From contig JAEUKB010000025.1 in NCBI GenBank assembly GCA_016794365.1, forward strand, positions 244,693 through 308,692: a DNA stretch of 64,000 nucleotides. Reading direction: 5' to 3'. A model generated the notes under the pieces. The model worked only from the letters and a program-made list of their open reading frames with translations, was not told the origin of the DNA and searched no databases. This DNA is from Myxococcales bacterium. Its GTDB lineage: Bacteria > Myxococcota_A > Polyangia > Palsa-1104 > JAEUJZ01. Made by a program: the position numbers and the translations under genes. Shown here one piece after another: positions 1-64,000 of the stretch. Within the stretch, counting starts at the first letter, position 1. Every line of letters starts with the position of its first letter.

Positions 1-135
1 GTAGCGGGAGATCTTGAGTAGGAATCAGAACAGAACAGGACGGAGCCCGGGCTGATGAAGGCACTTCGGCATCAGATTGGGAACCCATGTTCGCAATGCT
101 ACATGCACTGGCTCTGCGTCGGCAAGCTTCGCTGA

Positions 136-897
136 TTACATCGGCGGAGTCGGCTCTGGCTGTGCGCAGAGCTGCTGAAGGACCGTGACCGGAATCGGAT
201 TCACTTTGCAGGTCTGACTGCTCGCATCGCAGAAGCCACTCGCACAAAATCCACTCTGCGTACAGGCTGCATCCAGGGGAAGCGGCGGACCGCACAGACC
301 ACTGGGCAAGCAGAGCAGACCTTGGGATGGATCGCAGCGGCCCCCTGTCGTACAGGACTGTCCAGATCCAAGATAGGCCACGCAGACATACGAGGAAGTG
401 ACAAGCATGCAGTAGGAGCCTGTCGCACAGGGCAGTGAGGAACCCGGGGTGCAGGTCTGTCCGACCTTGGCGGTTGGAGCACAGCGGTTGCCCGAGCAGA
501 ATCCATCGGCAATACAGGAGGCAATGCCACTCTCACAGGGGCCCCCAATCGGAGATCGCGGAATCAGTATTCGATCGCAGCCGGGCAGCGTAGTGGGAAC
601 AGCTGCATCACAGCGCTCAAAGCGCTTGGCTTGCGATGCCAGACACTCCTTCGCCGCCTGTGGGTCAAAGGCCATGTAGCCACGGGAAATGTAGTCCTGG
701 GTTCTAACCGTCAGCTTGTAAAAGCTGCTGTCATTTAGATCACTACAGAGCGTGCTACAGCAGCGCAAGCGTGCTTCGCAGGTCTGCTGATACAGCAGCT
801 TCAGATAGTCCGAATAGGAAGCGGGTGTCACAGACTCTGCTTCAACCGTACAGCTGGCAGTCAGTAGCAGTGCCGCGCAAAGAAGCGAAGATCTCAT
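136..897 (-). CDS. Cys-rich secreted protein (signal peptide MRSSLLCAALLLTASC; start taken at the internal Met of ORF 136..936)
   Basis: N-terminal hydrophobic signal ending in a Cys (possible lipobox), then ~30 Cys in CxxC/GxC-rich modules. No catalytic motif recognised. Confidence 0.5.
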   Translation of the reverse strand: MRSSLLCAALLLTASCTVEAESVTPASYSDYLKLLYQQTCEARLRCCSTLCSDLNDSSFYKLTVRTQDYISRGYMAFDPQAAKECLASQAKRFERCDAAVPTTLPGCDRILIPRSPIGGPCESGIASCIADGFCSGNRCAPTAKVGQTCTPGSSLPCATGSYCMLVTSSYVCVAYLGSGQSCTTGGRCDPSQGLLCLPSGLCGPPLPLDAACTQSGFCASGFCDASSQTCKVNPIPVTVLQQLCAQPEPTPPM

Positions 898-935
898 GAT
901 CACACCCCGAAGGTTCTTGATGCAAAGGAACTGCA

Positions 936-2438
936 TTAAAAAACTCCCAGCACACCCAGGTTCGCAAACAGACCCAGCTTGAACTGACTGTCTGCGCGCA
1001 GACCGGATGGACTGTCTTGCGTCGCCCAGAAGTGATCTCCAGAGACTCCAGAGACCAGCTGAAACGCAAACTGCTTGATCGCATACAGACGCAGGCCGGG
1101 TCCGACTTGATAGTTCAAATGCAGGCTACTTGCAGGAAAGCTGGTTGCGCTGGTTGCCACTGCTTCTGGTTCTTGGGTGCGAAGGACCACGCTGCGACCG
1201 ATTCCTAGCTGTACAGATCCAAGCAGCTCCATTCGTCCAGCCGCAGCCCGCACGACTGCGACTTGCAGCAGCGGAGACACAAGAAAGCTGAGCTGATCCG
1301 AGGTGACGGTAGACGAGCCTGCCAGTGCTACAAGCTGGGTCTGCGTTTGGAAGTAGTCGAGTGAAAAGCTGATTCCTAGCAGCACCCGATTCCGCTTTAC
1401 GCCCACCGCAATCAAGCTGCCAATGCTGCTGGTCGCAACAGCAGTGCTGCCAGTCATCTGCACAAACGGATGACGGGCTCCCAGACCAACCAGGAGTACG
1501 GCTCCGTTGCGCTTCTGCTTGTCAGGAGCCTTCCCTTCCCGTTCGAGCTGCTCTTCATCTTCCGGGGTACAGCGCGGCGGCGGAGGCGGAGGAGGAGGCG
1601 GCGGCGGTGGCGGTGGTCCCGGTGGTGGCTCGTAGTCAGACTGCGCCTGATACAGATACTCCTGAACCTTCTTCGTTAGCTCTGGATCGTCTTGCGCATC
1701 GCTGCTGGATAGGTATTGACGGTAGCTTTCGATCGCAGCGGGAAGCTGCTCTAGCTTCTGCTGGGCGCGACCAATGTTGACCAGCAGCCACGGAGCCGGA
1801 AACTGAGCGTAGGCATTTTGGTACAGCGACAGCGCGGCTTCCACTTGACCCAGCTTGGACAGACTGCGCGCCGTTTCGTTTAGCTCTGTACACTTCGGAC
1901 TGGACAGACAGACATCGACGACTTGGGACTGCGCAGCTTGCAGGTACTCTTGCGCCTTTTGGGTCAGCAGTGGATCGCCAGTTGTCTCGATGCTGGCCAG
2001 GTATTGACGATAGCTGTTGATGGCAGCAGGAAGCCGACCTAGACGCTGCTGCATCATGCCAATGCTGATCAGAAGCCACGCAGCCGGATACTTTGCATAC
2101 GCACTTTGAAACAGAGACAGTGCAGAAGGAATCAGCTCTGCTTTGGCCAGGTTGTTGGCGGCATGAAACAGCTCTACGCACTGGGGATCAGATAGACAGA
2201 CATCACCGTTTGCGACCTTCGGCATCGGGGTCAAGGGAAGTCCCTTGGTGGCTGCGGCGCTGGGCGATTGCTTGGGTGCAGCGACAGAAATAGGAACCGT
2301 AAGTGACTGAAAGGGAGTCCAGTCAGACAGTCCACCAAACAGCCACACACACAGGAAAACATAGACAGACACAGCGCGTGCAGAGTCACGGTGGAAGAGC
2401 TGAACAGACATGCGATGCAGCGTCCTTTGGATGGCCAA
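936..2438 (-). CDS. TPR-repeat protein with poly-Pro linker and C-terminal outer-membrane beta-barrel-like domain
   Basis: Two TPR-like modules (AYAKYPAAWLLISIGMMQQRLGRLPAAINSYRQYL and a second copy). A P15 run is encoded by GGN repeats at ~1573-1625. The C-terminal ~200 aa has alternating hydrophobic residues and ends in ...GVLGVF (terminal Phe, typical of OMP barrels). Confidence 0.5.
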   Translation of the reverse strand: MAIQRTLHRMSVQLFHRDSARAVSVYVFLCVWLFGGLSDWTPFQSLTVPISVAAPKQSPSAAATKGLPLTPMPKVANGDVCLSDPQCVELFHAANNLAKAELIPSALSLFQSAYAKYPAAWLLISIGMMQQRLGRLPAAINSYRQYLASIETTGDPLLTQKAQEYLQAAQSQVVDVCLSSPKCTELNETARSLSKLGQVEAALSLYQNAYAQFPAPWLLVNIGRAQQKLEQLPAAIESYRQYLSSSDAQDDPELTKKVQEYLYQAQSDYEPPPGPPPPPPPPPPPPPPRCTPEDEEQLEREGKAPDKQKRNGAVLLVGLGARHPFVQMTGSTAVATSSIGSLIAVGVKRNRVLLGISFSLDYFQTQTQLVALAGSSTVTSDQLSFLVSPLLQVAVVRAAAGRMELLGSVQLGIGRSVVLRTQEPEAVATSATSFPASSLHLNYQVGPGLRLYAIKQFAFQLVSGVSGDHFWATQDSPSGLRADSQFKLGLFANLGVLGVF

Positions 2439-2448
2439 AGCCGTTCCT

Positions 2449-3870
2449 TTAGTCTTCGATGTGAAGTCGGCGATTGTTGACTTTGCTCGGTCGAGTCTTC
2501 TTGCTGGTTGATGGCACAGGCTTCTTTGTGCCAGCGTCGCTTCGCTTGCTGCTGACCGCGCTGCTGTTGGCCACCGGACGGGTCGGTGTGCTCTGCGCAG
2601 CGACGGGCTGCGGAGTCGGCAAAGGAGTCGGTTCCGGATCAGGAATCACCGCTTTCGCTGGGCTCTGTTCCTGTGGCTGCGCGGGCAGAATCACCGCTGG
2701 CTGCGGTGGTAGCTGCATCGCTTCCTTGCGCCGATTGAGCTGAAGCGTTGCAAGCACCAGCACCACACTGAGGACTCCCAAACCCACAGAGGCCAGCAGG
2801 ATTCTGCGCGGCTTGCGTGCGTGCGCTTGACCGGCTGCGCGACCGATTGTCGATGGAAGCACTGGTTCATCGCTGACCAGTGTCACCCCGCGAATGACCT
2901 GCATCCCTTGGCTCAGCCGTCTGCGCGGACGCGGATGTCGCTCACGCATCGCTTCCAGAAGCTCTGCTGCTTCCAGCATGCTGGGCCGCTTGGTGCGATC
3001 TTTTTCTAACAGCCGCAGCACAAGCTGAGAAAGCTCCGCAGGACAGCCTGGCGCACGCTCTGCGATGGGCGGAGGCGGTTCGTTTAAGTGCTTGACGATC
3101 AGCTCTCCGATTCCTTCTCCCTCAAACGGAGGCTTGCCGGTGATCATCTCGTACAGGATCACACCCAGCGAATAGACATCGGTCTTGGCATCAACTTTTC
3201 CAGATCCCTGCGCCTGCTCTGGAGACATATAAAACGGAGTCCCAATCATCGCGCTGGTCTGGGTCTTGACGCTTGCGCGATCACTTTTTCCGGCCAGCTT
3301 GGCGATTCCGAAGTCCAGCACTTTGGTCCGTTCTCCCGTCGCCATCTGCCGATCAGGAACGACCATGATGTTGTCTGGCTTCAAGTCTCTATGAATGATG
3401 TCGCGCGCATGTGCGGCGGCCAAAGACTCTGCAACCAGTGCGGCCAGATCAATGCACTCACCAATCGCGAGCGGCGCGTTGCGATGGATGCGTGTGCGCA
3501 GAGACTCTCCCTGCAGCAGCTCCATCACGATGTACGCGGTTCCGTCTTCTAGTCTTCCGTGATCAGAGATCTGGACCACGCCCGGATGATCGATGCGATT
3601 GGCTGCGCGCGCTTCATTGATGAAGCGAGTCGCGGTGTCTGGATCATGCGAGTAGCGCGCATGCAGCATCTTGATCGCGACCTTGCGCTCGATGGCTTCA
3701 TTGAAGCCTTCATAGACCGCACCCATCCCACCTGCGCCCAGCTTGCGGATGATTCGGTACGGACCGATCCGCTCCGGCATGGGCGGCTCTTGGCGGCGGA
3801 CAAAGTCTTGGCTTTCCGAAGACTCGGTAGGAACCGGACTCTGTCCCGAGGTTTCATCTAGGTCGGCCAT
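2449..3870 (-). CDS. Hanks-type Ser/Thr protein kinase, membrane-anchored, Pro-rich C-terminus
   Basis: Motifs GAGGMGAVY, AIK, HRDLKPDNIMV, DFGIAK, GTPFYMSPE, then a TM helix (ILLASVGLGVLSVVLVLATL) and a Pro/Gln-rich tail. Start placed at the MADLDETSGQ Met upstream of the glycine loop. Confidence 0.85.
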   Translation of the reverse strand: MADLDETSGQSPVPTESSESQDFVRRQEPPMPERIGPYRIIRKLGAGGMGAVYEGFNEAIERKVAIKMLHARYSHDPDTATRFINEARAANRIDHPGVVQISDHGRLEDGTAYIVMELLQGESLRTRIHRNAPLAIGECIDLAALVAESLAAAHARDIIHRDLKPDNIMVVPDRQMATGERTKVLDFGIAKLAGKSDRASVKTQTSAMIGTPFYMSPEQAQGSGKVDAKTDVYSLGVILYEMITGKPPFEGEGIGELIVKHLNEPPPPIAERAPGCPAELSQLVLRLLEKDRTKRPSMLEAAELLEAMRERHPRPRRRLSQGMQVIRGVTLVSDEPVLPSTIGRAAGQAHARKPRRILLASVGLGVLSVVLVLATLQLNRRKEAMQLPPQPAVILPAQPQEQSPAKAVIPDPEPTPLPTPQPVAAQSTPTRPVANSSAVSSKRSDAGTKKPVPSTSKKTRPSKVNNRRLHIED

Positions 3871-4217
3871 CAGTTCCGCTGATATGCATGTGCCGCGCCA
3901 CGCTCTCTGATTTGCGAAAATTTGTGCTGGACAGCGACGAAAACGGATGGTGTCGAAGTGCTCTGGAAGACTGATTCCTATCCTGCGACTGCGTTGTAGA
4001 AAAGTGCGCGCAAGCAGTGTGCGAGCAGTGCGCGCGCAGTCCCAAAGGAAGCCGTCATACAGGCTGTTCACGAGCTAGATTTTTCGTCGCTGACAACCAA
4101 CTGTGCGCAGCACATTCTGTGGCCCCAGATGGTGGCTCTCGTACGTGGTCGAGAACTTGCAATGTATCTGGTGACAGAGACTCGCACGCACGAGTGCTCC
4201 GTACGGTTGGACATGTG

Positions 4218-4635
4218 ATGGACGGACTGGATCAGATCTTTGGTAGTTATCAGGTCGTACGGCTGCTCGGTAAGGGTGGGATGGGCTCTGTCTATGAAGC
4301 TCGTCACACGACACTGGAGCGTCGCGCCGCAATCAAGGTCTTACACAAGGAATTTTGTGAAGACCCCGAGGTACTCAAGCGCTTCATGAACGAAGCGCGC
4401 GCGGTGAACATCATCGGACACGCGGGACTCGTCGCAGTGTCCGAGTTCGGCCAGACCAAAGAGGGTGCTCCCTACATTGTGATGGAGTACATCGATGGCA
4501 TCACGCTGCGCGAATACATTCGTCGCGCCGGTGGCCACCTGAGTGTCGAGCAGGTGATTCGACTGTCGCGTCAGATTGCTTCTGCACTCGCTGCCGCGCA
4601 CGCCAAGAAGATCGTCCACCGAGACCAAACGCCAG
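4218..4635 (+). pseudogene. N-terminal half (subdomains I-VIb) of a Ser/Thr kinase, truncated immediately after HRD
   Basis: GKGGMGSVYEA, AIKVLHK, YIVMEY, AKKIVHRD, then non-kinase read-through (QTPADFPSRSEC...) into foreign AT-rich DNA. The complementary C-terminal half is at ~10230. Confidence 0.8.
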
Positions 4636-4717
4636 CGGACTTTCCGTCGCGAAGTGAATGCCAGATCCGGGCAGGGGAAACGCTGCAAAAATCGCCAATA
4701 CGATCCCGGCACAGCGC

Positions 4718-4816
4718 GAATGAATACACATTCAGTAAAATGATTGAAAGTTCATTTTGATGAGCAAATATTCATTGTGATGAGCATGGCTTCAGTATAC
4801 TGAGTGAGTATTCAGT
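4718..4816. promoter_or_regulatory. Putative TetR operator/promoter region: AT-rich with palindromes
   Basis: Perfect 12-bp palindrome TCAGTATACTGA (4792-4803). GAATG-N6-CATTC (4718-4733). TGAATAC/GTATTCA inverted copies (4721-4727, 4807-4813). All lie just upstream of the tetR start at 4831. Confidence 0.4.
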
Positions 4817-4830
4817 CTGGAGCCCATGTG

Positions 4831-5469
4831 ATGCGCAAGAGTGATCCAATCGCTGTTCAGCTGGCCGATGCGAGGAAGAACCAGATCCTAGACGCTGCAA
4901 CCCAGGTGTTTGCGGATCGCGGCTTCCATGCTGCGACCATCAAGGACATCGCCCAGCAAGCCGGAGTTGCCGACGGAACGATCTACCTGTACTTCAAGAC
5001 CAAGGCAGATCTGTTCGTTGGCATTCTCGATCGGCTCAATGAAACAGAGCGTCGCGCCGTGGACCTATCGGCAGCGGTGCCAACAGAAGCAGACTTCCGC
5101 GAGTTCTTTGCGACGTACATGCGGAAGCGCCTGTCGCTGCTGGAAGAGAACCTGCGGACGTTTCAGGCGGTCATCCCGGAGCTGCTTCAAAACCGAGAGC
5201 TGCGCGAGCGCTACCTGACCGAGATCCTGGAGCCGAGCTTTCGGATCGCTGTGCCGCTCATTGGCAAGCGCCTTCAGCCTGCACTCAAGCGCAAGGTGAG
5301 CGTCGAGCTGGCTGTTCGTACCATCCCGAGCATGGTGCTGGGCATGCTGATCTTGCGAATGCTTGGTGATCCTACCGTCGAGAAATCATGGGCGGAGCTG
5401 CCAGACCTTTTGACGACGATGCTGTTCGATGGCTTCTGGTCCCAGTCACAGAGGGGGAAAAAGAAATGA
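4831..5469 (+). CDS. TetR-family transcriptional regulator
   Basis: N-terminal HTH ILDAATQVFADRGFHAATIKDIAQQAGVADGTIYLYFKTKADLF is the TetR_N signature. Its stop overlaps the P450 start (ATGA). Confidence 0.85.
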   Translation: MRKSDPIAVQLADARKNQILDAATQVFADRGFHAATIKDIAQQAGVADGTIYLYFKTKADLFVGILDRLNETERRAVDLSAAVPTEADFREFFATYMRKRLSLLEENLRTFQAVIPELLQNRELRERYLTEILEPSFRIAVPLIGKRLQPALKRKVSVELAVRTIPSMVLGMLILRMLGDPTVEKSWAELPDLLTTMLFDGFWSQSQRGKKK

Positions 5470-6719
5470 CCGCACTGTCTGTTGAACGAGTTCTGTCTTC
5501 ACAGCCTGGCAACCTGGTCGATATCACAGGGTCCGATTGGAAGGCCGATCCGTTTCCGTTCTACGCACAGCTTCGACAGCACAAGCCGGTGCTGCGCGTA
5601 CGAATGGGACGAATGGAAGGCTGGCTGATCACGCGCTATGACGATGTGGTTTCGGTGCTGCGTGATCCTCGGTTTGTCAAAGATGTACGGAAGATTGCAG
5701 CGGCGGCAGAGCTGTCGCGGCGACCGTGGGTTCCGTCGTTTCTGCATGCGCTCGAACAGAACATGCTGGATCAGGATGCGCCGAACCACACGCGGCTGCG
5801 GACGCTGGTTCACAAGGCGTTTACTCCGACGCGAATTGAGCAGCTACGGACGCACATTCGATCGCTGTCAGAAGGAATCCTTCATGGGCTGAAACAGAAG
5901 CCGAAGTTCGATCTGGTGGCCGACTTTGCGCTGCCGCTTCCGCTCACGGTGATCTGCGAGCTGCTTGGGATTCCTGAACAGGAAAGGAGTCTGTTTCAGC
6001 GTCTGTCCCAGCAGGCGTTGCTGCCTCCTACTACGCTGAACATGGTGCGGCTGATGCCCGCAATGTGGCGGCTGATTCGCTACATTCGTCGTCTGCTCGC
6101 GCTGCGCAAGCAGTCCCCCCAAGATGATCTGCTGACCGCGCTGTCCCATGCAGAAGCAGCGGGTGACACGCTGAGCGAAGATGAGCAAGTGGCCATGGTG
6201 ATGCTGCTCCTGATTGCTGGACATGAAACGACGGTGAACCTGATCTCGTCGGGAATGCTGGCGCTCCTTGATCATCCAGAGCAGCTTGCATGGCTGCGCG
6301 CGCATCCAGAAGGAATGAAGACAGCGGTCGAGGAATTGCTGCGCTACTGCAATCCGGTAGAGACTGCGACCGAGCGCTACGCAGCAGAAGCGATGACGAT
6401 TCAGGGACAGCCGATTCGCCAAGGAGAGCTGGTCATCGCGTCGCTGGCATCGGCCAATCGCGATGAAACGCACTTTCCGAATCCAGAAGTACTGGATCTG
6501 AAGCGCGAGCCGAATCGCCACTTGGCGTTTGGTCAGGGCAGTCACTTTTGTTTGGGCGCGCCGCTTGCGCGGATGGAAGCTCAGATCGGGCTGGGAGTCC
6601 TGATCGAGCGGTTTGCAGCGCTGAGACTGGCGGTTCCTCGGGACAAGCTGCGCTGGCGGAACACGCCGGTGGTGCGCGGGCTCAAGGCGCTGCCGCTCAT
6701 GCACGCGATCACGCGGTAA
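5466..6719 (+). CDS. Cytochrome P450 monooxygenase
   Basis: Heme-binding loop FGQGSHFCLGAPLA, I-helix AGHETT, ExxR (EELLRY), about 417 aa. Confidence 0.9.
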   Translation: MTALSVERVLSSQPGNLVDITGSDWKADPFPFYAQLRQHKPVLRVRMGRMEGWLITRYDDVVSVLRDPRFVKDVRKIAAAAELSRRPWVPSFLHALEQNMLDQDAPNHTRLRTLVHKAFTPTRIEQLRTHIRSLSEGILHGLKQKPKFDLVADFALPLPLTVICELLGIPEQERSLFQRLSQQALLPPTTLNMVRLMPAMWRLIRYIRRLLALRKQSPQDDLLTALSHAEAAGDTLSEDEQVAMVMLLLIAGHETTVNLISSGMLALLDHPEQLAWLRAHPEGMKTAVEELLRYCNPVETATERYAAEAMTIQGQPIRQGELVIASLASANRDETHFPNPEVLDLKREPNRHLAFGQGSHFCLGAPLARMEAQIGLGVLIERFAALRLAVPRDKLRWRNTPVVRGLKALPLMHAITR

Positions 6720-6845
6720 TCGCTGGCGCGGTTCATCGTTTCACGCGCTGCAACAGCACCTTTCATGGACTTGCGTTGTGGGTCGCTGCGACGTGCCCTA
6801 CCTTTGAAAGGAGTCCAGACAGACAAAGGAAGGAGAGCACGGACA

Positions 6846-7481
6846 ATGAAGATTGCATTCATTGGGGCGGGAAGAGTCGGAGCCCCGTTGGCCATTCGAC
6901 TGGCCGATGCAGGACATCAGGTTGTACTGGCGCAGACTGCGGATGGTTCCGAGACGGTGGCTGCGGCGCTGTTGCGGAGTCAGAGACTCTCTGCACAGCC
7001 ACTTGGTGCAGCGATACAGGATGCAGAGGTTGTGTTTCTTGCGACGCCCTTTCCGGTGGTCGAAGCGCTGCTTGCTCCACTTGCGGATGCGCTTGCGGGC
7101 AAGGTGCTGGTCGATTGCACCAATCCCGTCGGGCCCGGACTGTCTCACGGACTGGGAAGTCAGCGATCGGGCAGCGAGCTGATTCAGTCGCTTGTCCCGC
7201 GTGCGCACGTCGTCAAAGCCTTCAGCATCTATGGATTTGAAAACCTGGAAGATCCTTCGTATCCGGCCTACAGCACCAAGCCGGTGATGCTCTTTTGCGG
7301 AGACGATCCCAGCGCCAAGCAGATCGTTCGTACGCTCATCAGTGACTACGGGTTTGAGCCGCTGGATGTCGGGCGACTGGTTCAAGCGCTGCACCTTGAA
7401 CACATGACGCTTCTGTGGGTTCGCATGGTCCGCGCAGAAGGTCACTCTCCGCACATGGTCTGGGCTTCGCTCCGACGATAA
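6846..7481 (+). CDS. NADP-dependent oxidoreductase, F420-dependent NADP reductase / pyrroline-5-carboxylate reductase-like Rossmann family
   Basis: MKIAFIGAGRVGAPLAIRLADAGHQVVL dinucleotide-binding fold at the N-terminus. About 211 aa. Confidence 0.6.
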   Translation: MKIAFIGAGRVGAPLAIRLADAGHQVVLAQTADGSETVAAALLRSQRLSAQPLGAAIQDAEVVFLATPFPVVEALLAPLADALAGKVLVDCTNPVGPGLSHGLGSQRSGSELIQSLVPRAHVVKAFSIYGFENLEDPSYPAYSTKPVMLFCGDDPSAKQIVRTLISDYGFEPLDVGRLVQALHLEHMTLLWVRMVRAEGHSPHMVWASLRR

Positions 7482-7580
7482 TTTCCTGCGCTGATTCCAT
7501 TCCCTTTTCCTCTGGAAGACACTCCTTTTCCACCAGGTGTGACGGCGTGGAAAAGTCGCCCGCTGCTTCTCGACGCAGTG

Positions 7581-7606
7581 CTGATCCACCGAGATCTGAA
7601 GCCGGT
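7581..7606 (+). other. Orphan kinase catalytic-loop remnant (encodes LIHRDLKPV) in intergenic DNA
   Basis: ctgatccaccgagatctgaagccggt translates to LIHRDLKPV. No other kinase subdomains are present on either side. Sits between the oxidoreductase and esterase genes. Confidence 0.6.
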
Positions 7607-7757
7607 AAAGCTTATATTCCGTCGAGAATTGGCTTCCTGACTTCCGCGCGCTCGTCTCTTTGGCAAGCGGAACTGGGTCTGCGATTCCTTGTGTGCGTGG
7701 ACAGTGCTGGCGTCTTTCTGGCTTCGCAGGTAGGGTTCGCTCTCAAAAGGAGTCTGT

Positions 7758-8663
7758 ATGATCCACGCTGCTCGAAGTTGTCTGTTGGTGGCTGGGCTCT
7801 CTGTTGGGCTGCTTGCGTGCGACGCTGCATCTTCTGTGGATGCTGATCCCGCTTTGAGCATGGCTCCGAGCCGAGAGACTTCCAGGCTGATCATGTCGCG
7901 TCCGTACAAGTACAAAGTCCCCAAAGGATACGATGCGACAAAGCCCACTCCGCTTGTGGTGATGCTGCATGGTCTGTCTGCCAGCGGAGAGCTGAACGAG
8001 CTGGTCCTGCACCTGTCCCCTCTTGCTGATGAGCGAACGTTTCTGTACGCATATCCCGACGGCACCAAGAATCCTGTTGGCGCGCGCTTTTGGAATGCCA
8101 CCGATGGCTGCTGCGATTTTTTTGGTAGCAAGGTGGACGACGTTGCGTACTTGACTGCGGTCATCGATGATCTCTCGAGTCAATACAATGTCGATGCCAA
8201 GCGGATCTTCTTAGTGGGACACTCGAACGGTGGCTACATGGCGCATCGCATGGCCTGCGATCGCAGTCCGAAAATCGCTGGCATCGTCAGCTTGGCTGGC
8301 GGTCAGTGGATCGACTCGAGCAAGTGCCGTCCAAGCAGCAAAGTGTCGGTGCTACAAGTCCACGGTACTGCCGATACCAATGTTGCGTATGAGGGCACAC
8401 CACTGACTCCTTCTGCGCATCAGACCGTCGCCATCTGGGCCGATCGCAATGCCTGTCTTGGACCCCTTACATTTGGCGGAATCCGAATCGATATTGAGTC
8501 CACACTGGCCGGTGCAGAGACCAAGGTCGAGTCCCATTCCGGCTGTGCGAAAGAGGGCGCTGCCGAGCTGTGGACCATTGAAAAGGGAGGACATATTCCC
8601 TCTTTCAACACCAAGTGGCCTGGTGCCATCTATGACTTTCTGATGGCGCATCCGAAGCCCTGA
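7758..8663 (+). CDS. Secreted esterase/lipoprotein of the PHB-depolymerase-like alpha/beta-hydrolase family
   Basis: Signal peptide with a lipobox-like LLAC. VVMLHGLSASGE and the nucleophile elbow LVGHSNGG. Acidic and His residues downstream. Confidence 0.7.
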   Translation: MIHAARSCLLVAGLSVGLLACDAASSVDADPALSMAPSRETSRLIMSRPYKYKVPKGYDATKPTPLVVMLHGLSASGELNELVLHLSPLADERTFLYAYPDGTKNPVGARFWNATDGCCDFFGSKVDDVAYLTAVIDDLSSQYNVDAKRIFLVGHSNGGYMAHRMACDRSPKIAGIVSLAGGQWIDSSKCRPSSKVSVLQVHGTADTNVAYEGTPLTPSAHQTVAIWADRNACLGPLTFGGIRIDIESTLAGAETKVESHSGCAKEGAAELWTIEKGGHIPSFNTKWPGAIYDFLMAHPKP

Positions 8664-8895
8664 TATCTGCATCGCTACGCAGCCAGAAGAGGAGTCGTTT
8701 GGATCGCAATAGGAATGGTTTGATGTGATGACAGCGACGTGGAGTCCTGGCAGCAGGATGCGTACAGGTGATGAAACAGGAGTGCTGGACTGCGCTGTAG
8801 GAACTGCGCGTTAAAAAAAGCTACGCAACCAACGCGCTGAGTACGCGATACTCCTCATGTTTCGCCACGCTGCAAGCATTTCAGGGGACTGATCC

Positions 8896-10083
8896 ATGTC
8901 GTTTGACAGTGCGCTCAAGAAGGCTGCCGTACACCCCTTTGGCCCATCGAATGGGGCGGTTCCCAAGTCTGTCGCTCCACCTCCCTCTGCACTGCAACCG
9001 ACCGCTGCGCCACCGCCCGCCGCAGCGTCCTTTGTGCAAGCCAAGACGAGTCAGGCACTCTCTAGCTTGTTTGGATTTATGACGGACACGGCAGGTGCTG
9101 CCAAAGCGGCTCCGCAGGCACTGGCCAAGCAGGGACCGTCGCTGGCCTCGAAGGCTGGATCGACCCCTGTTGGGGAGTCTGTTTCCCAAGCTGCGCCCAG
9201 TCCACAGAAGGCTGAGCAGGCCGCCAAGATGGCAGCGCAGACGCTCGGAAAAGCGTCTCCTCCTGATCAGAAAGTCGCGCTGGCTGCGAAGATGGCCGCG
9301 AAGGCTACGCATCCAGAAGCGCCCTCCGAACAGAGAGCCGCGCTCAAGGAAAAGCTCGCAGCGGCGGTCAAAACGGTTCCTGATGGAAAGAAAGCAGAGC
9401 TGGCAAAAAAAGTTGCAGCAGCGACGGCAGAAAAGGACGCTCCTTTCGCAAACAGAGTCGCTCACTTTGCATCGAACCTACGTGGTGGCGCACCAGCATC
9501 CGCACAGGCTCCGCTGCCGCAGACGGTCGGCGCTGGCCCAAATGCAGAGGAAGAGGATCGCAAAATCCTCGATGTCGATTTCCAGCAGCAGGAATGGGGG
9601 CACTGGTGTGGGCCTGCCTCGACGCGGATTGCACTGTCAGCGCGGATGGACAATCCACCAAGTCAGCAAGCGCTGGCTGATCAGCTGGGTACACACGGGG
9701 GCGGAACAGATCACATCGGACTGATTACCTCGGTGCTCAACGATCAGCTGGGCACTGGCTATTACGAAAACAAGCTGATTCCTGGTGCAACTGCGACGGA
9801 TGAAGAGCGCGATCTGCTCTGGAAAGACATCGTCACAGACATCGACAACAACTATCCGATCGTTGCCAACATTGTCGCACCACCGAGCAATCATCCCGAT
9901 GGTTATCCAGACGACGAGACGATTTATCACTATGTAAGCATCATTGGATACGACAAGAGTGATCAGGCTGCGCTCGTCGCTGATCCGGCCAAATTCAATC
10001 ATCGCCCTGGCTTTCAGTCACAGTACTGGATGGGGATCGATAAGCTGGCAGACTTGATTGCGCGCAAGGGCTATTCCGCGTAA
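8896..10083 (+). CDS. Protein with Ala/Lys/Pro-rich repeat N-terminus and C-terminal papain-like (peptidase C39-like, PF13529-type) domain
   Basis: The C-terminal ~170 aa contains QQEWGHWCGPAS (candidate Cys nucleophile) and ETIYHYVSIIGYD (His). The N-terminal 220 aa are low-complexity A/K/P with repeated KMAA/KVAA units. No signal peptide. Confidence 0.5.
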   Translation: MSFDSALKKAAVHPFGPSNGAVPKSVAPPPSALQPTAAPPPAAASFVQAKTSQALSSLFGFMTDTAGAAKAAPQALAKQGPSLASKAGSTPVGESVSQAAPSPQKAEQAAKMAAQTLGKASPPDQKVALAAKMAAKATHPEAPSEQRAALKEKLAAAVKTVPDGKKAELAKKVAAATAEKDAPFANRVAHFASNLRGGAPASAQAPLPQTVGAGPNAEEEDRKILDVDFQQQEWGHWCGPASTRIALSARMDNPPSQQALADQLGTHGGGTDHIGLITSVLNDQLGTGYYENKLIPGATATDEERDLLWKDIVTDIDNNYPIVANIVAPPSNHPDGYPDDETIYHYVSIIGYDKSDQAALVADPAKFNHRPGFQSQYWMGIDKLADLIARKGYSA

Positions 10084-10229
10084 CGCAAGACTGCGCGCGA
10101 AAATGCCGAGGCTCTGCTTATCGGCAGGTGCTGCTTGTCCGCCCAGGTCTGGATTCGCAGCGCATTCCCACAGACTTCCGCAGTGCTGCCAAGAATGATG
10201 ATTTTCCGTCGAGCAGACTGCGATCAGAG

Positions 10230-11099
10230 CTTCAGCCGGTGAACGTCATGGTGGTGACGGATGAATCGAGCGGACAGCAGGATCTGGTCAAGGTGCTCGA
10301 CTTCGGGATTGCCAAGCTCAGCGCCGAATCGACCAGCCAGACCAAGTCGGGCGTGCTGATGGGAACTCCCACCTATATGTCACCAGAGCAGTGCCGGAGC
10401 GGGCGCAATGCGGTGGATCGCAGCGACGTGTATGCGCTTGGTATCATCATGTACGAGATGCTGGCCGGAGCGACTCCGTTTCGGGGTGGACCCGCTGCGC
10501 TGATGATCGCGCATCAGACCCAAGATCCAGCGCCGCTTGCATCGAAAGCTCCGCATGTCTCTGCGGAACTGTGCGCGCTCATCCATCGAATGCTGGCCAA
10601 GAGTCCCGCAGAGCGTCCGACTGCCAGTGAAGTGGTACGGAGTCTGTCTCCGCAAAGTGGACAGATGTCGCAGATCTCGCAGTCGCATCCGCTGATCAGT
10701 AGCAGCATCCAAGCCGTTGCGTTTCAGGATCTTCCGACGGCAATACAGGGAACAAATCCCGCCAGTGCTTCTCTGCTGGGATCGATTCCCAGACAGCGCA
10801 GAGGAACGCTCATCGGAACGGCTGCGGCCTTGGTGCTGATCCTGGGACTTGGTGGACTGTTTGTGCTTCTGACGATGACAGGAAAGGGAAGCGGAGTCTC
10901 TACCTCAGACCTTGGGATGCGCAAAGATGCGGTCATTGTTCCTTCAGATCTTGGGGTTCCTGCTGGATTGTCAAAGCCAGATCCTACAAAGGAAACTGGC
11001 CAGTCCGATCCAGCTCTGCATGGCAAAGCAGAGCGAACCAGCCTCAACAAAGGGAATCGCAGCAAGACTAAGTCGGGACTTCGCCGCTCCACAAAATGA
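10230..11099 (+). pseudogene. C-terminal half (subdomains VIb-XI + TM tail) of the split Ser/Thr kinase
   Basis: LQPVNVMVV, VLDFGIAKL, GTPTYMSPEQ, DVYALGIIMYEML, then TM LIGTAAALVLILGLGGLFVLL. Begins exactly where the 4218 fragment stops. Confidence 0.8.
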
Positions 11100-12021
11100 T
11101 CGTGCGTGCGCTGCGCGGCTGCATTGAAGGACTCGGTCCGCTGTATAGCGGAACGTAGCCCAGGAACTGATTGGGACGCAGCACCATGAAGCTGCGCTGA
11201 TCGCGCAAGATCAGCGATACTTCCAGATACACACCATGACGAGCCAGCAGGGGAAACACCTGCTTGAGCAGGCGCTCGCTGGCTTCCTTGGCCCACGGCG
11301 TTCCGTTTCCGGTCACTGCATCGTCGCTGAGCAGCTTGATCGCAATGGCAGAGACAGGCACAAACGCCACGGCTCCCAGCACAGCACCACTACCAATGGA
11401 CCAGGTTCCCACTTGGATGCCGCGCGTTCGGACAGGACGCTGAAGAGTCGTGCGCGCAATCGAAACTTCCAGCTCGGGATAGAGCTGTGAAAAGACAAAG
11501 TGAACCGTAGACAGACTGCGGATTCCGAGCAAGCTGCGCAGCTGTCCCACGGTCTGGGTGAAGTCAGCAAAGAGGCTGGGATCGCGCTCTGGGAACTGTG
11601 CTTCTACGCTTCCGCGCAGCAGCCGGTGCGCAAAGAAGTTCAGAAAGTCGGTCAGCGTTCCTTCATGCTGCGCATCCAATGCGGCGCGAAAGTAGGAAGG
11701 GAGCAAGCTCTGGGAAGACAGTAGACCCAGGTTGAGCGTGACAATGACTCGTCGCTGCGGGGTCTCGGACCACTCTACTTTGGACACCACCGCAGCCTGA
11801 TGCGTCTGGGTCGCATGACTGCGGAACTCGATCTGATCGCTCTGATAGCCCAGCTCATGCAGTGCATCCAGAAGTGCTCCCAGAGAAAAGCGAACAGCTC
11901 GTTCGCTAATGATGCGTCGCTTGCGATCAAACACTGACTCTGGAACAGGAGCCGCGATTCCTGCTTGGGCGCTGCGTGGTCCTTTGACGATGTCCTTGGG
12001 CGGACGTGGTGGCTGCGGCAT
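11068..12021 (-). CDS. tssG: T6SS baseplate protein TssG (ImpH family)
   Basis: VTLNLGLLSSQSLLPSYFRAALDAQHEGTLTDFLNFFAHRLL matches the TssG core (tvnF.GL.G..g.LP..yte......dg.l.dFld.F.HR). About 317 aa. Confidence 0.7.
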   Translation of the reverse strand: MPQPPRPPKDIVKGPRSAQAGIAAPVPESVFDRKRRIISERAVRFSLGALLDALHELGYQSDQIEFRSHATQTHQAAVVSKVEWSETPQRRVIVTLNLGLLSSQSLLPSYFRAALDAQHEGTLTDFLNFFAHRLLRGSVEAQFPERDPSLFADFTQTVGQLRSLLGIRSLSTVHFVFSQLYPELEVSIARTTLQRPVRTRGIQVGTWSIGSGAVLGAVAFVPVSAIAIKLLSDDAVTGNGTPWAKEASERLLKQVFPLLARHGVYLEVSLILRDQRSFMVLRPNQFLGYVPLYSGPSPSMQPRSARTIILWSGEVPT

Positions 12022-12024
12022 GAC

Positions 12025-13485
12025 TTATCGCTCACTGTCTGCAACAAAGCGATGCACATCGGATCGACACAGGAGCCGCAGCATCTCTGTCTCGAGATCT
12101 TCGCTGGGCTTTAGGTGTGGCTCTAGCTTGCTGCTGTGCTGGATGAGCGCCAGCAGATAGTCAATCAAGAGCGTAGGAAAGTAGCGCGACGGCTCAAACC
12201 CTTGGAGCTTCTTTGCGATGTGCTGTTGCAAGATGGCGGCTCTGCGATAGCGCTGCTTGTTGACCAGCCGCACAAAGCCCGCCAGTTCTGCGAGCAGTAG
12301 CTTCAGCTCTGACCCGAGCGGAATGCTGAGCGTCTCTGCGGCATGACTGGATGGAGCAAGCGCGCTCGGAGCAGCTGCTGGATCCGCTGCCGATGCGGTG
12401 GTCAGCACTTGTGGTACAGGCGATGTACTTGCTTTGTGCGGATCGGCTGCGGATGCATCTACGCTGTCATCATCGCTGTCATCATCGCTGTCATCATCGC
12501 TGTCATCATCATCGCTACGACTTTCCGGTTCGGCTGACTGGTCGCTTCGGCTGTCTTCCGGTTCAGAGTCTTCTTCCTCTTCCTCTTCCTCTTCCTCTTC
12601 CTCATCGCGGGCTGCGTCTTCTTCGTCCGCATCGGTATTGTCTCTTGACTTCGTCTCTGCATCATCGGAGTCCTCGTCCGATTCCTCGTCCGACTTGTCA
12701 TCGTCATCTGAATCGTCATCGGAATCATCATCGGAATCGTCGTCGGAATCGTCATCGGAGTCATCATCTGAATCGTCATCGGAATCATCATCGGAGTCAT
12801 CATCGGAGTCATCATCGGAGTCATCATCGGAGTCATCATCGGAATCATCATCCTTCTTGGGCTCGTCGTCTTCTCCAGGTGGTGGCGGCGGAGCAGGAAT
12901 CTGCGTGGCTCCTTTCAGATCCCAGCCCGCGTTGGCTGCGGGCGCTTGCGCAAGTCCCTGTAGGAGCGATTGAAGGTGGAGCAGCGGCTGCTTGCTGCGT
13001 GAGCCCGGAATGAACTGATCCAGCGTCTCTAACAGCTTGTTGCAGTGCTCCAGAGCTTGCGCTTGCGCGGCATGCTGCCAGTCATGATTCCACTTGGTCC
13101 ACAGCTCATCTTTTTGACGTTCATGAAAGCGAACCTGCGACACGATGCTGTCAAACAGCCAGCGCAGCGAGACATCCAGATGGCGTTCTTTTTTGATCGT
13201 TGGACTCAGGTACGCAAGGTTGTCTGCGATGGCGCGACGAATGCATTCAAACAGCAGACTGAGCGACGCAACACCTCGCTCGACAAACACGCCGAACAGA
13301 TAGCAGCCGATCGTGCGGACATCGTAGATCTGCTGCTGCCAGAGCTTTTGGGCGCGCTCTGCTGCGGGAAGATAGCGATTCTGACTGGTCAGAGACAGGA
13401 TCTCATCCAGCTCGCGATCTTCGATCCCCAACTCGCGCTTTCCCGGCGCTGAGAGGATCTGCTCAAGTGGCTCCGTAACGATCAT
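12025..13485 (-). CDS. TssA-like (ImpA_N-like N-terminus) protein with giant poly-acidic (DDDS)n/(E)n insert
   Basis: The N-terminal EPLEQILSAPGKRELGIEDRELDEI resembles the ImpA_N motif LL.PIS...P.G.DL..D.EF. The central ~130 aa are DSDDDSDDD... and E12. The C-terminus is helical. Tightly linked to tssG. Confidence 0.35.
   Translation of the reverse strand: MIVTEPLEQILSAPGKRELGIEDRELDEILSLTSQNRYLPAAERAQKLWQQQIYDVRTIGCYLFGVFVERGVASLSLLFECIRRAIADNLAYLSPTIKKERHLDVSLRWLFDSIVSQVRFHERQKDELWTKWNHDWQHAAQAQALEHCNKLLETLDQFIPGSRSKQPLLHLQSLLQGLAQAPAANAGWDLKGATQIPAPPPPPGEDDEPKKDDDSDDDSDDDSDDDSDDDSDDDSDDDSDDDSDDDSDDDSDDDSDDDSDDDDKSDEESDEDSDDAETKSRDNTDADEEDAARDEEEEEEEEEEEDSEPEDSRSDQSAEPESRSDDDDSDDDSDDDSDDDSVDASAADPHKASTSPVPQVLTTASAADPAAAPSALAPSSHAAETLSIPLGSELKLLLAELAGFVRLVNKQRYRRAAILQQHIAKKLQGFEPSRYFPTLLIDYLLALIQHSSKLEPHLKPSEDLETEMLRLLCRSDVHRFVADSER
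12440..12850. repeat. 12-bp tandem coding repeats (tcatcatcggag / tcatcatcgctg) plus (ttcctc)n
   Basis: Visible runs of 12-bp units at ~12459-12520 and ~12700-12850 and (ttcctc)n at ~12560-12600. They encode the poly-acidic tract on the minus strand. Confidence 0.8.
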
Positions 13486-13876
13486 GACGGCTCCTTTTCA
13501 GCGTATCTTCACGTAGCGTTGCGTCCTTCTGTCCGGGATCTACTACAGAGATCGTTCCAGCATAGTCACAGCGTAGTGTGGCGCTTTCTTCGACGAGCTT
13601 CTGACCTTGCAAAAGGATTCCTTCTACTTCGTCAGACCATGCATTACCGATCCGAGGCGTACACGGCTTCTGTCCACTCGGGCTCTGTGGGTTCGGATTG
13701 GCTGGCGCTTTGCAGAATCGAAACGGAGGGATGTTCACAAGCGGCAGATGATCATCAATGGTCGCCAGGGATCCATCGCCGCCATGACTGACTCCGCGTC
13801 GCGAGATGCTAAGCCGGACTTCTCCCTGTCCGTACGAACACTGAAGCTTTGCGCCATCACAAACCAACGATGACAT
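13463..13876 (-). CDS. DUF4280 (PAAR-like) protein
   Basis: LVCDGAKLQCSYGQ, NIPPFRFCKAPANPN, PCTP..GNAWS, LRCDYAGTISVVDPGQ. This is the characteristic DUF4280 Cys pattern found with T6SS spikes. Confidence 0.7.
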   Translation of the reverse strand: MSSLVCDGAKLQCSYGQGEVRLSISRRGVSHGGDGSLATIDDHLPLVNIPPFRFCKAPANPNPQSPSGQKPCTPRIGNAWSDEVEGILLQGQKLVEESATLRCDYAGTISVVDPGQKDATLREDTLKRSRHDRYGAT

Positions 13877-13885
13877 CGCGGACTC

Positions 13886-15709
13886 CTACTTCCGAAGGGA
13901 TGCTGCGCGCATCGCGATCAGACCCGCTGGCGTACTGATGCGATGACACGCAAGGATCAGTCGATCAATCAAGTTGAGCGCTGGGTCTTGCGCCCGCTTA
14001 TCCAGCTGTCCTTCTCGATGCTGGCCGGCACACCAGCCGTAGTCGATCGCGCCGTCTTTGGTACGCGGCAGCGCAGCCAGCAGCCGAACGGAGTTGGGCT
14101 CAAAAGACGGTCCCAGGCGCTGACGAATCTGTTCCCGGATCTTGTGCTCTACCTGTATTCGCTTGGTCGCTGTCATACGCCGCATGTGTGGTCCCAAAAA
14201 CACCAGAAAGCTCGCCCTTCCTTTGTCACTCTGTTCGGGAACCAGGACGGCTCCAGCGACGTAGGGAAGCTCTTGGGTGACTGCTTCTACTTCGGTTGCA
14301 CCCAGGCTGTGTCCGCCACTGGAAGGCCAGCGCGTTCCTCCGTACAGATAGCCTCCGTTGTGTTCATAGAGCAGCAGCCCGCAGGCCCCCGGAATCGGTC
14401 GCAGGATTCCGTTTGTACCGCGCGCGGGCTGATCTTCGGCTTGGGGATCGCACAGCGAAAACGGACGACCTGGCGACGGATAGACAAGCTGTGGGGGCGT
14501 ACCCCGCTGCGGCAGAGAGAACAGCAGACAGCCCGCACTTGCTGCATCGTAGTGCCAGCAGCGCACAGGCGTTTTCTCTAGCTCATACTGCGCAGACCAG
14601 TCCTTCCAGTTCAGTGTGTCACTGGCTTCTGTAAAGGCACACAGCCATGATCGCACACCCCGCAGCGGAGCCGCTCTGTGCAAAAGCAGTTGGTCGCGTA
14701 GTAGCGGCTCCACCAGCAGAATATCGACGGGCGGCAGCCGACTTCCCAAAGAGACAAGCTGCGCTGCATCCAGGTGAAGGTAGGTTCCGCCATGCAGCAA
14801 AACCAGTAGAAGGAGTGTCGGCTGATACTGAAGGAGTCGATGCTCTGGCGCGCACACCACGGTGCCAAACTGCGCGGGCTGAATCCCCAGAATCAGTCCA
14901 TCACAGAGCGCACCCAGATAGGCAGAGGACGCATTGACAGCAATGGGAATCCAGCCCGGATCGCGCTGCGGAGAAAACAGCGCAAACAGCGCATCACTGG
15001 CTCCGTAAGGACGCGATCCAAGTGATGTGGTAGCAGGGCTACTTTCCAGCTCTGCGGCGGCTGCCATCGTCTGTTCGGCTTGCTGCGGATGAATGATGAT
15101 CTCTTCGAGCAGTGCATCAGCGAGCGGAACCGCTTGCGGTCCGTACCACTCCTTGAGCAGCGGGTGATAGCGTCGAGCCGTGACAATGTGCTGCGGTCGC
15201 AGTGCGCGCAAGCGATTCGCCAGAAAGTCCGCACCTTGCGGTGGCAGAACCGAGACAACGGCGCCCACACGCAGCGCTGCACACAGCGCCAAAAGCAGCT
15301 CTGGACCCAGGGGATAGATGATGCAGAGGATGTCTCCTGCTTGGACCCCGCGCTTGCGAAAGGAGTCCGCGACAAGCGCTGCTGCGGCATGCAGGTGGCC
15401 ATAGGAAATGGCGCAGAGCGGCTCTGATTCCTTCTGTCCTACAATCGGTCCTTCCGTCGCATACAGCATGGCTGGGCGGCTTCCGTATGGACCCAGTGCG
15501 TGCCGTGCGACTGCATCATGATACAGATCAAAGGCCATCCCAAGCTGGCTCTTGGCTGGCGCTACGCTCAGTCGCGCGGCCTGCTGCATCAGCGCTTCCG
15601 CAAAGGCCGCTGGACTGCGCAGACTCTCTGCCAGCCAAATTCGGTCACGCATGACACCATCGCCAGGCTGCTGTAACTGCAAACGAACTGCATCAAGAGA
15701 GATCATCAT
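13886..15709 (-). CDS. Divergent ANL-superfamily adenylate-forming (AMP-binding) enzyme-like protein
   Basis: The C-terminal subdomain motifs are recognisable: YGGTRW..GGHSLGATEVEAV (Y-G-x-T-E), VLVPEQSDKGRASFLVFL, LPRTKDGAIDYGW (A10-like PKTxSGKI). The N-terminal substrate region LCIIYPLGPELLLALCAALRVGAVVSVLPPQG is present. The P-loop (TSGTTGxPKG) is degenerate. Confidence 0.5.
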   Translation of the reverse strand: MMISLDAVRLQLQQPGDGVMRDRIWLAESLRSPAAFAEALMQQAARLSVAPAKSQLGMAFDLYHDAVARHALGPYGSRPAMLYATEGPIVGQKESEPLCAISYGHLHAAAALVADSFRKRGVQAGDILCIIYPLGPELLLALCAALRVGAVVSVLPPQGADFLANRLRALRPQHIVTARRYHPLLKEWYGPQAVPLADALLEEIIIHPQQAEQTMAAAAELESSPATTSLGSRPYGASDALFALFSPQRDPGWIPIAVNASSAYLGALCDGLILGIQPAQFGTVVCAPEHRLLQYQPTLLLLVLLHGGTYLHLDAAQLVSLGSRLPPVDILLVEPLLRDQLLLHRAAPLRGVRSWLCAFTEASDTLNWKDWSAQYELEKTPVRCWHYDAASAGCLLFSLPQRGTPPQLVYPSPGRPFSLCDPQAEDQPARGTNGILRPIPGACGLLLYEHNGGYLYGGTRWPSSGGHSLGATEVEAVTQELPYVAGAVLVPEQSDKGRASFLVFLGPHMRRMTATKRIQVEHKIREQIRQRLGPSFEPNSVRLLAALPRTKDGAIDYGWCAGQHREGQLDKRAQDPALNLIDRLILACHRISTPAGLIAMRAASLRK

Positions 15710-15766
15710 GACAGAGCTTCCTTGTTGGCTTGTTGGCGCGATGCACAGAGGCTCCGCTTCTTTGTG

Positions 15767-16198
15767 CTACAGCAGCCTGCGACACTCCCGTACTTCGCTG
15801 GCGCGGACTCCACTGCGGCCAAGGGGAATCGTTATTCTCCACGGCAGAAGTGGTGCGACCAGCATCTTCCAGCTTGCCGCAGGTGTGGTGTACAGAAAGT
15901 ACAGACCCAGCGGCTTTTCTTTGTCGTGCTTGATCCAAACGCTGCGATATCGACCGGCCTGTGGATCGATGATGACTGAACGCAAAACAGTTGCATCTGG
16001 CGTCACCACCAGCGCGGACACAGAGGCGTGAGACTCACTGCGCTGCTGCTGCTCATCAACCGAGCGAACCAGCACGCGCAGCGGTCTTCCTTCATTGGTG
16101 CTTGGATCAGACAGCAGCGTCAGTTTGACATAGCCGGGATAGCAGCCGCCAAGGATCAGCACAGCCAAGCCGAACAGCCGTAGCCCAATAAGAGGCAT
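15767..16198 (-). CDS. tssJ: T6SS outer-membrane lipoprotein TssJ-like
   Basis: About 143 aa. Signal plus lipobox LAVLILGGC, then the beta-rich region YPGYVKLTLLSDPSTNEGRPLRVLVRSVDEQQ typical of TssJ/SciN. Start placed at MPLIGLRL to avoid overlap with tssM. Confidence 0.55.
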   Translation of the reverse strand: MPLIGLRLFGLAVLILGGCYPGYVKLTLLSDPSTNEGRPLRVLVRSVDEQQQRSESHASVSALVVTPDATVLRSVIIDPQAGRYRSVWIKHDKEKPLGLYFLYTTPAASWKMLVAPLLPWRITIPLGRSGVRASEVRECRRLL

Positions 16199-16211
16199 AG
16201 AAAAAGACTCT

Positions 16212-19200
16212 TTATTGCGCATGTTCGCCAAACAGCTCCCAAGGATCAGGTGTGATCGCAAAGCGAATGATCTGTGTCTCATCCGGGCCATCGCCAATGA
16301 TGCGCCAGGTGCTGACTCCTGTGCCATCCAGCGTCGAGCGCTGAAGCAAGCGATACAGGCTCCAGGCAGAGTCCGTGACCTCTAGTGTTTGGGTGTGCTT
16401 GCGTCCGGTCTTGGCCACTGTGCGCTCCACCCCGATGACCGCCGCGCCTTGTGCCCACCACTCTACTTGCAGCGTGGTTGCGCTGCTCTGCTGGTTGAAA
16501 CCATAGGCGCTGGCTTTGCCAATCTGCAAGTAGGCCAGTGCGGACTGGGCCGTGCTTCCGCTGCTTGACTGGGGACCAGGCAGACCGCGAATCGCCAGCT
16601 GGAGCGGCTGCCGATTCCCATCCGCAGAAAACAGTGCGCGCGACAGCTTGGCCAGCTTGTTCATCGTCGGAAGCATGTCTTTGGGAAGCCGCAGAGTGCC
16701 CAGCGCTCCGCTCTTTGCAACGTATGATTCCCCGCGCTCTGTTACGGCCACTGCATACAAGCTGCGGAGATCTGCAAACAGGGGTCCTCTGCGCTCGCTG
16801 AGCACATCCAGATCGCTCGGTGCAACCTCACGCTCCGCACCGCGCTGAAACGGAAAGCGACTCATCAGCGGAGTGATCTGCGGCTGCATCACCTCTTTCC
16901 AGTGCTGCGCAAACACCTGCTCGATCTCGGTAGAGCCAAGCTGATGAACCGCTAAAAACGGCGCGAGGAACGGTCGCCGCAGCGGACCCGCAATGCCTGC
17001 GCGATCGAGGAACTGCTCTGCTTTGGCCAGGCTCGACTCTTCGCTTCCTTCATGCATCGCGAGCGCACTGCGGGCCAGCGCAGAGAGCTTGCTAGTCAGC
17101 ACGGCAGACTTGTCTTGCGTCGCAGCGGACTTGTCTGCTCTGTCCCCCTTGTCGCTTCCTGAACTCGACTTGTCTGTGGATGCTGTGGGCGCACGATCCA
17201 GATCTGCGATCAGCTTGGCCACCGCTTCATGAAAGGTCGCAAGTCCTTCGACCTTGCTCGATGCAGTGTCACTTGTCGGACGCGTTCCTTGCGCTGCATC
17301 TGGCTGTCCTGCCGCTTTGGGATCGCTCTTGGCTGCGGGGGCCTGACTCTTGGGAGTCATCAGCTCCACGATCGGACGGAAGTCCGCAATGCAGGTCGCA
17401 AGCGGTCGCAGGTAGGGTTCCTCTAGTCCTTGGAGCGTGACGTTATCGACCAGCGTTTTGAGGCGCGCCACAAAGCGCGATCCTGGCTTGATGATGTCCA
17501 CCAGCTCGGAGTGAAGCTGCGACGGAGATACGGCGCTGATGCGATATCCCAAGTGATACTCCAGCAGCGCTGCACAGTAGCCTTGGGAATAGCGCGCCAG
17601 CTCCTTTTGCACGGCCCGCGACAAAGAGATCCGCTCTTCTGCACTGAGGTTGCGATGTCCTCCCAGCGCCTTCTTCAGCTCGGTCACCAGCGGCAAGACC
17701 TCGCGATGATAGACCACGCGGTTGTAAACATCCGATAGACCCACAGCAGGCAGCTCATCGCCGGTTAGGAGTGCCGCGAGCTTGGGCGTAAACTCCTCCT
17801 GGCTCCACAGCGGCAGCGCAGTCGGTCGATCGATCAGCTTTTTGGCAGAGCCGCTGGAAGCCGGGCTGCGTGCTGTCACTTTGCAAGGCGGAAGCAGTCC
17901 GCGCTTTTTGCCAAGCTTGCTACATCGCTTGGTACGCACTGGTCCTTCGGTGGGATGCGGTGCAGACTCATCCATCGAAAACGTCCGCTTGCGACTGCGT
18001 GTAAGCAGCTCTTCCCAGTCTCTGCGGCTGATGTCGATGGCGCTTCCTTCCGCAGGAAACAGAAAGCGATAGGAATCCGAAAGCAAGTGCTCGGAAGACT
18101 TTTTTGCCGACGCTGATTCACTGGTTTCATTGAGCCAGCGCAGCAGCTGATACAGGCTCTTGGTTCCGGCTTGTTCGGTGGTGATGTTGGAATCGCTGAC
18201 CATGCGCAGCAGGCGCTCCATCGGATCTTTTTGATCGAGCAGCCATGGATCAGGGGTTAGGATTCCTACCTCTTGACCGAACAGCTTGAGCATGTCGAGC
18301 GGAGACTCTTCCGCGAGGTTGCGATACCACTGGCGAAGCTGCGCGGCTCGACGCAAAGCCAGCATTCCTTCGATCAGACCGGCACTCCGCTGCTGAAGCG
18401 CAGAAAGCTCTGCTCGGGTGATGTAGGGACGTGCGATCGCATTGTGAACATCGTAAATGAACGCCTTCCACGGACTTAGATCACTGAGCGAATAGCGCAG
18501 GCTCTCTGGTGGAAAAGGAGGCAACGTAGCGATGGCAACCTCTGTCCACGGATCCGTACTGTACTGAATGTAGTCCAGCAGTGTATCGCGTGGGACATTC
18601 AAGTCCGTGGACCAGTCGGTTGCCGATGCCTTGATGAGCGATCCCAGCGTGTTGTCCTTGGTTGCGTACAGCGCCACGAGTGCTCCCAGGATCTTGTCGC
18701 GCGCACGCTGTCGAATCGCTCGCTCCAAGCTGGGCAACAGATAGCCCTTGCGGATCGACTCAATAAAGAGTCTTTCAGAATGCTTCTTATCGGTTCGATA
18801 GATCAGATGAAACGGACGGAAGCGCTGCTCTGCTTCACTGGTGGCAAGCAGCGACTGACTGGCGCTGCGCTCGGCTCTGCGGACGACATCCGATTCACCA
18901 CTGTTGTGCGCAGTCTGAGCGCGAACCACGGCCTGATCAAACGTCAGGTTGGCTTCGCTGGCGGCTTCAACGACCACATGATGGCGACGGGTGACATAGG
19001 TCAGTCCGAACAGTCCCAGACACAGCATCAGCAGCGCCAGCATCGCGTGTACAGGACGAATCCCAAAGGGACGAAGCCAGCGAGCCAGCCGCGATCCCAG
19101 CGCAGTGCTTCTTACTTGGGGCGGGGGCGTAAAGGGGTTGCTGATCTGTTCATCCGCAGCCAGCGATGCAAAGTAGATCCCCTGCACTTCAGGACGAAGG

Positions 19201-20135
19201 GAGCCAATCGCAAGATCGGTCAGTGCAGAGACAAAGCTGGCCGTCGGTGATAGGAACTGATCGGCACCACGCAGAAACTCGACAATGCTCTCAAAGGAAG
19301 ACACCGGCAGCGTCGTCAACGCACGCGGCAGATAGCGCTCATAGTGCGTCATCGACTCGCTTAGATCGCTGTGTGGATCCGCACCAACAGAGAGCTCTAG
19401 CGGGGCCTGTTCTTTGGCCAAAAAGCGCGCCAGATCCGAATAGCCACGCAGTCTGTCCATATGGGTCAGACAGATGCGAACGCGGCCAGTGCTGCCATAG
19501 GTTTCAGACAGCACATTGATCTTGCCGCGCAGAAGCTGGGCTTGCTGACGCAGCTGATCGGGGGGCTGGGTGATGAGCAGAGGCGCAGACAGAACTACAA
19601 TCACCGTCGGAATCTGCTCGACTTCCAGGCTCTTCCACAGCTTGGTCAGCGCGTCGTTGTAGCTCTGCGCAGTGCCATCCTGAATCGCAGAAGAGAACTC
19701 CTCAACCAGGACTTGGCTGCCCAGATAAAGCTGTAGGAGTGGGTCTGCGGTGTAGCTCGGAATGAACTGACTGGTCTGTCCTTGCCAGTCTACTTTGCGA
19801 CTGATGAGCGCACTCTTTCCTGCACCTGTGTTGCCAAAGACAACGAAGTGCGGAAGCTCTGGTGTCGTCGCCCGAACACCGCTGGGAAGTCGAGACTGGA
19901 AGCGTTCCCAGATGTCGCTGAGCCGCGTCTTGGTCATGCTCTGCGCTGGGGTTACGTACGCGGTTCCTTCTTCGCGACGCTTGCGCAGCTTGAACCACCA
20001 AAATAGTAGGACGGCTCCGGCCACAATCAGCAGCACAAACAGAGCCGCCAGGACATAGACATAGGTCGGTCGGGAAGTGGCTCCTGCCGATCCGTCCGTC
20101 GAGGCTGTGGCCAAAGGAAGAAGCACAGACAGCAC
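16212..20135 (-). CDS. tssM: T6SS membrane complex protein TssM (IcmF family)
   Basis: 1307 aa. N-terminal TM helices, Walker A FGNTGAGKSALISRK, a long periplasmic IcmF-like region. Sits immediately after tssL. Confidence 0.85.
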   Translation of the reverse strand: MLSVLLPLATASTDGSAGATSRPTYVYVLAALFVLLIVAGAVLLFWWFKLRKRREEGTAYVTPAQSMTKTRLSDIWERFQSRLPSGVRATTPELPHFVVFGNTGAGKSALISRKVDWQGQTSQFIPSYTADPLLQLYLGSQVLVEEFSSAIQDGTAQSYNDALTKLWKSLEVEQIPTVIVVLSAPLLITQPPDQLRQQAQLLRGKINVLSETYGSTGRVRICLTHMDRLRGYSDLARFLAKEQAPLELSVGADPHSDLSESMTHYERYLPRALTTLPVSSFESIVEFLRGADQFLSPTASFVSALTDLAIGSLRPEVQGIYFASLAADEQISNPFTPPPQVRSTALGSRLARWLRPFGIRPVHAMLALLMLCLGLFGLTYVTRRHHVVVEAASEANLTFDQAVVRAQTAHNSGESDVVRRAERSASQSLLATSEAEQRFRPFHLIYRTDKKHSERLFIESIRKGYLLPSLERAIRQRARDKILGALVALYATKDNTLGSLIKASATDWSTDLNVPRDTLLDYIQYSTDPWTEVAIATLPPFPPESLRYSLSDLSPWKAFIYDVHNAIARPYITRAELSALQQRSAGLIEGMLALRRAAQLRQWYRNLAEESPLDMLKLFGQEVGILTPDPWLLDQKDPMERLLRMVSDSNITTEQAGTKSLYQLLRWLNETSESASAKKSSEHLLSDSYRFLFPAEGSAIDISRRDWEELLTRSRKRTFSMDESAPHPTEGPVRTKRCSKLGKKRGLLPPCKVTARSPASSGSAKKLIDRPTALPLWSQEEFTPKLAALLTGDELPAVGLSDVYNRVVYHREVLPLVTELKKALGGHRNLSAEERISLSRAVQKELARYSQGYCAALLEYHLGYRISAVSPSQLHSELVDIIKPGSRFVARLKTLVDNVTLQGLEEPYLRPLATCIADFRPIVELMTPKSQAPAAKSDPKAAGQPDAAQGTRPTSDTASSKVEGLATFHEAVAKLIADLDRAPTASTDKSSSGSDKGDRADKSAATQDKSAVLTSKLSALARSALAMHEGSEESSLAKAEQFLDRAGIAGPLRRPFLAPFLAVHQLGSTEIEQVFAQHWKEVMQPQITPLMSRFPFQRGAEREVAPSDLDVLSERRGPLFADLRSLYAVAVTERGESYVAKSGALGTLRLPKDMLPTMNKLAKLSRALFSADGNRQPLQLAIRGLPGPQSSSGSTAQSALAYLQIGKASAYGFNQQSSATTLQVEWWAQGAAVIGVERTVAKTGRKHTQTLEVTDSAWSLYRLLQRSTLDGTGVSTWRIIGDGPDETQIIRFAITPDPWELFGEHAQ

Positions 20136-20147
20136 GCTACACTCCTG

Positions 20148-20732
20148 TTACTTTCCGGCCACTCGGCGAAGGCCGCGCAGCGTGTCTTCCAAGCGATACA
20201 GTAGTTCAAACACCGTACCTGCCGAGGCATGACGCATCGGATGATAGGGTGGCGGAGTCGCTCCCGGGGTGAGCCTGGCGATGCGAACACGAAGCGGCTC
20301 AATGATTCCTGACAGCATCGAGACGCGGGGTCCCAGCTCTGTACGCAGAACGAACAGGAGCTTTTCGAGCAGCTCCTCTGGATTTTCCTGCGGAGCATCT
20401 GCCAGATCGATCAGCTCTTCGGCATCTTCGAGGTTCTCAGGATCGGAAACCTCATCCAGGATCTCGTCTACCTCTTCCTGATCAAACCCTTCTTCGGAAT
20501 CTGTCTTCAGCGTGTCTGCATCCGCAGCCTTTGGAGCGTGCTCAGTTGGATCGCTGCCGTCGGTTTTGCGCTGGCTCTGTTTGCTCTTTCGCTTTTTCTT
20601 TCCTGCGCTTGCTGTTGTCTCTCCCGCGATGATGTGATGGAGCGTATCGACCGCGTTGTGCGGCTCTGTCTTCCGTCCCCACAACGGACCCACACGCTGA
20701 CTGTTTAGTAGCTCACTGAAGTTCACTTTCAT
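20148..20732 (-). CDS. Hypothetical charged protein between tssL and tssM
   Basis: 194 aa, with a Lys-rich (KKKRKSKQSQRK) then strongly acidic (EEVDEILDEVSDPENLEDAEELIDLADAP) centre. No TagF (GxFGKLP) or FHA motifs found. Confidence 0.3.
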   Translation of the reverse strand: MKVNFSELLNSQRVGPLWGRKTEPHNAVDTLHHIIAGETTASAGKKKRKSKQSQRKTDGSDPTEHAPKAADADTLKTDSEEGFDQEEVDEILDEVSDPENLEDAEELIDLADAPQENPEELLEKLLFVLRTELGPRVSMLSGIIEPLRVRIARLTPGATPPPYHPMRHASAGTVFELLYRLEDTLRGLRRVAGK

Positions 20733-20795
20733 CGCTTGCCCCCCGCTGTGCTGGCACTACATATGGCCTCTTTGGTCTTGCAGTCCTTTGTGCGA

Positions 20796-21557
20796 TCACA
20801 GGTTGCTCAGCACGATGATGGCCAGTGCTGCCAGTGACAGCGTCGTCAGCGCCACACCGTAAGGAATCAGTCCGCGCCAGTTGACGCGCTTCCGCAGAGG
20901 CGTCACCGCTTGTGGACTCTGCTCTGGACTCTGCGCGGCTTCGATCGGACGATCGGTCTGCACGCTCGCTTTTGATCCAGCAGATCTGCGCTCACTGCGG
21001 ACTCTGTGGCTTCTGCGCCTGCGCTTTCTGCTGCCGTCGCGGGTGCTACCAGTACCAAGCTGTTCGGCCAGCAGGGTCCGATAGCGCTGGACCTTGCCTC
21101 CTGACTCTCCGAACTTGCCAACGAACCCAGCGGCCAGACAGAAGTACAGCACTTCAAAGACCATCGAAGGAGTGTCTGGCTTGTCTAGTCTCTCATCGAC
21201 AAAGTCGTAAAATACATCGCCGCCATAGTTGATTTGAAACAGCTCAGATTGCAGCAGTGGCCAGCTTGTCTGCTGAGCTTTGGGAAGACGAATCATGACC
21301 ATCTCATCGCAGAGCAGAACCAGAGGAAACATCACCAGATACGTCTCATTTTCAGTCAGTTCGCGGTGCAGCTGATCGCGCAGCGTATCGAGCTTGCTAC
21401 GCAGCTCGCCATGCAGTCGTTGCAAGATCGATGGTTCGATCGGAAGCGCAGCAGAGCGCTCTCCAAATCGGGTGCTTTCGACGGACAGAGAGCGCTCCAG
21501 CAAGCGATGAATGTCGATCCGAAGCGATAAGATGCTGTTCCAGTGACTAAGCTTCAT
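20796..21557 (-). CDS. tssL: T6SS membrane protein TssL (DotU family)
   Basis: MFPLVLLCDEMV, FEVLYFCLAAGFVGKF (DotU signature LEvyylcLslGF.G.y), C-terminal TM VALTTLSLAALAIIVL. Start overlaps the tssF stop. Confidence 0.8.
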   Translation of the reverse strand: MKLSHWNSILSLRIDIHRLLERSLSVESTRFGERSAALPIEPSILQRLHGELRSKLDTLRDQLHRELTENETYLVMFPLVLLCDEMVMIRLPKAQQTSWPLLQSELFQINYGGDVFYDFVDERLDKPDTPSMVFEVLYFCLAAGFVGKFGESGGKVQRYRTLLAEQLGTGSTRDGSRKRRRRSHRVRSERRSAGSKASVQTDRPIEAAQSPEQSPQAVTPLRKRVNWRGLIPYGVALTTLSLAALAIIVLSNL

Positions 21558-23200
21558 CGTCCGTTTTGCCTTTCACTGGGAAGCTGTTCGCGGCTGTGAT
21601 GACGAACCACTTCCGCGCGTCCTTCATAGTTCCATGCATCCAAAAGGCGCTGAAGCTGCTGACAGAACATGTGCCACAGCGGCTCTTCTTCTGCGCGAAC
21701 ATCGGGAACCAGCGCGTGATAGATGTGACGGATTCCTGCGCCGCGCACTGTCTCGTCGGGAGTCAGCTCAACCACCCAGTCGCGAATGCGCGAAAGGAAG
21801 CCGCGATACGGTCCACTTGATCCCGCTTCTAGCATGACAAACAGGGCGTTCAGATCTTCCAGATCAAGCACCGCTTTCATCTTCAGCGAGAGCAAACGCA
21901 GCAGCGCTGCTGCATCCTGACCTAGTTGGGAGTCTGCTCCGCGCTGCATCGGACCCAGTGCGGAAAGCTCGACCCCAAGCATGCTGCGCTCGCGAAGGGT
22001 GATGCTCAGTCGTCCACTTAGATGCTCGCTCAGCGACGGTTGATGCCAGACTCCTTCCACCGCGATGCGCACAGGTTGAAGCAGTGCTTCTGGCATCCGC
22101 AAGATCAGTGCAGCGCGTGGTAAGGATCCTCGCTCATCGGACTGCTGCTCCAGCTCAAAGCTTGGAGTCTTGTTGCTAAGAGTGACCGGAGGAATCGGAA
22201 CCAGTCCATCATCACTTGCTGCAAAAACGCCGGTGATGTGATGCAGTGCGTAGCTCTGATCCGGATGCACAAAACGAACCGGATAGGAGTCCTGGGTTCC
22301 GTCGCAGTCTATCGGCTGCGCAGGTGCCTTCCGTAGTGCCGAAATAGGGACCGTAAAGGGCCTAAAGATCTCGCGATACAGCACAGGACGATGTGGGTAG
22401 TCTGCATCCAGATCAAAGCACAGAGACATCCGGGTAAATGGTCGCGGCGATGCCGGAATCGCAACATGAATGGTTAGCTCTTGCTGCGGAAAGTGTAGAA
22501 AGCTACGAACCGCTGCGAGTGGATTGCGATCATCTGCTTCATATGGTTCATCATGGTACGTTCCAAAGTGAACCGGACAGGTGGGACCGTCTGCGCGATC
22601 ATGAACCGGCTGATCGTACAGCACGAACGCGCGCTGCATGTGTCTCTGTAGCTGCTGATGAACCGTGAGCGCGGCGAGATAGTCATCCAGATAGTGAATC
22701 CCAAGTCGCATCCGTCCCGGTGGTTCACTGCGCGGAATCCGCGAAGAGAAGGTCAACACCAAGCGATAGCCTGTCCCACCGCGCAGCAGCTCACAGCGAT
22801 CGAGCGTCAGTGGAAGCACGCGCAGATCCATTCGGGTCATGAAGCTGGCTAGAAATCCGTCCGCACACTGGACTTGCAACTCGCTTCCAGCGGGCAGATA
22901 GACCGGCTCTGTCATCCGCGCTGTGACTTGGGCTTCCAGGATTCCCATCGCAGGAAGGGGCTGGAGCAGCGACTGAAAGTAGCCACCTAGGAGTCGTCGC
23001 CACGTTGCGCTCAGGTTGCGCAGGACCGCATGTCGAGTCCGCACCGCAGAAAATGCCAGCACCTCGATCAACCGCTGCACATCGGGGTCTTGGGGATCGA
23101 GTACACCGATCCCCTGACTGCTGCTGTAGTTCCGTCGAAAAGACTCCAGTCCGCGTAGCTCATCTAGGAGTCCGAGATCGAGCGTGTGATTAGCTGCCAA
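21554..23200 (-). CDS. tssF: T6SS baseplate protein TssF (ImpG family)
   Basis: The N-terminal LDELRGLESFRRNYSSS...LDPQDPDVQRLIEVLAFSAVRTRHAVLRNLSATWRRLLGGYFQSLLQPLPAMGILE matches the TssF consensus (Y.rEL.yLRe....F...P.....DP.VERLLEGfAFL.AR). 548 aa. Confidence 0.75.
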   Translation of the reverse strand: MAANHTLDLGLLDELRGLESFRRNYSSSQGIGVLDPQDPDVQRLIEVLAFSAVRTRHAVLRNLSATWRRLLGGYFQSLLQPLPAMGILEAQVTARMTEPVYLPAGSELQVQCADGFLASFMTRMDLRVLPLTLDRCELLRGGTGYRLVLTFSSRIPRSEPPGRMRLGIHYLDDYLAALTVHQQLQRHMQRAFVLYDQPVHDRADGPTCPVHFGTYHDEPYEADDRNPLAAVRSFLHFPQQELTIHVAIPASPRPFTRMSLCFDLDADYPHRPVLYREIFRPFTVPISALRKAPAQPIDCDGTQDSYPVRFVHPDQSYALHHITGVFAASDDGLVPIPPVTLSNKTPSFELEQQSDERGSLPRAALILRMPEALLQPVRIAVEGVWHQPSLSEHLSGRLSITLRERSMLGVELSALGPMQRGADSQLGQDAAALLRLLSLKMKAVLDLEDLNALFVMLEAGSSGPYRGFLSRIRDWVVELTPDETVRGAGIRHIYHALVPDVRAEEEPLWHMFCQQLQRLLDAWNYEGRAEVVRHHSREQLPSERQNGR

Positions 23201-26200
23201 GCGGTCCTCCCTTCTTCGCTAGCGCTGCGCTGATTCCTTGGGTCAGACTGCTGACTGTGATTCCTACAGCACTTGGCACGACGGCGTCCTTGGCCGACTT
23301 GACATCTCCTTGCATTGCGCTCTGTCCGCTCGAAGCCAGTGTCTGTTTGAGAGCTGCCTTGGCATCGCTTGCGAAGGGAATCCCAGCACTTGTGACAGCG
23401 CTTGCAGCCGTGACAGCAGAAGAGAGCCCACTTGTGGCTGCGCTCTGCGCTGTACTGCCCAACGCAGAGCTTGGTGCCGCAGACTTCGGATCACTATTGG
23501 CCAACGGAGCGCTCTTGGCTTGAGAGTCCGTCTTGGCTTGGGAATCCGTCTTGGCTTGGGAATCTGTCTTTTCTTTGGCGTCCGTCTTCGACGCTGGCGC
23601 GCTCGACTTGGAGCCTGTCTTGGTCAGCAGATCTTTCATGAACGTGACCAGCTGCTGCTGCACTTGCAGGACATTCTGTCCGTAGTTGAGTAGGCTGCTC
23701 AGCTCTGTCTCGGGCAGGACAGTCTTCGGCTTGCTGGCCATCGAAAAGGCACCCGCTGTCTCATAAGGCTGCTGACCAGGAATCATCATTCCTTGAAACA
23801 GAGAGCTCATCAGCGTCATGGTATCGATCGGATTGAGTGTGACGCTGAGTCCTTTGGAGGACGTGCCATAGGTCTTTTCCAGCACCTTCGCAAACTGCGT
23901 TCCGTAGTCTCCCGCAAACAGAGAGCCTTTCTTCTTCATCTCATCCAGCAGCGTTCCTCCCCCGCCGCCCATGCCTGCTTTGCTGCCGAGCTGATCCATT
24001 CCTGGCATTCCGCTCGCTCCGTTCATGCCAGGAACTCCACTCGCTCCGTTCATGCCAGGAATTCCGCTCGCTCCGTTCATGCCAGGAATTCCGGACATGG
24101 GACTTCCTGTCATGAAGGAAGACTCTGATCCGCCGCCCCCAAGGAGCGATGCAGTCGGATTCCCATTCATCAGCAGAGAGGCTGCTCCCGCACCAGACAG
24201 CGCAGCGTTTCCCGCCGGTAATGATGTGAGTCCGCTTCCGCCCATTCCGCCGCTGTTTGGCTGTAACGTCGCTGCTGCCGCAAACGGATTGCTCAGTCCG
24301 CCGAATCCACCGGCAGCACCAGCGAGACTTGCGACTCCTGCACCAGCTTGTGCCATGGATGATGCAGCGGAGCCACCTGAAGCGAAGCCACTGCCTGAAG
24401 CGAAGCCACTGCCTGAAGCAGAGCCACTGCCTGAAGCAGAGCCACTGCCTGAAGCTGTCGGTGCTTTGGCGGCGGAACCTCCGGTGGAAGGAGTCATTCC
24501 CGGAAGTGTTGTCAAGCTAGGAAGCGTGGCCGCAGTGGCCGTCGGATTGAATCCTTCGGTTGCAAAGAACGGACTGCCTGTGCTCAGTGCGCCGCTGCTT
24601 CCGATTGGTGACGCTCCGGTGAACGATCCGGCTCCTCCCATTCCACCTGCGGGCTGTGTACTGCTCGATCCGAGCTGCGCAGCGGAGCCACCCAATGCGG
24701 AACCCGCAGTCGATGCGGATGGCGCAGCTTGCGCAGACGATGGCATCTGTGAAGCAGACTGTGAAGCAGACTGTGATGTAGATGCAGCGGACTGTGACGC
24801 CGCAGCAGGAGATGAAGACGATGCAGAAGAGGAGCCCGAAGACTCCTGACCCGCAGCGAGTCCTCCCAGAGCGGACAGACCGCCTCCGATCAGACCCAGC
24901 GTGCCACCCAAAAAGCTGGCATCTGGGCGCAGCAGCTTGAGCGCACTCTGCGCCGCAACACCAAGCGGTCCCAGCGCGGTAAATGTCGATTGAAACGCAT
25001 AGTTTACCGCGTCATCAATTCCGCCATCATCCGCTGCACTGCCCGAACCGCTGCCCGAACCACTGCCCGAACCACTCGCAGAAGGAGTCGAAGCTCCTGG
25101 AGCAGCTGGACTTACGGACTGTGAACCAGGCGATGAACTGTTTTGTGAACTGTTTTGTGAGCCGCTCTGTGAACCGCTCTGTGAACCACTCTGTGAACCG
25201 CTCTGTGAACTTTGCGGAGAGCCAGAGCCCGTCGCACCAGGCAGTAGCTCACCCAGCAGTCCTTTGGGCAGAAGTCCTGGCAGAACCTGTCCCATGTTTG
25301 GCATCCCAAGCTGCCACTGATTGCGCAGAAGACCACCCAAGGTAAGCAGCGTATTGAGCTGCGATTCCGTCGGTGCTTCACTTCCGCCTGTGCTGCCTGC
25401 ACCCTGTCCTCCGGCCTGGCTGGTTGCTGGGGAAGGACTTGCTGGCTGGCTCTGTAGGGTGGTTCCTGGAATCGCCGCACCAGCCAGCGCTGCGGTGCCA
25501 CTGGGTGATGAGGACGGACTCTGGCCCATGCTTTGGCCCACGCTTTGGCCCATGCTTTGGCCCATGCTTTGGCCCATGCTTTGGCCCGTGCCTTGACCGA
25601 CTCCTTGTGCCGCTCCCGGTGTTGCACTCTGCGCTGTGCTCTGCGTCGAGTTCTGCGCCGGACTCTGTGCTGATCCCTGGGTCTGGCTTTGCGTTGCGCT
25701 GGCTGAAGACTTGGCATCTGCCGTCGGCAAAAAGCCCGGTGGCAGGAGAGCTGCGGCCAAGACGCCCAGCTCACTTGATGCCGACAGCAGGCTCCCGATT
25801 CCCGGCACTTGACCAAGGACAGACACAAAGCCCACTGGCCCAAGCAAGTTGGACATTCCGGTCAGTAGCTGCGGCATCAGCTGTGGAGTCAGCGCGGCAA
25901 GCTGCTTTTCATCCAGCTGGGAAATCAGGCTCTGTACAGACGGAAGATCGCTGGATCCACTGGCAGTCTTGCTGGCCCCAGATGTGCTCTGGCTGGATGT
26001 ACTGGATGGTGTACTGCCTGGACCGCTCAGGCTCTTTTGCGTACTTTGAGAGTTTTGACTACTTTGAACATTCTGACTGCTCTGATTGTTCTGATTGCTC
26101 TGAATATTTTGAGAATTTTGAACATTCTGACTGCCCTGACTCTTACTCTGGCTACTCTCACCGTTCTGGCCACTCTGGCTGCTGTTGGTACTGCTCTTTT

Positions 26201-27896
26201 CGGACCCTGACTGCGCACTCTGTCCAGAGTCGAGCTTCTTTTTTTGGACCTTTCCCAAGATGGTCGCCAGGATCGAGTTGTTGTCCTGTAACAGCGTGCC
26301 CGACATGCTGTTGCCTGCCGTGCTCTTCGGCGGAATCATGGCATCCATCAGAGAAGAGACTGCATCAGAGTCCCCCGGCTTGAGCCCTGGCAGCAGCGTG
26401 GTGGTGTCATCCTGTCCACCGCCCAGCAGCGGTGTATCCAGCATCTTGATTGCAGCCATCGCAACATCACCGATCGTTTTGGTGAGTACGTTGACGCCGC
26501 TTAGCATGTCGCCTGCCGTCAGGTTTCCGCTCTGAATCTTGGACATCATCTTGCTGCTGTTGTCCAAGTAGTTCGATGCAAAGAACCCAACTGCGACCAG
26601 CGGAAGAAGCTCGGGATAGGCCATGGCCAGTGGCATGGCGGCGTTGCTCAGGCTCTTGATCTGCGTGCTGGCGGACTTGGCGGCGCTGCTTCCGAACTGC
26701 AAACCTGTTGCACTTGGATTCATGCCGCTGGAAAACGGATTGCTCAGGCTGTCGCCGAAGCTGACGTAGTTGCTCCAAGAGTTCATCGGTGCCGACATGC
26801 CACCGATTTGCATCATCGAGCTGGCGCTGGACATGCCCGGAATCGCAGACATCCCAGAAGTGGGAGAGCCGGACATACCACTCTGTCCGCTCATACCACT
26901 CTGTCCAGCCATGCCACTCTGTCCGCCCATCCCGCCCATGCCACCAGGACTGCCGACGCCAATGGTGGGACCGAGGGTTCCGGTGGCTCCCATGTTGAGG
27001 AGTCCTCCGGTGTCCGGGGTTCCGCTCTGTCCGCCCATGCCTGCGCCGCTGTTCATTCCGTAGGTGTTGCCACTGCTCGATAGTGAGTTGGCACTTCCTA
27101 CGCCCGCTCCGGCCCCTGCTTGCGCACCACCTTGGGCACTCTTTCCTGCGCTGTTGCCACTGCTTGCCGCAGAGCCTTGTGGCGGCCCAGGAATCGCTCC
27201 GAACTGTAGATTGGCAGAGGTAATCGAAGTCGTGGGTGCAGAGATCGAAACAGAGACTCCGGTCAGGCTGATGTCCGATCCAAGGAGCTGAACACCTGTA
27301 GCACCACCGACGACAGCGACACCGCCTCCTACTGCGAGCATGGTGACGCTCTGCATGGCGTTCATGGACACCGAAAGACCGTTTAGACTGACTCCGTTTA
27401 GTCCTGATGCTGTGACCGATCCGGGCGAGCTAAGCGACAGATCCGCAAGGCTGGAAACGCTGGTCTGTCCCATGCTCTGTAGGCTGGTTCCCAGCGTAGA
27501 AGTCATGCGGATGTTTTCCGCTTGGACTGAAAAGTTGCGCGCATCGATCGAGACAGAGTCCGCAGTTTGGGTGATGACGCTGTCCCCCTGTGCGCCACTT
27601 ACGCGCGTGGTCAGCTTGACACCATCCATCGTGATCGACTGCTGATTGATGCCGCTCGCATCCAGCACTTCGATCGTCAGTCCGACCGTCTTGTCCATGA
27701 ACATGCGCAGATACAGCGGAAGCTGGGCGACCGGCTGCGCAGTGCCACCTTGAGGGGGAGTCGATCCACTCTGCGTCGATCCACTCTGCGTACCGGGGCC
27801 GGTCGTATTCTGCGTCGGTCCACTCTGCGTACCGGGGCCGGTTGTATTCTGCGTCGGTCCGCTCTGCGGAGACGTGGTGTTCATTGGGTCCGGCAT
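23190..27896 (-). CDS. Giant (1568 aa) Ser/Gly/Gln/Met/Ala-rich repetitive protein of unknown function
   Basis: A single uninterrupted ORF between tssF and the 704-aa gene. The N-terminus has a beta-solenoid-like stretch (VSLNGLSVSMNAMQSVTML..GVSVSISAP). Long tracts of GMGGQSGMSGQSG, SQNxQS, GSGSGS and PEAKPLPEAKPL follow. The last ~250 aa are non-repetitive. Confidence 0.6.
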   Translation of the reverse strand: MPDPMNTTSPQSGPTQNTTGPGTQSGPTQNTTGPGTQSGSTQSGSTPPQGGTAQPVAQLPLYLRMFMDKTVGLTIEVLDASGINQQSITMDGVKLTTRVSGAQGDSVITQTADSVSIDARNFSVQAENIRMTSTLGTSLQSMGQTSVSSLADLSLSSPGSVTASGLNGVSLNGLSVSMNAMQSVTMLAVGGGVAVVGGATGVQLLGSDISLTGVSVSISAPTTSITSANLQFGAIPGPPQGSAASSGNSAGKSAQGGAQAGAGAGVGSANSLSSSGNTYGMNSGAGMGGQSGTPDTGGLLNMGATGTLGPTIGVGSPGGMGGMGGQSGMAGQSGMSGQSGMSGSPTSGMSAIPGMSSASSMMQIGGMSAPMNSWSNYVSFGDSLSNPFSSGMNPSATGLQFGSSAAKSASTQIKSLSNAAMPLAMAYPELLPLVAVGFFASNYLDNSSKMMSKIQSGNLTAGDMLSGVNVLTKTIGDVAMAAIKMLDTPLLGGGQDDTTTLLPGLKPGDSDAVSSLMDAMIPPKSTAGNSMSGTLLQDNNSILATILGKVQKKKLDSGQSAQSGSEKSSTNSSQSGQNGESSQSKSQGSQNVQNSQNIQSNQNNQSSQNVQSSQNSQSTQKSLSGPGSTPSSTSSQSTSGASKTASGSSDLPSVQSLISQLDEKQLAALTPQLMPQLLTGMSNLLGPVGFVSVLGQVPGIGSLLSASSELGVLAAALLPPGFLPTADAKSSASATQSQTQGSAQSPAQNSTQSTAQSATPGAAQGVGQGTGQSMGQSMGQSMGQSVGQSMGQSPSSSPSGTAALAGAAIPGTTLQSQPASPSPATSQAGGQGAGSTGGSEAPTESQLNTLLTLGGLLRNQWQLGMPNMGQVLPGLLPKGLLGELLPGATGSGSPQSSQSGSQSGSQSGSQSGSQNSSQNSSSPGSQSVSPAAPGASTPSASGSGSGSGSGSGSAADDGGIDDAVNYAFQSTFTALGPLGVAAQSALKLLRPDASFLGGTLGLIGGGLSALGGLAAGQESSGSSSASSSSPAAASQSAASTSQSASQSASQMPSSAQAAPSASTAGSALGGSAAQLGSSSTQPAGGMGGAGSFTGASPIGSSGALSTGSPFFATEGFNPTATAATLPSLTTLPGMTPSTGGSAAKAPTASGSGSASGSGSASGSGFASGSGFASGGSAASSMAQAGAGVASLAGAAGGFGGLSNPFAAAATLQPNSGGMGGSGLTSLPAGNAALSGAGAASLLMNGNPTASLLGGGGSESSFMTGSPMSGIPGMNGASGIPGMNGASGVPGMNGASGMPGMDQLGSKAGMGGGGGTLLDEMKKKGSLFAGDYGTQFAKVLEKTYGTSSKGLSVTLNPIDTMTLMSSLFQGMMIPGQQPYETAGAFSMASKPKTVLPETELSSLLNYGQNVLQVQQQLVTFMKDLLTKTGSKSSAPASKTDAKEKTDSQAKTDSQAKTDSQAKSAPLANSDPKSAAPSSALGSTAQSAATSGLSSAVTAASAVTSAGIPFASDAKAALKQTLASSGQSAMQGDVKSAKDAVVPSAVGITVSSLTQGISAALAKKGGPLGS
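24371..24456. repeat. 18-bp tandem repeat (gaagcgaagccactgcct, ~4.7 copies) inside the giant gene
   Basis: Direct reading of the sequence. Other tandem arrays are nearby: 21-bp x3 at ~24020-24090, 12-bp x6 at 25525-25596, and (ctgN)n-type units at ~26040-26140. Confidence 0.85.
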
Positions 27897-27899
27897 GAC

Positions 27900-29937
27900 T
27901 TACTGCGGACCTCGCGGAGTAGACGGAGTAGTGGGTCCACTCGGACTTGGCGAAGGTGTACTACTTGGCGGAGTCGTAGACGGACTTGTCTGTGGACTTG
28001 TCTGTGGACTTGTCTGTGGACCTGTCTGTGGACCTGTCTGTGGACCTGTCTGTGGACCCGGTGGGCGCGGTCCGCTTGTACCCGGCTGCGTCGTGGCTGG
28101 GACTCCTCCCGGTAGCGGCGGAGAGCCAGTAGGAGGCACTGCGGGCATTCCCAGCGGCACCACAATCTTGCGTCCAACCAGGGTTCCTGTTGTAACGCCA
28201 ACCGGAGGGATTCCCACCTGAAGCAGCAGGTTCCCTTCCGCAATCTTGACCAGCTCACTGTCGAACTGATTCAGTCGCTCGATCTCAAAGACCGGCTTTT
28301 CATTTTCATAGGAGTGCTGAACCGATGTGCGATTGATCGGCGTCTTGCCCAGCAGGAGCTGATCTCCTTGCGTCTCCATCGGGAGCTGCGCGGTCGCTCG
28401 CCACTCGCGGAACTGACAGATTTCTGCGCGATCAAAGTACAGCTCAACCAGGATGCGCTCGTATTTATATAATGGAAAATAGAACTGCCCAGGAATGGTG
28501 TTCGGGTGATATGGTGTTGTAATGATTTGATTCGCAAATAGCGGGATCATGACTTTGTACTTCGGCAGCATATTGCGAGGGTCAGGATAAAACTGATACG
28601 TCTCCTCTGTGCTGGTTCCTACTTCGCTAACGACGCGGCCTTCGATGGCTACTGGATATTTTGGTAGAATATATGGAGGAATGCGAAGCTCGGGATCACT
28701 TGCCAGCTCTAAAAATACAATTGTGTGGCAATGAAACTTGGCTGGAACCAGGCCATCATACACTTGGCGAATGTCTGTTTCGTCGCTGCGTCCGCTGAGT
28801 GTGATGCGATAGACACGACATAGCTCGCGCTGTGCTTCAAATGGAATTGCAATATCTTCTGCTGAAAAATCAAGCAAATCGAGCTGAAAATCAACACCTA
28901 CATTTGGGAAATATGGCTTGCTTGGAAATGTTCGATAATGAATCAAAAACTCTGGGCGTGGCATCATGAATGCCTTGGTTCTTTTCTGAAACTCACTTTC
29001 AAATTCGCTTTGAATTTCTGTGTTGAACAGATGATCGTGGCGAATTCCTAGCACTTTGTCGATATTATCTATCGGACGATTCTGGACCGCGCTTACAAAG
29101 TCGTTTAGGACGTTTTTTTGATATCTTGGATAGGATGGGTAATACGCATAAATACGATCAACATCGTGCGGAATGATGTCGAAGGGAGTCGGTCGCGGCT
29201 TGATTCCGTGAATCTGATAGACCTTGCGGGTGTAGTCGTACTGCCAGACCTTCCCCATCTCATCCAGACGCCACATCAGCAGGTCGTAAAAGCTGGCGCG
29301 CTCACTTTTGCGATGTTCGGAGTCACAGCCCAAAAAGATCATGGGCTGCACGATTCCTACATCCAGATCGGGATACTCCACCATGATGTGGGTGGTGCGA
29401 TGCGCATCGATCACTTGACGGAGAGACTTCTGCGTAAACAGCTCGCACGGAAAGTGTTGTCGCCACAGCACCTGCGCAGGATCCGCAAAGCGGAGAAAGT
29501 AGCGCCGATAGGACAACAGATCGTTTCCGAGCTTGGCAACATGCTCGGTCAGTGCGCTCTCTGTGACCAGTCCGTTTACCTCGATCGGAGTCGGTGGAAT
29601 ATTGAGATCTTGATCCGCGCGGAAGGCCTGAATCGTCATCCGCAGCTTGAGCATCGACTTCTGGCGAAACATCGTGATGATGCCATCGCGATCATCGCTC
29701 TGTAGCTCTGCGCTATCGGATACCAAGATCGTGAGCGATCCGGAAAAGCCACTGCTGCGCAGATCGAGATCAAAGTCGATCACGTTGTGACCACTTAGCA
29801 GGATCGGACGCGGAAGGGTGACAGAGCTTAGCTCGATGCGAAAGATGAGTCCTTCGCGATAGCTCTTGGCCGCGTCACACAGCGCATCAAACAGCGGTCT
29901 GTCTTCACGGATGGTATTACGCGCCACGACGCACCTC
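27900..29937 (-). CDS. Large unknown protein (~679 aa) between tssE and the giant gene; Tyr/Phe/Lys-rich body with Pro/Thr-rich C-terminal tail
   Basis: The ORF track gives 27900..30014. A GTG at 29937 preceded by GAGAGG gives a 21-nt overlap with tssE instead of 98 nt. The body is visibly more AT-rich (28300-29200) than its neighbours. The tail is (GPQT)6 then SPQTSPQTSPSTTPPSSTPSPSPSGPTTPSTPRGPQ. No family motif recognised. Confidence 0.5.
27981..28052. repeat. 12-bp x6 tandem repeat ggac(t/c)tgtctgt encoding the (QTGP)n tail
   Basis: Direct reading of the sequence. Confidence 0.9.
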
Positions 29938-30342
29938 TCGCTCGGTGTCTGGCTCGATCTGTACGTCGCCGCTGCACAGATGAAACAGGATCTTGAGCTG
30001 GCACGGAACCGCACCCTTGCGGGTCTTTAGGGAGCCGCGCAGATGGATGTGAAGACGCAGCTCTGCATCGCGACCTTTGCAGGACAGATCACGCAGTCGC
30101 AGACGTGACTCTAGCCGGAAAATGACATCTTCAATCTCACGCAAGATGGAAAGCTGCGCACCTTTGTTGCCCTGCTGCGCCAGATAGTCAGCGACGCCAT
30201 ACTGAATCAGTCTTGAGCTGTATCCTGGCCGCGCGCAGAGCAGGTTCTGTAGGTTCCGCATGACAGACTGCAGCTCATCATCTTGCGGAGGCGACTCTAG
30301 GAATCGGTTGAGGAATGACATGCGCAGCCTTCCTATCGCCAA
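29917..30342 (-). CDS. tssE: T6SS baseplate protein TssE (gp25/GPW lysozyme-like)
   Basis: 141 aa. SFLNRFLESPP...LQSVMRNLQNLLCARPG...YGVADY matches the gp25-like pattern, with tssK immediately upstream. Confidence 0.7.
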   Translation of the reverse strand: MAIGRLRMSFLNRFLESPPQDDELQSVMRNLQNLLCARPGYSSRLIQYGVADYLAQQGNKGAQLSILREIEDVIFRLESRLRLRDLSCKGRDAELRLHIHLRGSLKTRKGAVPCQLKILFHLCSGDVQIEPDTEREVRRGA

Positions 30343-31577
30343 AACAGAAAGAGGTTGGCTCGCTCCAGAACCGGATGGACATACGCAGACAGAGATCCTT
30401 CACGCATCGCGTGATCCCACTCTTCACCGCCTTGCAGAAGATAGAAGTCAACCTCTGGACCGAAGGTGTGCTGAAACGGCGGACGCTCGACCAGCTTGAA
30501 CGGAACGCCACGCAAGACCAAGCGATGCACCAGCGCAAGCCGCGAGGTACACGACAGCTTGATATCATCCATCACAATGCGATCGTGCAGCGTGGGACGC
30601 TGAATCAGCAGATAGACTTCCTGCGCATCTTTGACTTCTTGCGGAAGTCCGCTGCATGTAAACAGACCGTTGCTCTTCTGAAAGCGCAGGTGCGTAGATC
30701 GAACGTACACAGGCCGCAGTGCTTGCTGAAGCAGACGGAAGACCTGTCCCATCGTCCGTCCCAGATCATCATGGGAATAGGGCAGGGCAGTGTGATCGGG
30801 CTGCACTTCATGGAAGCAGCAGGTCTCAAAGTACAGCTCGCGCAGCGCTTGATGCAGACAGTACGGATGAAGCGATACGCGATTGGATAGATCACCAAGC
30901 AGGCTCTCTACTTTGTAGATCGCTGCCAAGCTGCGCCGAATGGTCGCCAGTCTGTCCGGTCGCAAAAAGGTGTCCTGAAGCTGCGCGGCAAGCTGCGGAA
31001 TCAGGGCTCTTAACTGCGCAGACAGAAGCTGTAGGGACGGCTGAAGATGTGGCGTGTTTCCGACGCTGAGAAGAGGCGGAATGGCTGACGCTTGCAGGCT
31101 CCAGCTTCCTGCGACTCCTTTTTCAAACTCACCCAGTCGCAAGGATGCAACGCTGCGCTCGATTTGATCGCTGATGCTCAGGGTTGCGCGCGAAAGGACT
31201 CGCTCGACCGTGCGCGGATCACTGTCATAGACGCGATTCCCTTGCGCAGAGACTGCATCAGACAGAAGGTGCAGATACACGCTGACTCGCGTGGCAGATG
31301 TGGCAGCAAGCGACAGCGGAGCCACCGTGCAGCTACCCGGAACACTGATGACAATTCCTTCGGGAAGGACTGCGGTCAGCTCTCCGATCGACAGCACGCC
31401 ATCACGTAACAGCGACTCATGAAAGGAAAGCTGCGCAATCCCGTAGTGAGGAAGTCCTCCGACCCGTGCGCGAAGCTCACTGGCTGATGCCGTAAGCTCC
31501 TGCAAGGCCACAAAGTGCTCGGGCAGGACCGTCTGCCCCAGATACCATCTTACGGGTGCGATCTTCAGCGTGCTCAT
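30333..31577 (-). CDS. tssK: T6SS baseplate protein TssK
   Basis: MSTLKIAPVRWYLGQTVLPEHFVALQE matches the TssK N-terminus (M.K..W.EG..L.PQHFQQ). About 414 aa. The alternative start at 31670 adds 31 non-conserved residues. Confidence 0.75.
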   Translation of the reverse strand: MSTLKIAPVRWYLGQTVLPEHFVALQELTASASELRARVGGLPHYGIAQLSFHESLLRDGVLSIGELTAVLPEGIVISVPGSCTVAPLSLAATSATRVSVYLHLLSDAVSAQGNRVYDSDPRTVERVLSRATLSISDQIERSVASLRLGEFEKGVAGSWSLQASAIPPLLSVGNTPHLQPSLQLLSAQLRALIPQLAAQLQDTFLRPDRLATIRRSLAAIYKVESLLGDLSNRVSLHPYCLHQALRELYFETCCFHEVQPDHTALPYSHDDLGRTMGQVFRLLQQALRPVYVRSTHLRFQKSNGLFTCSGLPQEVKDAQEVYLLIQRPTLHDRIVMDDIKLSCTSRLALVHRLVLRGVPFKLVERPPFQHTFGPEVDFYLLQGGEEWDHAMREGSLSAYVHPVLERANLFLFWR

Positions 31578-31685
31578 CGCTTTGCTTGCCACTCGCCACG
31601 CGAGTAAGCGGTCTATGTAACGCGCCACAGAACAGGGAATCGGATCCAAACGGAACGACTCCCGACACACAGATTCCGACTCTGC

Positions 31686-32327
31686 TTACGTCGCTGGACC
31701 CTGTCGTCCCCAGTTCTTGGTGACCTTGCGAGTGGCCGAGGTCGCAAACAGCAGCGACTGAACCTCTGGCTTGGGAACCACCTTGAGCGTCAGCTTGTAG
31801 TTCTTCGGCGACTCGACATCGGTTCCGGCCTCTGCATCGATCTCCAGTCCGAGCGCTTCGCCGTCTTTCTGAATCTGTCCGCGCACCGATCTTCCAGCTG
31901 CGGCATCGGTTGCAGCCTGCGCAGAGTTTGAAAATGCAGCGTAGTACTTTTTGGAAAGCGGATCGTATTCATAGACCACGAATCCCACTTCACAATCGAC
32001 ATCGATCATCGATGCGTAGACCAGAGCGCTGATCGCTTGCTTGCTGGCAATCGAGACCTGCGCTTCAAAGATCAGCGGATCGGTATCACCGAGCGCCCAG
32101 GTGACGTTGGCCAGGACGCCAACAACGGTGAGCGCACCGATGGTTGCGGTGGCATTTGCGGTCAGTCCGGTTCCGGTGACTGCGGCCATCGGGCTGTTCA
32201 CCGTGAAGTCTGGCGTAAACGTCTCCATACCGATCTTGAGCGAAGTCAGAAAGCCAATCGTTGCTTGCTGATCTTTCTTAAAGTCGAAGCCCTGCTTCAC
32301 ATTCATCGCGCGGTTGTACTCGGCCAT
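31686..32327 (-). CDS. Candidate inner-tube (Hcp-like) protein, divergent, 213 aa
   Basis: Occupies the position directly downstream of tssB-tssC where hcp usually sits. Beta-rich, no TM. No Hcp motif could be confirmed by eye. Confidence 0.3.
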   Translation of the reverse strand: MAEYNRAMNVKQGFDFKKDQQATIGFLTSLKIGMETFTPDFTVNSPMAAVTGTGLTANATATIGALTVVGVLANVTWALGDTDPLIFEAQVSIASKQAISALVYASMIDVDCEVGFVVYEYDPLSKKYYAAFSNSAQAATDAAAGRSVRGQIQKDGEALGLEIDAEAGTDVESPKNYKLTLKVVPKPEVQSLLFATSATRKVTKNWGRQGPAT

Positions 32328-32389
32328 CGTGTGCTCCCATTCCTAACGAATGATTGAAACCATCAAGGTGTCTCTGCGAGCGATTCCGG

Positions 32390-33880
32390 CTATCCCAGCC
32401 GTGACTCCAGCCGCAGCTCGACATCCATTCCTTCAAACTGAATGTGCGGCAGGATCGAGATCTTGCAGTCGTAGTATCCGAGCCGACCGGGCATCGGATT
32501 GACCTGGACTTGTGCGGCGCGGAAGGGGAAGGTCCGCATCGTCATATCGTCGGGACGGACTTCGGTGGTGACATACTGCTCAAGCCACGTTGACAGCACG
32601 CTCTGTACGTAGCCTGCGGTCGCGACATCACCGATGTTGTCACGCATGATGCTCTTGACGTAGTGCGCGATGCGGGCAATCGAAAACGTATAGGACAGGT
32701 TGCAGACAAGCTGCGCGTTTTCAGAGTCCTTCGGATCCTTGAACTTCTTCGGACGCTTGATGGACTGTGCGCTAAAGAACGTCGCTTCACCGGCTCCCTT
32801 GCGATAGACAAGGGGAATGATTCCGTTTCGCGAGTACTCCAGTTCGCGGTAGTCAGGAATGCAGATCTCGACGGGAATCCGCATCTCATCTTCGCCCCGG
32901 ATGTTGAACATATCAACCGGCAGACCGCTGATCATTCCGCCGCCTTTGGGACCGCGAATGTACTGACACCAGCCGGTGTTTTCAAACGAGCGAATTACAT
33001 TGCGCGCAAACAGCAGTGCAGAGCTTCCCCACAGATAGTTGCCGTGCTCTCCGCTGGTCTGTTCATGAAACGGAAGACCTGGACTGGGATTGGTTTCCGG
33101 GCTCCAAGGGAGTCGCACCACGTAGCGCGGGAAGGTCAGACCGATGTACGCACCCTCTTCGGATTCACGCAGAGACTGCCACTGAGAGTAGCGCGGCTGG
33201 CTGAGCAGACCGTCGAGATCTTTGATCGCTTCGACCTGCTGCATGTTGCCACAGCCCAAAAATTGCGGAGAGATCGATCCAATAAACGGTGAGTGACTGG
33301 CCGCCGCGATCTTCGACATGCTGCGCAGCCAGAACAGATCACGCGCTTGGGTTGTGAAGTCATACAGACCAATCAGCGCGCCGTAGGGACGACCACCGTA
33401 CTGATCGTACTCTGCGATGTAGACCTTCTCGAACAGCGCACTGCCAAAGATGTCGCTCGAGTTGTTTTCAAAGTCTTCAAACAGCTCGTCTTTGCTGACA
33501 TCAAGCAGCTCGACGGTGACGTTCGACTGGAAGTTGGCGTTTTCGACCAGCTGATCGATTCCGCGCCAGGTCGCTTCCATGTGCTGAAACTGTTGATGGT
33601 GAAAGATCTCGTTGAGCTGATCATTTACCATCGTGTCGATCTGGCGAACGACATCCAGGACTTTTCCTTTTTCGTAGCGACCACCGCTGTGATCGGTGTT
33701 GTACAGAATCGCTGCGAGTCCCGAGAGCATGCGATCTTCCAGCGAGACATCTTCATGCACCTCGCCAAACGTATCGCGAATCATCGGAACCAAGCTCACG
33801 TTCTTGGACTCCATATCCATGGTTGCGACAATCCGCTTGAGGATGGAGCCACTCTCTGTTGCGACGGGGGGTTGTGCCAT
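32390..33880 (-). CDS. tssC: T6SS contractile sheath large subunit TssC (VipB)
   Basis: 496 aa, directly downstream of tssB. Conserved-looking core (FENANFQSNVTVELLDVSKDEL..., GRPYGALIGLYDF, LTFPRYVVRLPW). Confidence 0.8.
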   Translation of the reverse strand: MAQPPVATESGSILKRIVATMDMESKNVSLVPMIRDTFGEVHEDVSLEDRMLSGLAAILYNTDHSGGRYEKGKVLDVVRQIDTMVNDQLNEIFHHQQFQHMEATWRGIDQLVENANFQSNVTVELLDVSKDELFEDFENNSSDIFGSALFEKVYIAEYDQYGGRPYGALIGLYDFTTQARDLFWLRSMSKIAAASHSPFIGSISPQFLGCGNMQQVEAIKDLDGLLSQPRYSQWQSLRESEEGAYIGLTFPRYVVRLPWSPETNPSPGLPFHEQTSGEHGNYLWGSSALLFARNVIRSFENTGWCQYIRGPKGGGMISGLPVDMFNIRGEDEMRIPVEICIPDYRELEYSRNGIIPLVYRKGAGEATFFSAQSIKRPKKFKDPKDSENAQLVCNLSYTFSIARIAHYVKSIMRDNIGDVATAGYVQSVLSTWLEQYVTTEVRPDDMTMRTFPFRAAQVQVNPMPGRLGYYDCKISILPHIQFEGMDVELRLESRLG

Positions 33881-33921
33881 CGATCACTCCTTACAGCGCA
33901 CAATAGGAACCGTTCGGTTCG

Positions 33922-34545
33922 TTAGGTTTCCTGCGTCGGCTGCGTGAGCGCTTTTTGCGAGCTAGGCAGCTTGTAGTCCGATAGCGCAGCCAGTTCCTTT
34001 TGCAGGGTCTTGAGCTGCTCTGGACTGCTCCAGATTTCTTGGATGACGCGACGTAGATCTTTGCGATTGTCGATGTTCGACTGCATCTCTAGCAGGAGCT
34101 TTCGTAGCAGCAGCAGGGAACGAATCTTGGGAACGTTGTCCGCGACATTTCCCGGTGTGAAGGAGCGGCGATTCTTGATCGGAATGCTCACTTCAAGGGT
34201 GGAATCGCTGCCTGGATCAATGCGGTTTGCCACCTTGAAGTTCAGGCTCATGCGCATGTTTTCCATGACGCTGTCCAGGTTCTTGTCGGTGAGCGAGCGC
34301 AGCCTGCGCGACTCCAGATCGACCTCGCGATCGGTGGCAGAGCCGCTGGACAGATCACCCAGTACCATCACGCGGAACGGCAGCTCCAACATCTGAGCGG
34401 TGCCTTGGATCTCTGTACGGTAGCGAAGGTTGATGCGAGAACGTGGGATGTCATCTTGAATCGACACGCCGATACTCCTACGAAGTGGTGTTTCCTTTGG
34501 GATTGCAACCGATATGCCAGCAGTTCGGAGTGCCCAAGGAATCAC
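33922..34545 (-). CDS. tssB: T6SS sheath small subunit TssB (VipA); GTG start
   Basis: INLRYRTEIQGTAQMLELPFRVMVLGDLS matches the TssB core (ELPFkmLVlGDftg). About 207 aa. Confidence 0.8.
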   Translation of the reverse strand: MIPWALRTAGISVAIPKETPLRRSIGVSIQDDIPRSRINLRYRTEIQGTAQMLELPFRVMVLGDLSSGSATDREVDLESRRLRSLTDKNLDSVMENMRMSLNFKVANRIDPGSDSTLEVSIPIKNRRSFTPGNVADNVPKIRSLLLLRKLLLEMQSNIDNRKDLRRVIQEIWSSPEQLKTLQKELAALSDYKLPSSQKALTQPTQET

Positions 34546-34616
34546 TGACAGCGCCAGGAGATCGTGTTGAATGAAGGCTGCGCTCAGTGACTGTTGCGAG
34601 CGAGCGCAGAGCGGAC

Positions 34617-34722
34617 GCTGCGCGCGAGCAGCGTGTCGGTTGGGAGTGTGTCCGTGCGGGTGATTTCGTCTTCACTGTGCGCGCGAGCAGTGCGCGAGCA
34701 GCGCGCGAGCACGGAGCGAGCA
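34617..34722. promoter_or_regulatory. Cluster of 4-5 GCGCGAGCA(G) repeats in the tssB / regulator divergent intergenic region (candidate enhancer/UAS sites)
   Basis: tgcgcgcgagcagcg at 34617-34631 and gcgcgcgagcagtgcgcgagcagcgcgcgagcacggagcgagc at 34677-34722. Confidence 0.35.
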
Positions 34723-34791
34723 TCCGCGCACAGGCTCCCAATGCCGTCGCTACGAGGCCGATCTCCGTTCGTCCTACGTGCTGCACTGCGC

Positions 34792-34807
34792 TGGCACAAA
34801 GACTGCT
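34792..34807 (+). promoter_or_regulatory. Sigma-54-type -24/-12 promoter candidate (TGGCAC-N5-CTGCT) upstream of the regulator gene
   Basis: TGGCACaaagaCTGCT has GG-N10-GC spacing. Predicted TSS is ~34818. GGAGG at 34832-34836 precedes the GTG at 34841. Confidence 0.45.
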
Positions 34808-34840
34808 ATTTCACCAAAGTAGGATGGTTCTGGAGGTCTT

Positions 34841-36454
34841 GTGAAGACCGCGCACAGTGATATTTCTCCGTCGGCACGAACGGCTCCCAATCCACTGGCA
34901 GAGCAGTTTGATTCTACTGAAGCAGATGTCCTTGCACTGGTGGTGCTGTGGTCCGCGCGTGAGCCTTCTCGCGTAGGAGAAGTCGCACTCCTTCCCGCAG
35001 AGTATCCAGTGTGGCTGTTCGGTCGCGATCCCGAGCAGCCGATCACAGAGTCTGTTCAGCGCACCAGCGCAGCCAGTGGCTTTGCTGATTCAGAAGAAGT
35101 ACGTCCTTCATCCAGCAGTCCGGCCAGTCGTGCGCAAGGCGTTGTGCGCTTTGTCAGACAGCGACCGGACGGCGTGTCTTCTGGAGAGCCTCCGCGCGCG
35201 CTCGCTGGAGAGAGCATTTCCCGACTTCAGCTTCATATGAGCCATCGTGAAGAGGGACTGTTTACCCAGAACGTCGGACGCTGCGCGCTGCTGGTGAATG
35301 GTCAGCCAACTCAGGCGGCGATGATTCATCCTGGGGATACGCTGTATCTGCGCAATCAGCTGCTGCTGTTGTGTATTCGCAGACCGATTCGACTTCAGCC
35401 GCTGCGCGCGTATCCCAGAGACAGGCTGCGTGATTTCGGGATTCCTGATGTAGACGGAATGATAGGAGAAAGTCCTGCGATGTGGCATCTGCGCGAGCGG
35501 CTCGCCGCGTGTGCGCGCAGTGATCAGAATGTCCTTGTGGTGGGGGAAAGCGGAAGCGGAAAGGAGCTGGCTGCGCAGGCGATTCATGCGATGTCTGTTC
35601 GTCGTGACAAGCCGCTCGTGGCCGACAACATCTCTGCGATTCCGTCCAGCTTGGCGGTGGCACTTTTGTTTGGTAACAAGCGCAACTTTCCAAACCCTGG
35701 CATGGAAGAGCGCGTGGGACTCATCGGTGCGGCAGATGGATCAATGCTGTTTCTTGATGAAATCGGAGACATGCCCGAAGAAGTTCAGCCGATGTTTCTG
35801 CGGGTGGCTGAGCGCAACGGAGAGTATTTTCGACTGGGTGAAGAGGGTCGAATTCGCCGCTCTGACTTTCGCTTGATCGGGGCCACCAATCGTCCAGAGC
35901 GGATGCGCTACGAGCTAAAGCGTCGTTTCCAGCGAGAGATTCGCGTTCCCAGCTTGAACGAACGGAAGGAAGACATTCCGCTGCTGATTCGTCACCTCCT
36001 GGAAGTACAAGCGCGCCAAGGTGATCCCAATGTCCTGAGCTTTTTTGATCCACAGACCCAAAGACCGCGTGTGCATCCGCTCTTGATTGAGCAGCTTGTG
36101 CGGCACACCTACGTGACCAATGTCTCGGAAGTGGAGTTTCTGCTGGGCCATGCGATGGCAGAGAGCGCAGGGGATGTGCTGACCCCGATTCGCGGTGCGC
36201 TGCCACAGCAGGGACGACCGATGCGTCCAGAGCTGGCTCCGCATCTGCCGCTGCATACCGCGCCACTCCGTCGCTTGGTTCCTGCGATTCCTTCCCCTGA
36301 GCGCGCGCAGCAAGCGCTAGATGACGCGCAAGGCAACGTGGTGAGAGCCGCTGCATCGCTTGGGATCAGCAGACATCAGCTCAACCGCATCATCCGGCGA
36401 CATGCTTTGGAAAAAAAACGCGGACCCAGATCGTCGTCGGCGATCAGCTCCTAA
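34841..36454 (+). CDS. FHA-domain AAA+ enhancer-binding-protein-like transcriptional regulator (NtrC/VasH-like) lacking the GAFTGA motif
   Basis: FHA-like GRCALLVNGQPTQAAMIHPGDTLYL. Walker A VVGESGSGKE, Walker B MLFLDEIGDM, RLIGATN. C-terminal Fis-type HTH. Where GAFTGA should be, the sequence is ALLFGNKRNFPNPG. Confidence 0.75.
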   Translation: MKTAHSDISPSARTAPNPLAEQFDSTEADVLALVVLWSAREPSRVGEVALLPAEYPVWLFGRDPEQPITESVQRTSAASGFADSEEVRPSSSSPASRAQGVVRFVRQRPDGVSSGEPPRALAGESISRLQLHMSHREEGLFTQNVGRCALLVNGQPTQAAMIHPGDTLYLRNQLLLLCIRRPIRLQPLRAYPRDRLRDFGIPDVDGMIGESPAMWHLRERLAACARSDQNVLVVGESGSGKELAAQAIHAMSVRRDKPLVADNISAIPSSLAVALLFGNKRNFPNPGMEERVGLIGAADGSMLFLDEIGDMPEEVQPMFLRVAERNGEYFRLGEEGRIRRSDFRLIGATNRPERMRYELKRRFQREIRVPSLNERKEDIPLLIRHLLEVQARQGDPNVLSFFDPQTQRPRVHPLLIEQLVRHTYVTNVSEVEFLLGHAMAESAGDVLTPIRGALPQQGRPMRPELAPHLPLHTAPLRRLVPAIPSPERAQQALDDAQGNVVRAAASLGISRHQLNRIIRRHALEKKRGPRSSSAISS

Positions 36455-36540
36455 CGCAATCGGCAGCCGCGCGCTGGAGTGATGCAGGTGTGTCGATTGG
36501 GAATCGATCAGGAGTCGATTGGGAATCGATTGGGAGTCAG

Positions 36541-37398
36541 CTACGGGGAACGAAAGACGTAGAACGGAACGCCTTCGGAGGAATAGCCGTACTTGCTGAC
36601 CGCGTTATCGCGCTCGGGTTCGCTGGTTGTATAGAAGTGATCATCCGATGCACCGGAATACAAGCGATGCAGCGGCTGCGCGTCACAGCGTGCGTCGGGC
36701 GCAACATATCCCAGCAGCGTTCCTGCGGTATTTAAGACTTCGCAGGTTGCGCTGGTGGTCAGAAAGTACAGACCGCTTGCCTTCTTACACAGGTACAGAC
36801 CCGTCAGTCCCTCTGCCGCGCTGCGATAAATGTAGAAGTAGTTCGCCGCTTCGATCGAAAACGGCGGAGTGCTCGCTGCGGTCTGATCCGTGGTGTAAAA
36901 GTGTCCTTTTCCCGCTGCGCGATGGACTGCGATGCGACAGCCTGCGATCGCACCTTCATCACAGACACCGTTGCAGTCATCGTCTTTCGCATTGCAGCTC
37001 TCTGCGGGCTGCTTACAGCTCTGGATTCCGTCGGTGCAGACCGTCTTCCCAACCGATTCGCAGCTGGTCTTACAGTCCGAACCTGCGATGCACAACGACA
37101 TGGACTCGCAGCCGTTGGCAACGCTCTTGTCTGAATCAAAGTAGCCGCTGCGACAGCTTGCGATCACGCACTCTCCGCGCTGACAGCCTGCTGTTGCGTT
37201 GGGAATCACGCAGGTGCGATCACAGCTTCCGCAGCTCTGTGGATCGCTCTGCAAGTCAACGCACAGACTACCGCAGCGCGAAAGCGAACCACACGATGGA
37301 TCCGTGGTCTTTTTTTCTGTGACCGGACGCGGAACCACCGGCGGTGGCGAGCACGCAGACAGGATCGCAAGCGCGAAGAGAGAGAGGTGTCTCATCAT
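36541..37398 (-). CDS. Cys-rich secreted lipoprotein with myxobacterial-type Cys repeats
   Basis: Signal + lipobox ILSACSPP. Modules such as CNAKDDDCNGVCDEG and paired Cys throughout. Start overlaps the upstream stop (ATGA). Confidence 0.55.
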   Translation of the reverse strand: MMRHLSLFALAILSACSPPPVVPRPVTEKKTTDPSCGSLSRCGSLCVDLQSDPQSCGSCDRTCVIPNATAGCQRGECVIASCRSGYFDSDKSVANGCESMSLCIAGSDCKTSCESVGKTVCTDGIQSCKQPAESCNAKDDDCNGVCDEGAIAGCRIAVHRAAGKGHFYTTDQTAASTPPFSIEAANYFYIYRSAAEGLTGLYLCKKASGLYFLTTSATCEVLNTAGTLLGYVAPDARCDAQPLHRLYSGASDDHFYTTSEPERDNAVSKYGYSSEGVPFYVFRSP

Positions 37399-38753
37399 GT
37401 CAGCATTCCGCGTAGGGGGTTGGATGTCTCGGCGCCGTTGAAGCCAAAGCTGGTCACTGGAAGTCCCAGCGCTTGCAGCGCAGTCAGCTGGGCTTTGCAC
37501 AGATTTCCGCCCGGTTCGCGCAGGTGAATGCCGGACTTTAGCCGTCCACAGCCGCCACCTGCCAGCAGGATCGGGTGTTCCTTTTCACCGTGCTGCCAGC
37601 CTTCTCCGTATTCGCTGGTGGCGTAGATGACGGCGCGCGAAAGCAGCGATTTTCCCGACGGTGAAGTGACTTTGGAAAATGCATCCAGAAACAGCGCGAA
37701 CGCTTCCATTTGGTACAGCGTGATTTTGCGGATGTTCTCCCAGTTCCCATCGTGACAGACCTTGTGCATGTCGTCTCCCACACCGAGGTTGGAAAAGACA
37801 TGGGTTGTCGCGGGAGAGGTCAGCATGAAGGAAAACGCGCGCGTCAGACCACAGTTGACCGCAATCGCCAGCAGCTCTGCCATCTGCGTGGTCTTTTTGT
37901 GGAGATCTGTTTCATCGCGCGGGCGGCCCGGCATCTTGCACGCTCCGGCGGTCATTTGCAGTCGGCGCTGAATCTCTGCAAGCTGTTCCAAGTGCGCTTC
38001 CAGCCGCATCGCATCGCGCGTTCCCAGCTGTCCCTTGAGCTGCTTGGCATCCGCGAGCACAGCATCCAGCGCTTTGGCTCTGCGTCCCAGCTCGGGCGAC
38101 TCTCCCGGTATGGAAAAGAGCTGATCGTACAGCTCTGCGGGACTCTGGATTGGCGGATTCACAGAGTCTGGACCGTTATAGGAGATCGCGTTCCAGTGTC
38201 CGTAGTCATGAAAGCGCGAGCGGCTCACTCCCACATGAAGGGAACGAAAGCGCGGCGCGGACGAGTAGAACTTCGGATGCTTGGCCACCACCTGATCAAG
38301 CGAGGGTCGCAGCGCAGTCAGCGTGTGCGTGGGATGATCGAAGCCTTCGGGACGTGGCCGATCGCCGGTCATCGCAACCATGAAGCCGCGCATGTGTCCA
38401 TCGCTCTGTCCGGGCGGAGCGGAAGGAATCTCTGTCTTGGGTTCCAGTCCAGTGGCAACACAGACTTTGTGTCGTTCCAGCGGCTTTAGGAGTGGACTGT
38501 ATCCAAACCCTTCTCCAACCTGCGACGGAGTCCACAGATCTTGACCGACTCCTTGCATGCCTCCGTGCTTGCCATTCCAGGGCAGTCCGTTGGCCCAGAA
38601 AAACAGTCCGAAGAACGGATCCTCTGGCATTCCGTCCGCGTACGCACCGTTGCCATCGAACATGGCTTCCAGCGGCGGTAGCGCCAACGACACCGCGAGG
38701 CCATACGCCGTACCCCGCAAAAAGCTTCGACGAGACAGTTGCATGCGCTTCAC
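37395..38753 (-). CDS. DUF1552-family Tat-secreted protein
   Basis: Tat signal SRRSFLRGTAYGLAV. The DUF1552/DUF1592 pairing with the next gene is a known co-occurring pair in Planctomycetes, Acidobacteria and Myxococcota. Confidence 0.55.
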   Translation of the reverse strand: MKRMQLSRRSFLRGTAYGLAVSLALPPLEAMFDGNGAYADGMPEDPFFGLFFWANGLPWNGKHGGMQGVGQDLWTPSQVGEGFGYSPLLKPLERHKVCVATGLEPKTEIPSAPPGQSDGHMRGFMVAMTGDRPRPEGFDHPTHTLTALRPSLDQVVAKHPKFYSSAPRFRSLHVGVSRSRFHDYGHWNAISYNGPDSVNPPIQSPAELYDQLFSIPGESPELGRRAKALDAVLADAKQLKGQLGTRDAMRLEAHLEQLAEIQRRLQMTAGACKMPGRPRDETDLHKKTTQMAELLAIAVNCGLTRAFSFMLTSPATTHVFSNLGVGDDMHKVCHDGNWENIRKITLYQMEAFALFLDAFSKVTSPSGKSLLSRAVIYATSEYGEGWQHGEKEHPILLAGGGCGRLKSGIHLREPGGNLCKAQLTALQALGLPVTSFGFNGAETSNPLRGMLT

Positions 38754-40384
38754 GGCATCACCTCACTAGACGCGGCAGTTCGGAATCCTTCACTCTTGAC
38801 CAACTCGACGAGCAGCTCACGGAACTGATAGCCCGATTCCGCAAAGCGCTCTGTAAGTGCGGACAGCACCGCTTCGTCTCCTTGTCCATCCAGTCGCGCG
38901 CTGGCATGACGGAATACTTGTTTGACCAGACAGCTTCCGACGCGCGGATCAAAGGCCAGCCGCGCTGCCAGATCGCGTGAGTCTGACATCGACTCTCCTT
39001 CAATCACGGCATCTGTCTGTAACGGAGCCCCATCGATGTTGGTACGGAACTGACCGATGGCATCGAAGTGCTCGAAGAGGAATCCGGGCGGATCCATCAG
39101 TGCATGACAGCTATAACAAGCGGGATTTTTGCGGTGCTCTTCCAGTCGCTCACGCAGGCTCTTGGGCATGCTTCCCATGTTGTCAGCAAGCGCTGGAACA
39201 TTGGGCGGAGCAGGCGGCACCACCAAGCACAGCACGCGCTCTCGCAGATACTTTCCGCGTCGCGTGGGCGAGGTATCGGTCGGATGCGCATTCATCGTCA
39301 GGATGGCACCAAAGGACAGGACTCCGGCGCGCTCTCCTTGAGGGGGAAGGTTCACTGCCGCGAACGCCACTTCGCTGGCATCGGGCGCATCGACTTGATA
39401 CAGCTTCGCCAGCTCTTTGTTTACAAAGGTGCGACGGGTGGAAAAGATGCCGCGAATGTCAGTTTCCCGACGGAACACAAAGTCATCAACCAAGAGCTGA
39501 ACTTCCGTTCGCATCGCACTGATCAGGGACTTGGTATAGGCCGGATAGAGCTTCGGATCGCGCTCCACATGCGACAGCGCGCTTAGCTCGAAGTACTGAT
39601 CGAAGAAGCTCTGCACCGCTTCGCGTGCGCGCGAAGATCCCAGCATTCGTCGTGCTTGTGTCTCTAGGCTCTGGGAATCGAGCAATTCTCCGCGCTCTGC
39701 CGCTGCCAGCAGCTCTTCATCGGGAACGGTGTTCCACAGCAGAAAGGACAGCCGCGAGGCCATCTCATAGGAGTCGTAGCGCCGACGAGAAGCTGGCTTT
39801 TCGGGGTCGGGTTCACCCACGTCCATGCGATACAGAAAGCGCGGCGACTGAAGCATTCCGTACACGACCAGACGCAGCCCGCGATAGACATCACCTTCAG
39901 CAGTATCACGGACAACAGAGAGCCAGCGATCGACATCCGCTTGCGCAAGGGGACGACGAAACAGCTGCCGACCGAGCTTGCGTACAAAGCCACTTACGCA
40001 GTCATCGCTGACGGTCTTGGGAGCGCAGCCGATCAGCGCATCGCGGCGCTTGGTGTCCGAAAAGATCGCAGAAGAGATCTGCGCAGCGGACTCTGCATAC
40101 TGCTGCGTTCCTTGCTCCGAAAGCTGCGTTGTTGCGGCCCCGATCGAATGGAACAGATAGGGATTGGTATCGGGCTCCAGCGCGGTCTGCGGTAGGCCTT
40201 GGCCCAGCACATCGGCGATGGCGTTGCGGTACTGCGTGGTCGTCAGCCTCGGCATCGTGGGTGCCGACGGCTCAAATGGCGCCGTCGCTTGCGGCTGCCC
40301 CTGCTCCGTAGGCTTGCAGTGAAGGGATGAAAGCGGCAGAGCCGCACAGACCAACCAGAGCGCTCGCTTCATGATGCGCAACAT
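38750..40384 (-). CDS. DUF1592/DUF1588/DUF1585-family protein with haem-binding CxxCH motif (partner of DUF1552)
   Basis: Signal peptide and CYSCHALMDPPGFLFEHFDAIG (a CxxCH haem-binding motif). 544 aa. Confidence 0.55.
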   Translation of the reverse strand: MLRIMKRALWLVCAALPLSSLHCKPTEQGQPQATAPFEPSAPTMPRLTTTQYRNAIADVLGQGLPQTALEPDTNPYLFHSIGAATTQLSEQGTQQYAESAAQISSAIFSDTKRRDALIGCAPKTVSDDCVSGFVRKLGRQLFRRPLAQADVDRWLSVVRDTAEGDVYRGLRLVVYGMLQSPRFLYRMDVGEPDPEKPASRRRYDSYEMASRLSFLLWNTVPDEELLAAAERGELLDSQSLETQARRMLGSSRAREAVQSFFDQYFELSALSHVERDPKLYPAYTKSLISAMRTEVQLLVDDFVFRRETDIRGIFSTRRTFVNKELAKLYQVDAPDASEVAFAAVNLPPQGERAGVLSFGAILTMNAHPTDTSPTRRGKYLRERVLCLVVPPAPPNVPALADNMGSMPKSLRERLEEHRKNPACYSCHALMDPPGFLFEHFDAIGQFRTNIDGAPLQTDAVIEGESMSDSRDLAARLAFDPRVGSCLVKQVFRHASARLDGQGDEAVLSALTERFAESGYQFRELLVELVKSEGFRTAASSEVMP

Positions 40385-40572
40385 ATCGAAAAGACACGCG
40401 CTGGCTAGTCCTTATCAATTCGGAATCGTACAGATTGATTTTGTGGAGCGTGGACGAACCGGGATGTTCCGCCCATGATCGAGGATGCAGATCCGCTGAA
40501 GATGCAGATCCGCTTTCGTGCGCTCGCGCGCAGCGTCAACCGAGCGCTACATCACCATTGGAGGGAGCTTAC

Positions 40573-41205
40573 ATGGTCTCACACAAGCTTACTGTGCTAT
40601 CGGGAACGGCAGGAACGGCAGGAACGGCAGGAACGGCAGCAATGGATCGTCGGAGCGTGCTCAAAGTCGGACTGGGAGTCCTGGGTGGACTGACCGCTTC
40701 GGGACTTGCCCTTTCGCTGTCTGGCTGTGGCGCGCTGCGCTTTGACATCAACCAGCCGATCGCTGAACAGAAGATCACTGGAAACATCTTGGCCGGAGCG
40801 CTCGGAGTCTTTCTTCCGACTCCGTTTGCGCTGACCGTGAACTTGGATCAGGAAACCAAAGCGCGAGGAACCGGACCCGCGCAGTCTGCCGGACTTGTCG
40901 CGCTGTCGTTTCAGCTGACCAGGCTTCCGAATCCGCCGCGCAGCACAGACAACTTCGACTTTGTCGATCGCATCGAGATCTTTGTCGAGAGCACCAAGTC
41001 CGGCACTGCGCTGGCGAAACAGAAAGTCGCGGATCTGATTCCGGTTCCCAAAGGACAGACCAAGATCGAGCTGCAGTGCTATCCGAGCGTGGATCTGGTT
41101 CCGTACATCAATGAAGGTGCGCGGATCTCATCCAACGCGTCGGGACGTGTGCCTTCAAACGACATGACATTCGATGGTCTGGTGACGATCGAAGTTCGGG
41201 TTTGA
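40573..41205 (+). CDS. Tat/Sec lipoprotein of unknown function (candidate immunity protein)
   Basis: GGAGGG SD upstream, MDRRSVLKVGLGVLGGL, lipobox LSLSGCGA, (GTA)4 encoded by a 9-bp x4 repeat, about 210 aa, beta-rich. Confidence 0.5.
   Translation: MVSHKLTVLSGTAGTAGTAGTAAMDRRSVLKVGLGVLGGLTASGLALSLSGCGALRFDINQPIAEQKITGNILAGALGVFLPTPFALTVNLDQETKARGTGPAQSAGLVALSFQLTRLPNPPRSTDNFDFVDRIEIFVESTKSGTALAKQKVADLIPVPKGQTKIELQCYPSVDLVPYINEGARISSNASGRVPSNDMTFDGLVTIEVRV
40603..40638. repeat. 9-bp x4 tandem repeat ggaacggca
   Basis: Direct reading of the sequence. Encodes GTAGTAGTAGTA in the lipoprotein N-terminus. Confidence 0.9.
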
Positions 41206-41282
41206 TGTTCACTTGTTTCGCACCTTTAGCGTGTGTGCTGCCGAAAACTCCGTGAAGACCGCGATCAAACGGAGATCGTTCG

Positions 41283-42449
41283 ATGCAGCTACTGAACAAG
41301 CTAAAAAACGCTCTGCATCCGCAGCAAAACAAGAAACCAGAGACGGACGTAGGACACATCCAGCATCCGGTGGCGCAGCCTGTCACCAAGCAAAGTAGTG
41401 CTGGAGTGACCTCGAAAGCGGCCAATCAGGAAGCCGCAAAGGTACTCGATCACTACGCAGATGCAAAGAGTCCCGCCGTCGCTGCCAAGAAAGAACCACC
41501 CAAGCCGGAAGGACTGTATCCGGGGGTTACAGATTTGACGGGAACGTACGGAAATCTGGCAGCCGGAAAGCGCGCAGAGACAAACGGAGTGGTTCTGCAT
41601 CGTACAGATACCTCTACTGCGAAAGGCGCGCTCAATGCCTACAACGAGCGCATCAAAAAGGGAGAGCACGTTGGCGCGCAGTATCTGATCGATGAAGCAG
41701 GAAAGACGGATCTGATCGCGCCTGCGGATTCCTTGATGTACCACGCCAAGGGATTCAATAGCTCTGCCCTTGGGATCGAAGTCGTCGGAGACGGAGTCCA
41801 CTTGGACCGAACCGCAAAGGACAAGTCGCTGCGTCAGCAAGTGACAGATCTAAACTTGTCCCCGGAATTTGAAGCACGACTGCTTGGTTATTCTGACAAG
41901 CAGCTAAACAACGTCGTGAAGTGGAACGGCGACACGATCTACGAAGACATCAGTGGCAAGCAGAAGCGATCGGTGTGGAACCTGACCAATCAGCTTGCAC
42001 AGACATACAACCTGGATATGTCGTCGCTGTCGCAGCATGGCAAAGATGAATCGGGTAGCAACAACTACACGCCGCAGACCATGCCGGACTTCTCTGCACA
42101 CGAGCACATCAATCCCAAAGCGCTCGGGGAAGGAGAGGCGATGACAGAGTTTTTGGCAGCGCGACAGCAGTATCCCCACATGATCGATGCGGCGGCTGCG
42201 CAGATCGAAAAAATGAAAGCTGCGGGCGCAAAGCCGGAAGAATTGCAGCAGAAGATGGCCATCCTACAGCGCGAACAGGAAACGCTGGGAGCCCTAAATC
42301 TCGACGGAAATCAGCAAGAGCAAGCGCTGCTTGAAGCGGAGCGAAAGTCAGGAAAGCCAGGCGATGCCACGCATCGGGAACAGCTGCGAACAGAGTACTA
42401 TGATGACTTCTATGATCGCATCGCAGAGCTGAAGGGAATCACCAAGTAG
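41283..42449 (+). CDS. N-acetylmuramoyl-L-alanine amidase-like (Amidase_2/PGRP fold) protein without signal peptide; candidate peptidoglycan-targeting effector
   Basis: NGVVLHRTDTS and MYHAKGFNSSALGIEVVGDG match the Amidase_2 Zn-ligand regions. The N-terminus is hydrophilic. An extra ~200-aa C-terminal domain of unknown function follows. Confidence 0.55.
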   Translation: MQLLNKLKNALHPQQNKKPETDVGHIQHPVAQPVTKQSSAGVTSKAANQEAAKVLDHYADAKSPAVAAKKEPPKPEGLYPGVTDLTGTYGNLAAGKRAETNGVVLHRTDTSTAKGALNAYNERIKKGEHVGAQYLIDEAGKTDLIAPADSLMYHAKGFNSSALGIEVVGDGVHLDRTAKDKSLRQQVTDLNLSPEFEARLLGYSDKQLNNVVKWNGDTIYEDISGKQKRSVWNLTNQLAQTYNLDMSSLSQHGKDESGSNNYTPQTMPDFSAHEHINPKALGEGEAMTEFLAARQQYPHMIDAAAAQIEKMKAAGAKPEELQQKMAILQREQETLGALNLDGNQQEQALLEAERKSGKPGDATHREQLRTEYYDDFYDRIAELKGITK

Positions 42450-42482
42450 GCTGCGTGAGGAAGTGTTGGAGTCTTTCTGGGA

Positions 42483-45400
42483 ATGTTAGATCGAGAACGG
42501 GAAGATGCTCTGCTTGCGCGAGCGGTAGCCAGTGGGCTGCTGTCCGCTGCGGATCTATCGCAGTCCCTAGAAAGTGATCTTCCGACGCTGTCGCAACCAG
42601 AAGAGGCGCAAGGGAGTCCTTCTGTATCCGGTTTGGCAACGCTGCGCTTTGGTCCTCGTCTTCATCGTCTGATTCAGCAAGGCAAGCTGTCTACCGAACA
42701 GATCGATCGACTGAATGCAGAGCTGGCTGCGCTGGATCGGACCTTGGATGGCAGTGCGCTCTCTGCTTCTCCGCATCCGGTTCGGGTGTCTGTGAAGCGT
42801 CCCGATTGGCTGGATGGCTGGCCACAGTACGAAGTGATCGAGCAGATCGGCCAAGGGGGAATGGGAACGGTCTATCGAGGCAGAGATCTCCGTCTGTCGC
42901 GAGAAGTTGCACTGAAGTTCATCAGCGTGACAGACGAGCAGCTCCGGAAGCGATTCCTTACCGAAGCGCGAGCGCAGGCACGACTAAACCACGAACACAT
43001 CTGCAAGGTCTTTGAAGTCGGTGAGGTCAGCGGGCATCCCTACATCGCGATGGAGCTGGTCAAAGGGAGTCCTCTTTCGCAGCTTCATCCGCAGCTCAAT
43101 CGGGAACAGAAGCTGACCTTGATGCGAGACATCGCGCTCGCGATTCATACCGCGCACAGCCAGGGAATCATCCACCGGGACATGAAGCCTTCCAATGTCA
43201 TGGTGGAAAGTCAGGAAGACGGTCGGTTGCGACCTGTGGTGATGGACTTTGGACTGGCGCGCGATCAGCGCAGCGAGGAACACCTCACCATGACGGGAAT
43301 GGTGATGGGAACTCCTGCATATATGTCGCCAGAGCAGGCGGCAGGAGAAGTGGCGCGGATTGATCGGCGCAGTGATGTCTACAGCTTGGGAGCGATGCTG
43401 TACGAGCTTTTGTCTGGACAGCTTCCGTTTGCTGGATCGACGACCGTTGCGATGATTCTGCAAGTGCTTCAGACCGATCCAGCTCCGCTGCGGAAAGTGA
43501 ATGCAGAGCTTCCGCTGGATCTGGAAACGATGGTCTCGAAGGCCATGGCGAAAGAGCCACATCGTCGCTACGAAACGGCAAAGGCACTGGCAGAAGATCT
43601 GGATCGATTCCTAAACGGAGAGCCGATTCTGGCGCGCAAGGCATCGATCTTGTATGTCGCGTATCGTCGCGCGCAGAAACACAAAGCACTGGTTTCGATC
43701 TCGGCGTTCGGCATCCTGACCGTGATGGTTCTATTGACGCTGTTTGTGCGCGGTCGGATGCTGGCTGCGCGTGATCGTGCGCGAGCAGAGCAAGCAGCGC
43801 AGCTATCGCAGCAGCTTGGTCAGGACATCACGCAGATGGAGCTGTTTATGCGTGCGGCGTATCTGCTTCCGGCGCATGACATCTCGCGTGAGCGTGCGGT
43901 GATTCGGAATCGGGTGGCGCAGCTGGCTACGCAGCTTCAGACCCTGGATCAGGATCTGCGCGGACCGGCTCACTATGCGCTTGGTCGGGGCCACTTGGTG
44001 TTAGAAGAATTCGAGCTTGCGCGGAGCCAGCTTGAGGCTGCGCTGCGTCTGAAATACGATCGACCAGAGGTCCATTATGCGCTCGGTTATGCGCTGGGAC
44101 AGCTCTATCAAGTGCGGCTGCAAAAGAACAAGCAAGAGTACGATCCTGCGGTGCGAACAGAGCGACGCAAACAGATCGATGCAGAGCTGCTGATTCCTAC
44201 GCGCGAGCACCTGGCACAGAGTCGAACTGCGCGACTGGATTCCAACTTTCTCGCAGAAGGATGGCTGTTTTATTATCAAGGAGAGCTGGACAAAGCGCGC
44301 AATGCGGCCCGGTCTGCGCTGGCCCAGTCGCCTTGGGATTATCAGCCGCTACAGATCCTCTTGTCCGTCGAGATTCAGGAGTTTGTAAGCTTTTACTTTC
44401 AAGGGAAGCGCACGCAGACAGAGCAGGCCGCACAGCGCGTACAAGAGAGCATTTTGCGGCTGAAAGAGACAGCGCGGAGTCTTCCCTTTGTCTATTCCAT
44501 TCAGTCCCTGTTCTATCGAGAGCGCGTGTTTCAGGATCTGTTTGAACATCGTCCACTTGATCAGAGCCTACAGCTGATGTTGACAGCCAGCAGAGAACAG
44601 GAAGTGGTGACTCCCTTCGAGCTGGACATTCTGATCGATCGCGCAGTGGGATACAGCTATTTGGCGCGACAGAAGCAAGAGCTGGGACAAGATCCTCGTC
44701 CTGCTGTTCGCGAGGCGGAAGCGATTCTGGCTGCGCGCGAAAAGCGAGGCGCTACGTCATCCATGGTGAGCCTGCTGCGCAACAACTTCCAGCTCACGCT
44801 GGCAGCCTATGCAGAACAGATCGGAGACGATCCGCGTCCGTATCTGCGTAAGGCTGCGGTGATCTTGGAAGACACGATACGCAGCAGTCCTCCGTCCTTT
44901 GTGATGTGGAATGATCTGTGCGCAACCCAGTGTGAGCTGGGACGACAGCAGACCTTGTTTGGGGAAGACAGCAGTGAGCATCTGTCACGCGCAAAACAAG
45001 CGTGTGCGCGCACCATCTCCCTTACGCCGCAGTATTACATTGGCTATCAGAATCAGACCTGTGTTCTGCTGGAAGAAGCCAAGGCAAGCTTGCGTATCGG
45101 TCAGCCGATGGATCTCTCTGCTGCACAGCAGTCTCTGACGCTGAGTCTGGCGCGCAAGCCCGACGACTCTGCATCGCTGGTGCAGGAAGTGGATCTACAT
45201 CTTTTGTCCGCGCGGATGCTGCACTTGCAAAAGCAGAGTCCCCATCCTGCGCTGACACAAGCGAAGCAGAGTGTGCAGAAGCTACGGTCACTGCATCCTT
45301 CGCTGGCTTCGATTCCGCTTCTGAATGCGATGCTCCTGCGTGCGCAAGTTGAGCTGTCTGTGGACTCTGTTTCCGATGCAGAGATCGCGCAGGGTCTGGC

Positions 45401-45632
45401 TGATCTCACGGCTGCGATTCAGCGTCAGCCGCATGAGGCTACGCTGCGCTTTGCCAAAGCATGTATTTTGCTTGCGCGCAGCCTGGCCGGTCGCAGTCCC
45501 AATCGCAGCGCAGATCTGCAAGCGGCGCAGACACTCTTGATCGATGTACGATCCGTCCTTGGCAAGCAAGCAGAGTATGCGCGGACTTGGTCGCTCCTTA
45601 CCACGTTGCGGCTGCCTGGAAAGAAGCCGTAG
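42483..45632 (+). CDS. Ser/Thr protein kinase with TM segment and long TPR/helical-repeat C-terminal region (1049 aa)
   Basis: GQGGMGTVYRG, ALKFI, HRDMKPSNVMV, DFGLAR, GTPAYMSPEQ, TM ALVSISAFGILTVMVLLTLFV, then ~600 aa of TPR-like helical repeats. Confidence 0.85.
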   Translation: MLDREREDALLARAVASGLLSAADLSQSLESDLPTLSQPEEAQGSPSVSGLATLRFGPRLHRLIQQGKLSTEQIDRLNAELAALDRTLDGSALSASPHPVRVSVKRPDWLDGWPQYEVIEQIGQGGMGTVYRGRDLRLSREVALKFISVTDEQLRKRFLTEARAQARLNHEHICKVFEVGEVSGHPYIAMELVKGSPLSQLHPQLNREQKLTLMRDIALAIHTAHSQGIIHRDMKPSNVMVESQEDGRLRPVVMDFGLARDQRSEEHLTMTGMVMGTPAYMSPEQAAGEVARIDRRSDVYSLGAMLYELLSGQLPFAGSTTVAMILQVLQTDPAPLRKVNAELPLDLETMVSKAMAKEPHRRYETAKALAEDLDRFLNGEPILARKASILYVAYRRAQKHKALVSISAFGILTVMVLLTLFVRGRMLAARDRARAEQAAQLSQQLGQDITQMELFMRAAYLLPAHDISRERAVIRNRVAQLATQLQTLDQDLRGPAHYALGRGHLVLEEFELARSQLEAALRLKYDRPEVHYALGYALGQLYQVRLQKNKQEYDPAVRTERRKQIDAELLIPTREHLAQSRTARLDSNFLAEGWLFYYQGELDKARNAARSALAQSPWDYQPLQILLSVEIQEFVSFYFQGKRTQTEQAAQRVQESILRLKETARSLPFVYSIQSLFYRERVFQDLFEHRPLDQSLQLMLTASREQEVVTPFELDILIDRAVGYSYLARQKQELGQDPRPAVREAEAILAAREKRGATSSMVSLLRNNFQLTLAAYAEQIGDDPRPYLRKAAVILEDTIRSSPPSFVMWNDLCATQCELGRQQTLFGEDSSEHLSRAKQACARTISLTPQYYIGYQNQTCVLLEEAKASLRIGQPMDLSAAQQSLTLSLARKPDDSASLVQEVDLHLLSARMLHLQKQSPHPALTQAKQSVQKLRSLHPSLASIPLLNAMLLRAQVELSVDSVSDAEIAQGLADLTAAIQRQPHEATLRFAKACILLARSLAGRSPNRSADLQAAQTLLIDVRSVLGKQAEYARTWSLLTTLRLPGKKP

Positions 45633-45662
45633 TGAAGTTAGCAGTGGGATTCCGCGTGCAGG

Positions 45663-46172
45663 ATGATTAGGATGCAGCGCATGTCTGTGAAGCTTCTGCT
45701 GACTCCGCGATCGCGTCGTGAATCGATGACAGAAATGACAGAGTACGTGTTGCCGCAGCATGCCAATGCGCTCGGAAACGTCTTCGGTGGTCAGATCATG
45801 GCTTGGGTGGATCTGTGTGCTGCGATCACCGCGCAGAGACATGCTGGACATATGGCTGTGACTGCGTTTGTGGATGATCTGATGTTTGAAAATCCGGTCA
45901 AAGTGGGGGAAGTCGTACACCTGCGCGCGCAGCTGACTGCGACGTTCCGAACCTCGATGGAAATTGAGGTCACAGTGAGCGGAGAAGATCTCTCGACCCG
46001 TCGTCGCTGGCCCTGTGTTCATGCCTATCTGACGTTTGTCTGTATTGATGAGGATCGGAAGCCGATTCCGGTGACTCCGCTGCTGCTGGAATCGGATGAG
46101 GTGCGCGCATCGCAGTTGCTGGGGGAAGAGCGTCGCGCCCATCGCTTGAAGCGGAGTCGTCCTCCCTCGTAA
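45663..46172 (+). CDS. Acyl-CoA thioesterase (hotdog fold, YciA-like)
   Basis: YVLPQHANALGNVFGGQIMAWVDLCAAI is the hotdog thioesterase active-site region. Confidence 0.7.
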   Translation: MIRMQRMSVKLLLTPRSRRESMTEMTEYVLPQHANALGNVFGGQIMAWVDLCAAITAQRHAGHMAVTAFVDDLMFENPVKVGEVVHLRAQLTATFRTSMEIEVTVSGEDLSTRRRWPCVHAYLTFVCIDEDRKPIPVTPLLLESDEVRASQLLGEERRAHRLKRSRPPS

Positions 46173-46181
46173 TGTGAGGGA

Positions 46182-46616
46182 CTACGTACCTGCGGTACAG
46201 CCGGTTTCATCCATGCTCGGATCCATCCACGCCGGTTCCCAGTGGTGTCCGTCCAGATCGTAGAAGCTCCATCCGAACATGACGCCGTGATCTTTGGCGC
46301 TCTGCGCGGGTCTTCCGCCGTTTGCAAGCGCTGTTTCGACCACGCGCTTGACCTCTTCCTTGCTGCTACAGGAAAAGCACATCAGCGCTTCCGTGTGCGT
46401 CGTGGTGTCGCAGATTTTTTGCGCAGTGAAGGTCTGGAAAAACGGCTCCTCCAGCAGCATCACATACGTGGTGTCATTGATCTTCATGCAGGCCGCGACT
46501 TCATTGGTGAAGCGCGGATTGAACGTGAAGCCGAGCGCTGCGAAAAAGTCCATCGAGCGCTTCAGGTTGCGGACACTTAGATTTACATACAGCATGCGGG
46601 GGGCTTGGGTCGTCAT
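46182..46616 (-). CDS. VOC/glyoxalase-bleomycin-resistance family protein
   Basis: MLYVNLSVRNLKRSMDFFAALGFTF shows the characteristic N-terminal beta-alpha-beta unit. Confidence 0.65.
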   Translation of the reverse strand: MTTQAPRMLYVNLSVRNLKRSMDFFAALGFTFNPRFTNEVAACMKINDTTYVMLLEEPFFQTFTAQKICDTTTHTEALMCFSCSSKEEVKRVVETALANGGRPAQSAKDHGVMFGWSFYDLDGHHWEPAWMDPSMDETGCTAGT

Positions 46617-46740
46617 GGGACAGCGTCTCCTTTGTGAGTGTACGGTACAGATAGACTGCTGCTTCGCTGACAAGTCATCGGTCGCCGCCTAAAAAATTGC
46701 AAAAAAGCGACGTTTTCGACGGAAATAATCGATCAGCAGA

Positions 46741-47709
46741 TCAGGGTGAAGCCGCTTCCGCAGGCAGGTGAAGTGGCAAGCCAAAGCGTGGGAACAGCGC
46801 TTCCGTATTCAGAAACGAACACCAGTCCGCGATGTGATCCTGATCGATCGAGAGCACCACCAGCGCCCACGCAGCGTGTCCACCATCGGGACTGCGACGA
46901 TACTGACCGAACGCGGGGGAGCCACAGGCTGCCGTCGGAATCAGCCGAGAACCTTGACAGCCGATGCCGCGACCCGCAAGCCACAGCTTGACAGACTGCG
47001 GACCTTGCAGCCACAGCTCGTACGGAGGCATCGAGAACGTCACATCTTCTCTACACAGAGACGCGAGTGCATCGGTGTCGTAGCGATGAAATGCTTCTAC
47101 GTAGCGTGAAAGGAGTCGTGTTTGTTCGTCGCTGAGTGTGACAGACTGTGGCTCATCAAGCTGGGAGTGCTGCGCCAGGGTTGTGCGTGCGCGCTGGAGT
47201 GCGCTGTGAATCGCGGTCACTGTGGTATCCAGACAGTCTGCCACTTCAGAAACAGACAGTCCCACCACTTCGGTCAGGAGCAGTGCGGCTCTCTGTCTGG
47301 CGGGCAGGCGCTGAAGCGCTGTGACAAACGCAAGCCGGATGCTCTGCTTGTGAAGGACGTAGTCGGCAGGATCTGTGTTGGAAGGAAGTGCGAGTGCATC
47401 GGGAATCGGCTCGATCCAGTGTGTCTGCGGCTGTGCAGTCAGCTCATCGTGGACGGTTCCGGCGCGCTGCTGCTCGAACGGACGGAAGCGACGGCGAACG
47501 CTGCGAGCATCCAGACAGACATGCGTTGCGATGCGATACAGCCAGGTTCGCAGCGACGAACGACCATCGAATCCAGCCAGCGATCGCCACGCGCGAAGCA
47601 GCGTTTCCTGAACCGCATCTTCGGCCTCTGTGATCGATCCAAGCATGCGATAGCAGTGTCCGGTGAGCACGGTTCTGTGCGCTTCCAGTTGCTCCATGTC
47701 TTCTGTCAT
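46741..47709 (-). CDS. ECF sigma factor with C-terminal SnoaL-like extension (SigJ/ECF41-like)
   Basis: Region 2 [15 protein letters not shown], region 4 [31 protein letters not shown], and a ~100-aa C-terminal extension. Start taken at MTEDMEQ. Confidence 0.7.
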
Positions 47710-47744
47710 TCCGGCACTGTATTCGCTTGGATGAAGCGCAGCAA

Positions 47745-48755
47745 TCACCACAGACAGTGATGCGTTTCGACCACTCCGAACAGACCATCGACAGACAGCG
47801 GAGGATGCCCAGATTCCGTCGAAAAGACCGTTCCTTGATAGCTTCCGTAGGGCTGGATAAAGCGGCTCATCACAAGCCCCAAGTTGAGCTGTTCTTCGCG
47901 CGTTCCGTATGGTGTAAACACCAGATTGATCTCGCTGCGGTGGGGATCTTTGCTGCGAATCTGCCAGGGCTCTGTACGCGGATTGTCCGGTAAGGAAAAC
48001 GTCACACCACCGAGTGGATAGACACGTCCATCGATCCACAGCGCGTTTTCTTGGGAGTCTCCCGCTGCGTCATCGTACACCAGCGCAGACAGGTTCAGTC
48101 CGACGCGAACCGCACCACGATATCCTTGCAAGGAACACCACAGCCAGCGCGTCTCACGCAGCGCCACAGAGCGCGTCCAGTCCAGGCTGGCCACTGCTTC
48201 CCGTAGATCGATCGCGGTGTCGTTGACAAACAGACTTCCGTGTACACGCAGTCCGGCTGCTTTGTGCGTGTAGGCAGGATGTCCAGTTGGGAGCCTGAAC
48301 AGGAGTGCCAGTGCTTCGTCATTTTGGACGGAGACTTGACCATGAACGCGCACCTTGCCAAGCCGCAAGTCGATCGTCATCTGCCAGCCATTTTGATAGG
48401 ACACAGCCAGCCGGTTTGCGCCGTCTTGCCACGCAGTCTGTCCCTGGACAGAGCTGTCTGCAAACTGAAGTCCTCGTCCGAGCGGAGACAGAGACGTGTA
48501 TTCGTGCTTTTCCGTAGGACGCGATCGATCGATAAGATACGCAAACACTTTCGCTGCGTAGCCCAGATCCACCAGCGCGAACGCGAAGAAGTGTTGCGGG
48601 GTTGCGATGCTCTGGTAATGCCAGCGCTTGAGCTTCCAGCGCGACAGAAGTCCCGGTGCATCAATATTAGGCGTATGAATTGCCTCTTTATAGCGACCAA
48701 ACAGATAGGAATCCCCGTGCTTTGCGCAGTCCGGTGCGGTAGGTAGGATCGTCAT
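47745..48755 (-). CDS. DUF2804-like hypothetical protein
   Basis: 336 aa, no TM. Assignment is by overall resemblance only. Confidence 0.3.
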
Positions 48756-49152
48756 GGCTCCTTCATATCAGCTTCTGGTCGCAGTCGGGTGCTGACGTGC
48801 GATGTCGGTGTTTAGAAGGTGTTTACAAATGAAACACTTTCTAAGCAAAAGTACCGGCGCTATTTGGTTCGTGGTGCGGACGTTGGCGCAGCATTCGGTG
48901 TTGCTGTGGTCTTTGGGATGGACTCCGCTTTGGCGGCTGGAACGGGCTCTGCCGCACTGGGAAACAGCGATCCTGTCTCCCCCAGACTGAGCTGTAACGG
49001 AAGACTACTCGCAGGGTTTCCCAAAAAGACCAGCTTTGCGTTCGGGGACTTGGCGAACTCGCTTGTGACCTCGAGGCCGCGCCAGCGCAGCATGAGCTCT
49101 GCATTCTTCCCTGCAATCTGACTGAACCGAGCGCTTCGTTTCCACCTGGCCA

Positions 49153-51045
49153 GTGCGGATCGCACGGGAGCTGGCTCCGTTTGCGCTGACCGACGGAGCT
49201 TGGCTGGAAGGTGCGGCGCGCGCAAACGTCATCGAGAGTCGAGTCGGAATGTTGCTTCTGCGCCAGCTGATGATCCGATTCGGCGATCCGGGTACCCGTG
49301 AGTCTTATGCGGAGCGATATGCCCAGCTCTTGCGCAGCATCGGCACCGTGCCAGAGAGCATCACGCGCTGGGAACACAAGGAGTCTGTCTCCTGCTGTGA
49401 CATGTCGTATGAGTACGCGCTGCTCGGACACTGTCTGAGTCTGTTCCCTTCTGTGCTGTTTCCAGAGACGGTTGGGTTCAATCTGTGGGCTGCTGTGAGC
49501 GGTCCAAGTCCGCTGCTGCGATCACTGCAAGCTCGGTTGGGAGCGAACGCCTGCACGCGCTACTTCGATCGATATGAGGTCGATGCGCTACGCGCGCTCG
49601 CGATCCAGGCTGCGGTCGAGCTGCTTCAGTGGTCAGCATCGAAAAGCAGCACGGTGATGGAACGACTCGCCAGTGGATTCATCGCCGCTCGGCGCGCCCA
49701 GCTTCGCTGGGAACAAGCCATGTGTGGCGGCGCAATTCCGATCTCAGCGCAGGATGCCGTACTGGAGATGATCCAGCGAAAGGCACGATTTGCAGCGGGA
49801 CACCATTCCGCCGTGTATTTGCAAGGAGAGAGTCTGGAAGGACTCCTAAACGGACAACAAGCGTGCCACCAGCGGATCTTGCAGCACCTGGCCAGCTCGT
49901 CGCTGATCTCACCGGGGAGACCGGATGAAAGTCCGCTGCTTACGCACTCTGTATCGGTCACTGGGCCGATGTTTGAAGCGTTCACTCAGACAGAACTCCG
50001 AGAGCTTCGGGAATGGATCGAAGGTCTTGTCCAGGACACCCCGTCCGTTGCTCCGCAGCCTCGCTTCGATGTGGAAGGGGTGTATGTTCCGCCTCTCGAT
50101 CTCGAAGCCGCAGCAGAGAAGGAAACCGCGCAGATCGCTCGCATGAAGCCGTACGAGGTTCTGTTTCGCTTCGTCAATGCGGATCGGTATCCGCTCTTCC
50201 GAATCTATGCAAAACGCTACGCGGAGTCCGTCCTTGCGCAGATCGATAAGGTGTTCGCTACCGAGCCGTTGTTTGCGGAAGAAAAGCCACCGACGTACAC
50301 GGAATCCGCCGTCGCACAGCTTGTATGGAAGCACCATGAACGGAACCTCCGCTGGCGTACACAGAGTCAAGAACAGCTGGAAGCACTCTGGCAGCAGATG
50401 TTCCGTACCGAACCGATGATGCTGCCCCTGGATGGTTGTTGGTTACAGGGCTTTGTGGATGTCTATCGCTCTGGTCTGGAGGAATACGGTTGGCTGTTTC
50501 GGATCTATGCATCCGAGCAGGGAGACGGTCAGATCGACTGGAATCACAACCGGATCTATCGACTCTGTTTCACGGAAGATGACCCCAAGTTCCATGCCCC
50601 GACAACGTCGCTGGAGCTGTTCGCAGCCTATCGTGATCACTTTCTTTCTGGGGTGCTTCTGAAGACCGCGATGTCGCTCCACACCTCGTATTTTCTGCCT
50701 GAGCTGCTGGGTCTGAACCTGGCCAATGAAGCATCAGGAGTCGGCGGAACATATCTCTACTATGCGCATCGCTATGCAGAAGCAGACAGTCCGTATCGCT
50801 CGCTCGATTTCAAGCTTCACAACAGCATCGATAACTATGTCTCGGGTCACACCAAGTGGTCCCTGTCTGCCGTTCAGGCGTTCATGAACCGCGTCCGGGC
50901 AGTCGCGCCATCCCTTGTGGATGCGCAGTGGCGACGGATCTGGCGCTTTCTGCGACTAGGGCAAGTCTTCGATCATGGCTCCCCCGCAGAGCAGCGTGCC
51001 TTTGCCGGAATCTGGTTCCCTCCAGCATCTGCTCAGCTATTTTGA
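49153..51045 (+). CDS. Large hypothetical protein (630 aa) with three internally repeated ~200-aa helical modules
   Basis: Repeated motifs xRYPLFRIYAKRYAE / ESYAERYAQLLRSI / WLFRIYASEQGDG. No catalytic motif confirmed. Confidence 0.3.
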   Translation: MRIARELAPFALTDGAWLEGAARANVIESRVGMLLLRQLMIRFGDPGTRESYAERYAQLLRSIGTVPESITRWEHKESVSCCDMSYEYALLGHCLSLFPSVLFPETVGFNLWAAVSGPSPLLRSLQARLGANACTRYFDRYEVDALRALAIQAAVELLQWSASKSSTVMERLASGFIAARRAQLRWEQAMCGGAIPISAQDAVLEMIQRKARFAAGHHSAVYLQGESLEGLLNGQQACHQRILQHLASSSLISPGRPDESPLLTHSVSVTGPMFEAFTQTELRELREWIEGLVQDTPSVAPQPRFDVEGVYVPPLDLEAAAEKETAQIARMKPYEVLFRFVNADRYPLFRIYAKRYAESVLAQIDKVFATEPLFAEEKPPTYTESAVAQLVWKHHERNLRWRTQSQEQLEALWQQMFRTEPMMLPLDGCWLQGFVDVYRSGLEEYGWLFRIYASEQGDGQIDWNHNRIYRLCFTEDDPKFHAPTTSLELFAAYRDHFLSGVLLKTAMSLHTSYFLPELLGLNLANEASGVGGTYLYYAHRYAEADSPYRSLDFKLHNSIDNYVSGHTKWSLSAVQAFMNRVRAVAPSLVDAQWRRIWRFLRLGQVFDHGSPAEQRAFAGIWFPPASAQLF

Positions 51046-51276
51046 TAAGCAGCGAGTCTAGCTCACCGACTCCCGCAGTGATAAGTAGCTGCCCGCAGCG
51101 TCGAAAGCCACAGCACATCTCTGTCACGGATAGATGTGCGGCTCCATTGCTCAGCTTGACAGTCAAACGCCTACTTCAAGTAGGCCGTGATGCCAAGCAA
51201 CAACAGGTCCGAAACCCAGATCCTCGTCCGGCGGACCGGACATTGGAATATGTGAAAGCGTTGCGACCCCCGGTTG

Positions 51277-51978
51277 CTACTCGGTAGGCGACGCTTTTTC
51301 CTGCCGCAGTGCCTCAAGGGGCACTGGCCGGTAATACAAGGCGTTCCACATCGCTGGACCGATCAGGGGCACCAGCAGTAGCGCACGCGCCCACGCGGGC
51401 TCGCCGATCAGATCCTCGGGGCGCCGCAGCTTGACGATGAGGTAGGGCAAGAGCGCTGCGCACAGCAGCAGATCGAGCGTCATGACATGCACCAAGCGCG
51501 CATGCCAGAACAGCTCCGCGAAGCCGTCGATGCTGCCCCGCGCCACCGCATATCCAAAAAGACCGAGCAGTCCAACGACGATGCCCCAACGGAACACGGC
51601 GCTGCGAACCAGTCGCATGCCGAGTGCAAAGCGACGCGCTGCGCTGTCCTCCTCGGTACGCAGCAGCAGCCAGGGAACCAGCGCGAAGGCACCACCGGCC
51701 ATCATCAGCAGCCCAAACGGCCACGACCAGACGCGCTGGCGTCGGCCATCCGGTACCAGCAGCGACAAGTAGAGCAACGGCACCACGCCCAGGGTGTTCC
51801 ACACGGCGACCACCGTCGCGTCCAGCCCACCGAAAGAGCCACCAAAGCTGCCGGCGAGCAGGTGGCGCGTCACCGTGGCGTCCTCAGGCGGCGCAAAGGC
51901 AAACGCATAAACGAGCAACCCGGCCCACACCGAAGCAATCAGCAGTTTCGCCAATCGAGAAGAGCGCATCGCCTCCAT
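51277..51978 (-). CDS. Integral membrane protein (about 6 TM)
   Basis: Hydropathy of the translated ORF. Confidence 0.4.
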   Translation of the reverse strand: MEAMRSSRLAKLLIASVWAGLLVYAFAFAPPEDATVTRHLLAGSFGGSFGGLDATVVAVWNTLGVVPLLYLSLLVPDGRRQRVWSWPFGLLMMAGGAFALVPWLLLRTEEDSAARRFALGMRLVRSAVFRWGIVVGLLGLFGYAVARGSIDGFAELFWHARLVHVMTLDLLLCAALLPYLIVKLRRPEDLIGEPAWARALLLVPLIGPAMWNALYYRPVPLEALRQEKASPTE

Positions 51979-52041
51979 ATGTAATCGATTGCCTGGCCAT
52001 GCTCAACGGCTGCGCGATCTGTGGGGGCGTGTGGCGGAACA

Positions 52042-52190
52042 GCGAATAACCTCCGTTTGCGGCTGAGTCACATCACACCGAGGCCGCATAACACGCGGAG
52101 TCACGACGACAATCAAGTGCGCGAGCGGATTCTGGCGCTGCGCGCGAACGGTCATACGCTCAAGCAGATTGCGTCGATTCTGAATGCTAG
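52042..52190 (+). mobile_element. ~150-bp remnant of a serine recombinase gene (~93% identical to 59021-59170)
   Basis: Encodes NLRLRLSHITPR(P/S)HN(T/A)RSHDDNQVRERIL(A/E)LRA(N/K)GHTLKQIASILN, shared with the recombinase fragment at 58.6-59.4 kb. Confidence 0.7.
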
Positions 52191-52386
52191 TGAGGAGACA
52201 GAAGGGGAATAGGAAATCACCGACGGTTTTTTCCGATTTCACGACAACCGGTTGCGCAGATAGCGCACCCGTGGGCGCTCTACGCGCGCTGCTGTGGAGC
52301 CGCCTCCGGTCATGAAGGGAGAGCGTCGTCTCCTCGAACTCCGTTCATCCCAGCATCGACCTTCGGGGAATGAGAAGCTGTAGGGA

Positions 52387-52731
52387 TTAGACCAGCGTGA
52401 AGATTTGCTGCGACTTCGACATCAGTGACGGATCGCCCGAGACCCGCATTCTGCCGCTAAAATAAAGCTGTGAGCCGACCTGCGGGTCGCCATTCCAGAT
52501 GACGAAGTCCTCGCTGGATACAGTGATGGTACACCCCGCCTCGGGCAGTATCCCTTGGCTGATTTTCGGAGCGGACGAAGCGAGGTGAACGGTCCACTCT
52601 CCACCTCCCTCCCCGCTGATCTTGAAAGCGTGGATTCCACCGATTGCACAGGCATCGGCAGGACGTGCAGCAAGGGCGGCAGGAAGGAGCTGGTTGAAGA
52701 ACTGGCTTGCAGAGGTTGCTCTCGTGGTCAT
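52387..52731 (-). CDS. SCP2 sterol-carrier-like domain protein
   Basis: 114 aa. GGEWTVHL ... pattern of SCP2-like small proteins. Confidence 0.4.
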   Translation of the reverse strand: MTTRATSASQFFNQLLPAALAARPADACAIGGIHAFKISGEGGGEWTVHLASSAPKISQGILPEAGCTITVSSEDFVIWNGDPQVGSQLYFSGRMRVSGDPSLMSKSQQIFTLV

Positions 52732-53102
52732 CGGGTTCTCCTTGAGCGCTGCGTGAGGAGGTGCGGGCCCGATTGGACATCCTCTCGGCAGAACCCATCA
52801 CGGCACGCAATACGCATGACAAGTGTTGGTCTCACCGAGAAGTGTTTCCATTGGTGAAAAACCGATTGACAAGCGCCGTGAGTCGTCTTCAGCGCTGGTT
52901 CTCTGTTGAGACTCTTTCCAGGAGCGTCAGCAGTTTGATGAGATCCGCCACGTTCGCGCGCCCGGAATGCAGGCAAAAGCTCGTCGGAGCATCTGCATTG
53001 GGCTACTCGCGAGCAGTCCGAGCAGCCGAGTCAGCTCAGGACTTGGGTTGCACCAAGACGACAGGTAAGCCCCGTCGCGCAATCGTCTGTCGCTTGGTCT
53101 GC

Positions 53103-54110
53103 TCAGCGGACCAGCGCCTTCTGTTGGCGGGCGCTGGCTCGAATTGCGGCAGCCAGCGTCGAGGACGCCGCCCGATCAATCGAAGCCGACACTTTCCCGC
53201 CAAGCCAAGTGACGCGGTCGGCAACCGATTCCAGTCGCTTCGCCAGGCGCTCGTCCCCCATCGCGCGGGCTGCGGAAATGCCAAACGCGCTGGCTGCCGC
53301 GCCGATGCCCGACACGACTGGACCGGAGTCCGCATCTTCGGCCCGCTCGACGCCCACCGGCCACTCGCGAAACCCCGTCACCAGCACGCCATCGACCAAG
53401 TAGCCCGCGACATACCGCTGCCACAGCGCCCTCGCACGCTGCGGATCGACTTCTGCCAGGTAGCGCACGGAAAAGGAAAGCGCGCAGCCTCGGGGATAGC
53501 GCCCTGAGTCCGTCACATGAGCCACTTCCGAGCGCGGCAGTCCGTCTTTGCCAGCGGAACGCTCCACGACGGTGAAGTAGCGCTGGGTGGGCTCTGTGGA
53601 AAGCGTGCCCCCATGCGCGACATCGTAGCGGTGCAGCGATGCCAGCGTCGCACTCTGATCCGCCGGCCAGCGCGCACGCACGCCAGGATAGGACGGCACA
53701 TGCGCCAGCGGCTCTGAAAGGCTCCGTCGCGCCAGCTCCACAGCGATCCGCTTATGCAGTCCCTCGTCGAGACACTTCCCCGTCCGATCCGTCGCCCCCA
53801 GCACAAGCGCCAGGTGCGAAAGCCACAGCCCGTGATTGCTATCCGGGTGCATAAGGTCCAGCGCGTTGGGCCGCGTCGCCAGCGCAAGCTCATAGGTTCG
53901 CTCAAGACAAGCCCGCGCCTCACGCGGCGACGAGGACGCCAAGCCCGCGCAAGCGTCCGCCACATTCGACAGCGCGATGATCCGAAACTCCGATTTCGTC
54001 GCGACGAAGCGACCGTTCAGAAGCAGACTGGTCACGGGCGACGGTAGCTCCGCCGGATACATGCCAAGCAGCGCAGGCAAAAGAAGCGTCGGCGGAAGCG
54101 GAAACACCAT
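53103..54110 (-). CDS. Hypothetical protein
   Basis: 335-aa ORF in the ORF track, N-terminal hydrophobic segment. No motif recognised. Confidence 0.25.
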   Translation of the reverse strand: MVFPLPPTLLLPALLGMYPAELPSPVTSLLLNGRFVATKSEFRIIALSNVADACAGLASSSPREARACLERTYELALATRPNALDLMHPDSNHGLWLSHLALVLGATDRTGKCLDEGLHKRIAVELARRSLSEPLAHVPSYPGVRARWPADQSATLASLHRYDVAHGGTLSTEPTQRYFTVVERSAGKDGLPRSEVAHVTDSGRYPRGCALSFSVRYLAEVDPQRARALWQRYVAGYLVDGVLVTGFREWPVGVERAEDADSGPVVSGIGAAASAFGISAARAMGDERLAKRLESVADRVTWLGGKVSASIDRAASSTLAAAIRASARQQKALVR

Positions 54111-54184
54111 CTGTGTTCATCATACCGGCGAATGAGCGCCGTTCACGAATGGGGACGCCTCAAGCATCGACAGAGCTACGCTAA

Positions 54185-55108
54185 TTAAGAGGCGTTTTGG
54201 CCCCAGTTGAGGGGTTCGCGGGCGGCGAGCCAGCTTGGCGGGATGCTGCTTGGGCCACTAATGAGAGCGACGATGCCTCCCACGATGGCGCAGGTGGTGT
54301 CGCGGTCGCCCAGGCCGGAGACAGTCAGCCACAGCGCCGCTTCGTAGTCGGTCGGGTGCTGGGCGACGCACCACAGCGCAAACGGCACGGTATCTTCCGA
54401 TAGGATGCGACTGCCTGACCCCAAGGCGCTGACGGCCAGGTCGATGGAGCAGCGTTTTGGCAGGGCGCGGGCCTTGTGAAGTCCCTGCTGCGTCGGGCCT
54501 GCCGGGGTATGTTCGATGGCCAGGTCGAGAAGCTGCCACCCCAGGCTCGGATGCCGAGGCAGTGTGCAAGCTCCGGCAGCAGCGATGGCGACCGCGATGG
54601 CTCCGGCCTGTCCATCGGGATGAGCGTGGGTCACGGCGGCAGAGTCGCGAGCCTGTGCAATCACCGCGACGAGGTCATCGGCAAGGTACGCCCCGAGAGG
54701 TGCCACGCGCATTGCCGCACCGTTGCCCATCGAGCCCATGCCCGAAAACGCACGGCCTGCGGCGACCTGCCACGGGGTTCCTTCCGAGATAGCGCGCAGG
54801 ATCTGGTGAGCAGTGCCACCGTAGCCGCGTCGGGGCTCACGGCAATAGCGCTCGGCGAATCGGCTCGCCAAGCGGTCCTTGTCGATGTGTCCCGCATGCT
54901 GGAGAACCTCGACCACGGCCAGCGCCATTTCGGTGTCATCAGTGTAGTACCAAGGCGATGGTGGCAGCGTTCGCACGGACCGAGCGAGTTGCAAGACCTG
55001 AGCAGGGCCAAAAAAGCACTCACCAAAGGCATCGCCGACTGAGAGTCCCATAAGGGCCAGGCGGGCACGCTCCATCCGTTCAGGATGATCGGGTCGCATT
55101 GTTTCCAT
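54185..55108 (-). CDS. ADP-ribosylglycohydrolase family protein (DraG/ARH-like)
   Basis: LALMGLSVGDAFGECFF, YYTDDTEMALAV, GMGSMGNGAAMRVAPLGAY. Start taken at METMRPD. Confidence 0.7.
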   Translation of the reverse strand: METMRPDHPERMERARLALMGLSVGDAFGECFFGPAQVLQLARSVRTLPPSPWYYTDDTEMALAVVEVLQHAGHIDKDRLASRFAERYCREPRRGYGGTAHQILRAISEGTPWQVAAGRAFSGMGSMGNGAAMRVAPLGAYLADDLVAVIAQARDSAAVTHAHPDGQAGAIAVAIAAAGACTLPRHPSLGWQLLDLAIEHTPAGPTQQGLHKARALPKRCSIDLAVSALGSGSRILSEDTVPFALWCVAQHPTDYEAALWLTVSGLGDRDTTCAIVGGIVALISGPSSIPPSWLAAREPLNWGQNAS

Positions 55109-55539
55109 TATCTCACGCCCGGCCAGCAGAAGTTTGGGGTTAGAGCCGCAGCGGACGCACTGCTCCAAGCGTATCCAGAATTTCTGTACTGGCATGCGAC
55201 TCGGTGAGTTAGGGACGGCGGTCGGAGTGCGTCCGTAGCCCATTCGCCTGCTTGCTCGGGGGGTCGGAACAAGAATGCAGATTGACTCCGGTTCGGAAAG
55301 TGTTCCTGGGCAGCTTCTCACATCGTCCCTGAACGCGAACGTGCAGCCGTCGAAGGGAATCCCTGCGGCGCACCGCACGCATAACACCCAAGATCGCTCG
55401 CGATCGGGCCGTTGGTGGGCAGAGGCACCACGCTGTCTGCATCCAGCGACTTGAGCAGTGACTTGCGTAGCGTCTGGTCCGAGGCACTCGGTTCACATCG
55501 CGCATGCGCCGAATAAGCCGACCCCCATTCCGTTCAGGG

Positions 55540-56037
55540 TCAGCAGGCTGGCGATAGAGAAAACTCGCGATAGAAGACATCGATCAACAGCGCATATACG
55601 CGCCGGTTTGGACGAAAGCGCGCGAAGAAAGCTTGGTCGTCTCCACATAGGACGTTGGAGAGGGCCGCTGCGACGCCGGGGGAACGGCTCAATCCGGCGC
55701 TGCAGTGCAGTACGATGCAGCGCAACTTCGTGCGCAAGGGAAGGATGAAGCGCCAGATCTGTCTTGCATCATCACGGGAAAACAGACCCTCTGGACCGTC
55801 TTCCTCTGCTGAAAGATCGCTGTCGAAAAACGCGAGACGTAGAACGCCCAAGCAGTGCGCAGAAGGAGGAATCCGTGCCTCATCGAAGGGGCTGGTGGTG
55901 ATCGACACCACGACGAACGGAACATCAGGCATCGCTGCGGATTCCATTGCTTTGCGGCTGTGAATGACAAAGTCCACGGACTCGTGCTGCGGTTCCATCA
56001 CGGATTCCTTTTCAGACAAGATACGCCCAAGCGACAT
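55540..56037 (-). CDS. Protein-tyrosine/dual-specificity phosphatase-like protein
   Basis: CX5R P-loop VLHCSAGLSRSPGVAAAL. Start codon uncertain (55998 or 56037). Confidence 0.55.
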   Translation of the reverse strand: MSLGRILSEKESVMEPQHESVDFVIHSRKAMESAAMPDVPFVVVSITTSPFDEARIPPSAHCLGVLRLAFFDSDLSAEEDGPEGLFSRDDARQIWRFILPLRTKLRCIVLHCSAGLSRSPGVAAALSNVLCGDDQAFFARFRPNRRVYALLIDVFYREFSLSPAC

Positions 56038-56142
56038 CAGATCGGAGCGCAACCATCGACCGACCCGCGACGACGCAGCGCTGCTCCAGACAAACAACCG
56101 TTCGCAACTTCGCCCTTTGCAGAGGGTAAGAGGGTAAAACTG

Positions 56143-56670
56143 TTAAGGGTTAGACCGCACAATACGAAAGCCGAGGCTGTAGATGCGATTCGTAGGCGCG
56201 TAGTAGTCGCGCTCCGCAACGCGCGCGTACGCCGCATTGTAGTATATGGCACCGCCACGCATTACACGGTTCGTTCCTGTCGATGGTCCTATCGGATCGC
56301 TCGATGGCAGCGCTTCATAGTTCCCCTGATACCAATCCCACACCCACTCCCATACATTCCCGCTTAGATCGTACAGTCCTCTTCCGTTCGCCGTCTTCGT
56401 CTTCACTTCGTGCGTCGTGTTTCCTGAGTTCCCGCTGTGCCATGCCACAGCGTCTGGACTGTCTGCCCCCGCATACACCGTCCGAGGCGGACTCGCGGGG
56501 TTCGCTGCGTATTCCCACTCCGCTTCCGTTGGCAGCCGGTATCCCGTACATTTCACTCCGTCTGCCCATCCCACCGTCGTTCCATTGATTTGATAGCACG
56601 GCGGAAGGTTCTCTTTCACCGACAGCGCGTTGCAGTACGTCACTGCATCAAACCAGCTCACTTGCTCCAC
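56143..56670 (-). pseudogene. C-terminal fragment of a formylglycine-generating-enzyme (FGE/SUMF1) domain gene; N-terminus missing
   Basis: SWFDAVTYCNALS, GYRLPTEAEWEYAA, GNVWEWVWDWY, RVMRGGA. The upstream ~100 aa of the domain are absent and the frame closes at the intron boundary. Confidence 0.6.
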
Positions 56671-56689
56671 AGGAAGATCGTCTCCCTTA

Positions 56690-58610
56690 AAACTGGAGGG
56701 ACTACTTGTGCCACGAAGCTGAACCGAGGTCGTGACCTTGAAACAGCATGCTGCACAGTTGATGAGGGAAGGCCCCTCGGAGTCGGGGAGCAGGCCCAGG
56801 CTCCAAACCGCCCGGAGCTGCGCGAGGGTAACAGCTCGCGTGGTGAGCGTCCGTGGAAAAGTCGAGCATCAAGCTCGGCAGGTGACGCCCCAGAAGACGA
56901 ACGCAAGTAAACCGCCGATGAGGTGTCGAAATCGAATTGTAGATGCCATCGAAACCGGGCTTCTTAGTCTGGCCCGGGACTCAGTCGAGGAGGAGCCTGT
57001 GTTCTGCCTCGACGGTGGCCGGCATAGAGGCCACTGTGCAGAACGTGGGAACCTAGCGCGGGGATGCCAAGGGAGAATCGCAAGGGGGCACAAGACACCC
57101 TCAAGCGAGAGAGTACCGATGTCCAGCGCAGGGACGGATCCGCTTGTAGTAGCGATGAAGCCTGCGAAAGCCGGTGGAGCGAAGGGGCGGACATGTCCAA
57201 GCCGAAGGAGTTGGCCAACTCGGCCCGATGGGACGAGGAGGAGCCGATGACGGAGGCAAAGCCATATTCGATTGGGAAGGTGGAGGTGTGGGAGGCGTAC
57301 AAGCGGGTGAAGGCGAATCGCGGAGCGGCTGGGGTAGACCAGCAGTCGCTGGCGGAGTTCGACCAGAATCTGCGGGGAAACCTGTACAAGATCTGGAATC
57401 GGATGTCTTCGGGGAGCTACCTACCCCCGTCGGTGAGGCGAGTTAAGATTCCCAAGAAGGGAGGCGGCATCCGGCCTCTCGGAGTCCCGACAGTCGCGGA
57501 TCGAATCGCGCAGACGGTCGTGGCGAAACGGATTGAGGAGAAGGTGGAGGGAATCTTCCATCCAGACTCCTACGCGTATCGCCCGAACAAGAGCGCGCTC
57601 GACGCAGTTGGGAAGGCGAGAGAGCGATGCTGGAGACATTCCTGGGTGATCGACCTGGACATCCGCGCCTTCTTTGACAGCCTCGATTGGGAACTGCTGA
57701 TGAAGGCGGTTTCTGTGCATGTCAAAGAGGCGTGGATGCTGCTGTACATAAAGCGCTGGCTGATGGCTCCGGCTATCGGCAGCGACGGCGTAGAGCAGTC
57801 ACGGTCCAGCGGGACGCCGCAAGGTGGCGTGGTAAGTCCAGTGCTCGCAAATCTGTTTCTGCACTACGCGTTCGATGCGTGGATGAAGCGGACGTATCCC
57901 GAGATTCCGTTCGAGAGATACGCCGATGACATCGTCATTCACTGCGCGAGTGAAGATCAGGCAAAGAGCGTGCTGGATGCGGTGAGACAGAGACTGAAGG
58001 AATGCCGACTGGAACTGTCCGAACAGAAGACAAAAATCGTCTACTGCCGAGACAGCAACCGCAAAGGGAAGTATGAGCAAGTATGCTTCGATTTCCTGGG
58101 CTACACCTTCCGTCCTCGTCGAGCGCAGAGCCACAGCGGGAACCGACTCTGGAGCTTCCTGCCCGCGATCAGCAGTGCTGCGGCCAAGCGAATCCGGCAG
58201 ACGGTGCGAGGGTGGCACATCCCATCCCGAGCGCACAAAACGCTGGAGGAGATGGCGCCGTGGATCGACCCCGCCGTACGCGGATGGATGAACTACTACG
58301 GGCGGTATTGCCGCTCGGAGTGTGTTCGGGTGTTGCGGTACATCAACCTGGAGCTGGCGAAGTGGGCGCGGAAAAAGTACAAGAACCTCCGCAAACACGA
58401 CCGTCGGTCAGAGCACTATCTTGGGCGTCTGTCACGAAGACGCCCAGACCTGTTAGCGCTCTGGAAACTCGGGGTGTATGGCCGGTGTATGCACCAACCG
58501 AAATGGCAAGGACATGAAGAGCCGTATGAGCCGAGAGGTTCAAGTACGGTTCTGTGAGAGCGTGCGGGTGCGATTCCCGTGCGCTACTCGACGCCGTTCG
58601 ATCAAGCACT
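56690..58610 (+). mobile_element. Group II intron (boundaries approximate) with intron-encoded RT/maturase
   Basis: The IEP ORF carries RT motifs. Domain V gagccgtatgagccgagaggttcaagtacggttct lies at 58519-58553, matching the GAGCcGUAUG...CGUACGGUUC consensus. The 5' end is placed ~500 nt upstream of the IEP start. Confidence 0.55.
57193..58557 (+). CDS. Group II intron reverse transcriptase/maturase
   Basis: RVKIPKKGGGIRPLGVPTVADRIAQ (RT1/2), SYAYRPNKSALDAV, YADDIVIHC (RT5 YADD), C-terminal maturase/X domain WMNYYGRY. Confidence 0.85.
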   Translation: MSKPKELANSARWDEEEPMTEAKPYSIGKVEVWEAYKRVKANRGAAGVDQQSLAEFDQNLRGNLYKIWNRMSSGSYLPPSVRRVKIPKKGGGIRPLGVPTVADRIAQTVVAKRIEEKVEGIFHPDSYAYRPNKSALDAVGKARERCWRHSWVIDLDIRAFFDSLDWELLMKAVSVHVKEAWMLLYIKRWLMAPAIGSDGVEQSRSSGTPQGGVVSPVLANLFLHYAFDAWMKRTYPEIPFERYADDIVIHCASEDQAKSVLDAVRQRLKECRLELSEQKTKIVYCRDSNRKGKYEQVCFDFLGYTFRPRRAQSHSGNRLWSFLPAISSAAAKRIRQTVRGWHIPSRAHKTLEEMAPWIDPAVRGWMNYYGRYCRSECVRVLRYINLELAKWARKKYKNLRKHDRRSEHYLGRLSRRRPDLLALWKLGVYGRCMHQPKWQGHEEPYEPRGSSTVL

Positions 58611-59431
58611 TCTGCGAACTGTATGAAACGTACTTCAAAGACGGGACGAAGGAACTGATTGCGATTCGGGAATCGATCCGGCTTGACTCGTCGCTAGGAC
58701 GAGCGCTGGTGGGAATCCTCTTGGTGTTCGCACAGATGGAACGGGAAGCGACAGGAGAGCGTACGAAGGAAGCGATTTCTTATATTAGGCGCAGTGGATA
58801 TCACTTTGGAAAGGTGCCCTATGGGAAGCGCGCGGTCGCTGCGCCGGACCATCCAAAGCGCAAGATTCTCGTCGAGAATGAAGCGGAACAGAGCGTCATC
58901 GCGCAGCTTCAGGAGTGGGCGCAGACTGGTGTGAAAGTGACGGAGATGGCGCGGCGACTGAACGCGAAGGGAGTGCTTCCGCCGCAAGGAAAGGAGTGGA
59001 CGAAGAGCCTGGTCTACAACCTCCGTTTGCGGCTGAGTCACATCACGCCGAGGTCGCACAACGCGCGGAGTCACGACGACAATCAGGTGCGCGAGCGGAT
59101 TCTGGAGCTGCGCGCGAAGGGTCATACGCTCAAGCAGATTGCGTCGATTCTGAACGAACAGGGATGGCTTCCGCTCAAGGGTCGCTGCTTTACGGAGCGG
59201 AGTGTGCATGGACTCCTCCGATCGAGTGACGCCACGAAGATTCTGAGTCCCAGACAGTATTTGCAGATGATGCTGACGAAGATGGAACGCGCGCACGCAG
59301 CGGAGAATCCAAAGGAACCGTTCGAGAGTCCGAGTCTTGCGGAGTTAGCGAAGCTGCTCGACGAGGCAGGATACAAGACGCCGAGAGGAAAGGAACACTG
59401 GTGGCCTGCGCAAGTGGCGCAGGTGATGTAA
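58600..59431 (+). pseudogene. Serine recombinase (large resolvase/invertase type) lacking its N-terminal catalytic region; 5' end replaced by the group II intron
   Basis: SIRLDSSLGRALVGILLVFAQMEREATGERTKEAISYIRRSGYHFGKVPYG is the end of the catalytic domain plus the recombinase domain. No catalytic Ser region is present. Confidence 0.55.
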
Positions 59432-59662
59432 GGGCGGTTTGAGGGGTATTATCGAACACAACATGGCGAGGCTGCTCAGTTCGACTGAAGGGCTGGCTTC
59501 GCCGTGGAGCAAATTGCACCCGCTAAGTCGAGAGTTCGCCAGCGTAAGATACCAACCGCGGCGCAGTGCAGAAAGAACCCGAACCGTACTGACTGAATTG
59601 AATGTGCGTCTTTCGCCCGAGGACGAATTGACATCAGCCAGTTAATAGGATTATGTTCCGGC

Positions 59663-60016
59663 ATGGTTTGTTCCTCACCTACAATGTCCAGGGCAAGCGT
59701 GAGTCGGGTACCACATCCGCTAGTACTACAACTATTTTTAGTATTTTCCTTTACGGGAATCTCTTTAGCTGAACCACAATCAGCAAGTCAATTTTGTCAA
59801 GCAGCCAAGAAGCAGACCGCACAGAAGTCCAAGATAGGTAGAGTATTTGGCTTCGTGGAGAAGAGCACCGAGGACTCAGCACAGGCTTCGCTTAATGGTA
59901 ATTGGTTAGAGTTCCCAGATCTGGGAACGCTTCGCAAGATGGCTAGGGGCAGCGCCATCTACGAAACCGCCGAAGTCTGGACGCTCCCCTCTGGAATCTT
60001 GTTCGTCAGCATGTAG
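59663..60016 (+). CDS. Small secreted hypothetical protein in an AT-rich island
   Basis: Signal-like HPLVLQLFLVFSFTGISLA. Local GC is visibly far below the window average. Confidence 0.3.
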   Translation: MVCSSPTMSRASVSRVPHPLVLQLFLVFSFTGISLAEPQSASQFCQAAKKQTAQKSKIGRVFGFVEKSTEDSAQASLNGNWLEFPDLGTLRKMARGSAIYETAEVWTLPSGILFVSM

Positions 60017-60088
60017 CTGACAAGTTCATCGGGGGACTGGAGTAACTTCATCGACTACTGCTACAGGCCTAATGGCTCCTTAGCTTGG

Positions 60089-60328
60089 ATGGAGTCAGAC
60101 TATCGTTTTTTGCCAGGTGAAGGCATTCGTCGTATACGAACACGAGTGTTTTCCCTCGATGGTAAAGTATCATCACAAGATATTCGATTTATTCATCTTA
60201 GCACTGGTAAGCCGACAACCAACGCTCGGTTAGTTATGGATTATGAGAACCCAGTGTACCTTACACCAACCCATCTTCCTTTTACGTCCCAACTTGCAAC
60301 TGTTTATGATAATCAGCGAGCACACTGA
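60089..60328 (+). CDS. Small hypothetical protein in the same AT-rich island
   Basis: ORF in the ORF track in a low-GC region. No motif. Confidence 0.2.
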   Translation: MESDYRFLPGEGIRRIRTRVFSLDGKVSSQDIRFIHLSTGKPTTNARLVMDYENPVYLTPTHLPFTSQLATVYDNQRAH

Positions 60329-60405
60329 TGAAGCGAGTTTTTCTAGCTAGCTAGCTGGCTTCCTATCCTTGGTCTTATTGGAGTGTAAGCGTACCCAACG
60401 AGGAA

Positions 60406-61611
60406 CTACCGTCTTCGACCCGAGCCGCGCGTATGGGAGCGAACATAGGTTCCATCCCTTCGGGTGTAGGAATGGACATACACAGAGCCGCCGGAACCCC
60501 GCTGACGACCACCGCTGCCGCCCCCAACCGACCCGGCATCCACGTCATCTGAATCCGCCGAGGACTGGGCTTGGCGTCGCTCGTCGGCCTTGCGCAGTGA
60601 ATCCGCTTTCTTCGACAGAGCTATCGCTGTGGCCGAAAATGGTGAGTTCGGCGGAACGTGGGCCAGATGGGCGGTGGCGAGTACGTAGGCTCGTTCCTTG
60701 ATGGCAGACCGAGCAGCGCTCAGCCGCAGCAGCGCTGCGCGACGTTGCCACTTTTTCTGAAGCGAGTCTGCCAGGGGTCGTTCGGGGGTGTCGGTGGGTA
60801 TCTTCTGAAGATGGTCATCGGCAGCTTCCAGTCGTTGGAAGATGGTGTCATCCGTGGCCAAGTCGACTTCTTTCTGAGCTGCCGCAAGGCGTTCGCTTGC
60901 TTCCCGCTGCCGCCAAGTCCGAATCAACTCTTCTCCGATGGCATGCTCCGGCACACTTGCGGGAATCTTGCGAAGCATGTCCCTGGCAAGGCCCAGACGT
61001 CGAAAAATGTCCTCACCTGTACCCGATTCCACCTCGTGCTCCGCAGCGAGGATCAACGCACGAGCGGGCCTTGATGCACATTCCAAGAGGAGTGCGTTCG
61101 CCAACGGAGCTTCTGATGCCGAACCGGGGATGGCTCGAAGGTGGCACTCAGCGAGCGTGAGCTGTCCTCCTGTACGAGTTGCGGCATCGAAGCCCTCGTC
61201 CATGGCGGTTCGCGCTGCGTCCAAGTGACCTGCCGACGACATCGCCCGAAACTTGGCCTCAGCGGCTTCCTGCTCTGCCGCCGCCCGTGCGACCGCCGCA
61301 GCCTGATCGCTACGCTTCTTGGCTTCAGACCATCCGGCGGCCAGTCCTAAACCCGTCAATCCTAGCGCAGTAAGAACCATTCCCATTCGTGACCGTGCGA
61401 CACGGCTGACCTTCGCAATGGGCGAGTCTGCCGCGGCGAAGAAGCCACCGATGATGACGACAACAGCCCCGATACAGCCCAGCGTGAGGAGAAGTCGAAA
61501 GGCCAGGCTCTCGGTCGACAGCGCGCCCACCGCGCCAACGTAAAACACGAGTGCAAGCGCAATCAGCCACGGCGAGACTTTGCGAGAAGAACGTCTTCGC
61601 GAACGACCCAT
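60406..61611 (-). CDS. Membrane-anchored hypothetical protein (3 N-terminal TM, long helical periplasmic/cytoplasmic region)
   Basis: Hydropathy of the translated ORF. Arg-rich N-terminus and Gly/Arg-rich C-terminus. Confidence 0.35.
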   Translation of the reverse strand: MGRSRRRSSRKVSPWLIALALVFYVGAVGALSTESLAFRLLLTLGCIGAVVVIIGGFFAAADSPIAKVSRVARSRMGMVLTALGLTGLGLAAGWSEAKKRSDQAAAVARAAAEQEAAEAKFRAMSSAGHLDAARTAMDEGFDAATRTGGQLTLAECHLRAIPGSASEAPLANALLLECASRPARALILAAEHEVESGTGEDIFRRLGLARDMLRKIPASVPEHAIGEELIRTWRQREASERLAAAQKEVDLATDDTIFQRLEAADDHLQKIPTDTPERPLADSLQKKWQRRAALLRLSAARSAIKERAYVLATAHLAHVPPNSPFSATAIALSKKADSLRKADERRQAQSSADSDDVDAGSVGGGSGGRQRGSGGSVYVHSYTRRDGTYVRSHTRGSGRRR

Positions 61612-61813
61612 GTCAGCCTCTCTGCTGGTTGCAGCCAGCGCCGCAAAGTGAAGCGGTGCCAGACCTGTCGGTCAACGCACACAATCGTCTGCTTACAATG
61701 GTGTGTTGAGGGTGGTCAAGCCGTCGTCATCGCTCTCTGCGGAAATCGTTTGGGGAGAAGCGCACTCGGAGCGGGTGCAAAGCGAGTCGGCGGAAGAATG
61801 ACTGGGCGAAGCG

Positions 61814-63064
61814 TCAGGCCCGACCGGCCTCGCGACGCTGGATCAGAAGCCAACACAGTCCTGCCGCAACCAACGTCCAAGTCGCCAGCACCGCAAAATA
61901 GCTCGTTGGCGTTGTCCTGTCCCAATAGCTTCCAGCGATCCCGCCGAGCCAGAAGCCGAGTGCTTGAGCAGCGAACGACAGTCCGATTGTAAACCCAGCC
62001 CGATGCGACGGGACCGTGGTGGCAGCCAGCGCCAGTCCCGAAGGCAGCACTAGCATTTCACCTATCGTCAGACCGAGCTTGCCGCTGAGAAGCCATAGCG
62101 CGCTGACGGGATGAGCGCCAGCTATGAACGCGGCGAGCACCATCACTCCGTATCCAGCGGCCATGAGAAGGAGGCCGATGCGCAGCTTGAGTGAGTCCGA
62201 CGGCTCTCGGTTGTGGCGCTGCATCGATCGCCACACTGCCGACAGGACAGGCGTCAGAATTATCACGATGAGCGATGGAACCGATGCAAAGAGGTCGGGC
62301 GGGATCTGATATGAGCCAATGTTCCTGCGGGTGTGATCGCGAGCCCAGAGCAGCAGCGTCCCCGCACTCTGCGAAAAAGCCAATCCCAGCATCGCGAGCG
62401 CAAGCATCACTCCGATCAGAGCCAGCAGGCGTGGACCTTCGGAATGCCGATTCGGCGCAGAATCCACGGGATCTATGTGCGTCGGCGTCGTGCGCACCGA
62501 GGAACCCCCGATTAGAAGCGAAAGCAGTCCCAGCAGTGCAGCAGCGGTTGCCGTTGCAAAAGCGTTCGCCCAGCCAAACTGGGTACGCAGCAGACCTCCA
62601 ACGATTGGGGCCGTGAAGCCAGCGAGGTTGACCGTCAGATAAAACCAGCCAAAGCCGCTGCTGCGACGAGGATCTCCTGGTTCATAGATCGCGGAGAGCA
62701 GCGCCGTCACCGAAGGCTTGAATAGGCCATTCCCCCCAATCAGCAGAGCCGCCGCGAGTAAGCTCCCCGTTCGCGACTCCAGCGACAGCAGTGCCAGGCC
62801 GATGACCAGTGCGAGCAGACCGGACACCACAGACCGACGGTAGCCGATTCGATCGGCCAGCAAGCCACCACCGATCGCTGCCAAATAGCCGAGCGCCTGC
62901 CAGTACCCAGCAGCTCGTGCCGCATCACCATCAGATAGTTGCCACCGATCGCCTAGGTACAAGACCAGTAGCGACGACAGAAGGAATCCCGCGAACCGCT
63001 CGCAGAACTCAACCACACAGATCGCAACAAGACCGGACGGCTGACGCAAAAGTGCCGAGGACAT
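61814..63064 (-). CDS. MFS transporter, proton-dependent oligopeptide (POT/PTR2)-like
   Basis: N-terminal EFCERFAGFLLSSLLVLYL...GYWQALGYLAAIGGGLLADRIGYRRSV resembles the POT signature region. About 12 TM. Start at MSSALL. Confidence 0.55.
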   Translation of the reverse strand: MSSALLRQPSGLVAICVVEFCERFAGFLLSSLLVLYLGDRWQLSDGDAARAAGYWQALGYLAAIGGGLLADRIGYRRSVVSGLLALVIGLALLSLESRTGSLLAAALLIGGNGLFKPSVTALLSAIYEPGDPRRSSGFGWFYLTVNLAGFTAPIVGGLLRTQFGWANAFATATAAALLGLLSLLIGGSSVRTTPTHIDPVDSAPNRHSEGPRLLALIGVMLALAMLGLAFSQSAGTLLLWARDHTRRNIGSYQIPPDLFASVPSLIVIILTPVLSAVWRSMQRHNREPSDSLKLRIGLLLMAAGYGVMVLAAFIAGAHPVSALWLLSGKLGLTIGEMLVLPSGLALAATTVPSHRAGFTIGLSFAAQALGFWLGGIAGSYWDRTTPTSYFAVLATWTLVAAGLCWLLIQRREAGRA

Positions 63065-63213
63065 GGCTCTCCCTTCCATGCGTATAGACGCACGAGCGAT
63101 GTCGGCAGTGCGCGCGCTCCCGCGGGCAGACGTAGCCCGAGGACATGCCTTTGATGCCCGTAGTGAAAGGTGGCATGATGCCACCGCTTCGACAGCTCGA
63201 AGAATAGTCCGCC

Positions 63214-63522
63214 ATGACCGATAGTCAACCAAAAAGTCTTAATTCAGCTCAAAAGGCCAACATTTCGCCAGGCCAGTGCCGGGCAGCTCGCGGCTTGCTC
63301 GACATCTCGCAACGTCAGCTTGCCGAGGCCGCAGGCGTCAGCCTCACCGCCATCAAGGACTTCGAGTCCAACACCCGAACCCCACGCCCCGCCACCCTGA
63401 AAGCGATCCAAGACGCCATCGAACGCGCCGGGATCATGCTCATCCCAGTAAATGGCGGCGGGGAAGGCGTAAGGCGAAGCACGTCATCTGTGTCATCAAC
63501 CAATGAAACAGAACCGAGGTAG
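63214..63522 (+). CDS. XRE-family helix-turn-helix transcriptional regulator
   Basis: LLDISQRQLAEAAGVSLTAIKDFE shows the HTH_XRE pattern. Confidence 0.6.
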   Translation: MTDSQPKSLNSAQKANISPGQCRAARGLLDISQRQLAEAAGVSLTAIKDFESNTRTPRPATLKAIQDAIERAGIMLIPVNGGGEGVRRSTSSVSSTNETEPR

Positions 63523-63526
63523 AGAA

Positions 63527-64000
63527 AATGTCGACTAAATCTGATGAAATGACATCCAACCAACTTCCAGAACCGTCTGTTGTCATCAACGAAGAGAAGC
63601 TAATTGAAGATTATGTGGCACGCCAACAGTCTATAGCAATTCAGAAAAAGCGTGGCGAACTGAAAGAATCATTCAGTGAAGCCAATCTGCTTGAAATCGC
63701 AAGAACCTGGAACAACAAACTAGCCGCAGCCAAATGGCATTTGAAGAACTTCGGCAGCTTTAGAAGGGAATTAGAGCAAAATAATGGCTCATTGAGCATC
63801 TCCGATATTGAGAGTTGGTTTAGAAGGTCGGAGTTGGACGGGCTATACTTGAAAACAAAGGGCCTAATCCAAGGACCGTTGTATAGTGATTTTCTAGGAC
63901 AAGGACAGGGCTCGCCATCCCATGGGGTAGATACCATTGATGTCTTGAAGATCAGAATGGGAATATATCACTATATATACGATGAAGCCTCAAGAGAATT
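63527..64000 (+). CDS. Hypothetical protein, partial (runs off the window end), AT-rich foreign-looking gene
   Basis: Open frame from ATG 63527 (MSTKSDEMTSNQLPEP...) with no stop before the window end. GC is visibly low. Confidence 0.3.

Follow-up and report, generated by a model that had tools for sequence, protein, structure and literature searches.

A Hanks-type kinase gene beside a type VI secretion cluster, interrupted in its catalytic loop by two tandem cassettes

Introduction

How does a Hanks-type Ser/Thr kinase gene come to lie in two pieces around unrelated genes, and do those pieces represent a dead gene, two genes, or one gene that can be restored? The question is raised by positions 4218-11099 of the 64-kb stretch of DNA from an uncultured Myxococcales bacterium analysed here (the window). 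They hold a single such gene, whose catalytic-loop codons (HRDLKPVN) are interrupted by two cargo cassettes in tandem, E1 and E2. The preliminary description of the locus was sound in its observations, since a check of sequence and Pfam matches recovered every feature that it described. The kinase and its neighbours are as follows.

2449..4071, minus strand: divergent intact Ser/Thr kinase, left neighbour of the split gene (Pfam Pkinase 1-258)
4218-11099, plus strand: interrupted Hanks-type Ser/Thr kinase gene, flanking the type VI secretion (T6SS) cluster
4218..4625, plus strand: N-terminal kinase fragment (MDGLDQ...KKIVHRD), Pkinase profile 1-123
10239..11099, plus strand: C-terminal kinase fragment (VNVMVV...DFG...SPEQ..., transmembrane segment, basic tail), Pkinase profile 124-259
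11068..12021, minus strand: TssG (PF06996), first gene of the adjacent T6SS cluster and conserved right neighbour

One kinase in two fragments

The reading frame at 4017-4760(+) encodes the kinase N-lobe; its kinase part stops at ...AAAHAKKIVHRD at 4625 and is followed by unrelated E1 sequence up to 4760. The kinase is picked up again within the frame at 10128-11099(+), at ...LQPVNVMVVTDE..DFGIAK..GTPTYMSPEQ. The two pieces match Pfam Pkinase (PF00069) as exact complements, and deletion of both cassettes at their flanking repeats yields a perfect, gap-free ...KKIVHRDLKPVNVMVV... frame of 425 aa that is colinear with orthologues, so that the earlier reading of one kinase split in its catalytic loop is supported. 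In the window the catalytic-loop lysine is absent from both pieces, which read HRD-QTPA and LQPVN, respectively. Between the halves, Pfam recognises TetR_N, p450, F420_oxidored/NAD-binding, Esterase_PHB/Abhydrolase and Peptidase_C39_2, accounting for all of the intervening genes previously named (tetR, P450, oxidoreductase, esterase and C39-like peptidase). Beyond TssG, the T6SS cluster (~11-34.5 kb) comprises TssF, TssK, VipA/B, IcmF, DotU, IglE and a PAAR-like gene.

Two cassettes and their boundaries

The cassettes, their cargo and the short direct repeats that delimit them are arranged in the following order.

4615..4624, plus strand: R1, left copy of the 10-bp direct repeat TCCACCGAGA (HRD codons)
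4625-7594, plus strand: cassette E1, 2,970 bp counting one repeat copy, with TCCACCGAGA at both ends
4719..4802, plus strand: AT-rich, operator-like repeats with 20-nt spacing, upstream of tetR (repeat families D1 and I6)
4804..5469, plus strand: TetR-family regulator, E1 cargo (PF00440, E 7e-19)
5466..6719, plus strand: cytochrome P450, E1 cargo (PF00067, E 2e-33; 415-417 aa in related contigs; frame open from 5388, 5466 being the probable start)
6846..7481, plus strand: NADPH-dependent F420-reductase-like oxidoreductase, E1 cargo (PF03807; TIGR01915 npdG-like, below its cut-off)
7585..7594, plus strand: R1', right copy of TCCACCGAGA
7585..7606, plus strand: orphan remnant between E1 and E2, consisting of HRDLKPV codons of the kinase itself (TCCACCGAGATCTGAAGCCGGT)
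7600..7606, plus strand: R2, left copy of the 7-bp core AGCCGGT (KPV codons)
7607-10240, plus strand: cassette E2, 2,634 bp counting one repeat copy, with AGCCGGT at both ends
7758..8663, plus strand: secreted esterase with lipoprotein-type signal, PHB-depolymerase-like, E2 cargo (PF10503, PF02230; NF050058-like, below its cut-off)
8896..10083, plus strand: C39-like cysteine peptidase with Ala/Pro/Lys-rich N-terminal region, E2 cargo (PF13529, E 1e-19)
10234..10240, plus strand: R2', right copy of AGCCGGT

The E1 site lies 5 bp upstream of the E2 site, and the orphan catalytic-loop remnant reported earlier (CTGATCCACCGAGATCTGAAGCCGGT, LIHRDLKPV, 7581-7606) supplies ...HRDLKPV... in frame once both cassettes are deleted in silico. 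It marks the boundary between two separate modules, in agreement with the suggestion of a composite, two-step accessory insertion. For either cassette, recombination between its two repeat copies leaves no scar and rebuilds the kinase, including the catalytic-loop lysine. That lysine is affected by a cassette base, the C at 10233 before R2', which changes its codon from AAG to CAG (Gln); the corresponding C is also present in L002 and L006, and intact alleles have Lys.

The preliminary description had placed the insertion boundaries at the TTCCGTCG / GAyTTTCCGTCG repeat. Its 12-mers GACTTTCCGTCG (4638-4649), TATTCCGTCGAG (7615-7626) and GATTTTCCGTCG (10200-10211) are all present, but they represent a conserved motif inside the cassette ends, the actual boundaries being the 10-bp and 7-bp kinase-codon repeats. 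Likewise, joining at the 12-mer does keep the frame, with 14 extra residues (HRD-QTPADFPSSRLRSE-LQPVN), but the 12-mer is not the crossover point. As to whether TTCCGTCG is simply frequent, its 14 occurrences in the window against 2.55 expected amount to a roughly five-fold enrichment, read as genome-wide; yet three plus-strand copies, each ~20 nt or less from a kinase-derived junction, are far beyond chance (~1e-7, our estimate from the observed TTCCGTCG density).

Among sister species the cassette ends have ~50 nt in common at the left end and ~80 nt at the right end, around an A box (ACTTCCGCAG) and a B box (TTCCGTCGAGAA) that keep one orientation throughout and are direct at both ends. In E2, the left end consists of 10 nt, the B box (7617-7628), 11 nt and the A box ACTTCCGCG (7640-7648), and the right end of the A box (10174-10183), 18 nt, the B box TTTTCCGTCGAG (10202-10213), 20 nt and a final ...TC (10233). 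Between lineages, gap-free identity over the final 80 nt ahead of the right core is 50-60%, falling to 25-30% further in, with the boxes much better conserved than the intervening spacers. E1, seen in this species only, has a different, "class II" left end, with a decayed LKPV-like mimic CAAACGCCAGCG (4626-4637), 4 nt and the B box TTCCGTCGCGAA (4642-4653), and this end type recurs in another kinase gene (L027) and in proteins P0136, P0177 and P0152. The sole plus-strand sigma70-like match of the promoter scan (4744-4772) lies upstream of its tetR. Representative loci totalling 132.7 kb contain 16 copies of the B box against ~0.6 expected, 7 of the 16 within 150 nt of split junctions; the box is over-represented away from junctions too and may therefore be a general host motif.

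Independent assemblies and alternative junctions

The exact 211-aa product of the E1 reductase is encoded on 14 contigs. Of the eight listed, four, from different samples and assemblers, hold E1 and E2 at 98-99% identity, two of these spanning the N-terminal to the C-terminal fragment, and the remaining listed contigs cover parts. The E1+E2 arrangement is thus repeated across samples and is not a misassembly, as had been a concern earlier; in other parts of their sequence, however, some of the MEGAHIT contigs are chimeric.

Other contigs carry rearranged orders. L012 reads 7524-7594, 4615-10240, 7600-7718, with end-to-start junctions of both E1 and E2, and L013 reads 7488-7594, 4615-9495, with that of E1. 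Such junctions in contigs of several samples mean that the cassettes also exist as circles or tandem copies, two forms that look alike in contigs. Logan contigs, assembled at k=31, end exactly at repeat edges (L016, 4615-7594; L001, 7600-10240; L015, 4595-7629), so that L012, L013 and L016 coincide at the E1 repeat. Strain SNPs at 7607 and 7631, considered as a cause of the Logan contig ends, do not explain them.

Intact alleles, unrelated cargos and other kinases

An intact allele of this species (P0140, 425 aa) differs from the double-deletion reconstruction by 2 residues and represents a third haplotype, identical to neither split strain. Intact alleles of the L002 lineage comprise P0163 (429 aa, 113-kb contig), P0157, P0148 and L007; L007 matches the C-fragment of L002 at 100% over 367 nt and its N-fragment with 1 mismatch in ~250 nt, the two being joined at AGCCAGT. 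In the P0007 and P0008 lineages, too, intact and split forms occur, on contigs as long as 100 kb. Altogether, four lineages have intact and split alleles and a fifth only split ones, and precise removal of the cassette is seen in two lineages or more; where the flanking DNA could be compared (L002 lineage), it is nearly identical. The left-neighbour kinase is retained in L002, L009-L011, L020 and L021, and in L020 and L021 one intact kinase lies between it and TssG, rather than the two independent half-genes that had been envisaged as an alternative. Split alleles are the commoner form in assemblies (P0141, for instance, on 36 contigs). One further locus, L008, is a possible natural recombinant.

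The 7-bp core also borders the insert on both sides in L002 and in L022 combined with L006, and it is exactly 7 bp in all three lineages. At this same site L002 carries one 554-aa MIDAS/vWA-like lipoprotein, and L022/L006 a TetR with membrane and secreted proteins, including minus-strand genes in L022; tblastx found no similarity among the cargos of the E2, L002 and L022/L006 lineages. Furthermore, elements with the same B box cut other kinase genes in the same loop. Junctions in other kinases fall at differing positions (HR|, HRD|, HRDLKP|, HRDLKPVN|, DFGIA|), insertions affect several kinase genes, apparently in both orientations, and the present kinase gene has a second frequent breakpoint (..HRMLAK|S). 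In a related insert, L028, an HNH endonuclease-like ORF adjoins the junction.

Selection on the two halves

All 36 of the differences between the N-fragment and L022 (in 408 nt) are synonymous; dN/dS is 0.038 for the N-fragment against L002 and 0.04-0.07 for the kinase part of the C-fragment in comparisons with the window and with L005. The controls gave 0.13-0.17 (TssG) and 0.155 (the neighbouring kinase). These values (0-0.07) argue for strong purifying selection on both halves, and no frameshift or internal stop was found in the kinase in ~20 copies.

Comparison with known systems

Gene-intervening elements ("regulated gene integrity"), such as skin in sigK, SPbeta in spsM and gin in gerE of Bacillus, or those in nifD, fdxN and hupL of heterocystous cyanobacteria, are flanked by short direct repeats of 5-16 bp. 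As here, a multi-kb insert lies in a regulatory or developmental gene between short direct repeats, and precise recombination restores the reading frame. To our knowledge, however, every such element encodes its own serine or tyrosine recombinase, which the present cassettes lack. They also differ in that cargo varies between sister species while site and ends stay constant, and in their target, the catalytic loop of a Hanks kinase in Myxococcota. Stacking of integrative elements in tandem at a single site, as here, is on record (PMC7192596). The text of the TIGER survey mentions neither kinases nor Myxococc*.

Integron gene cassettes are similarly recombinase-less, variable in cargo and arranged in tandem, each with a 7-bp core repeat, a conserved 3' end region, circular free forms (here suggested by the junction contigs) and an enzyme supplied from outside. 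However, the core is AGCCRGT here and GTTRRRY in integrons, the ends do not fold into attC-like hairpins, the cassettes can be multigene with their own regulator, promoter and minus-strand genes (L022), and the platform lies inside a gene instead of at an attI site; a scan of ORFs across the window revealed neither IntI nor any tyrosine recombinase.

IMEX elements, Xer/dif modules and the CIME "accretion" arrays next to ICEs likewise lack their own recombinase, the enzyme being host- or neighbour-encoded, and are often tandem at one site; the present site is, in contrast, not a dif-like 28-bp sequence, has no conserved XerC/XerD-type half-sites beside the core, and is part of the coding sequence for a catalytic motif. 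Homing elements (inteins, group I/II introns, free-standing homing endonuclease genes) share the preference for the least variable codons in conserved families of enzymes and, with L028, an HNH endonuclease-like ORF by the junction. Nevertheless, the inserts here consist of several unrelated genes, mostly without an endonuclease, and intron or intein features were absent, with no Rfam match at E<=1 and stop codons after the junctions.

Interpretation and alternatives

On balance, we lean towards site-specific cassettes, mobilised in trans, that interrupt the kinase recurrently or reversibly. The cassettes would form a non-autonomous family of site-specific integrative elements that enter and leave as circles, by conservative recombination over a short fixed crossover (7 bp for the E2 type), with a recombinase supplied from elsewhere in the genome and the A and B boxes as putative accessory binding sites; the kinase would remain functional because its interruption is recent, recurrent or reversible. 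Mobilisation in trans fits the absence of any recombinase or transposase from cassette cargo and antisense ORFs, an absence that the preliminary description had recorded correctly for transposases. Several points count against this reading: the intact alleles, instead of being excision products, may come from strains that escaped insertion; junctions vary in other kinases; no dyad symmetry is conserved around the 7-bp core on inspection (matching arm positions 7/11 in E2, 2-3/11 in L002 and L022/L006), whereas tyrosine- or serine-recombinase core sites normally show it; and no candidate enzyme was found, the window containing just one truncated serine recombinase, which lies behind a group II intron at a distance of 47 kb. 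Moreover, the E1 repeat differs from that of E2 and is longer, so that one enzyme with one crossover site does not explain both.

An alternative that we regard as unlikely, though deserving of weight, is that of non-autonomous transposons ("mobile insertion cassettes"), which resemble the present elements in carrying passenger genes without a transposase between ends flanked by short duplications, and in being moved in trans by a transposase encoded elsewhere. The kinase would simply be inactivated, the 7-bp and 10-bp repeats would be target-site duplications, the intact alleles would be strains never hit, and the end-to-start junctions would reflect copy-out/paste-in circle intermediates with a spacer of one target-duplication length. 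The constant 7 bp in three lineages, the circle-type junctions, the enzyme-less cassettes, the several kinase genes hit in apparently both orientations and the second breakpoint all accord with this. Against it, end alignments reveal no consistent terminal inverted repeats, the ends being asymmetric with boxes in direct orientation; unrelated cargo on the same 7 bp in three lineages would demand near-absolute target specificity, and such cross-species fidelity and scarless empty sites with near-identical flanks set the cassettes apart from mobile insertion cassettes; E1 and E2 would require unequal duplication lengths; and plain inactivation leaves the low dN/dS of both halves unexplained, unless the insertion is very recent.

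Distinctly less probable is an explanation without dedicated machinery, in which an old insertion serves as a landing pad with cargo turnover by ordinary insertion and deletion, alleles are swapped between strains by homologous recombination via the flanking kinase and T6SS genes, and slipped or unequal recombination at the short repeats produces tandem duplications, seen as the alternative junctions. End identities of 50-60% are near the neutral orthologous expectation at the observed dS of 0.5-0.9, breakpoints favour conserved kinase motifs, L008 may be a recombinant, and the kinase-like mimic of E1 could have integrated via short homology; the recombination between kinase paralogues proposed earlier is unneeded for E2-type elements and survives only as a possible origin of this mimic. 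Nevertheless, no homology remains in the insert interiors, whereas the ends align in register and free of indels, the boxes are far better conserved than the spacers, the same B box by junctions of unrelated kinase genes indicates independent events, and removal is precise in at least two lineages, with near-identical flanks in the L002 lineage. Additionally, RecA recombination, with minimal processing segments of ~20-30 bp, is not efficient at repeats as short as 7-10 bp.

That the halves form a stable two-piece kinase, or separate proteins such as an N-lobe decoy and a membrane-anchored C-lobe, would explain the purifying selection on both pieces and the prevalence of split alleles, but is very improbable. 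The cut lies inside the catalytic loop, whose lysine is in neither window piece, and four lineages retain intact alleles. In the L005/L006 lineage, inspection revealed an in-frame stop 4 codons upstream of QPVN (P0010), which would force the C-terminal piece to start at the Met after the loop asparagine, and neither a conserved start codon nor a ribosome-binding site was found for this piece. Finally, a dead pseudogene or assembly artefact, suggested by the lack of an intact ORF in the window and the risk of misjoins in metagenome-assembled genomes, is refuted by the repeated contigs with their exact junctions, by dN/dS far below 1 and by the ~20 undamaged copies.

Biological meaning

The locus looks like an active, possibly reversible gene interruption of an undescribed type. 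If the interruption by site-specific cassettes is indeed recent, recurrent or reversible, these cassettes would provide an on/off switch for a T6SS-linked kinase, or at the least a polymorphic knock-out of it.

A kinase gene interrupted by two tandem cassettes

At this locus, a kinase gene linked to a type VI secretion system (T6SS) is interrupted recurrently and at a precise position by interchangeable cassettes without a recombinase gene, and the interruption is polymorphic across species. In the window, two such cassettes in tandem, E1 and E2, split one Ser/Thr kinase gene into an N-terminal and a C-terminal part (N-piece and C-piece), each cassette being bounded by a direct repeat of kinase codons:

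4017-4760, + strand: kinase N-lobe ORF (N-piece), ending ...AAAHAKKIVHRD, Asp codon at 4623-4625, then unrelated sequence
4615-4624 and again 7585-7594: HRD codons, TCCACCGAGA, the 10-bp repeat bounding E1
4625-7594: E1, 2,970 bp, with tetR, P450 and reductase genes
7600-7606 and again 10234-10240: KPV codons, AGCCGGT, the 7-bp repeat bounding E2
7607-10240: E2, 2,634 bp, with esterase and peptidase genes
10128-11099, + strand: kinase C-part ORF (C-piece), resuming LQPVNVMVVTDE...DFGIAK...GTPTYMSPEQ, then a transmembrane tail

The Pfam Pkinase profile (PF00069) is matched over 1-123 by the N-piece and over 124-259 by the C-piece, and the genes between encode a TetR regulator, a P450, an F420/NADP-type reductase, a PHB-depolymerase-like esterase with a lipoprotein signal and a C39-like peptidase, which confirms the preliminary description of two kinase halves separated by five accessory genes. 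In the metagenome-assembled NCBI 'Myxococcales bacterium' genome, the pieces are MBL8632666.1 (N-piece) and MBL8632672.1 (C-piece), with five genes between them. When both cassettes are deleted at their repeats, the rebuilt empty-site DNA reads ...GTCCACCGAGATCTGAAGCCGGTGAACGTC... and encodes a 425-aa ORF (...KKIVHRDLKPVNVMVV...) that aligns colinearly and without gaps to intact orthologues and matches a natural allele, P0140. Only after both in silico deletions do GxGxxG, VAIK, HRDLKPxN, DFG and SPE lie in one polypeptide. Because the final base of E2 is a C, the Lys codon of the catalytic loop becomes a Gln codon where E2 ends on the right, and the deletion restores Lys.

The three 12-mers containing TTCCGTCG and the orphan LIHRDLKPV remnant reported earlier are present where they had been placed, and the remnant is the kinase's own HRDLKPV stretch, stranded between E1 and E2. 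The proposed join at the 12-mer does keep the frame, but it leaves 14 extra residues, so this repeat is not the crossover point. A count of TTCCGTCG, proposed as a check, identified it as an enriched word (14 occurrences in the window against 2.55 expected), a density that does not explain three copies each lying beside a kinase-derived junction. Comparison with relatives supports a single gene as well: two loci (L020, L021) carry one intact kinase, 56-73% identical, in the same place, between a divergent kinase and TssG, the first gene of the type VI secretion cluster, which extends to ~34.5 kb in the window. Altogether, the earlier observation and its main interpretation hold, and the locus is more remarkable than was described.

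The arrangement is no misassembly and recurs in independent assemblies. The E1 reductase is found on 14 contigs; among the eight listed, four, from different samples and at 98-99% identity, hold both cassettes, two of these four span the locus from N-piece to C-piece, and the other shown contigs are parts of the same arrangement.

Some features of the neighbourhood may be recorded here. The C-piece and TssG converge with a 32-nt tail-to-tail overlap (11068-11099), and the called kinase and TssG genes overlap likewise in every related locus, those with a split and those with an intact kinase alike. The T6SS cluster (11-34.5 kb) is unusual in having an IglE-like gene, a PAAR-like DUF4280 gene and an AMP-binding enzyme among TssB/C/F/G/K/L/M; it also contains two very large proteins without a Pfam match (23190-27896 and 27900-30014). 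A sigma54 activator lies at 34841-36454. Within the cluster, a 486-aa protein (12025-13485, - strand), likewise unmatched in Pfam, has very long Asp/Ser/Glu repeats (DSDD...), and its position is kept in four related loci (L005, L009, L010, L020).

The same site, other cargo and other kinases

In a sister lineage, L002, whose flanks show 77-79% nucleotide identity, the N-piece ends in HRDLKPV, the C-piece resumes at QPVN, AGCCAGT stands at both junctions, and the cargo is a single 554-aa lipoprotein with a MIDAS/vWA-like start. In a further lineage (L022/L005/L006, 82-86% identical), a TetR regulator, small membrane proteins and a secreted protein lie between two AGCCAGT copies. Identity between left and right junctions is exactly 7 bp in all three lineages, and tblastx found no cargo similarity between the inserts. 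Scans of genome and metagenome contig collections with TssG yielded no more than three loci, each of which stops close to the junction or short of it.

Other kinases are affected too: their N-pieces break in or near the loop (HR|, HRD|, HRDLKP|) or after DFGIA, and in several of them B-box-like sequence (the B box is a conserved cassette-end motif, detailed below) stands just past the break. One insert, seen in L028 and L029, lies in a different kinase gene, P0134, and a 105-aa HNH endonuclease-like ORF (L028 3461-3778, - strand; CxxC...ECHH...CANCHRLIH; PHROG E 2e-6) adjoins its junction; nothing comparable occurs in the other cassettes. Tested as an inverted element, L028 gave weak box matches (8/10, plus one indel).

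Anatomy of the cassette ends

The left end of E2-type cassettes consists of the 7-bp core AGCCRGT, 10 nt, the B box yyCCrTCGAsAr (TTCCGTCGAGAA in the window), 11-13 nt and the A box CTTCCGCrs; the right end reads TCCCnCnnACTTCCGnA, ~20 nt, TTTyyCGwCrAG, ~20 nt, ...TC and core. All A and B boxes are in direct orientation. Over their final 80 nt, the right ends show 50-60% gap-free identity, against 25-30% further inside. The ends are homologous and in register, although the cargo is unrelated. The left end of E1 is of a second type, in which the HRD codons are followed by a decayed LKPV-like mimic (CAAACGCCAGCG), 4 nt and the B box; it recurs in another kinase gene, L027, again behind the HRD codons, and can be recognised in the tails of three proteins (P0136, P0177, P0152). 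Repeat length is exactly 7 bp for the E2 type in three lineages and 10 bp for E1, and left junctions are followed by stop codons.

Comparison by eye of the termini of three lineages revealed no consistent terminal inverted repeats (5/6 matching positions in window E2, AAAGCT/GAAGCT; 2/6 in L002; 1/6 in L022/L006). No significant attC-like or HUH-type hairpins were detected at the cassette ends (single-strand fold z -1.9 to +1.3), dyad symmetry round the 7-bp core is not conserved between lineages, and Rfam gave no match at E<=1 in 4000-11300. At reconstructed circle junctions, arm complementarity by inspection is 7/11 in window E2 and 2-3/11 in L002 and L022/L006. The right end was also considered as a decayed copy of the 3' part of the kinase and rejected, the alignments being no better than shuffles (z 0.5-0.9).

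Scanning for promoters and terminators gave background level except for one site upstream of tetR. There, at 4719-4802, AT-rich, operator-like repeats with 20-nt spacing and partial dyad symmetry coincide with the sole + strand sigma70-like match in the 7-kb region, so E1 looks like a self-regulated operon.

In these genomes, the 12-mer of the B box shows ~25-fold enrichment that is not confined to junctions. The cassette-end motif (TTCCGTCGAGAA with at most one mismatch) occurs inside or at the edges of unrelated genes, at 15452-15485, 22297-22333, 47814-47847, 23130, 39464 (-), 42298 (-) and 46713 (-). A bipartite form, TTCCGWCG-N12-30-CTTCCG, has four occurrences against 0.06 expected, those at 15452, 22297 and 47814 lying inside minus-strand genes. 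Since the enrichment extends beyond junctions, the B box may serve a host factor as binding site instead of marking the element, or these copies may be scars of former insertions. Matches of the left-end motif in viral contigs were set aside, as their number (107) is, by our own estimate, about that expected by chance for 17 specified bases.

Intact and interrupted alleles side by side

In the species of the window, the protein cluster at 90% contains P0140, an intact 425-aa kinase two residues off the reconstruction. The L002 lineage has the intact alleles P0163 (429 aa, on a 113-kb contig), P0157 and P0148, and in one of its contigs, L007, the intact stretch, joined at AGCCAGT, shows 100% identity with the L002 C-piece across 367 nt and differs from the L002 N-piece at one position in ~250 nt. 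The lineage of P0008 has intact 430-aa proteins beside 291-aa C-pieces and N-pieces that stop right after HRDLKPV (one of the latter, P0171, on 16 contigs of up to 106 kb), and that of P0007 has intact 440-aa proteins beside two kinds of N-pieces on contigs of 84-101 kb. Among the sequences found for the L005/L022 lineage, only split forms occur. Split forms are commoner than intact ones in the assemblies, P0141, for example, being present on 36 contigs.

A second common breakpoint of the same kinase was noted in the L002 lineage at ...IHRMLAK|S (L007 817-899), where L007 departs from L002 right after CTGGCCAA into A/B-box-like AT-rich DNA; a 173-aa ORF starting MLAKSPAERP (P0161) is called on 105 contigs.

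Signs of ongoing recombination

Two contigs from different studies carry cassette ends joined to cassette starts. The MEGAHIT contig L012 consists of 7524-7594, 4615-10240 and 7600-7718 in that order, and L013 of 7488-7594 and 4615-9495; the E1 end thus runs into the E1 start over a single TCCACCGAGA (...GCAGTGCTGATCCACCGAGACCAAACGCC...), and the E2 end into the E2 start over a single AGCCGGT (...GAGCTTCAGCCGGTAAAGCTT...). Such contigs imply that molecules with these junctions exist and, as far as assembled sequence can tell, require circles or tandem copies, which are alike at contig level.

Logan contigs, which are unitig-based (k=31), break at the repeat edges: L016 covers 4615-7594 and L001 covers 7600-10240. 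L015 (4595-7629), from the same run as L001, overlaps it by 30 nt and starts 30 nt ahead of the first base past the E1 repeat, which is what the presence of an E1-free allele would give. Strain SNPs at 7607 and 7631 were rejected as the cause of these contig ends, because they predict other break points.

Several contigs are mosaic. L008 is 100% L002-like until ~255 nt past the core and 95-99% window-like thereafter; it was considered as evidence of horizontal transfer of a cassette and left unused, a chimeric assembly being most likely. The first 370 nt of L012 are foreign and of higher GC, and both ends of L007 are foreign or mosaic; from these two contigs, only internal junctions were used, each backed by independent contigs. 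The mosaics in L008 and L012 are a caution for single-contig inference from these MEGAHIT assemblies. Two short contigs (L007 1-205; P0005, P0129) switch the kinase N-terminus at ...RF(L/V)NEARAVNII, probably through chimeric assembly between kinase paralogues at a conserved motif, the alternative being natural gene conversion.

Selection on the kinase pieces

Table. Selection on the kinase pieces and controls; all lineages compared carry the interruption.
Gene part; comparison; result
N-piece; window vs L002; dN/dS 0.038 (dS 0.90)
N-piece; window vs L022; 36/408 nt differ, all synonymous
C-piece, kinase part; window and L005 pairs; dN/dS 0.04-0.07 (dS 0.5-1.0)
TssG (control); same lineages; dN/dS 0.13-0.17
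Neighbouring kinase (control); window vs L002; dN/dS 0.155

The low dN/dS of both pieces, together with zero frameshifts or internal stops in ~20 copies, indicates that the kinase gene is not decaying. Either the kinase works intact much of the time, the interruption being reversible or very recent and recurrent, or the pieces are functional on their own. The cut in the window strips the loop lysine from both pieces, and an in-frame stop in the L005/L006 lineage forces the C-piece to start past the loop asparagine, so independently working pieces are unlikely.

What moves the cassettes

Searches with Pfam, NCBIfam and PHROGs detected no recombinase or transposase in the cargo and antisense ORFs of E1, E2, L002 and L022, nor did 57 long ORFs of the window, all but a few of those of at least 180 aa, include a tyrosine recombinase. 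The only such gene in the window, a truncated serine recombinase behind a group II intron (56.8-59.4 kb), is 47 kb away and not credible as the source. As an observation in its own right, the intron directly precedes the recombinase ORF (56764-59431, + strand; ORF 58478-59431, with the Resolvase profile over 77-143 only, plus a Recombinase domain) and is marked by Rfam RF01999 (56764-56883), RF00029 (58517-58592) and an RT/maturase ORF (57064-58557); its insertion site may have been a decayed integrase gene or the DNA beside one.

We infer that E2-type elements are non-autonomous, site-specific integrative cassettes whose enzyme is encoded elsewhere, because they combine a fixed 7-bp crossover or duplication with asymmetric conserved arms bearing direct-orientation boxes, and because empty sites are scarless, cassettes stack in tandem and circle-type junctions occur. 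E1 has the look of a derivative in which a short stretch of a former host's catalytic-loop DNA is copied, and it would have entered 5 bp upstream, via the HRD codons. The main rival is a transposon mobilised in trans, which fits the fixed 7 bp and the circle-type junctions, yet inverted termini are absent. Allele exchange by ordinary homologous recombination, without a dedicated enzyme, is a third option. For the locus as a whole, there is evidence for current recombination and for selection keeping the gene whole; the cassette mechanism and any regulatory role are what we infer.

Beyond this, integrative cassettes may be part of a wider, host-run platform in Myxococcota, a proposal that we advance tentatively and consider rather doubtful. 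The catalytic-loop codons of Hanks kinases would serve as attachment site; a recombinase encoded elsewhere, recognising cassettes through the A and B box arms, would insert and excise recombinase-less cassettes with interchangeable cargo; and individual kinases, here a T6SS-linked one, would be switched reversibly off and on while accessory genes are shuffled, intact and interrupted alleles being maintained side by side in several species.

Relation to known systems and significance

The nearest functional counterparts come from spore formers and heterocystous cyanobacteria, whose gene-intervening elements ('regulated gene integrity') likewise lie in a coding sequence between short direct repeats and restore the ORF on precise excision. 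Those elements encode their own recombinase, which is a defining feature, so the present cassettes, which have none, fall outside the class. Excision of such elements is typically regulated or cell-type specific; for the present cassettes, the contig junctions and breaks fit circles, with tandem copies as the alternative. With integron cassettes, the elements share a 7-bp core per border, recombinase-less variable cargo, tandem order and circle-type junctions. What separates them is the lack of an intI gene among the ORFs scanned, of attC hairpins and of the GTTRRRY core (the core here being AGCCRGT). If the platform proposal is true, the system would combine integron-like cassettes with regulated gene integrity.

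Mobile insertion cassettes, Xer/dif modules and homing elements each have one or two traits in common with the cassettes and differ in the others. A Xer dif-like site has two ~11-bp inverted half-sites with a 6-8 bp spacer, whereas arm complementarity reaches 7/11 only in window E2, so dif-like half-sites are not conserved. Features of self-splicing introns or inteins are lacking, and the cargo consists of ordinary genes. PpkA-type T6SS kinases are encoded with the T6SS genes and act through an FHA-domain partner and a PP2C phosphatase; the link shown here is one of synteny, and neither partner came up among the ORFs scanned.

In the literature searched, no report was found of mobile elements that target kinase catalytic-loop codons or of myxobacterial gene-intervening elements. 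Should the cassettes move as proposed, no earlier gene-intervening elements would be known to us from Myxococcota, none aimed at the catalytic loop of a protein kinase, and none that pair interchangeable cargo with the lack of a recombinase of their own.

What the data indicate is an enzyme, recombinase or transposase, with a short recognition site inside one of the most conserved coding motifs in biology. The proposal is testable through the 7- and 10-bp sites, the conserved arm motifs and the natural empty and filled alleles of four lineages, and public read sets should hold junction reads. Even on the most cautious reading, that of a target-specific mobile element knocking out the kinase, the repeated use of a single insertion point by unrelated cargo across species is unusual. 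If the cassettes move as proposed, hosts with hundreds of kinases could toggle single pathways, here one tied to the T6SS, at the level of DNA.

What the first reader, a model, noticed from the sequence alone, without database searches (positions are those of the whole stretch)
11068..36454. Atypical T6SS-like locus with scrambled order, extra large genes and no ClpV/VgrG in view
Recognisable tssB, tssC, tssE, tssF, tssG, tssJ, tssK, tssL and tssM are all on one strand, so a contractile apparatus with a TssJLM membrane complex is encoded. The organisation is unusual in several ways. tssG is displaced ~9 kb from tssF. Two large unknown genes (a ~680-aa protein and a 1568-aa repetitive giant) sit between tssE and tssF. 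An adenylate-forming enzyme, a DUF4280 protein and a poly-acidic TssA-like protein are co-operonic. No ClpV (TssH) ATPase or canonical VgrG is visible anywhere in 64 kb. This could be a lineage-specific T6SS variant with novel structural or effector components.
Basis: partly seen in the sequence, partly recalled or inferred. Interest (0 to 1): 0.8.

Follow-up and report, generated by a model that had tools for sequence, protein, structure and literature searches.

The report
Francisella-type type VI secretion system in a myxobacterium
This gene cluster encodes a complete contractile protein-injection machine of the rare kind so far attributed only to the tularemia bacterium Francisella, here found in an uncultured soil/water myxobacterium and, through its relatives, in many myxobacteria and methane-oxidising bacteria.

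Summary

The oddities are therefore the hallmarks of T6SSii, joined to a canonical TssE and TssK that Francisella lacks. The same ~15-gene set recurs in at least 139 loci from the one-genome-per-species collection (Myxococcota, Methylococcales, a Planctomycetota MAG) as three shuffled modules, so the "scrambling" is ordinary for this family. Specific to this lineage are the ~1340-aa low-complexity extension on the needle, the acidic insert in IglI, and a 194-aa gene. The adenylate-forming "enzyme" has lost its catalytic motifs. Verdict: a new variant of a known kind.

The parts
34841..36454 (+). Sigma-54-dependent transcriptional activator (bacterial enhancer-binding protein, EBP), divergent from the T6SS operon
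   Evidence: Pfam Sigma54_activat E 8.8e-35, plus HTH_8. NCBIfam NtrC/NorR-like.
34679..34722 (.). Four tandem 11-bp repeats (GCGCGCGAGCA) in the divergent intergenic region; candidate activator-binding sites
   Evidence: TRF and sequence read. Lies 160-200 bp upstream of the -24/-12 element. The function is inferred only.
34504..34519 (-). Sigma-54 type -24/-12 promoter element TGGCATATCGGTTGCA, 37 nt upstream of the tssB start
   Evidence: One mismatch to TGGCAC-N5-TTGCW; only 3 such one-mismatch sites in 64 kb. Sequence context. The same element is found in the closest relative L003 and a similar one in L001/L002, against 0.007 expected per 300 nt.
33922..34467 (-). tssB / iglA-like small sheath subunit (181 aa)
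   Evidence: Pfam T6SS_VipA E 2e-39. Best solved relative is Francisella IglA at 102 bits, against 63.5 for M. xanthus TssB and 56 for VipA. The start matches gene calls on identical contigs.
32390..33880 (-). tssC / iglB-like large sheath subunit (496 aa)
   Evidence: Pfam VipB E 7.6e-109. TIGR03355 482 bits. Best solved relative is IglB 3j9o_B at 389.5 bits, above VipB at 358, P. aeruginosa TssC1 at 345 and M. xanthus TssC at 323.
31686..32327 (-).
30333..31670 (-). tssK baseplate subunit (445 aa), canonical type
   Evidence: TIGR03353 295 bits, above its cutoff of 100. The PDB sequence search returned only chains named TssK or 'type VI secretion protein'; no chain named IglD appeared at E <= 0.01.
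29917..30321 (-). tssE (gp25-like sheath initiator, 134 aa)
   Evidence: Pfam GPW_gp25 E 2.2e-9. TIGR03357 E 2.5e-13. Gene call on identical contigs.
27900..29915 (-). PdpA-like spike hub (671 aa; gp27/gp5-OB-like) with a Pro/Thr/Ser/Gln-rich low-complexity C-terminal tail
   Evidence: The family profile hits Francisella PdpA 6u9e_A at E 1.8e-7. AF2 model has pLDDT 76. The Foldseek top three are the PdpA entries 6u9e/f/g (E 6e-26), followed by VgrG and eCIS spikes. The tail from residue 606 of the 704-aa ORF is disordered.
27201..27722 (-). Short VgrG beta-helix needle domain (residues ~59-232 of the 1568-aa protein)
   Evidence: Homologous to free-standing ~190-225-aa proteins found in the same position in most related loci. 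Their profile hits VgrG 8gra_I at E 3e-8, the Anabaena CIS spike 7b5h at 1e-6, and Francisella VgrG 6u9e_B at 1.3e-4 over nearly its full length.
23190..27896 (-). Whole 1568-aa gene: VgrG needle plus a ~1340-aa Ser/Gly/Gln/Ala-rich extension
   Evidence: Intact 4.7-kb ORF. No Pfam domain. Islands at aa 370-560, 650-709 and 1315-1442 are conserved with the 1101-aa and 1608-aa orthologues in L001 and L007. All tandem repeats have periods that are multiples of 3.
21554..23200 (-). tssF / iglH baseplate subunit (548 aa)
   Evidence: Pfam T6SS_TssF E 1.1e-17. TIGR03359 E 3.8e-22, and NF041246 TssF/IglH E 1.3e-9.
20796..21557 (-). dotU / tssL (253 aa), with a C-terminal membrane anchor
   Evidence: Pfam DotU E 9.2e-18. 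Hydrophobic segment at aa 235-253.
20148..20732 (-). 194-aa acidic protein of unknown function, lineage-specific
   Evidence: No family hit. Homologues found only in near relatives L001, L002, L007, L009 and L016.
16212..20135 (-). tssM / pdpB-class inner-membrane subunit (1307 aa)
   Evidence: Pfam IcmF-related_N. TIGR03348 E 2e-13 over the C-terminal part. Hydrophobic helices at aa 26-44 and 364-382. A GNTGAGKS P-loop is visible in the sequence.
15767..16198 (-). IglE-type outer-membrane lipoprotein (TssJ position)
   Evidence: Pfam IglE_N 56 bits, above the gathering score of 26. NF041245 T6SS_IglE E 3.9e-7, below its cutoff. Signal peptide with lipobox L-G-G-C. The start codon is inferred.
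13886..15709 (-). Degenerate ANL-superfamily (acyl-CoA synthetase-like) protein, 607 aa, probably non-catalytic
   Evidence: Only the N-terminal strand region and the C-terminal subdomain match AMP-binding models. The central 290 aa match nothing. The family alignment lacks the P-loop, the A7 Asp and the A10 Lys. The best PDB match is the Acs chain 2p2j_A, whose aligned sequence reads SGAI where the query reads DGAI, so both have Ala at the A10-lysine position. Found next to DUF4280/IglI in 42 of 42 loci.
13463..13876 (-). DUF4280 PAAR-like spike cap (IglG class), 137 aa, without the IglG N-terminal helix
   Evidence: Pfam DUF4280 E 1.3e-22, covering residues 5-116. NF041248 IglG E 2.3e-4.
12025..13485 (-). 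IglI-family protein (TssA-like N-terminal domain) with a ~160-aa poly-Asp/Ser/Glu insert
   Evidence: NF041244 IglI_fam 180.6 bits, above its cutoff of 100. Relatives are 310-370 aa and lack the insert. ImpA_N is detected in 13 of 21 family members, best E 1.2e-6. In-frame 12-nt repeats.
11068..12021 (-). tssG / iglJ-position baseplate subunit (317 aa)
   Evidence: Pfam T6SS_TssG E 1.5e-8. Always travels with iglI in related loci.

Best explanation
The locus encodes one complete type VI secretion system of the Francisella (T6SSii) architecture, in an uncultured Myxococcales bacterium. It is probably transcribed as a single sigma-54-dependent operon.

Proposed assembly:
- TssM, DotU and the IglE-type lipoprotein form the envelope-spanning complex.
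- TssK, TssF, TssG and TssE form the baseplate.
- The central spike is built from two genes instead of one VgrG. A PdpA-like trimer supplies the gp27/OB-fold hub, a short VgrG beta-helix supplies the needle, and the DUF4280 PAAR-like protein caps it.
- An IglC-type tube polymerises inside an IglA/IglB-like sheath, helped by the IglI (TssA-like) protein.
- Contraction expels tube, spike and whatever rides on them.

In this lineage the needle protein carries a ~1340-aa, mostly low-complexity extension with three conserved islands. I read this as spike-borne cargo, in the manner of an 'evolved VgrG'. The degenerate acyl-CoA-synthetase-like protein is a conserved non-catalytic accessory of the cap/IglI/TssG module.

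No ClpV is needed in the cluster. As in Francisella, the contracted sheath is presumably recycled by the housekeeping ClpB.

Shown: the identity of each part and the conservation of the gene set. Inferred: assembly order, ClpB use, and the roles of the extension and the ANL-like protein.
For: - Sheath: TssB and TssC match Francisella IglA and IglB best among all solved sheaths.
- Hub: PdpA homology by profile (E 1.8e-7) and by fold (E 6e-26, top three hits).
- Needle: the profile hits VgrG helices, including Francisella VgrG.
- Accessory parts: IglE_N, DUF4280 and IglI_fam are above or near curated thresholds. ImpA_N occurs in the IglI family.
- Conservation: the same ~15 genes recur in three modules in relatives at 30-90% identity, across Myxococcota, Methylococcales and a Planctomycetota MAG. 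PdpA-like proteins form 477 clusters at 50% identity.
- Split spike: in one MAG (L014/L015) hub, needle and extension are fused in one 2314-aa ORF, as expected if the two genes are halves of a VgrG.
- Regulation: a sigma-54 element lies beside a divergent activator gene.
- ClpB precedent: Francisella lacks ClpV and uses ClpB (PMC5481754, PMC10653695).
Against: - No phylogeny was made. 'Closest to IglA/IglB' rests on bit scores against the few solved sheaths.
- TssK and TssE are canonical, whereas Francisella IglD is very divergent and no TssE is known there (PMC9600919). This is not simply 'an FPI'.
- The NCBIfam IglE and IglG models are matched below their cutoffs.
- No homologues of PdpC, PdpD, PdpE or IglF were identified.
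- One relative (L023) carries a ClpB/ClpV-like ATPase inside the cluster, so ClpV-independence is not universal. It could not be checked genome-wide here.
- Nothing shows that the system is expressed or fires.
Confidence: 0.8

Rival explanations
1. It is an ordinary T6SSi cluster whose hcp, vgrG, PAAR and clpV genes lie elsewhere in the genome. The unknown genes in the cluster are then lineage-specific effectors or accessories.
For: TssB, TssC, TssK and TssE score well against the T6SSi TIGRFAM models. Orphan hcp/vgrG islands are common in T6SSi genomes (PMC4793230, PMC13098142). The rest of the genome could not be examined.
Against: The cluster already holds a tube protein, a hub, a needle and a cap, each structurally or profile-matched to the Francisella versions. 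They are conserved in the same positions in dozens of genomes. The sheath subunits match IglA/IglB better than the classical M. xanthus T6SSi sheath.
Confidence: 0.08
2. The cluster is a decaying or non-functional remnant. The giant repetitive gene and the acidic insert are then products of slippage in relaxed sequence.
For: There are many in-frame tandem repeats in three genes. Metagenome contigs break inside the giant gene. The ANL-like protein has lost its catalytic motifs.
Against: All 16 reading frames are intact and tightly packed. A 4.7-kb ORF is maintained. Conserved islands in the extension persist at 46-61% identity in orthologues of 1101 and 1608 aa. The degenerate ANL-like protein is conserved with its own invariant residues in 36 of 41 long loci. 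An intact sigma-54 promoter and activator are present.
Confidence: 0.04
3. The system is closer to the second, poorly studied Francisella novicida island (FNI) type than to the FPI. Both would then belong to a broad clade that bridges T6SSi and T6SSii, so 'T6SSii' is the wrong label for it.
For: The DUF4280 protein here lacks the N-terminal helix that is FPI-specific and absent from the FNI protein FTN_0054. IglF is also FPI-specific (PMC5014421). The FNI carries a phospholipase-C-like candidate effector (PMC5014421), and Methylobacter relatives are followed by lipase or PLC-like genes. A 2026 survey places T6SSii nested within T6SSi and reports Francisella genomes with both types (PMC13098142).
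Against: PdpA, IglC, IglA and IglB of the FPI are the best structural or sequence matches found. However, no FNI protein has a solved structure to compete with them, so this test is biased. FNI sequences could not be fetched.
Confidence: 0.3

Closest known systems
Francisella pathogenicity island T6SS (T6SSii): IglA/B sheath, IglC tube, PdpA+VgrG spike, IglG cap, IglE-DotU-PdpB membrane complex, IglI, IglH/IglJ/IglD baseplate, ClpB recycling
   Same: Split spike (PdpA-type hub plus a ~200-aa VgrG needle), IglC-fold tube of ~210 aa, IglE-type lipoprotein, DUF4280 cap, IglI-family protein next to the TssG-position gene, and no ClpV in the cluster. The sheath subunits are the nearest solved relatives.
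   Different: Keeps a recognisable TssE and a canonical TssK, TssF and TssG. No PdpC, PdpD, PdpE or AnmK was recognised. The cap lacks the IglF-binding N-terminal helix. A degenerate ANL-like protein is a conserved member. The host is a free-living myxobacterium, not an intracellular pathogen. Regulation is by sigma-54.
Francisella novicida island (FNI, FTN_0037-0054), a second putative T6SS of unknown function
   Same: DUF4280 cap without an N-terminal extension and no IglF (PMC5014421). A phospholipase-type candidate effector resembles those next to the Methylobacter relatives.
   Different: Not testable here, because no FNI sequence or structure was available. Its TssK is reported to lie between the FPI and T6SSiii types (PMC9600919), whereas the TssK here is plainly canonical.
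Canonical T6SSi (for example V. cholerae, P. aeruginosa H1, and the classical M. xanthus T6SS)
   Same: TssB, C, E, F, G, K, L and M are all recognisable. There is a TssJLM-type membrane complex. Sigma-54/EBP control has precedent in T6SSi (own knowledge: VasH in V. cholerae).
   Different: No Hcp-family tube, no one-piece VgrG, no PAAR-family cap and no ClpV. The sheath is a poorer match to T6SSi sheaths, including that of M. xanthus, than to IglA/IglB.
'Evolved' VgrG proteins with C-terminal effector domains (own knowledge: V. cholerae VgrG1 and VgrG3)
   Same: A C-terminal extension begins right after the end of the needle helix, in the position from which spike-borne effectors are delivered.
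   Different: The extension is ~1340 aa, mostly Ser/Gly/Gln/Ala low complexity, has no recognisable enzymatic domain, and is attached to a short needle-only VgrG rather than a full VgrG.

Membership tests
T6SSii (Francisella-type T6SS) | IglA/IglB-type sheath | tested here: met
   Best solved matches are IglA (102 against 63.5 bits or less) and IglB (389.5 against 358 bits or less). These are bit-score rankings, not a phylogeny.
T6SSii (Francisella-type T6SS) | IglC-fold tube protein instead of an Hcp-family protein | tested here: met
T6SSii (Francisella-type T6SS) | Spike split into a PdpA hub and a short (~165-200 aa) VgrG needle | tested here: met
   PdpA match by profile and by fold. The needle profile hits Francisella VgrG and other VgrG helices. 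In this window the needle is fused to a long extension; in most relatives it is a free ~200-aa protein.
T6SSii (Francisella-type T6SS) | IglE lipoprotein in place of TssJ | tested here: met
   Pfam IglE_N 56 bits, above the gathering score of 26. A lipobox is present. The NCBIfam equivalog model scores only 30 bits, below its cutoff of 75.
T6SSii (Francisella-type T6SS) | DUF4280 PAAR-like cap (IglG) with an N-terminal helix that binds IglF | tested here: inconclusive
   The DUF4280 domain is met (E 1.3e-22). The N-terminal extension is absent, since the domain starts at residue 5. That extension is described as specific to FPI IglG (PMC5014421).
T6SSii (Francisella-type T6SS) | IglI family protein | tested here: met
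   NF041244 180.6 bits, above its cutoff of 100.
T6SSii (Francisella-type T6SS) | No ClpV in the system; ClpB recycles the sheath | tested here: inconclusive
   No ClpV in the 64 kb or inside most related clusters. One relative has a Clp ATPase in the cluster. Use of ClpB, and the rest of the genome, could not be tested.
T6SSii (Francisella-type T6SS) | No recognisable TssE; highly divergent TssK (IglD) | tested here: not met
   A clear TssE and a canonical TssK are present.
T6SSii (Francisella-type T6SS) | FPI-specific proteins IglF, PdpC, PdpD, PdpE | not testable with these tools
   No Francisella sequences could be fetched. No NCBIfam or Pfam hit to such families was seen for any ORF.
T6SSi (canonical) | Thirteen core genes including Hcp (TssD), one-piece VgrG (TssI) and ClpV (TssH) | tested here: not met
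   Hcp, VgrG and ClpV family models match nothing in the window. TssB, C, E, F, G, K, L and M are present.
ANL superfamily adenylate-forming enzymes | A3 P-loop (T/S-G-x-T-G-x-P-K-G), A7 Asp, A8 hinge, A10 catalytic Lys | tested here: not met
   Fold-level membership is supported by N- and C-terminal matches. All four motifs are absent or truncated across 22 family members, and the central 290 aa match no model.

The most novel reading that the evidence does not exclude
This family is the missing free-living branch of the Francisella T6SSii lineage. It is widespread in Myxococcota and Methylococcales, escapes detection because it satisfies neither the T6SSi nor the Francisella-trained T6SSii models, and still keeps ancestral parts. 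If so, it can be used to assign the unknown Francisella components: IglI as the TssA equivalent, and a search image for the missing TssE. It would also reveal two new T6SS parts: a conserved catalytically dead acyl-CoA-synthetase-like subunit, and a needle-borne giant low-complexity cargo.
Probability: 0.35. Interest if true: 0.8.

Novelty: new variant of a known kind. Interest (0 to 1): 0.66.

Why it matters
Reviews and primary papers up to 2026 state that T6SSii exists only in Francisella (PMC4793230, PMC10653695, PMC12955703). A 2026 survey adds a single Dongshaea genome (PMC13098142). Several Francisella parts (TssA, TssE, IglF, IglI) remain unassigned or of unknown function (PMC5924787, PMC9600919).

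A large family from environmental bacteria combines the Francisella spike, tube, cap, lipoprotein and IglI with a canonical baseplate. It includes culturable, non-pathogenic species. That gives an evolutionary bridge between T6SSi and T6SSii. It also gives alignments deep enough to interpret the fast-evolving Francisella proteins, and safe model organisms for studying ClpV-independent sheath recycling and split-spike assembly.

It also flags a blind spot of current secretion-system detectors. This last point is inference, not tested here.

Tried and rejected
- **Single-sequence PDB searches.** The 704-aa, 213-aa and giant N-terminal sequences found nothing meaningful. Profiles or predicted folds were needed.
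- **Reaching Francisella IglI.** The aim was to reach the FPI DNA through an IglI-family profile search.
- **An NCBIfam IglF-like model.** Scanning pieces of the ANL-like protein found none. A literature search for IglF together with adenylation terms was uninformative. The idea that the ANL-like protein is the IglF equivalent rested on same size and same neighbourhood.
- **Family-wide sigma-54 control.** This is not supported. The strict -24/-12 element is seen only in the window, L003 and L001/L002. An earlier scan used a wrong offset.
- **Transmembrane segments in the giant extension.** Only weakly hydrophobic stretches were found, so no pore-forming claim is made.

Full report
**1. What is in the sequence**

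The minus strand carries sixteen tightly packed, intact reading frames from 34467 down to 11068. A sigma-54 activator gene diverges from them at 34841-36454.

Pfam and NCBIfam recognise TssB, TssC, TssK, TssE, TssF, DotU/TssL, TssM, TssG, an AMP-binding protein and DUF4280. Five genes had no Pfam hit at first:
- a 213-aa gene after tssC;
- the 671/704-aa gene;
- the 1568-aa gene;
- a 194-aa gene;
- the 486-aa acidic gene. NCBIfam places this last one in the IglI family.

No other ORF of 300 aa or more in the 64 kb has a Clp/AAA_2 or VgrG domain. The flanks encode Ser/Thr kinases, DUF1552/DUF1592-family proteins, a P450, an ECF-type sigma factor and a group II intron reverse transcriptase.

The 213-aa protein is 100% identical to a protein of a Myxococcales MAG. 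The nearest genome-collection hit is another uncultured Myxococcales MAG, at 82% identity over the PdpA-like protein.

**2. First clue: Francisella-specific families**

- The lipoprotein in the TssJ position matches Pfam IglE_N (56 bits against a gathering score of 26) and, weakly, NCBIfam T6SS_IglE.
- The acidic 'TssA-like' protein matches NCBIfam IglI_fam at 180.6 bits (cutoff 100), over the whole profile and across its insert.
- The DUF4280 protein weakly matches the IglG model. DUF4280 is the PAAR-like cap family defined on Francisella IglG (PMC5014421, PMC5349215).

**3. The two 'large unknown genes' are the spike**

*The 704-aa ORF.* It has 74 homologues in the 5.8-billion-protein collection. 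All are unnamed or 'hypothetical', from Sorangium, Polyangium, Myxococcales and Planctomycetota.
- A profile of 41 of them hits one solved protein: Francisella PdpA (6u9e_A, E 1.8e-7).
- The AlphaFold2 model has mean pLDDT 76, and the core from residue 40 to 600 is mostly above 85.
- Its three best Foldseek matches are the three PdpA-VgrG entries (E ~6e-26, TM 0.57/0.67). Next come T6SS VgrG, eCIS spikes and phage gp27-type hubs.

*The 1568-aa protein.* Residues ~59-232 are homologous to free-standing proteins of ~190-225 aa. These occupy the same slot, between the PdpA-like gene and tssF, in most related loci.
- The profile of those small proteins hits VgrG beta-helices: 8gra_I at E 3e-8, and the Anabaena CIS spike at 1e-6.
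- It also hits the 189-residue Francisella VgrG chain over nearly its whole length (E 1.3e-4).

So the cluster has a VgrG equivalent, split into hub and needle exactly as in Francisella (PMC5924787, PMC10653695). In one MAG (L014/L015) hub, needle and an extension are fused in one 2314-aa frame. This is what one expects of two halves of one ancestral protein.

**4. The tube**

**5. The sheath and baseplate**

Among all solved structures the best sequence matches are:

| Protein | Best match | Next matches |
|---|---|---|
| TssB | Francisella IglA, 102 bits | M. xanthus TssB 63.5; VipA 56; HsiB1 39 |
| TssC | Francisella IglB, 389.5 bits | VipB 358; P. aeruginosa TssC1 345; M. xanthus TssC 323 |

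By contrast:
- TssK matches the canonical TssK model strongly (295 bits). The PDB sequence search returned only chains named TssK or 'type VI secretion protein'.
- A gp25-type TssE is present. Francisella has no recognisable TssE, and its IglD is remote from other TssKs (PMC9600919).

**6. Relatives and gene order**

A scan of one genome per species for the PdpA-like family found 139 loci, of which 80 were fetched. They come from:
- Myxococcota: Archangium, Corallococcus, Hyalangium, Polyangium, Sorangium, Haliangium, Kofleriaceae, Nannocystaceae, Enhygromyxa and Paraliomyxa;
- Methylococcales: Methylobacter and Crenothrix;
- a few others, including a Planctomycetota MAG.

In the 1.84-billion-representative library the family has 477 clusters at E <= 1e-3 and 299 at E <= 1e-30.

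Mapping the window's 16 proteins onto these loci shows a recurrent set of about 15 genes in three modules:
1. tssB-tssC-iglC-like-tssK-tssE-pdpA-like-needle-tssF-dotU
2. tssM-iglE
3. ANL-like-DUF4280-iglI-tssG

The modules are arranged differently in different clades. In 41 loci of 19 kb or more:
- the components are each found in 32 to 41 loci;
- the exception is DUF4280, found in 24, probably an under-count for a short protein;
- the 194-aa gene is found in 1.

The ANL-like gene and iglI lie within two genes of each other in 42 of 42 loci.

The 'displacement' of tssG from tssF is therefore the normal state of this family. iglI also sits next to iglJ (the TssG equivalent) in the Francisella island, in the gene order as I recall it.

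**7. ClpV**

None of the related clusters has room for a ClpV inside the conserved set. The exception is the Planctomycetota MAG, where a 952-aa Clp_N/AAA_2/ClpB_D2-small protein sits between dotU and tssM. Francisella lacks ClpV and uses ClpB (PMC5481754, PMC10653695). The same is the economical inference here, but it is only an inference.

**8. The ANL-like protein**

It matches acyl/acetyl-CoA synthetases only over ~60-110 residues near the N-terminus and over the C-terminal subdomain. The central 290 residues match no NCBIfam model, here or in two relatives. In an alignment of 22 family members:
- the P-loop position reads L-F-S-P-L-R-x-x-P;
- the A7 T-G-D position reads G-G-T;
- the A8 hinge segment is shortened;
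- the A10 lysine is Ala, Val or another residue.

The best PDB match is the Acs chain 2p2j_A. In its aligned sequence Ala occupies the same A10 position as in the query (SGAI against DGAI).

The family has its own invariant residues and is nearly always present. I therefore read it as a non-catalytic structural or adaptor subunit. It has the size and neighbourhood of Francisella IglF. Homology to IglF is unproven, and I give it low odds.

**9. What is specific to this lineage**

- *The needle extension.* It begins immediately after the position where the family's small proteins end (…G-S-L-V-K-L-G).
  - It runs for ~1340 residues rich in Ser, Gly, Gln and Ala.
  - Islands at 370-560, 650-709 and 1315-1442 are conserved at 38-61% identity with the 1101-aa and 1608-aa orthologues.
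  - Longer needle proteins (387-1662-aa frames) occur in about a quarter of loci.
- *Other low-complexity additions.* The PdpA-like protein has a Pro/Thr/Ser/Gln tail. IglI has a ~160-aa Asp/Ser/Glu insert that relatives of 310-370 aa lack.
- *Repeat structure.* All tandem repeats in these genes have periods that are multiples of three.

I interpret the extension as spike-borne cargo. No enzymatic domain and no clear membrane segment was found.

**10. Regulation**

A -24/-12 element (TGGCATATCGGTTGCA) lies 37 nt upstream of the tssB start. It is one of three one-mismatch sites in the window. A second such site precedes the activator gene. Four 11-bp repeats lie 160-200 bp upstream. The element is shared with the nearest relatives only.

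**11. Comparison with the literature**

- T6SSii is described as restricted to Francisella (PMC4793230: 30 systems, all in 18 Francisella genomes; also PMC10653695 and PMC12955703).
- A 2026 survey reports one Dongshaea genome as well, and finds T6SSii nested within T6SSi in a TssC tree (PMC13098142).
- In 2009, ten of 18 FPI proteins had no homologue outside Francisella (PMC2660368).
- Full-text searches found no paper linking PdpA, IglC, IglE or IglI to myxobacteria or methanotrophs.
- NCBI's annotation pipeline already names Methylobacter proteins 'IglI family', so the homology is partly embedded in databases.
- The little-studied F. novicida island (FNI) may be a closer relative than the FPI. 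I could not test this.

**12. Verdict**

What is there is a complete Francisella-type T6SS that retains canonical baseplate parts, and it belongs to a large, essentially undescribed family. I rate it a new variant of a known kind, of good but not exceptional interest. The lineage-specific giant needle extension and the dead ANL-like subunit are the least understood parts.

Noticed in passing
window 27900-28200, 23190-27200 and 12460-12860: Three proteins of the same operon have each acquired long low-complexity segments built from in-frame 6-39-nt tandem repeats: the PdpA-like tail, the needle extension and the IglI insert. Relatives outside this lineage lack them.
   Followed up: partly
window 34679-34722 and 34792-34807: There are four 11-bp repeats (GCGCGCGAGCA) between the divergent tssB and activator genes. 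A second near-consensus sigma-54 element (TGGCACAAAGACTGCT) lies just upstream of the activator gene. Together these suggest autoregulation.
   Followed up: no
L023:14779-17634 (Planctomycetota MAG OFTM248): A 952-aa Clp_N/AAA_2/ClpB_D2-small ATPase lies inside an otherwise typical cluster of this family, between dotU and tssM. It is the only relative seen with a dedicated ClpV/ClpB-like gene.
   Followed up: partly
L082:18864-20597, L038:16821-18857, L079:9026-11074 (Methylococcales): Genes directly downstream of the ANL-like gene encode a class-3 lipase or DUF6765 proteins with a weak Zn-phospholipase-C match. These are plausible phospholipase effectors of this T6SS family.
   Followed up: no
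L014 and L015: 9719-16660 (MAG AMR_MDS_0291, two copies on one contig): The PdpA-like hub, the VgrG needle and a long extension are fused in a single 2314-aa reading frame. The whole cluster is duplicated about 32 kb apart on the same contig.
   Followed up: partly
L011:19273-21627, L040:9990-12320 and other Myxococcaceae/Archangiaceae loci: A conserved ~780-aa coiled-coil protein with apolipoprotein-like repeats is encoded convergently, right after iglE.
   Followed up: no
L034, L041, L069, L072, L080, L081 (Myxococcaceae/Archangium): In these loci a PdpA-like gene either stands alone among the mapped genes (L034, L072) or is followed by oppositely oriented iglE and, in some, tssM and dotU (L041, L069, L080, L081). 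It lacks the usual tssE and needle neighbours. This may be a second arrangement or an orphan spike locus.
   Followed up: no
one search hits P0199, P0200, P0206, P0232, P0233, P0262, P0263 (1342-1361 aa) and P0259 (1955 aa): A subset of PdpA-like proteins carries ~800-aa or longer C-terminal extensions. Extension of spike parts is therefore recurrent in the family.
   Followed up: no
window 57064-59431: A group II intron reverse transcriptase/maturase ORF (57064-58557) overlaps the start of a serine recombinase gene (58478-59431). This is a mobile-element patch about 20 kb from the T6SS.
   Followed up: no
window 37395-40384: A DUF1552 (HXXSHH) and DUF1592/1588/1595/1585/1587 gene pair lies next to the activator gene. 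This pairing is typical of Planctomycetota and Myxococcota, and it is conserved beside the T6SS in identical metagenome contigs.
   Followed up: no

Follow-up and report, generated by a model that had tools for sequence, protein, structure and literature searches.

We found that the gene at positions 13886 to 15709 of the 64,000-nucleotide window (the whole stretch of DNA that was analyzed; all features given here lie on the minus strand) encodes an ANL-like pseudoenzyme of 607 amino acids and 65.9 kDa, of acetyl-CoA-synthetase-derived type. Within a Francisella-like T6SS, the protein probably serves the spike and baseplate as a non-catalytic scaffold or adaptor. It is a divergent member of the ANL superfamily that has lost the catalytic motifs, and its gene is adjacent to a gene for a DUF4280 PAAR-like spike-tip protein.

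ANL homology and loss of the catalytic motifs

The original prediction was that this gene encodes a divergent adenylate-forming enzyme. We found that the protein exceeded the gathering scores of both relevant Pfam profiles, AMP-binding (PF00501; 37.2 bits, threshold of 29.9) and AMP-binding_C (PF13193; 25.3 bits, threshold of 24.5), and that it is a true, divergent ANL-superfamily homolog. The PF00501 match was confined to residues 100 to 207 (the A1-A2 region; profile positions 21 to 129 of 384), and the PF13193 match covered residues 473 to 553. The retained A1-A2 region (residues 97 to 162; positions 15224 to 15421) is the sole part strongly recognized by the Pfam AMP-binding and Acs models. 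Identity to acetyl-CoA/acetoacetyl-CoA synthetase-type enzymes is 12 to 18%. When NCBIfam was run on the protein and six AT-rich relatives, we found only weak Acs/ACS-type matches and no match to an IglF-type model; the family falls far under every NCBIfam enzyme cutoff (for example, 60 bits versus 725 for Acs). A first AF2 model, built from 25 close sequences, had a pLDDT of 67.6 and was disordered at residues 387 to 470. In its place we used a model from an 81-sequence alignment, which had a pTM of 0.93 and a confident inter-domain arrangement. This model predicts the two-domain ANL fold.

We mapped the enzyme motifs onto Acs numbering by profile alignment (hhalign) and the predicted structure and scored them across 170 family members. 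The A3 P-loop YTSGSTGKPKG has given way to the loop FSPQRDPGWIP (residues 245 to 255; positions 14945 to 14977), which has neither the Lys nor the Gly-rich turn. K270 is replaced by G252 (Lys in 0/170) and K272 by I254 (Lys in 9/170). The P-loop had been called degenerate, and the change from TSGSTGKPKG to SPQRDPGWIP bears this out. At A5, YDAASAG (residues 387 to 393; positions 14531 to 14551) replaces WQTETGG, and only the two glycines are kept (G419 in 137 and G420 in 165 of the 170 members). Thr416 is replaced by Ala389 and Glu417 by Ala390, with T416 kept in 3/170 and E417 in none. The motif Y-G-x-T-E, which had been read from this sequence, is absent by regex search, the true A5 being Y-D-A-A-S-A-G; it was probably a merger of YGGTR (residues 456 to 460, aligning with the A8 hinge) and GATE (residues 470 to 473).

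The A7 motif (Y-x-S-G-D, with Asp500) is catalytic and invariant in Acs (PMC3438747). It is missing from the ANL-like family together with its surroundings, about 24 residues in all, and G499 to R503 of Acs fall within this family-wide deletion. Just downstream lies YGGTRWPSSGGHSLGATEVE (residues 456 to 475; positions 14285 to 14344), a remnant of the A8 hinge region. There the A8 Arg, R515, is replaced by T459 (Arg in 0/170; a one-residue shift of the alignment would give Arg in 38/170), the hinge Asp, D517, by W461 (kept in 19/170), and R526 by S468, while G514 (149/170), G524 (146/170), and E531 are retained. The segment PRTKDGAIDYG, proposed to be A10-like, does align with A10 (residues 548 to 558 against LPKTRSGKIM of Acs), but it does not hold the catalytic Lys. 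Within LPRTKDGAID (residues 547 to 556; positions 14042 to 14071) the position of this Lys, K609, is taken by Ala554; among the 170 members Lys is found here in 16, the most frequent residues are E, G, and A, and P603 is kept in 131. Glu388, in the adenine region, is kept in 108/170. The catalytic Lys and P-loop residues are replaced in this protein and across its 170 relatives. The residues that are still conserved are mainly Gly, Pro, and aromatics, which suggests a structural role.

Clustered at 50% identity, the family has at least 260 representatives, matched at full length with E values below 1e-30, from Myxococcota, Planctomycetota, and metagenomes (the metagenome scan used a 12-sequence subgroup as the query). 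Its boundary is sharp, as E values jump from 1e-78 directly to 8e-5, the value of the first true enzyme. A search with AT-rich members returned 54 family members, none of them from Francisella, and a word-indexed search queried with the 81-sequence alignment found nothing beyond the 25 close relatives. Database names of members are limited to "AMP-binding protein" or "fatty-acid CoA ligase." Motifs that are new relative to the enzymes are FSP...P, LRDG, DAAxGG, PRRxGRxYP, and DxxWCxxQ...GxL. The last belongs to a C-terminal tail (positions 13889 to 14041) that is predicted to form helices at residues 557 to 606 and carries the signature D-x-x-W-C-x-x-Q-x-x-x-G-x-L-x-(R/K)-(K/R), with W559 conserved in 90%, G567 in 97%, and L569 in 96%. 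Conserved polar residues are few in the family: D65, D270, R338, and E473. We concluded that this is an undescribed family that is maintained by selection and is not in decay. A decaying pseudogene was ruled out by the full length, the conservation, and the confident predicted fold.

The T6SS operon and the DUF4280 partner

The gene had been placed beside tssJ and tssM. We found that its upstream neighbor encodes an IglE-type outer-membrane lipoprotein, which is a TssJ analog (positions 15767 to 16198; Pfam IglE_N, 56 bits), and that the gene for TssM/IcmF, the PdpB counterpart, comes next (positions 16212 to 20135, by profile matches). The likely start of the lipoprotein is Met44 of the listed open reading frame, and its translation contains the lipobox LILGGC. 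Downstream of the ANL-like gene are the genes for the DUF4280 protein, the counterpart of IglG (positions 13463 to 13876), an IglI-family protein with an acidic low-complexity insert (positions 12025 to 13485; NCBIfam NF041244, 180.6 bits against a cutoff of 100), and TssG, the IglJ counterpart (positions 11068 to 12021), which is the last gene of a conserved ANL-DUF4280-IglI-TssG module. The gaps flanking the ANL-like gene are short, as had been noted, and measure 9 and 57 nt rather than 10 and 58. We found no terminator-like sites in either of them. GGAG precedes the DUF4280 start within the 9-nt spacer, and the IglI-family gene shares its first 23 nt with the end of the DUF4280 gene. The sequence thus supports the proposal that the ANL-like gene is cotranscribed within the T6SS operon. 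A search for a sigma-54 promoter pattern gave nothing above chance.

The gene set is of the Francisella type (T6SS-ii-like), with IglE_N, the NF041244 IglI-family protein, a DUF4280 tip, and an IglA/IglB-like sheath. Among solved structures, TssC is closest to IglB (389.5 bits, versus 358.5 for the next match) and TssB to IglA (101.8 bits versus 63). TssB, TssC, and TssK also score well on canonical TIGRFAM models, and thus the system may be intermediate.

The 137-residue DUF4280 protein matched PF14107 over its full length (80.9 bits against a cutoff of 26.3; profile positions 1 to 109 of 109). The Cys pattern attributed to it is clear: C13 is present in 25 of 28 orthologs, and C55, C72, and C103 are present in all 28. 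Four conserved cysteines are characteristic of DUF4280/PAAR-like proteins (PMC5014421, PMC5349215).

It had been proposed that DUF4280 and ANL genes co-occur. We found that the gene order is identical in 8 of 8 genome loci, which argues that the pairing is not due to chance. Of the 47 loci in which 2 kb or more of flanking sequence was available, 44 carry other T6SS genes beside the ANL-like gene, and the setting is the same in Pyxidicoccus and Planctomycetota genomes, the conserved module being ANL-(DUF4280)-IglI-TssG. Among 35 non-redundant loci, 25 have DUF4280 next to or fused with the ANL-like gene: it follows that gene directly in 22 loci, precedes it directly in 2, and is fused to it in 1, counting only matches of an iterated HMM with E values below 1e-20. 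The natural fusion, P0030, is a single open reading frame of 778 amino acids inside a T6SS cluster, with the ANL-like protein followed by a C-terminal DUF4280 domain (Pfam, 67 bits). Co-occurrence therefore holds up. Weak matches of the DUF4280 HMM to ANL open reading frames were rejected as artefacts, because the fusion protein and open reading frames extended at the 5' end had entered the HMM. In 9 of the 35 loci the available sequence has no DUF4280 gene, and the IglI-family gene comes straight after the ANL-like gene. This suggests that IglI and TssG (baseplate) may be steadier partners of the ANL-like protein.

Possible roles of the ANL-like protein

Taken together, these data suggest that the ANL-like protein most probably partners the spike structurally and does not act as an enzyme. 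According to this model, an acetyl-CoA/acetoacetyl-CoA-synthetase-type ancestor would have kept the two-domain ANL fold, lost ATP binding and acyl-adenylate formation, and been taken over by a Francisella-like T6SS as a fixed subunit with no catalytic function. The protein and the DUF4280 tip would be produced together through translational coupling. The ANL-like protein would most likely bind the DUF4280 protein and, ahead of firing, contribute to building the spike and baseplate or to loading them, by analogy with IglF and IglG in Francisella, both of which are required for sheath assembly to start efficiently. It is possibly cosecreted with the spike. Of the suggestion that it modifies or loads an effector, spike loading or assembly is thus plausible for a scaffold, and catalysis is not supported.

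Effectors differ between clusters and are usually paired with immunity genes. The suggestion that the ANL-like protein is itself a variable effector fits poorly with this pattern, as its gene keeps a fixed place in the ANL-(DUF4280)-IglI-TssG module in hundreds of divergent clusters from two phyla and has no immunity-like partner adjacent to it. We therefore consider it unlikely that the protein rides on the PAAR-like tip into target cells as secreted cargo or an effector, with an activity there that is non-enzymatic or of unknown kind, which was the initial proposal for IglF. Such a role would be consistent with the adjacency or fusion to a PAAR-like gene, since PAAR extensions are commonly effectors (PMC5014421, PMC8651086), and IglF has been reported as secreted in some assays (PMC5924787). 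However, deletion of iglF impairs assembly itself (PMC5481754), and the nine loci described above have no adjacent PAAR-like gene.

It is improbable that the protein is a ligand-sensing switch, in which a repurposed domain-alternation hinge would let a metabolite (acyl-CoA or a nucleotide) gate spike or baseplate assembly. The two domains are kept and confidently arranged in the predicted structure, the adenine-region Glu388 equivalent is partly retained, and conformational changes of ANL proteins can couple to ligand binding (PMC10590383). Nonetheless, the family does not conserve Asp517 of the hinge, the residues for phosphate and ribose binding have been lost, and the hinge segment contains a Pro (P462, in 106/170), which suggests a rigid rather than a mobile link.

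We also consider it very unlikely, on the basis of the motifs, that the protein has remained an adenylate-forming enzyme or ligase, working through unorthodox active-site residues to modify or activate an effector or a small molecule for the T6SS. Both Pfam gathering thresholds are passed, the overall ANL fold is predicted to be intact, and the A10-like LPRTKDGAID, Gly419/420, Gly524, Glu531, and, in part of the family, Glu388 are retained; given Glu388 and the A10 Lys of 16/170 members, residual nucleotide binding is possible. Against adenylation or ligase activity, as originally suggested, the P-loop Lys, Thr, and Gly, the A5 Thr-Glu, the A7 Asp, the A8 Arg, and the A10 Lys are all replaced or deleted. 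An unrelated metabolic acyl-CoA ligase that is in the operon by chance, which the name "long-chain fatty acid--CoA ligase" of cultured Pyxidicoccus and Corallococcus members might suggest, is refuted by the context analysis (8/8 syntenic genome loci, T6SS genes in 44/47 loci, and the DUF4280 fusion), by the lost catalytic motifs, and by the distance from the NCBIfam enzyme cutoffs.

Comparison with known systems

Relative to acetyl-CoA/acetoacetyl-CoA synthetases, which share PF00501 and PF13193, the ANL-like family differs in its A3, A5, A7, A8, and A10 catalytic residues and in being confined to T6SS clusters. If our reading is correct, it is a clear case in which a contractile injection machine has made a structural component out of a central-metabolism enzyme, and several hundred database entries named as CoA ligases would be corrected. 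We know of no ANL-fold protein among the accessory proteins for assembly and loading of VgrG-PAAR spikes, and we found no paper linking the ANL fold to a T6SS. The PAAR helpers DUF2169 TvpA, DUF4123 Tap/TEC, and DUF1795 Eag are likewise encoded beside PAAR/VgrG genes; they are non-secretory or cosecreted and are needed for a secretion-competent spike. TvpA, for example, stabilizes a DUF4150 PAAR protein (PMC13373197). In contrast to these helpers, which serve particular effectors or spike paralogs of T6SS-i, the ANL-like protein has an unrelated fold and ancestry, is a constant core gene, and pairs with DUF4280.

The DUF4280 protein resembles IglG-type PAAR-like proteins in its full-length PF14107 match, its four conserved cysteines (presumed to bind metal), and its T6SS operon. 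It differs in that the domain begins at residue 5, with no N-terminal alpha-helical extension, and in scoring only 21 bits on the NCBIfam IglG model (cutoff of 200).

To our knowledge, IglF has never been described as ANL-like. We likened the two proteins by position and size (67.9 kDa for IglF versus 65.9 kDa). In Francisella, iglF is immediately upstream of iglG, IglF binds IglG, and deletion of either gene lowers sheath assembly to about 1 per 400 to 500 cells (PMC5014421, PMC5924787, PMC5481754); IglF is needed for efficient T6SS assembly (PMC5014421, PMC5481754). The iglF stop abuts the iglG start, as judged from primer sequences (PMC4144950), and the ANL-like gene is likewise directly upstream of the DUF4280 gene and, from its sequence, appears to be translationally coupled to it. 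The gene order is the same as that of the FPI (PMC5014421), running TssM/PdpB, IglE, (VgrG), X, IglG, and further on IglI and IglJ/TssG, and the sheath proteins encoded nearby have IglA/IglB as their closest counterparts. Unlike the ANL-like family, which is near-universal in its clade, IglF is missing from the second Francisella island, and IglF binds the N-terminal helix of IglG, which the DUF4280 protein here does not have.

We hold it possible, if somewhat doubtful, that the ANL-like family is the ancestral form of IglF, which would then be a fast-evolving acetyl-CoA-synthetase-derived pseudoenzyme, and that T6SS-ii is a branch of a wider clade. For IglF, the role of which has been an open question since 2016, the family suggests a structural hypothesis that can be tested, and Francisella-like T6SS gene sets are common in culturable predatory and environmental bacteria (Corallococcus and Pyxidicoccus), which could serve as tractable models. 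If this relationship holds, the supposedly Francisella-only T6SS-ii sits within a much wider clade spanning Myxococcota, Planctomycetota, and others, and a core subunit of the systems in this clade would be an ANL-fold scaffold linking the PAAR-like tip with the baseplate of IglI and TssG.

Descent and motif loss of the ANL-like protein

The gene at 13886-15709(-) encodes a 607-aa, 65.9-kDa protein (the ANL-like protein) that exceeds the gathering thresholds of both Pfam ANL models, AMP-binding (PF00501) and AMP-binding_C (PF13193). The AMP-binding match was confined to residues 100 to 207 (the A1-A2 region), and AMP-binding_C matched residues 473 to 553. The nearest NCBIfam models, those of acetyl-CoA and acetoacetyl-CoA synthetase, gave scores near 60 bits, whereas their cut-offs exceed 600. 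We found that the family profile matched PDB chains of acetyl-CoA synthetase (Acs) at 1.8e-11 and that hhalign against E. coli Acs gave 98.8% probability over 498 columns. An AF2 model based on 25 close homologues was of middling quality (pLDDT 67.6), and Foldseek matched it to Acs over its full length (E, 2e-22). By profile and predicted structure, the protein is an ANL protein in both descent and fold, as the original prediction had proposed. Its N-terminal extension and its "DP + helix" tail at the C-terminus are indicative of an ancestor of the Acs/acetoacetyl-CoA-synthetase type.

We mapped the catalytic residues of Acs through the profile alignment onto the protein and 170 family sequences. 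The A3 P-loop TSGSTGKPKG, predicted to be degenerate, indeed reads SPQRDPGWIP. The catalytic lysines, whose survival had been put forward as a check, are largely gone: Lys stands at the K270 position in 0/170, at K272 in 9/170, and at A10 Lys609 (Ala554 here) in 16/170. A5 Thr416-Glu417 is replaced by Ala-Ala (Thr in 3/170, Glu in 0/170), and Asp500 of A7, a motif described as an invariant signature of Acs (PMC3438747), falls within a deletion found throughout the family. A8 Arg515 is Thr (Arg in 0/170), the A8 hinge Asp517 is Trp (Asp in 19/170) within a segment that contains Pro in 106/170 sequences, and Arg526 is Ser in the 607-aa protein. Several other positions were kept (G419 in 137, G420 in 165, G514 in 149, G524 in 146, E531 in 138, and P603 in 131 of the 170), and those at least 80% conserved are mostly Gly, Pro, Trp, Leu, and Phe. 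With A3, A5, A8, and A10 residues replaced and A7 deleted, the protein is, on its sequence, almost certainly not an adenylating enzyme, contrary to the adenylation or ligase activity suggested earlier. Loss of catalytic residues with retention of a structural Gly/Pro skeleton is the pattern of a pseudoenzyme, selected for fold rather than chemistry. The A10-like PRTKDGAIDYG was found at residues 548 to 558; the other motif cited, Y-G-x-T-E, is absent.

The ANL-like family and its linkage to DUF4280

A word-indexed search returned only 25 close relatives, all full length and at least 49% identical. In an exhaustive profile search, 260 cluster representatives (clustering at 50% identity) scored E<1e-30 and 777 scored E<1e-10. 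Almost all were 540 to 620 aa long, and their strongest alignment was over the divergent central and C-terminal regions. In a further search the family boundary was sharp, with members at E≤1e-78 and the next match, a true acetoacetyl-CoA synthetase, at 8e-5. The family has named members in Pyxidicoccus, Corallococcus llansteffanensis, C. sicarius, and Planctomycetota MAGs, and the lineage of the window's own protein is that of uncultured Myxococcales MAGs. Database annotations read "AMP-binding protein," "long-chain fatty acid--CoA ligase," or hypothetical. Two members (P0105 and P0169) have C-terminal extensions of 170 to 250 residues with proline-rich PPPEGE/APPSD repeats, terminating in a conserved acidic tail, ESDVMLxxDD.

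The neighboring gene (13463-13876(-)) encodes a 137-aa DUF4280 (PF14107) protein, matched end to end at 80.9 bits and consisting of the minimal domain plus a 20-residue basic tail. The four cysteines that define DUF4280 (PMC5014421, PMC5349215) are present as C13, C55, C72, and C103 and are kept in 25 to 28 of 28 orthologues, confirming the predicted Cys pattern. The gaps at the ANL-like gene are short, as predicted, at 9 nt (to DUF4280) and 57 nt rather than 10 and 58 bp. Neither gap contains a terminator-like site, and GGAG precedes the DUF4280 start. In one sub-lineage (L002, L003, and L052), the DUF4280 proteins encoded after the ANL gene are longer (about 150 to 250 aa), with Gly/Ser/Ala-rich low-complexity segments at both termini.

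The order p1568-TssF-DotU-p194-TssM-IglE-ANL-DUF4280-IglI-TssG was kept in 8/8 genome loci, and distant members inspected singly also lay within T6SS clusters. A metagenome scan contributed 47 loci. Of 47 loci flanked by 2 kb or more of sequence, 44 had other recognizable T6SS genes; the remaining 3 end at the ANL gene. Collapse at 90% identity left 35 informative loci (L025 read by hand). In 22 of these, DUF4280 immediately follows the ANL gene, and in 2 it immediately precedes it as an inverted module; 1 locus has a fusion, 1 has DUF4280 at another place in the locus, and in 9 the available sequence contains none. It was thus adjacent or fused in 25/35, which upholds the proposed tie to a T6SS spike gene. 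In the 9 loci without it, an IglI-family gene comes straight after the ANL gene, so that the unit conserved across loci is ANL-(DUF4280)-IglI-TssG. The fused case, P0030, is one 778-aa ORF with an ANL-like body, a linker of ~80 residues, and a DUF4280 domain (Pfam, 67 bits), in a TssE-...-TssF-DotU-...-IglI-like-TssG-like cluster. This natural fusion provides a Rosetta-stone argument for physical association of the two proteins. At L013 (genome CP150359.1, 13.8 Mb), a PF13699 eCIS_core gene (8531-9754(-) of that locus) is located upstream of the ANL-DUF4280 pair in divergent orientation and adjoins two large unannotated genes; TssB and TssC there form a single 1325-aa product.

The T6SS operon and its flanks

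Both genes lie within one long minus-strand T6SS operon, in the order TssB, TssC, a 213-aa protein, TssK, a TssE-like ORF, 704-aa and 1568-aa proteins, TssF/IglH, DotU, a 194-aa protein, TssM, an IglE-type lipoprotein, the ANL-like protein, DUF4280, an IglI-family protein, and TssG. Several of these products resemble Francisella components: IglE_N matched at 56 bits, the IglI-family protein (12025-13485(-)) scored 180.6 bits with NF041244 (cut-off, 100), and the IglG and IglH models gave weaker matches. The closest solved structures were Francisella IglA for TssB (33922-34545(-); 101.8 versus 63 bits) and IglB for TssC (32390-33880(-); 389.5 versus 358.5 bits for the next match). The local order TssM-IglE-X-DUF4280...IglI-TssG mirrors Francisella pdpB-iglE-vgrG-iglF-iglG...iglI-iglJ (PMC5014421). 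T6SS-ii has been stated to occur in Francisella only (PMC12955703); the proximity of TssB/TssC to IglA/IglB among solved sheaths suggests that a Francisella-like clade is wider than Francisella.

The IglI-family protein has a ~190-residue insert at about 195 to 390, with DDSDDDS-type acidic repeats and a poly-Glu stretch. The NCBIfam IglI model (290 positions) extends across this insert, from residue 26 to 481, and the length of the insert differs between orthologues (412 to 490 aa). Between TssK and the 704-aa ORF, a 141-aa ORF (29917-30342(-)) with a TssE/gp25-like N-terminus (MSFLNRFLE...LQSVMRNLQNLLCARPGY) overlaps the GTG start listed for the latter. We recognized it by visual inspection and from analogous gp25 genes beside TssK in L011 to L014 and L062. 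Thus, the operon probably does encode a baseplate wedge protein, and the true start of the 704-aa protein is probably downstream of the listed one. The 704-aa (27900-30014(-)) and 1568-aa (23190-27896(-)) proteins had no Pfam, NCBIfam, or PDB sequence match. Both are conserved and sit where VgrG/PdpA-like spike proteins are expected; their relatives in other loci are single proteins of 1560 to 1700 aa (L011, L043, L049, and L057), and PQTG/PQTS repeats form the C-terminus of the 704-aa protein.

Just past the operon end, 8896-10083(+) encodes an Ala/Pro/Lys-rich N-terminal half and a C-terminal papain-like Peptidase_C39_2 domain (72 bits). It is a candidate effector, and no match to it was found in related loci. 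A Ser/Thr-kinase-like ORF (10128-11099(+)), which begins within the kinase domain and comprises a C-terminal lobe and a TM segment, is oriented convergently to tssG and overlaps the 3' end of that gene. Most related loci have a kinase gene at this position, which hints at post-translational regulation of the T6SS. A sigma-54 enhancer-binding protein (34841-36454(+)) is divergent from tssB, and another flanks the L011 cluster. A -24/-12-like element, TGGCATATCGGTTGCA (34504-34519(-)), lies just inside the 5' end of the listed TssB ORF, before the VipA domain; the pattern occurs 3 times in the window versus 3.6 expected, not above chance.

Proposed role and precedents

The ANL-like protein is most likely a catalytically dead enzyme that serves as a conserved component of the T6SS machine, rather than a ligase or a variable effector. 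The observations of the original prediction held except for one misread motif, and its interpretation was half right. We propose a non-catalytic ANL-fold scaffold, produced in step with the PAAR-like tip, that would bind this tip, participate in spike and baseplate assembly, and possibly be co-exported. The natural fusion fits tip binding, but the quarter of loci without an adjacent DUF4280 argues against a strict PAAR-only role, as does the window's DUF4280 protein, which lacks an IglG-type N-terminal helix. As a PAAR-associated accessory or structural protein, the proposed scaffold is relevant to T6SS and pseudoenzyme researchers alike; our literature search found nothing connecting ANL proteins with T6SS.

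The best functional precedent, on its published description, would be Francisella IglF. This 67.9-kDa protein is encoded immediately upstream of iglG and binds IglG, and deletion of either iglF or iglG reduces sheath assembly to about 1 event per 400 to 500 cells (PMC5014421, PMC5924787, PMC5481754). The IglF ends deduced from primers (MNNDIDKW... and ...ASKKLIGKF; the iglF stop abuts the iglG ATG) (PMC4144950) fit membership in the ANL-like family but are uninformative, and the primer-derived sequence had no match among viral contigs. TvpA (DUF2169), which stabilizes DUF4150 PAAR proteins (PMC13373197), is a conceptual parallel to the ANL-like protein as a PAAR helper.
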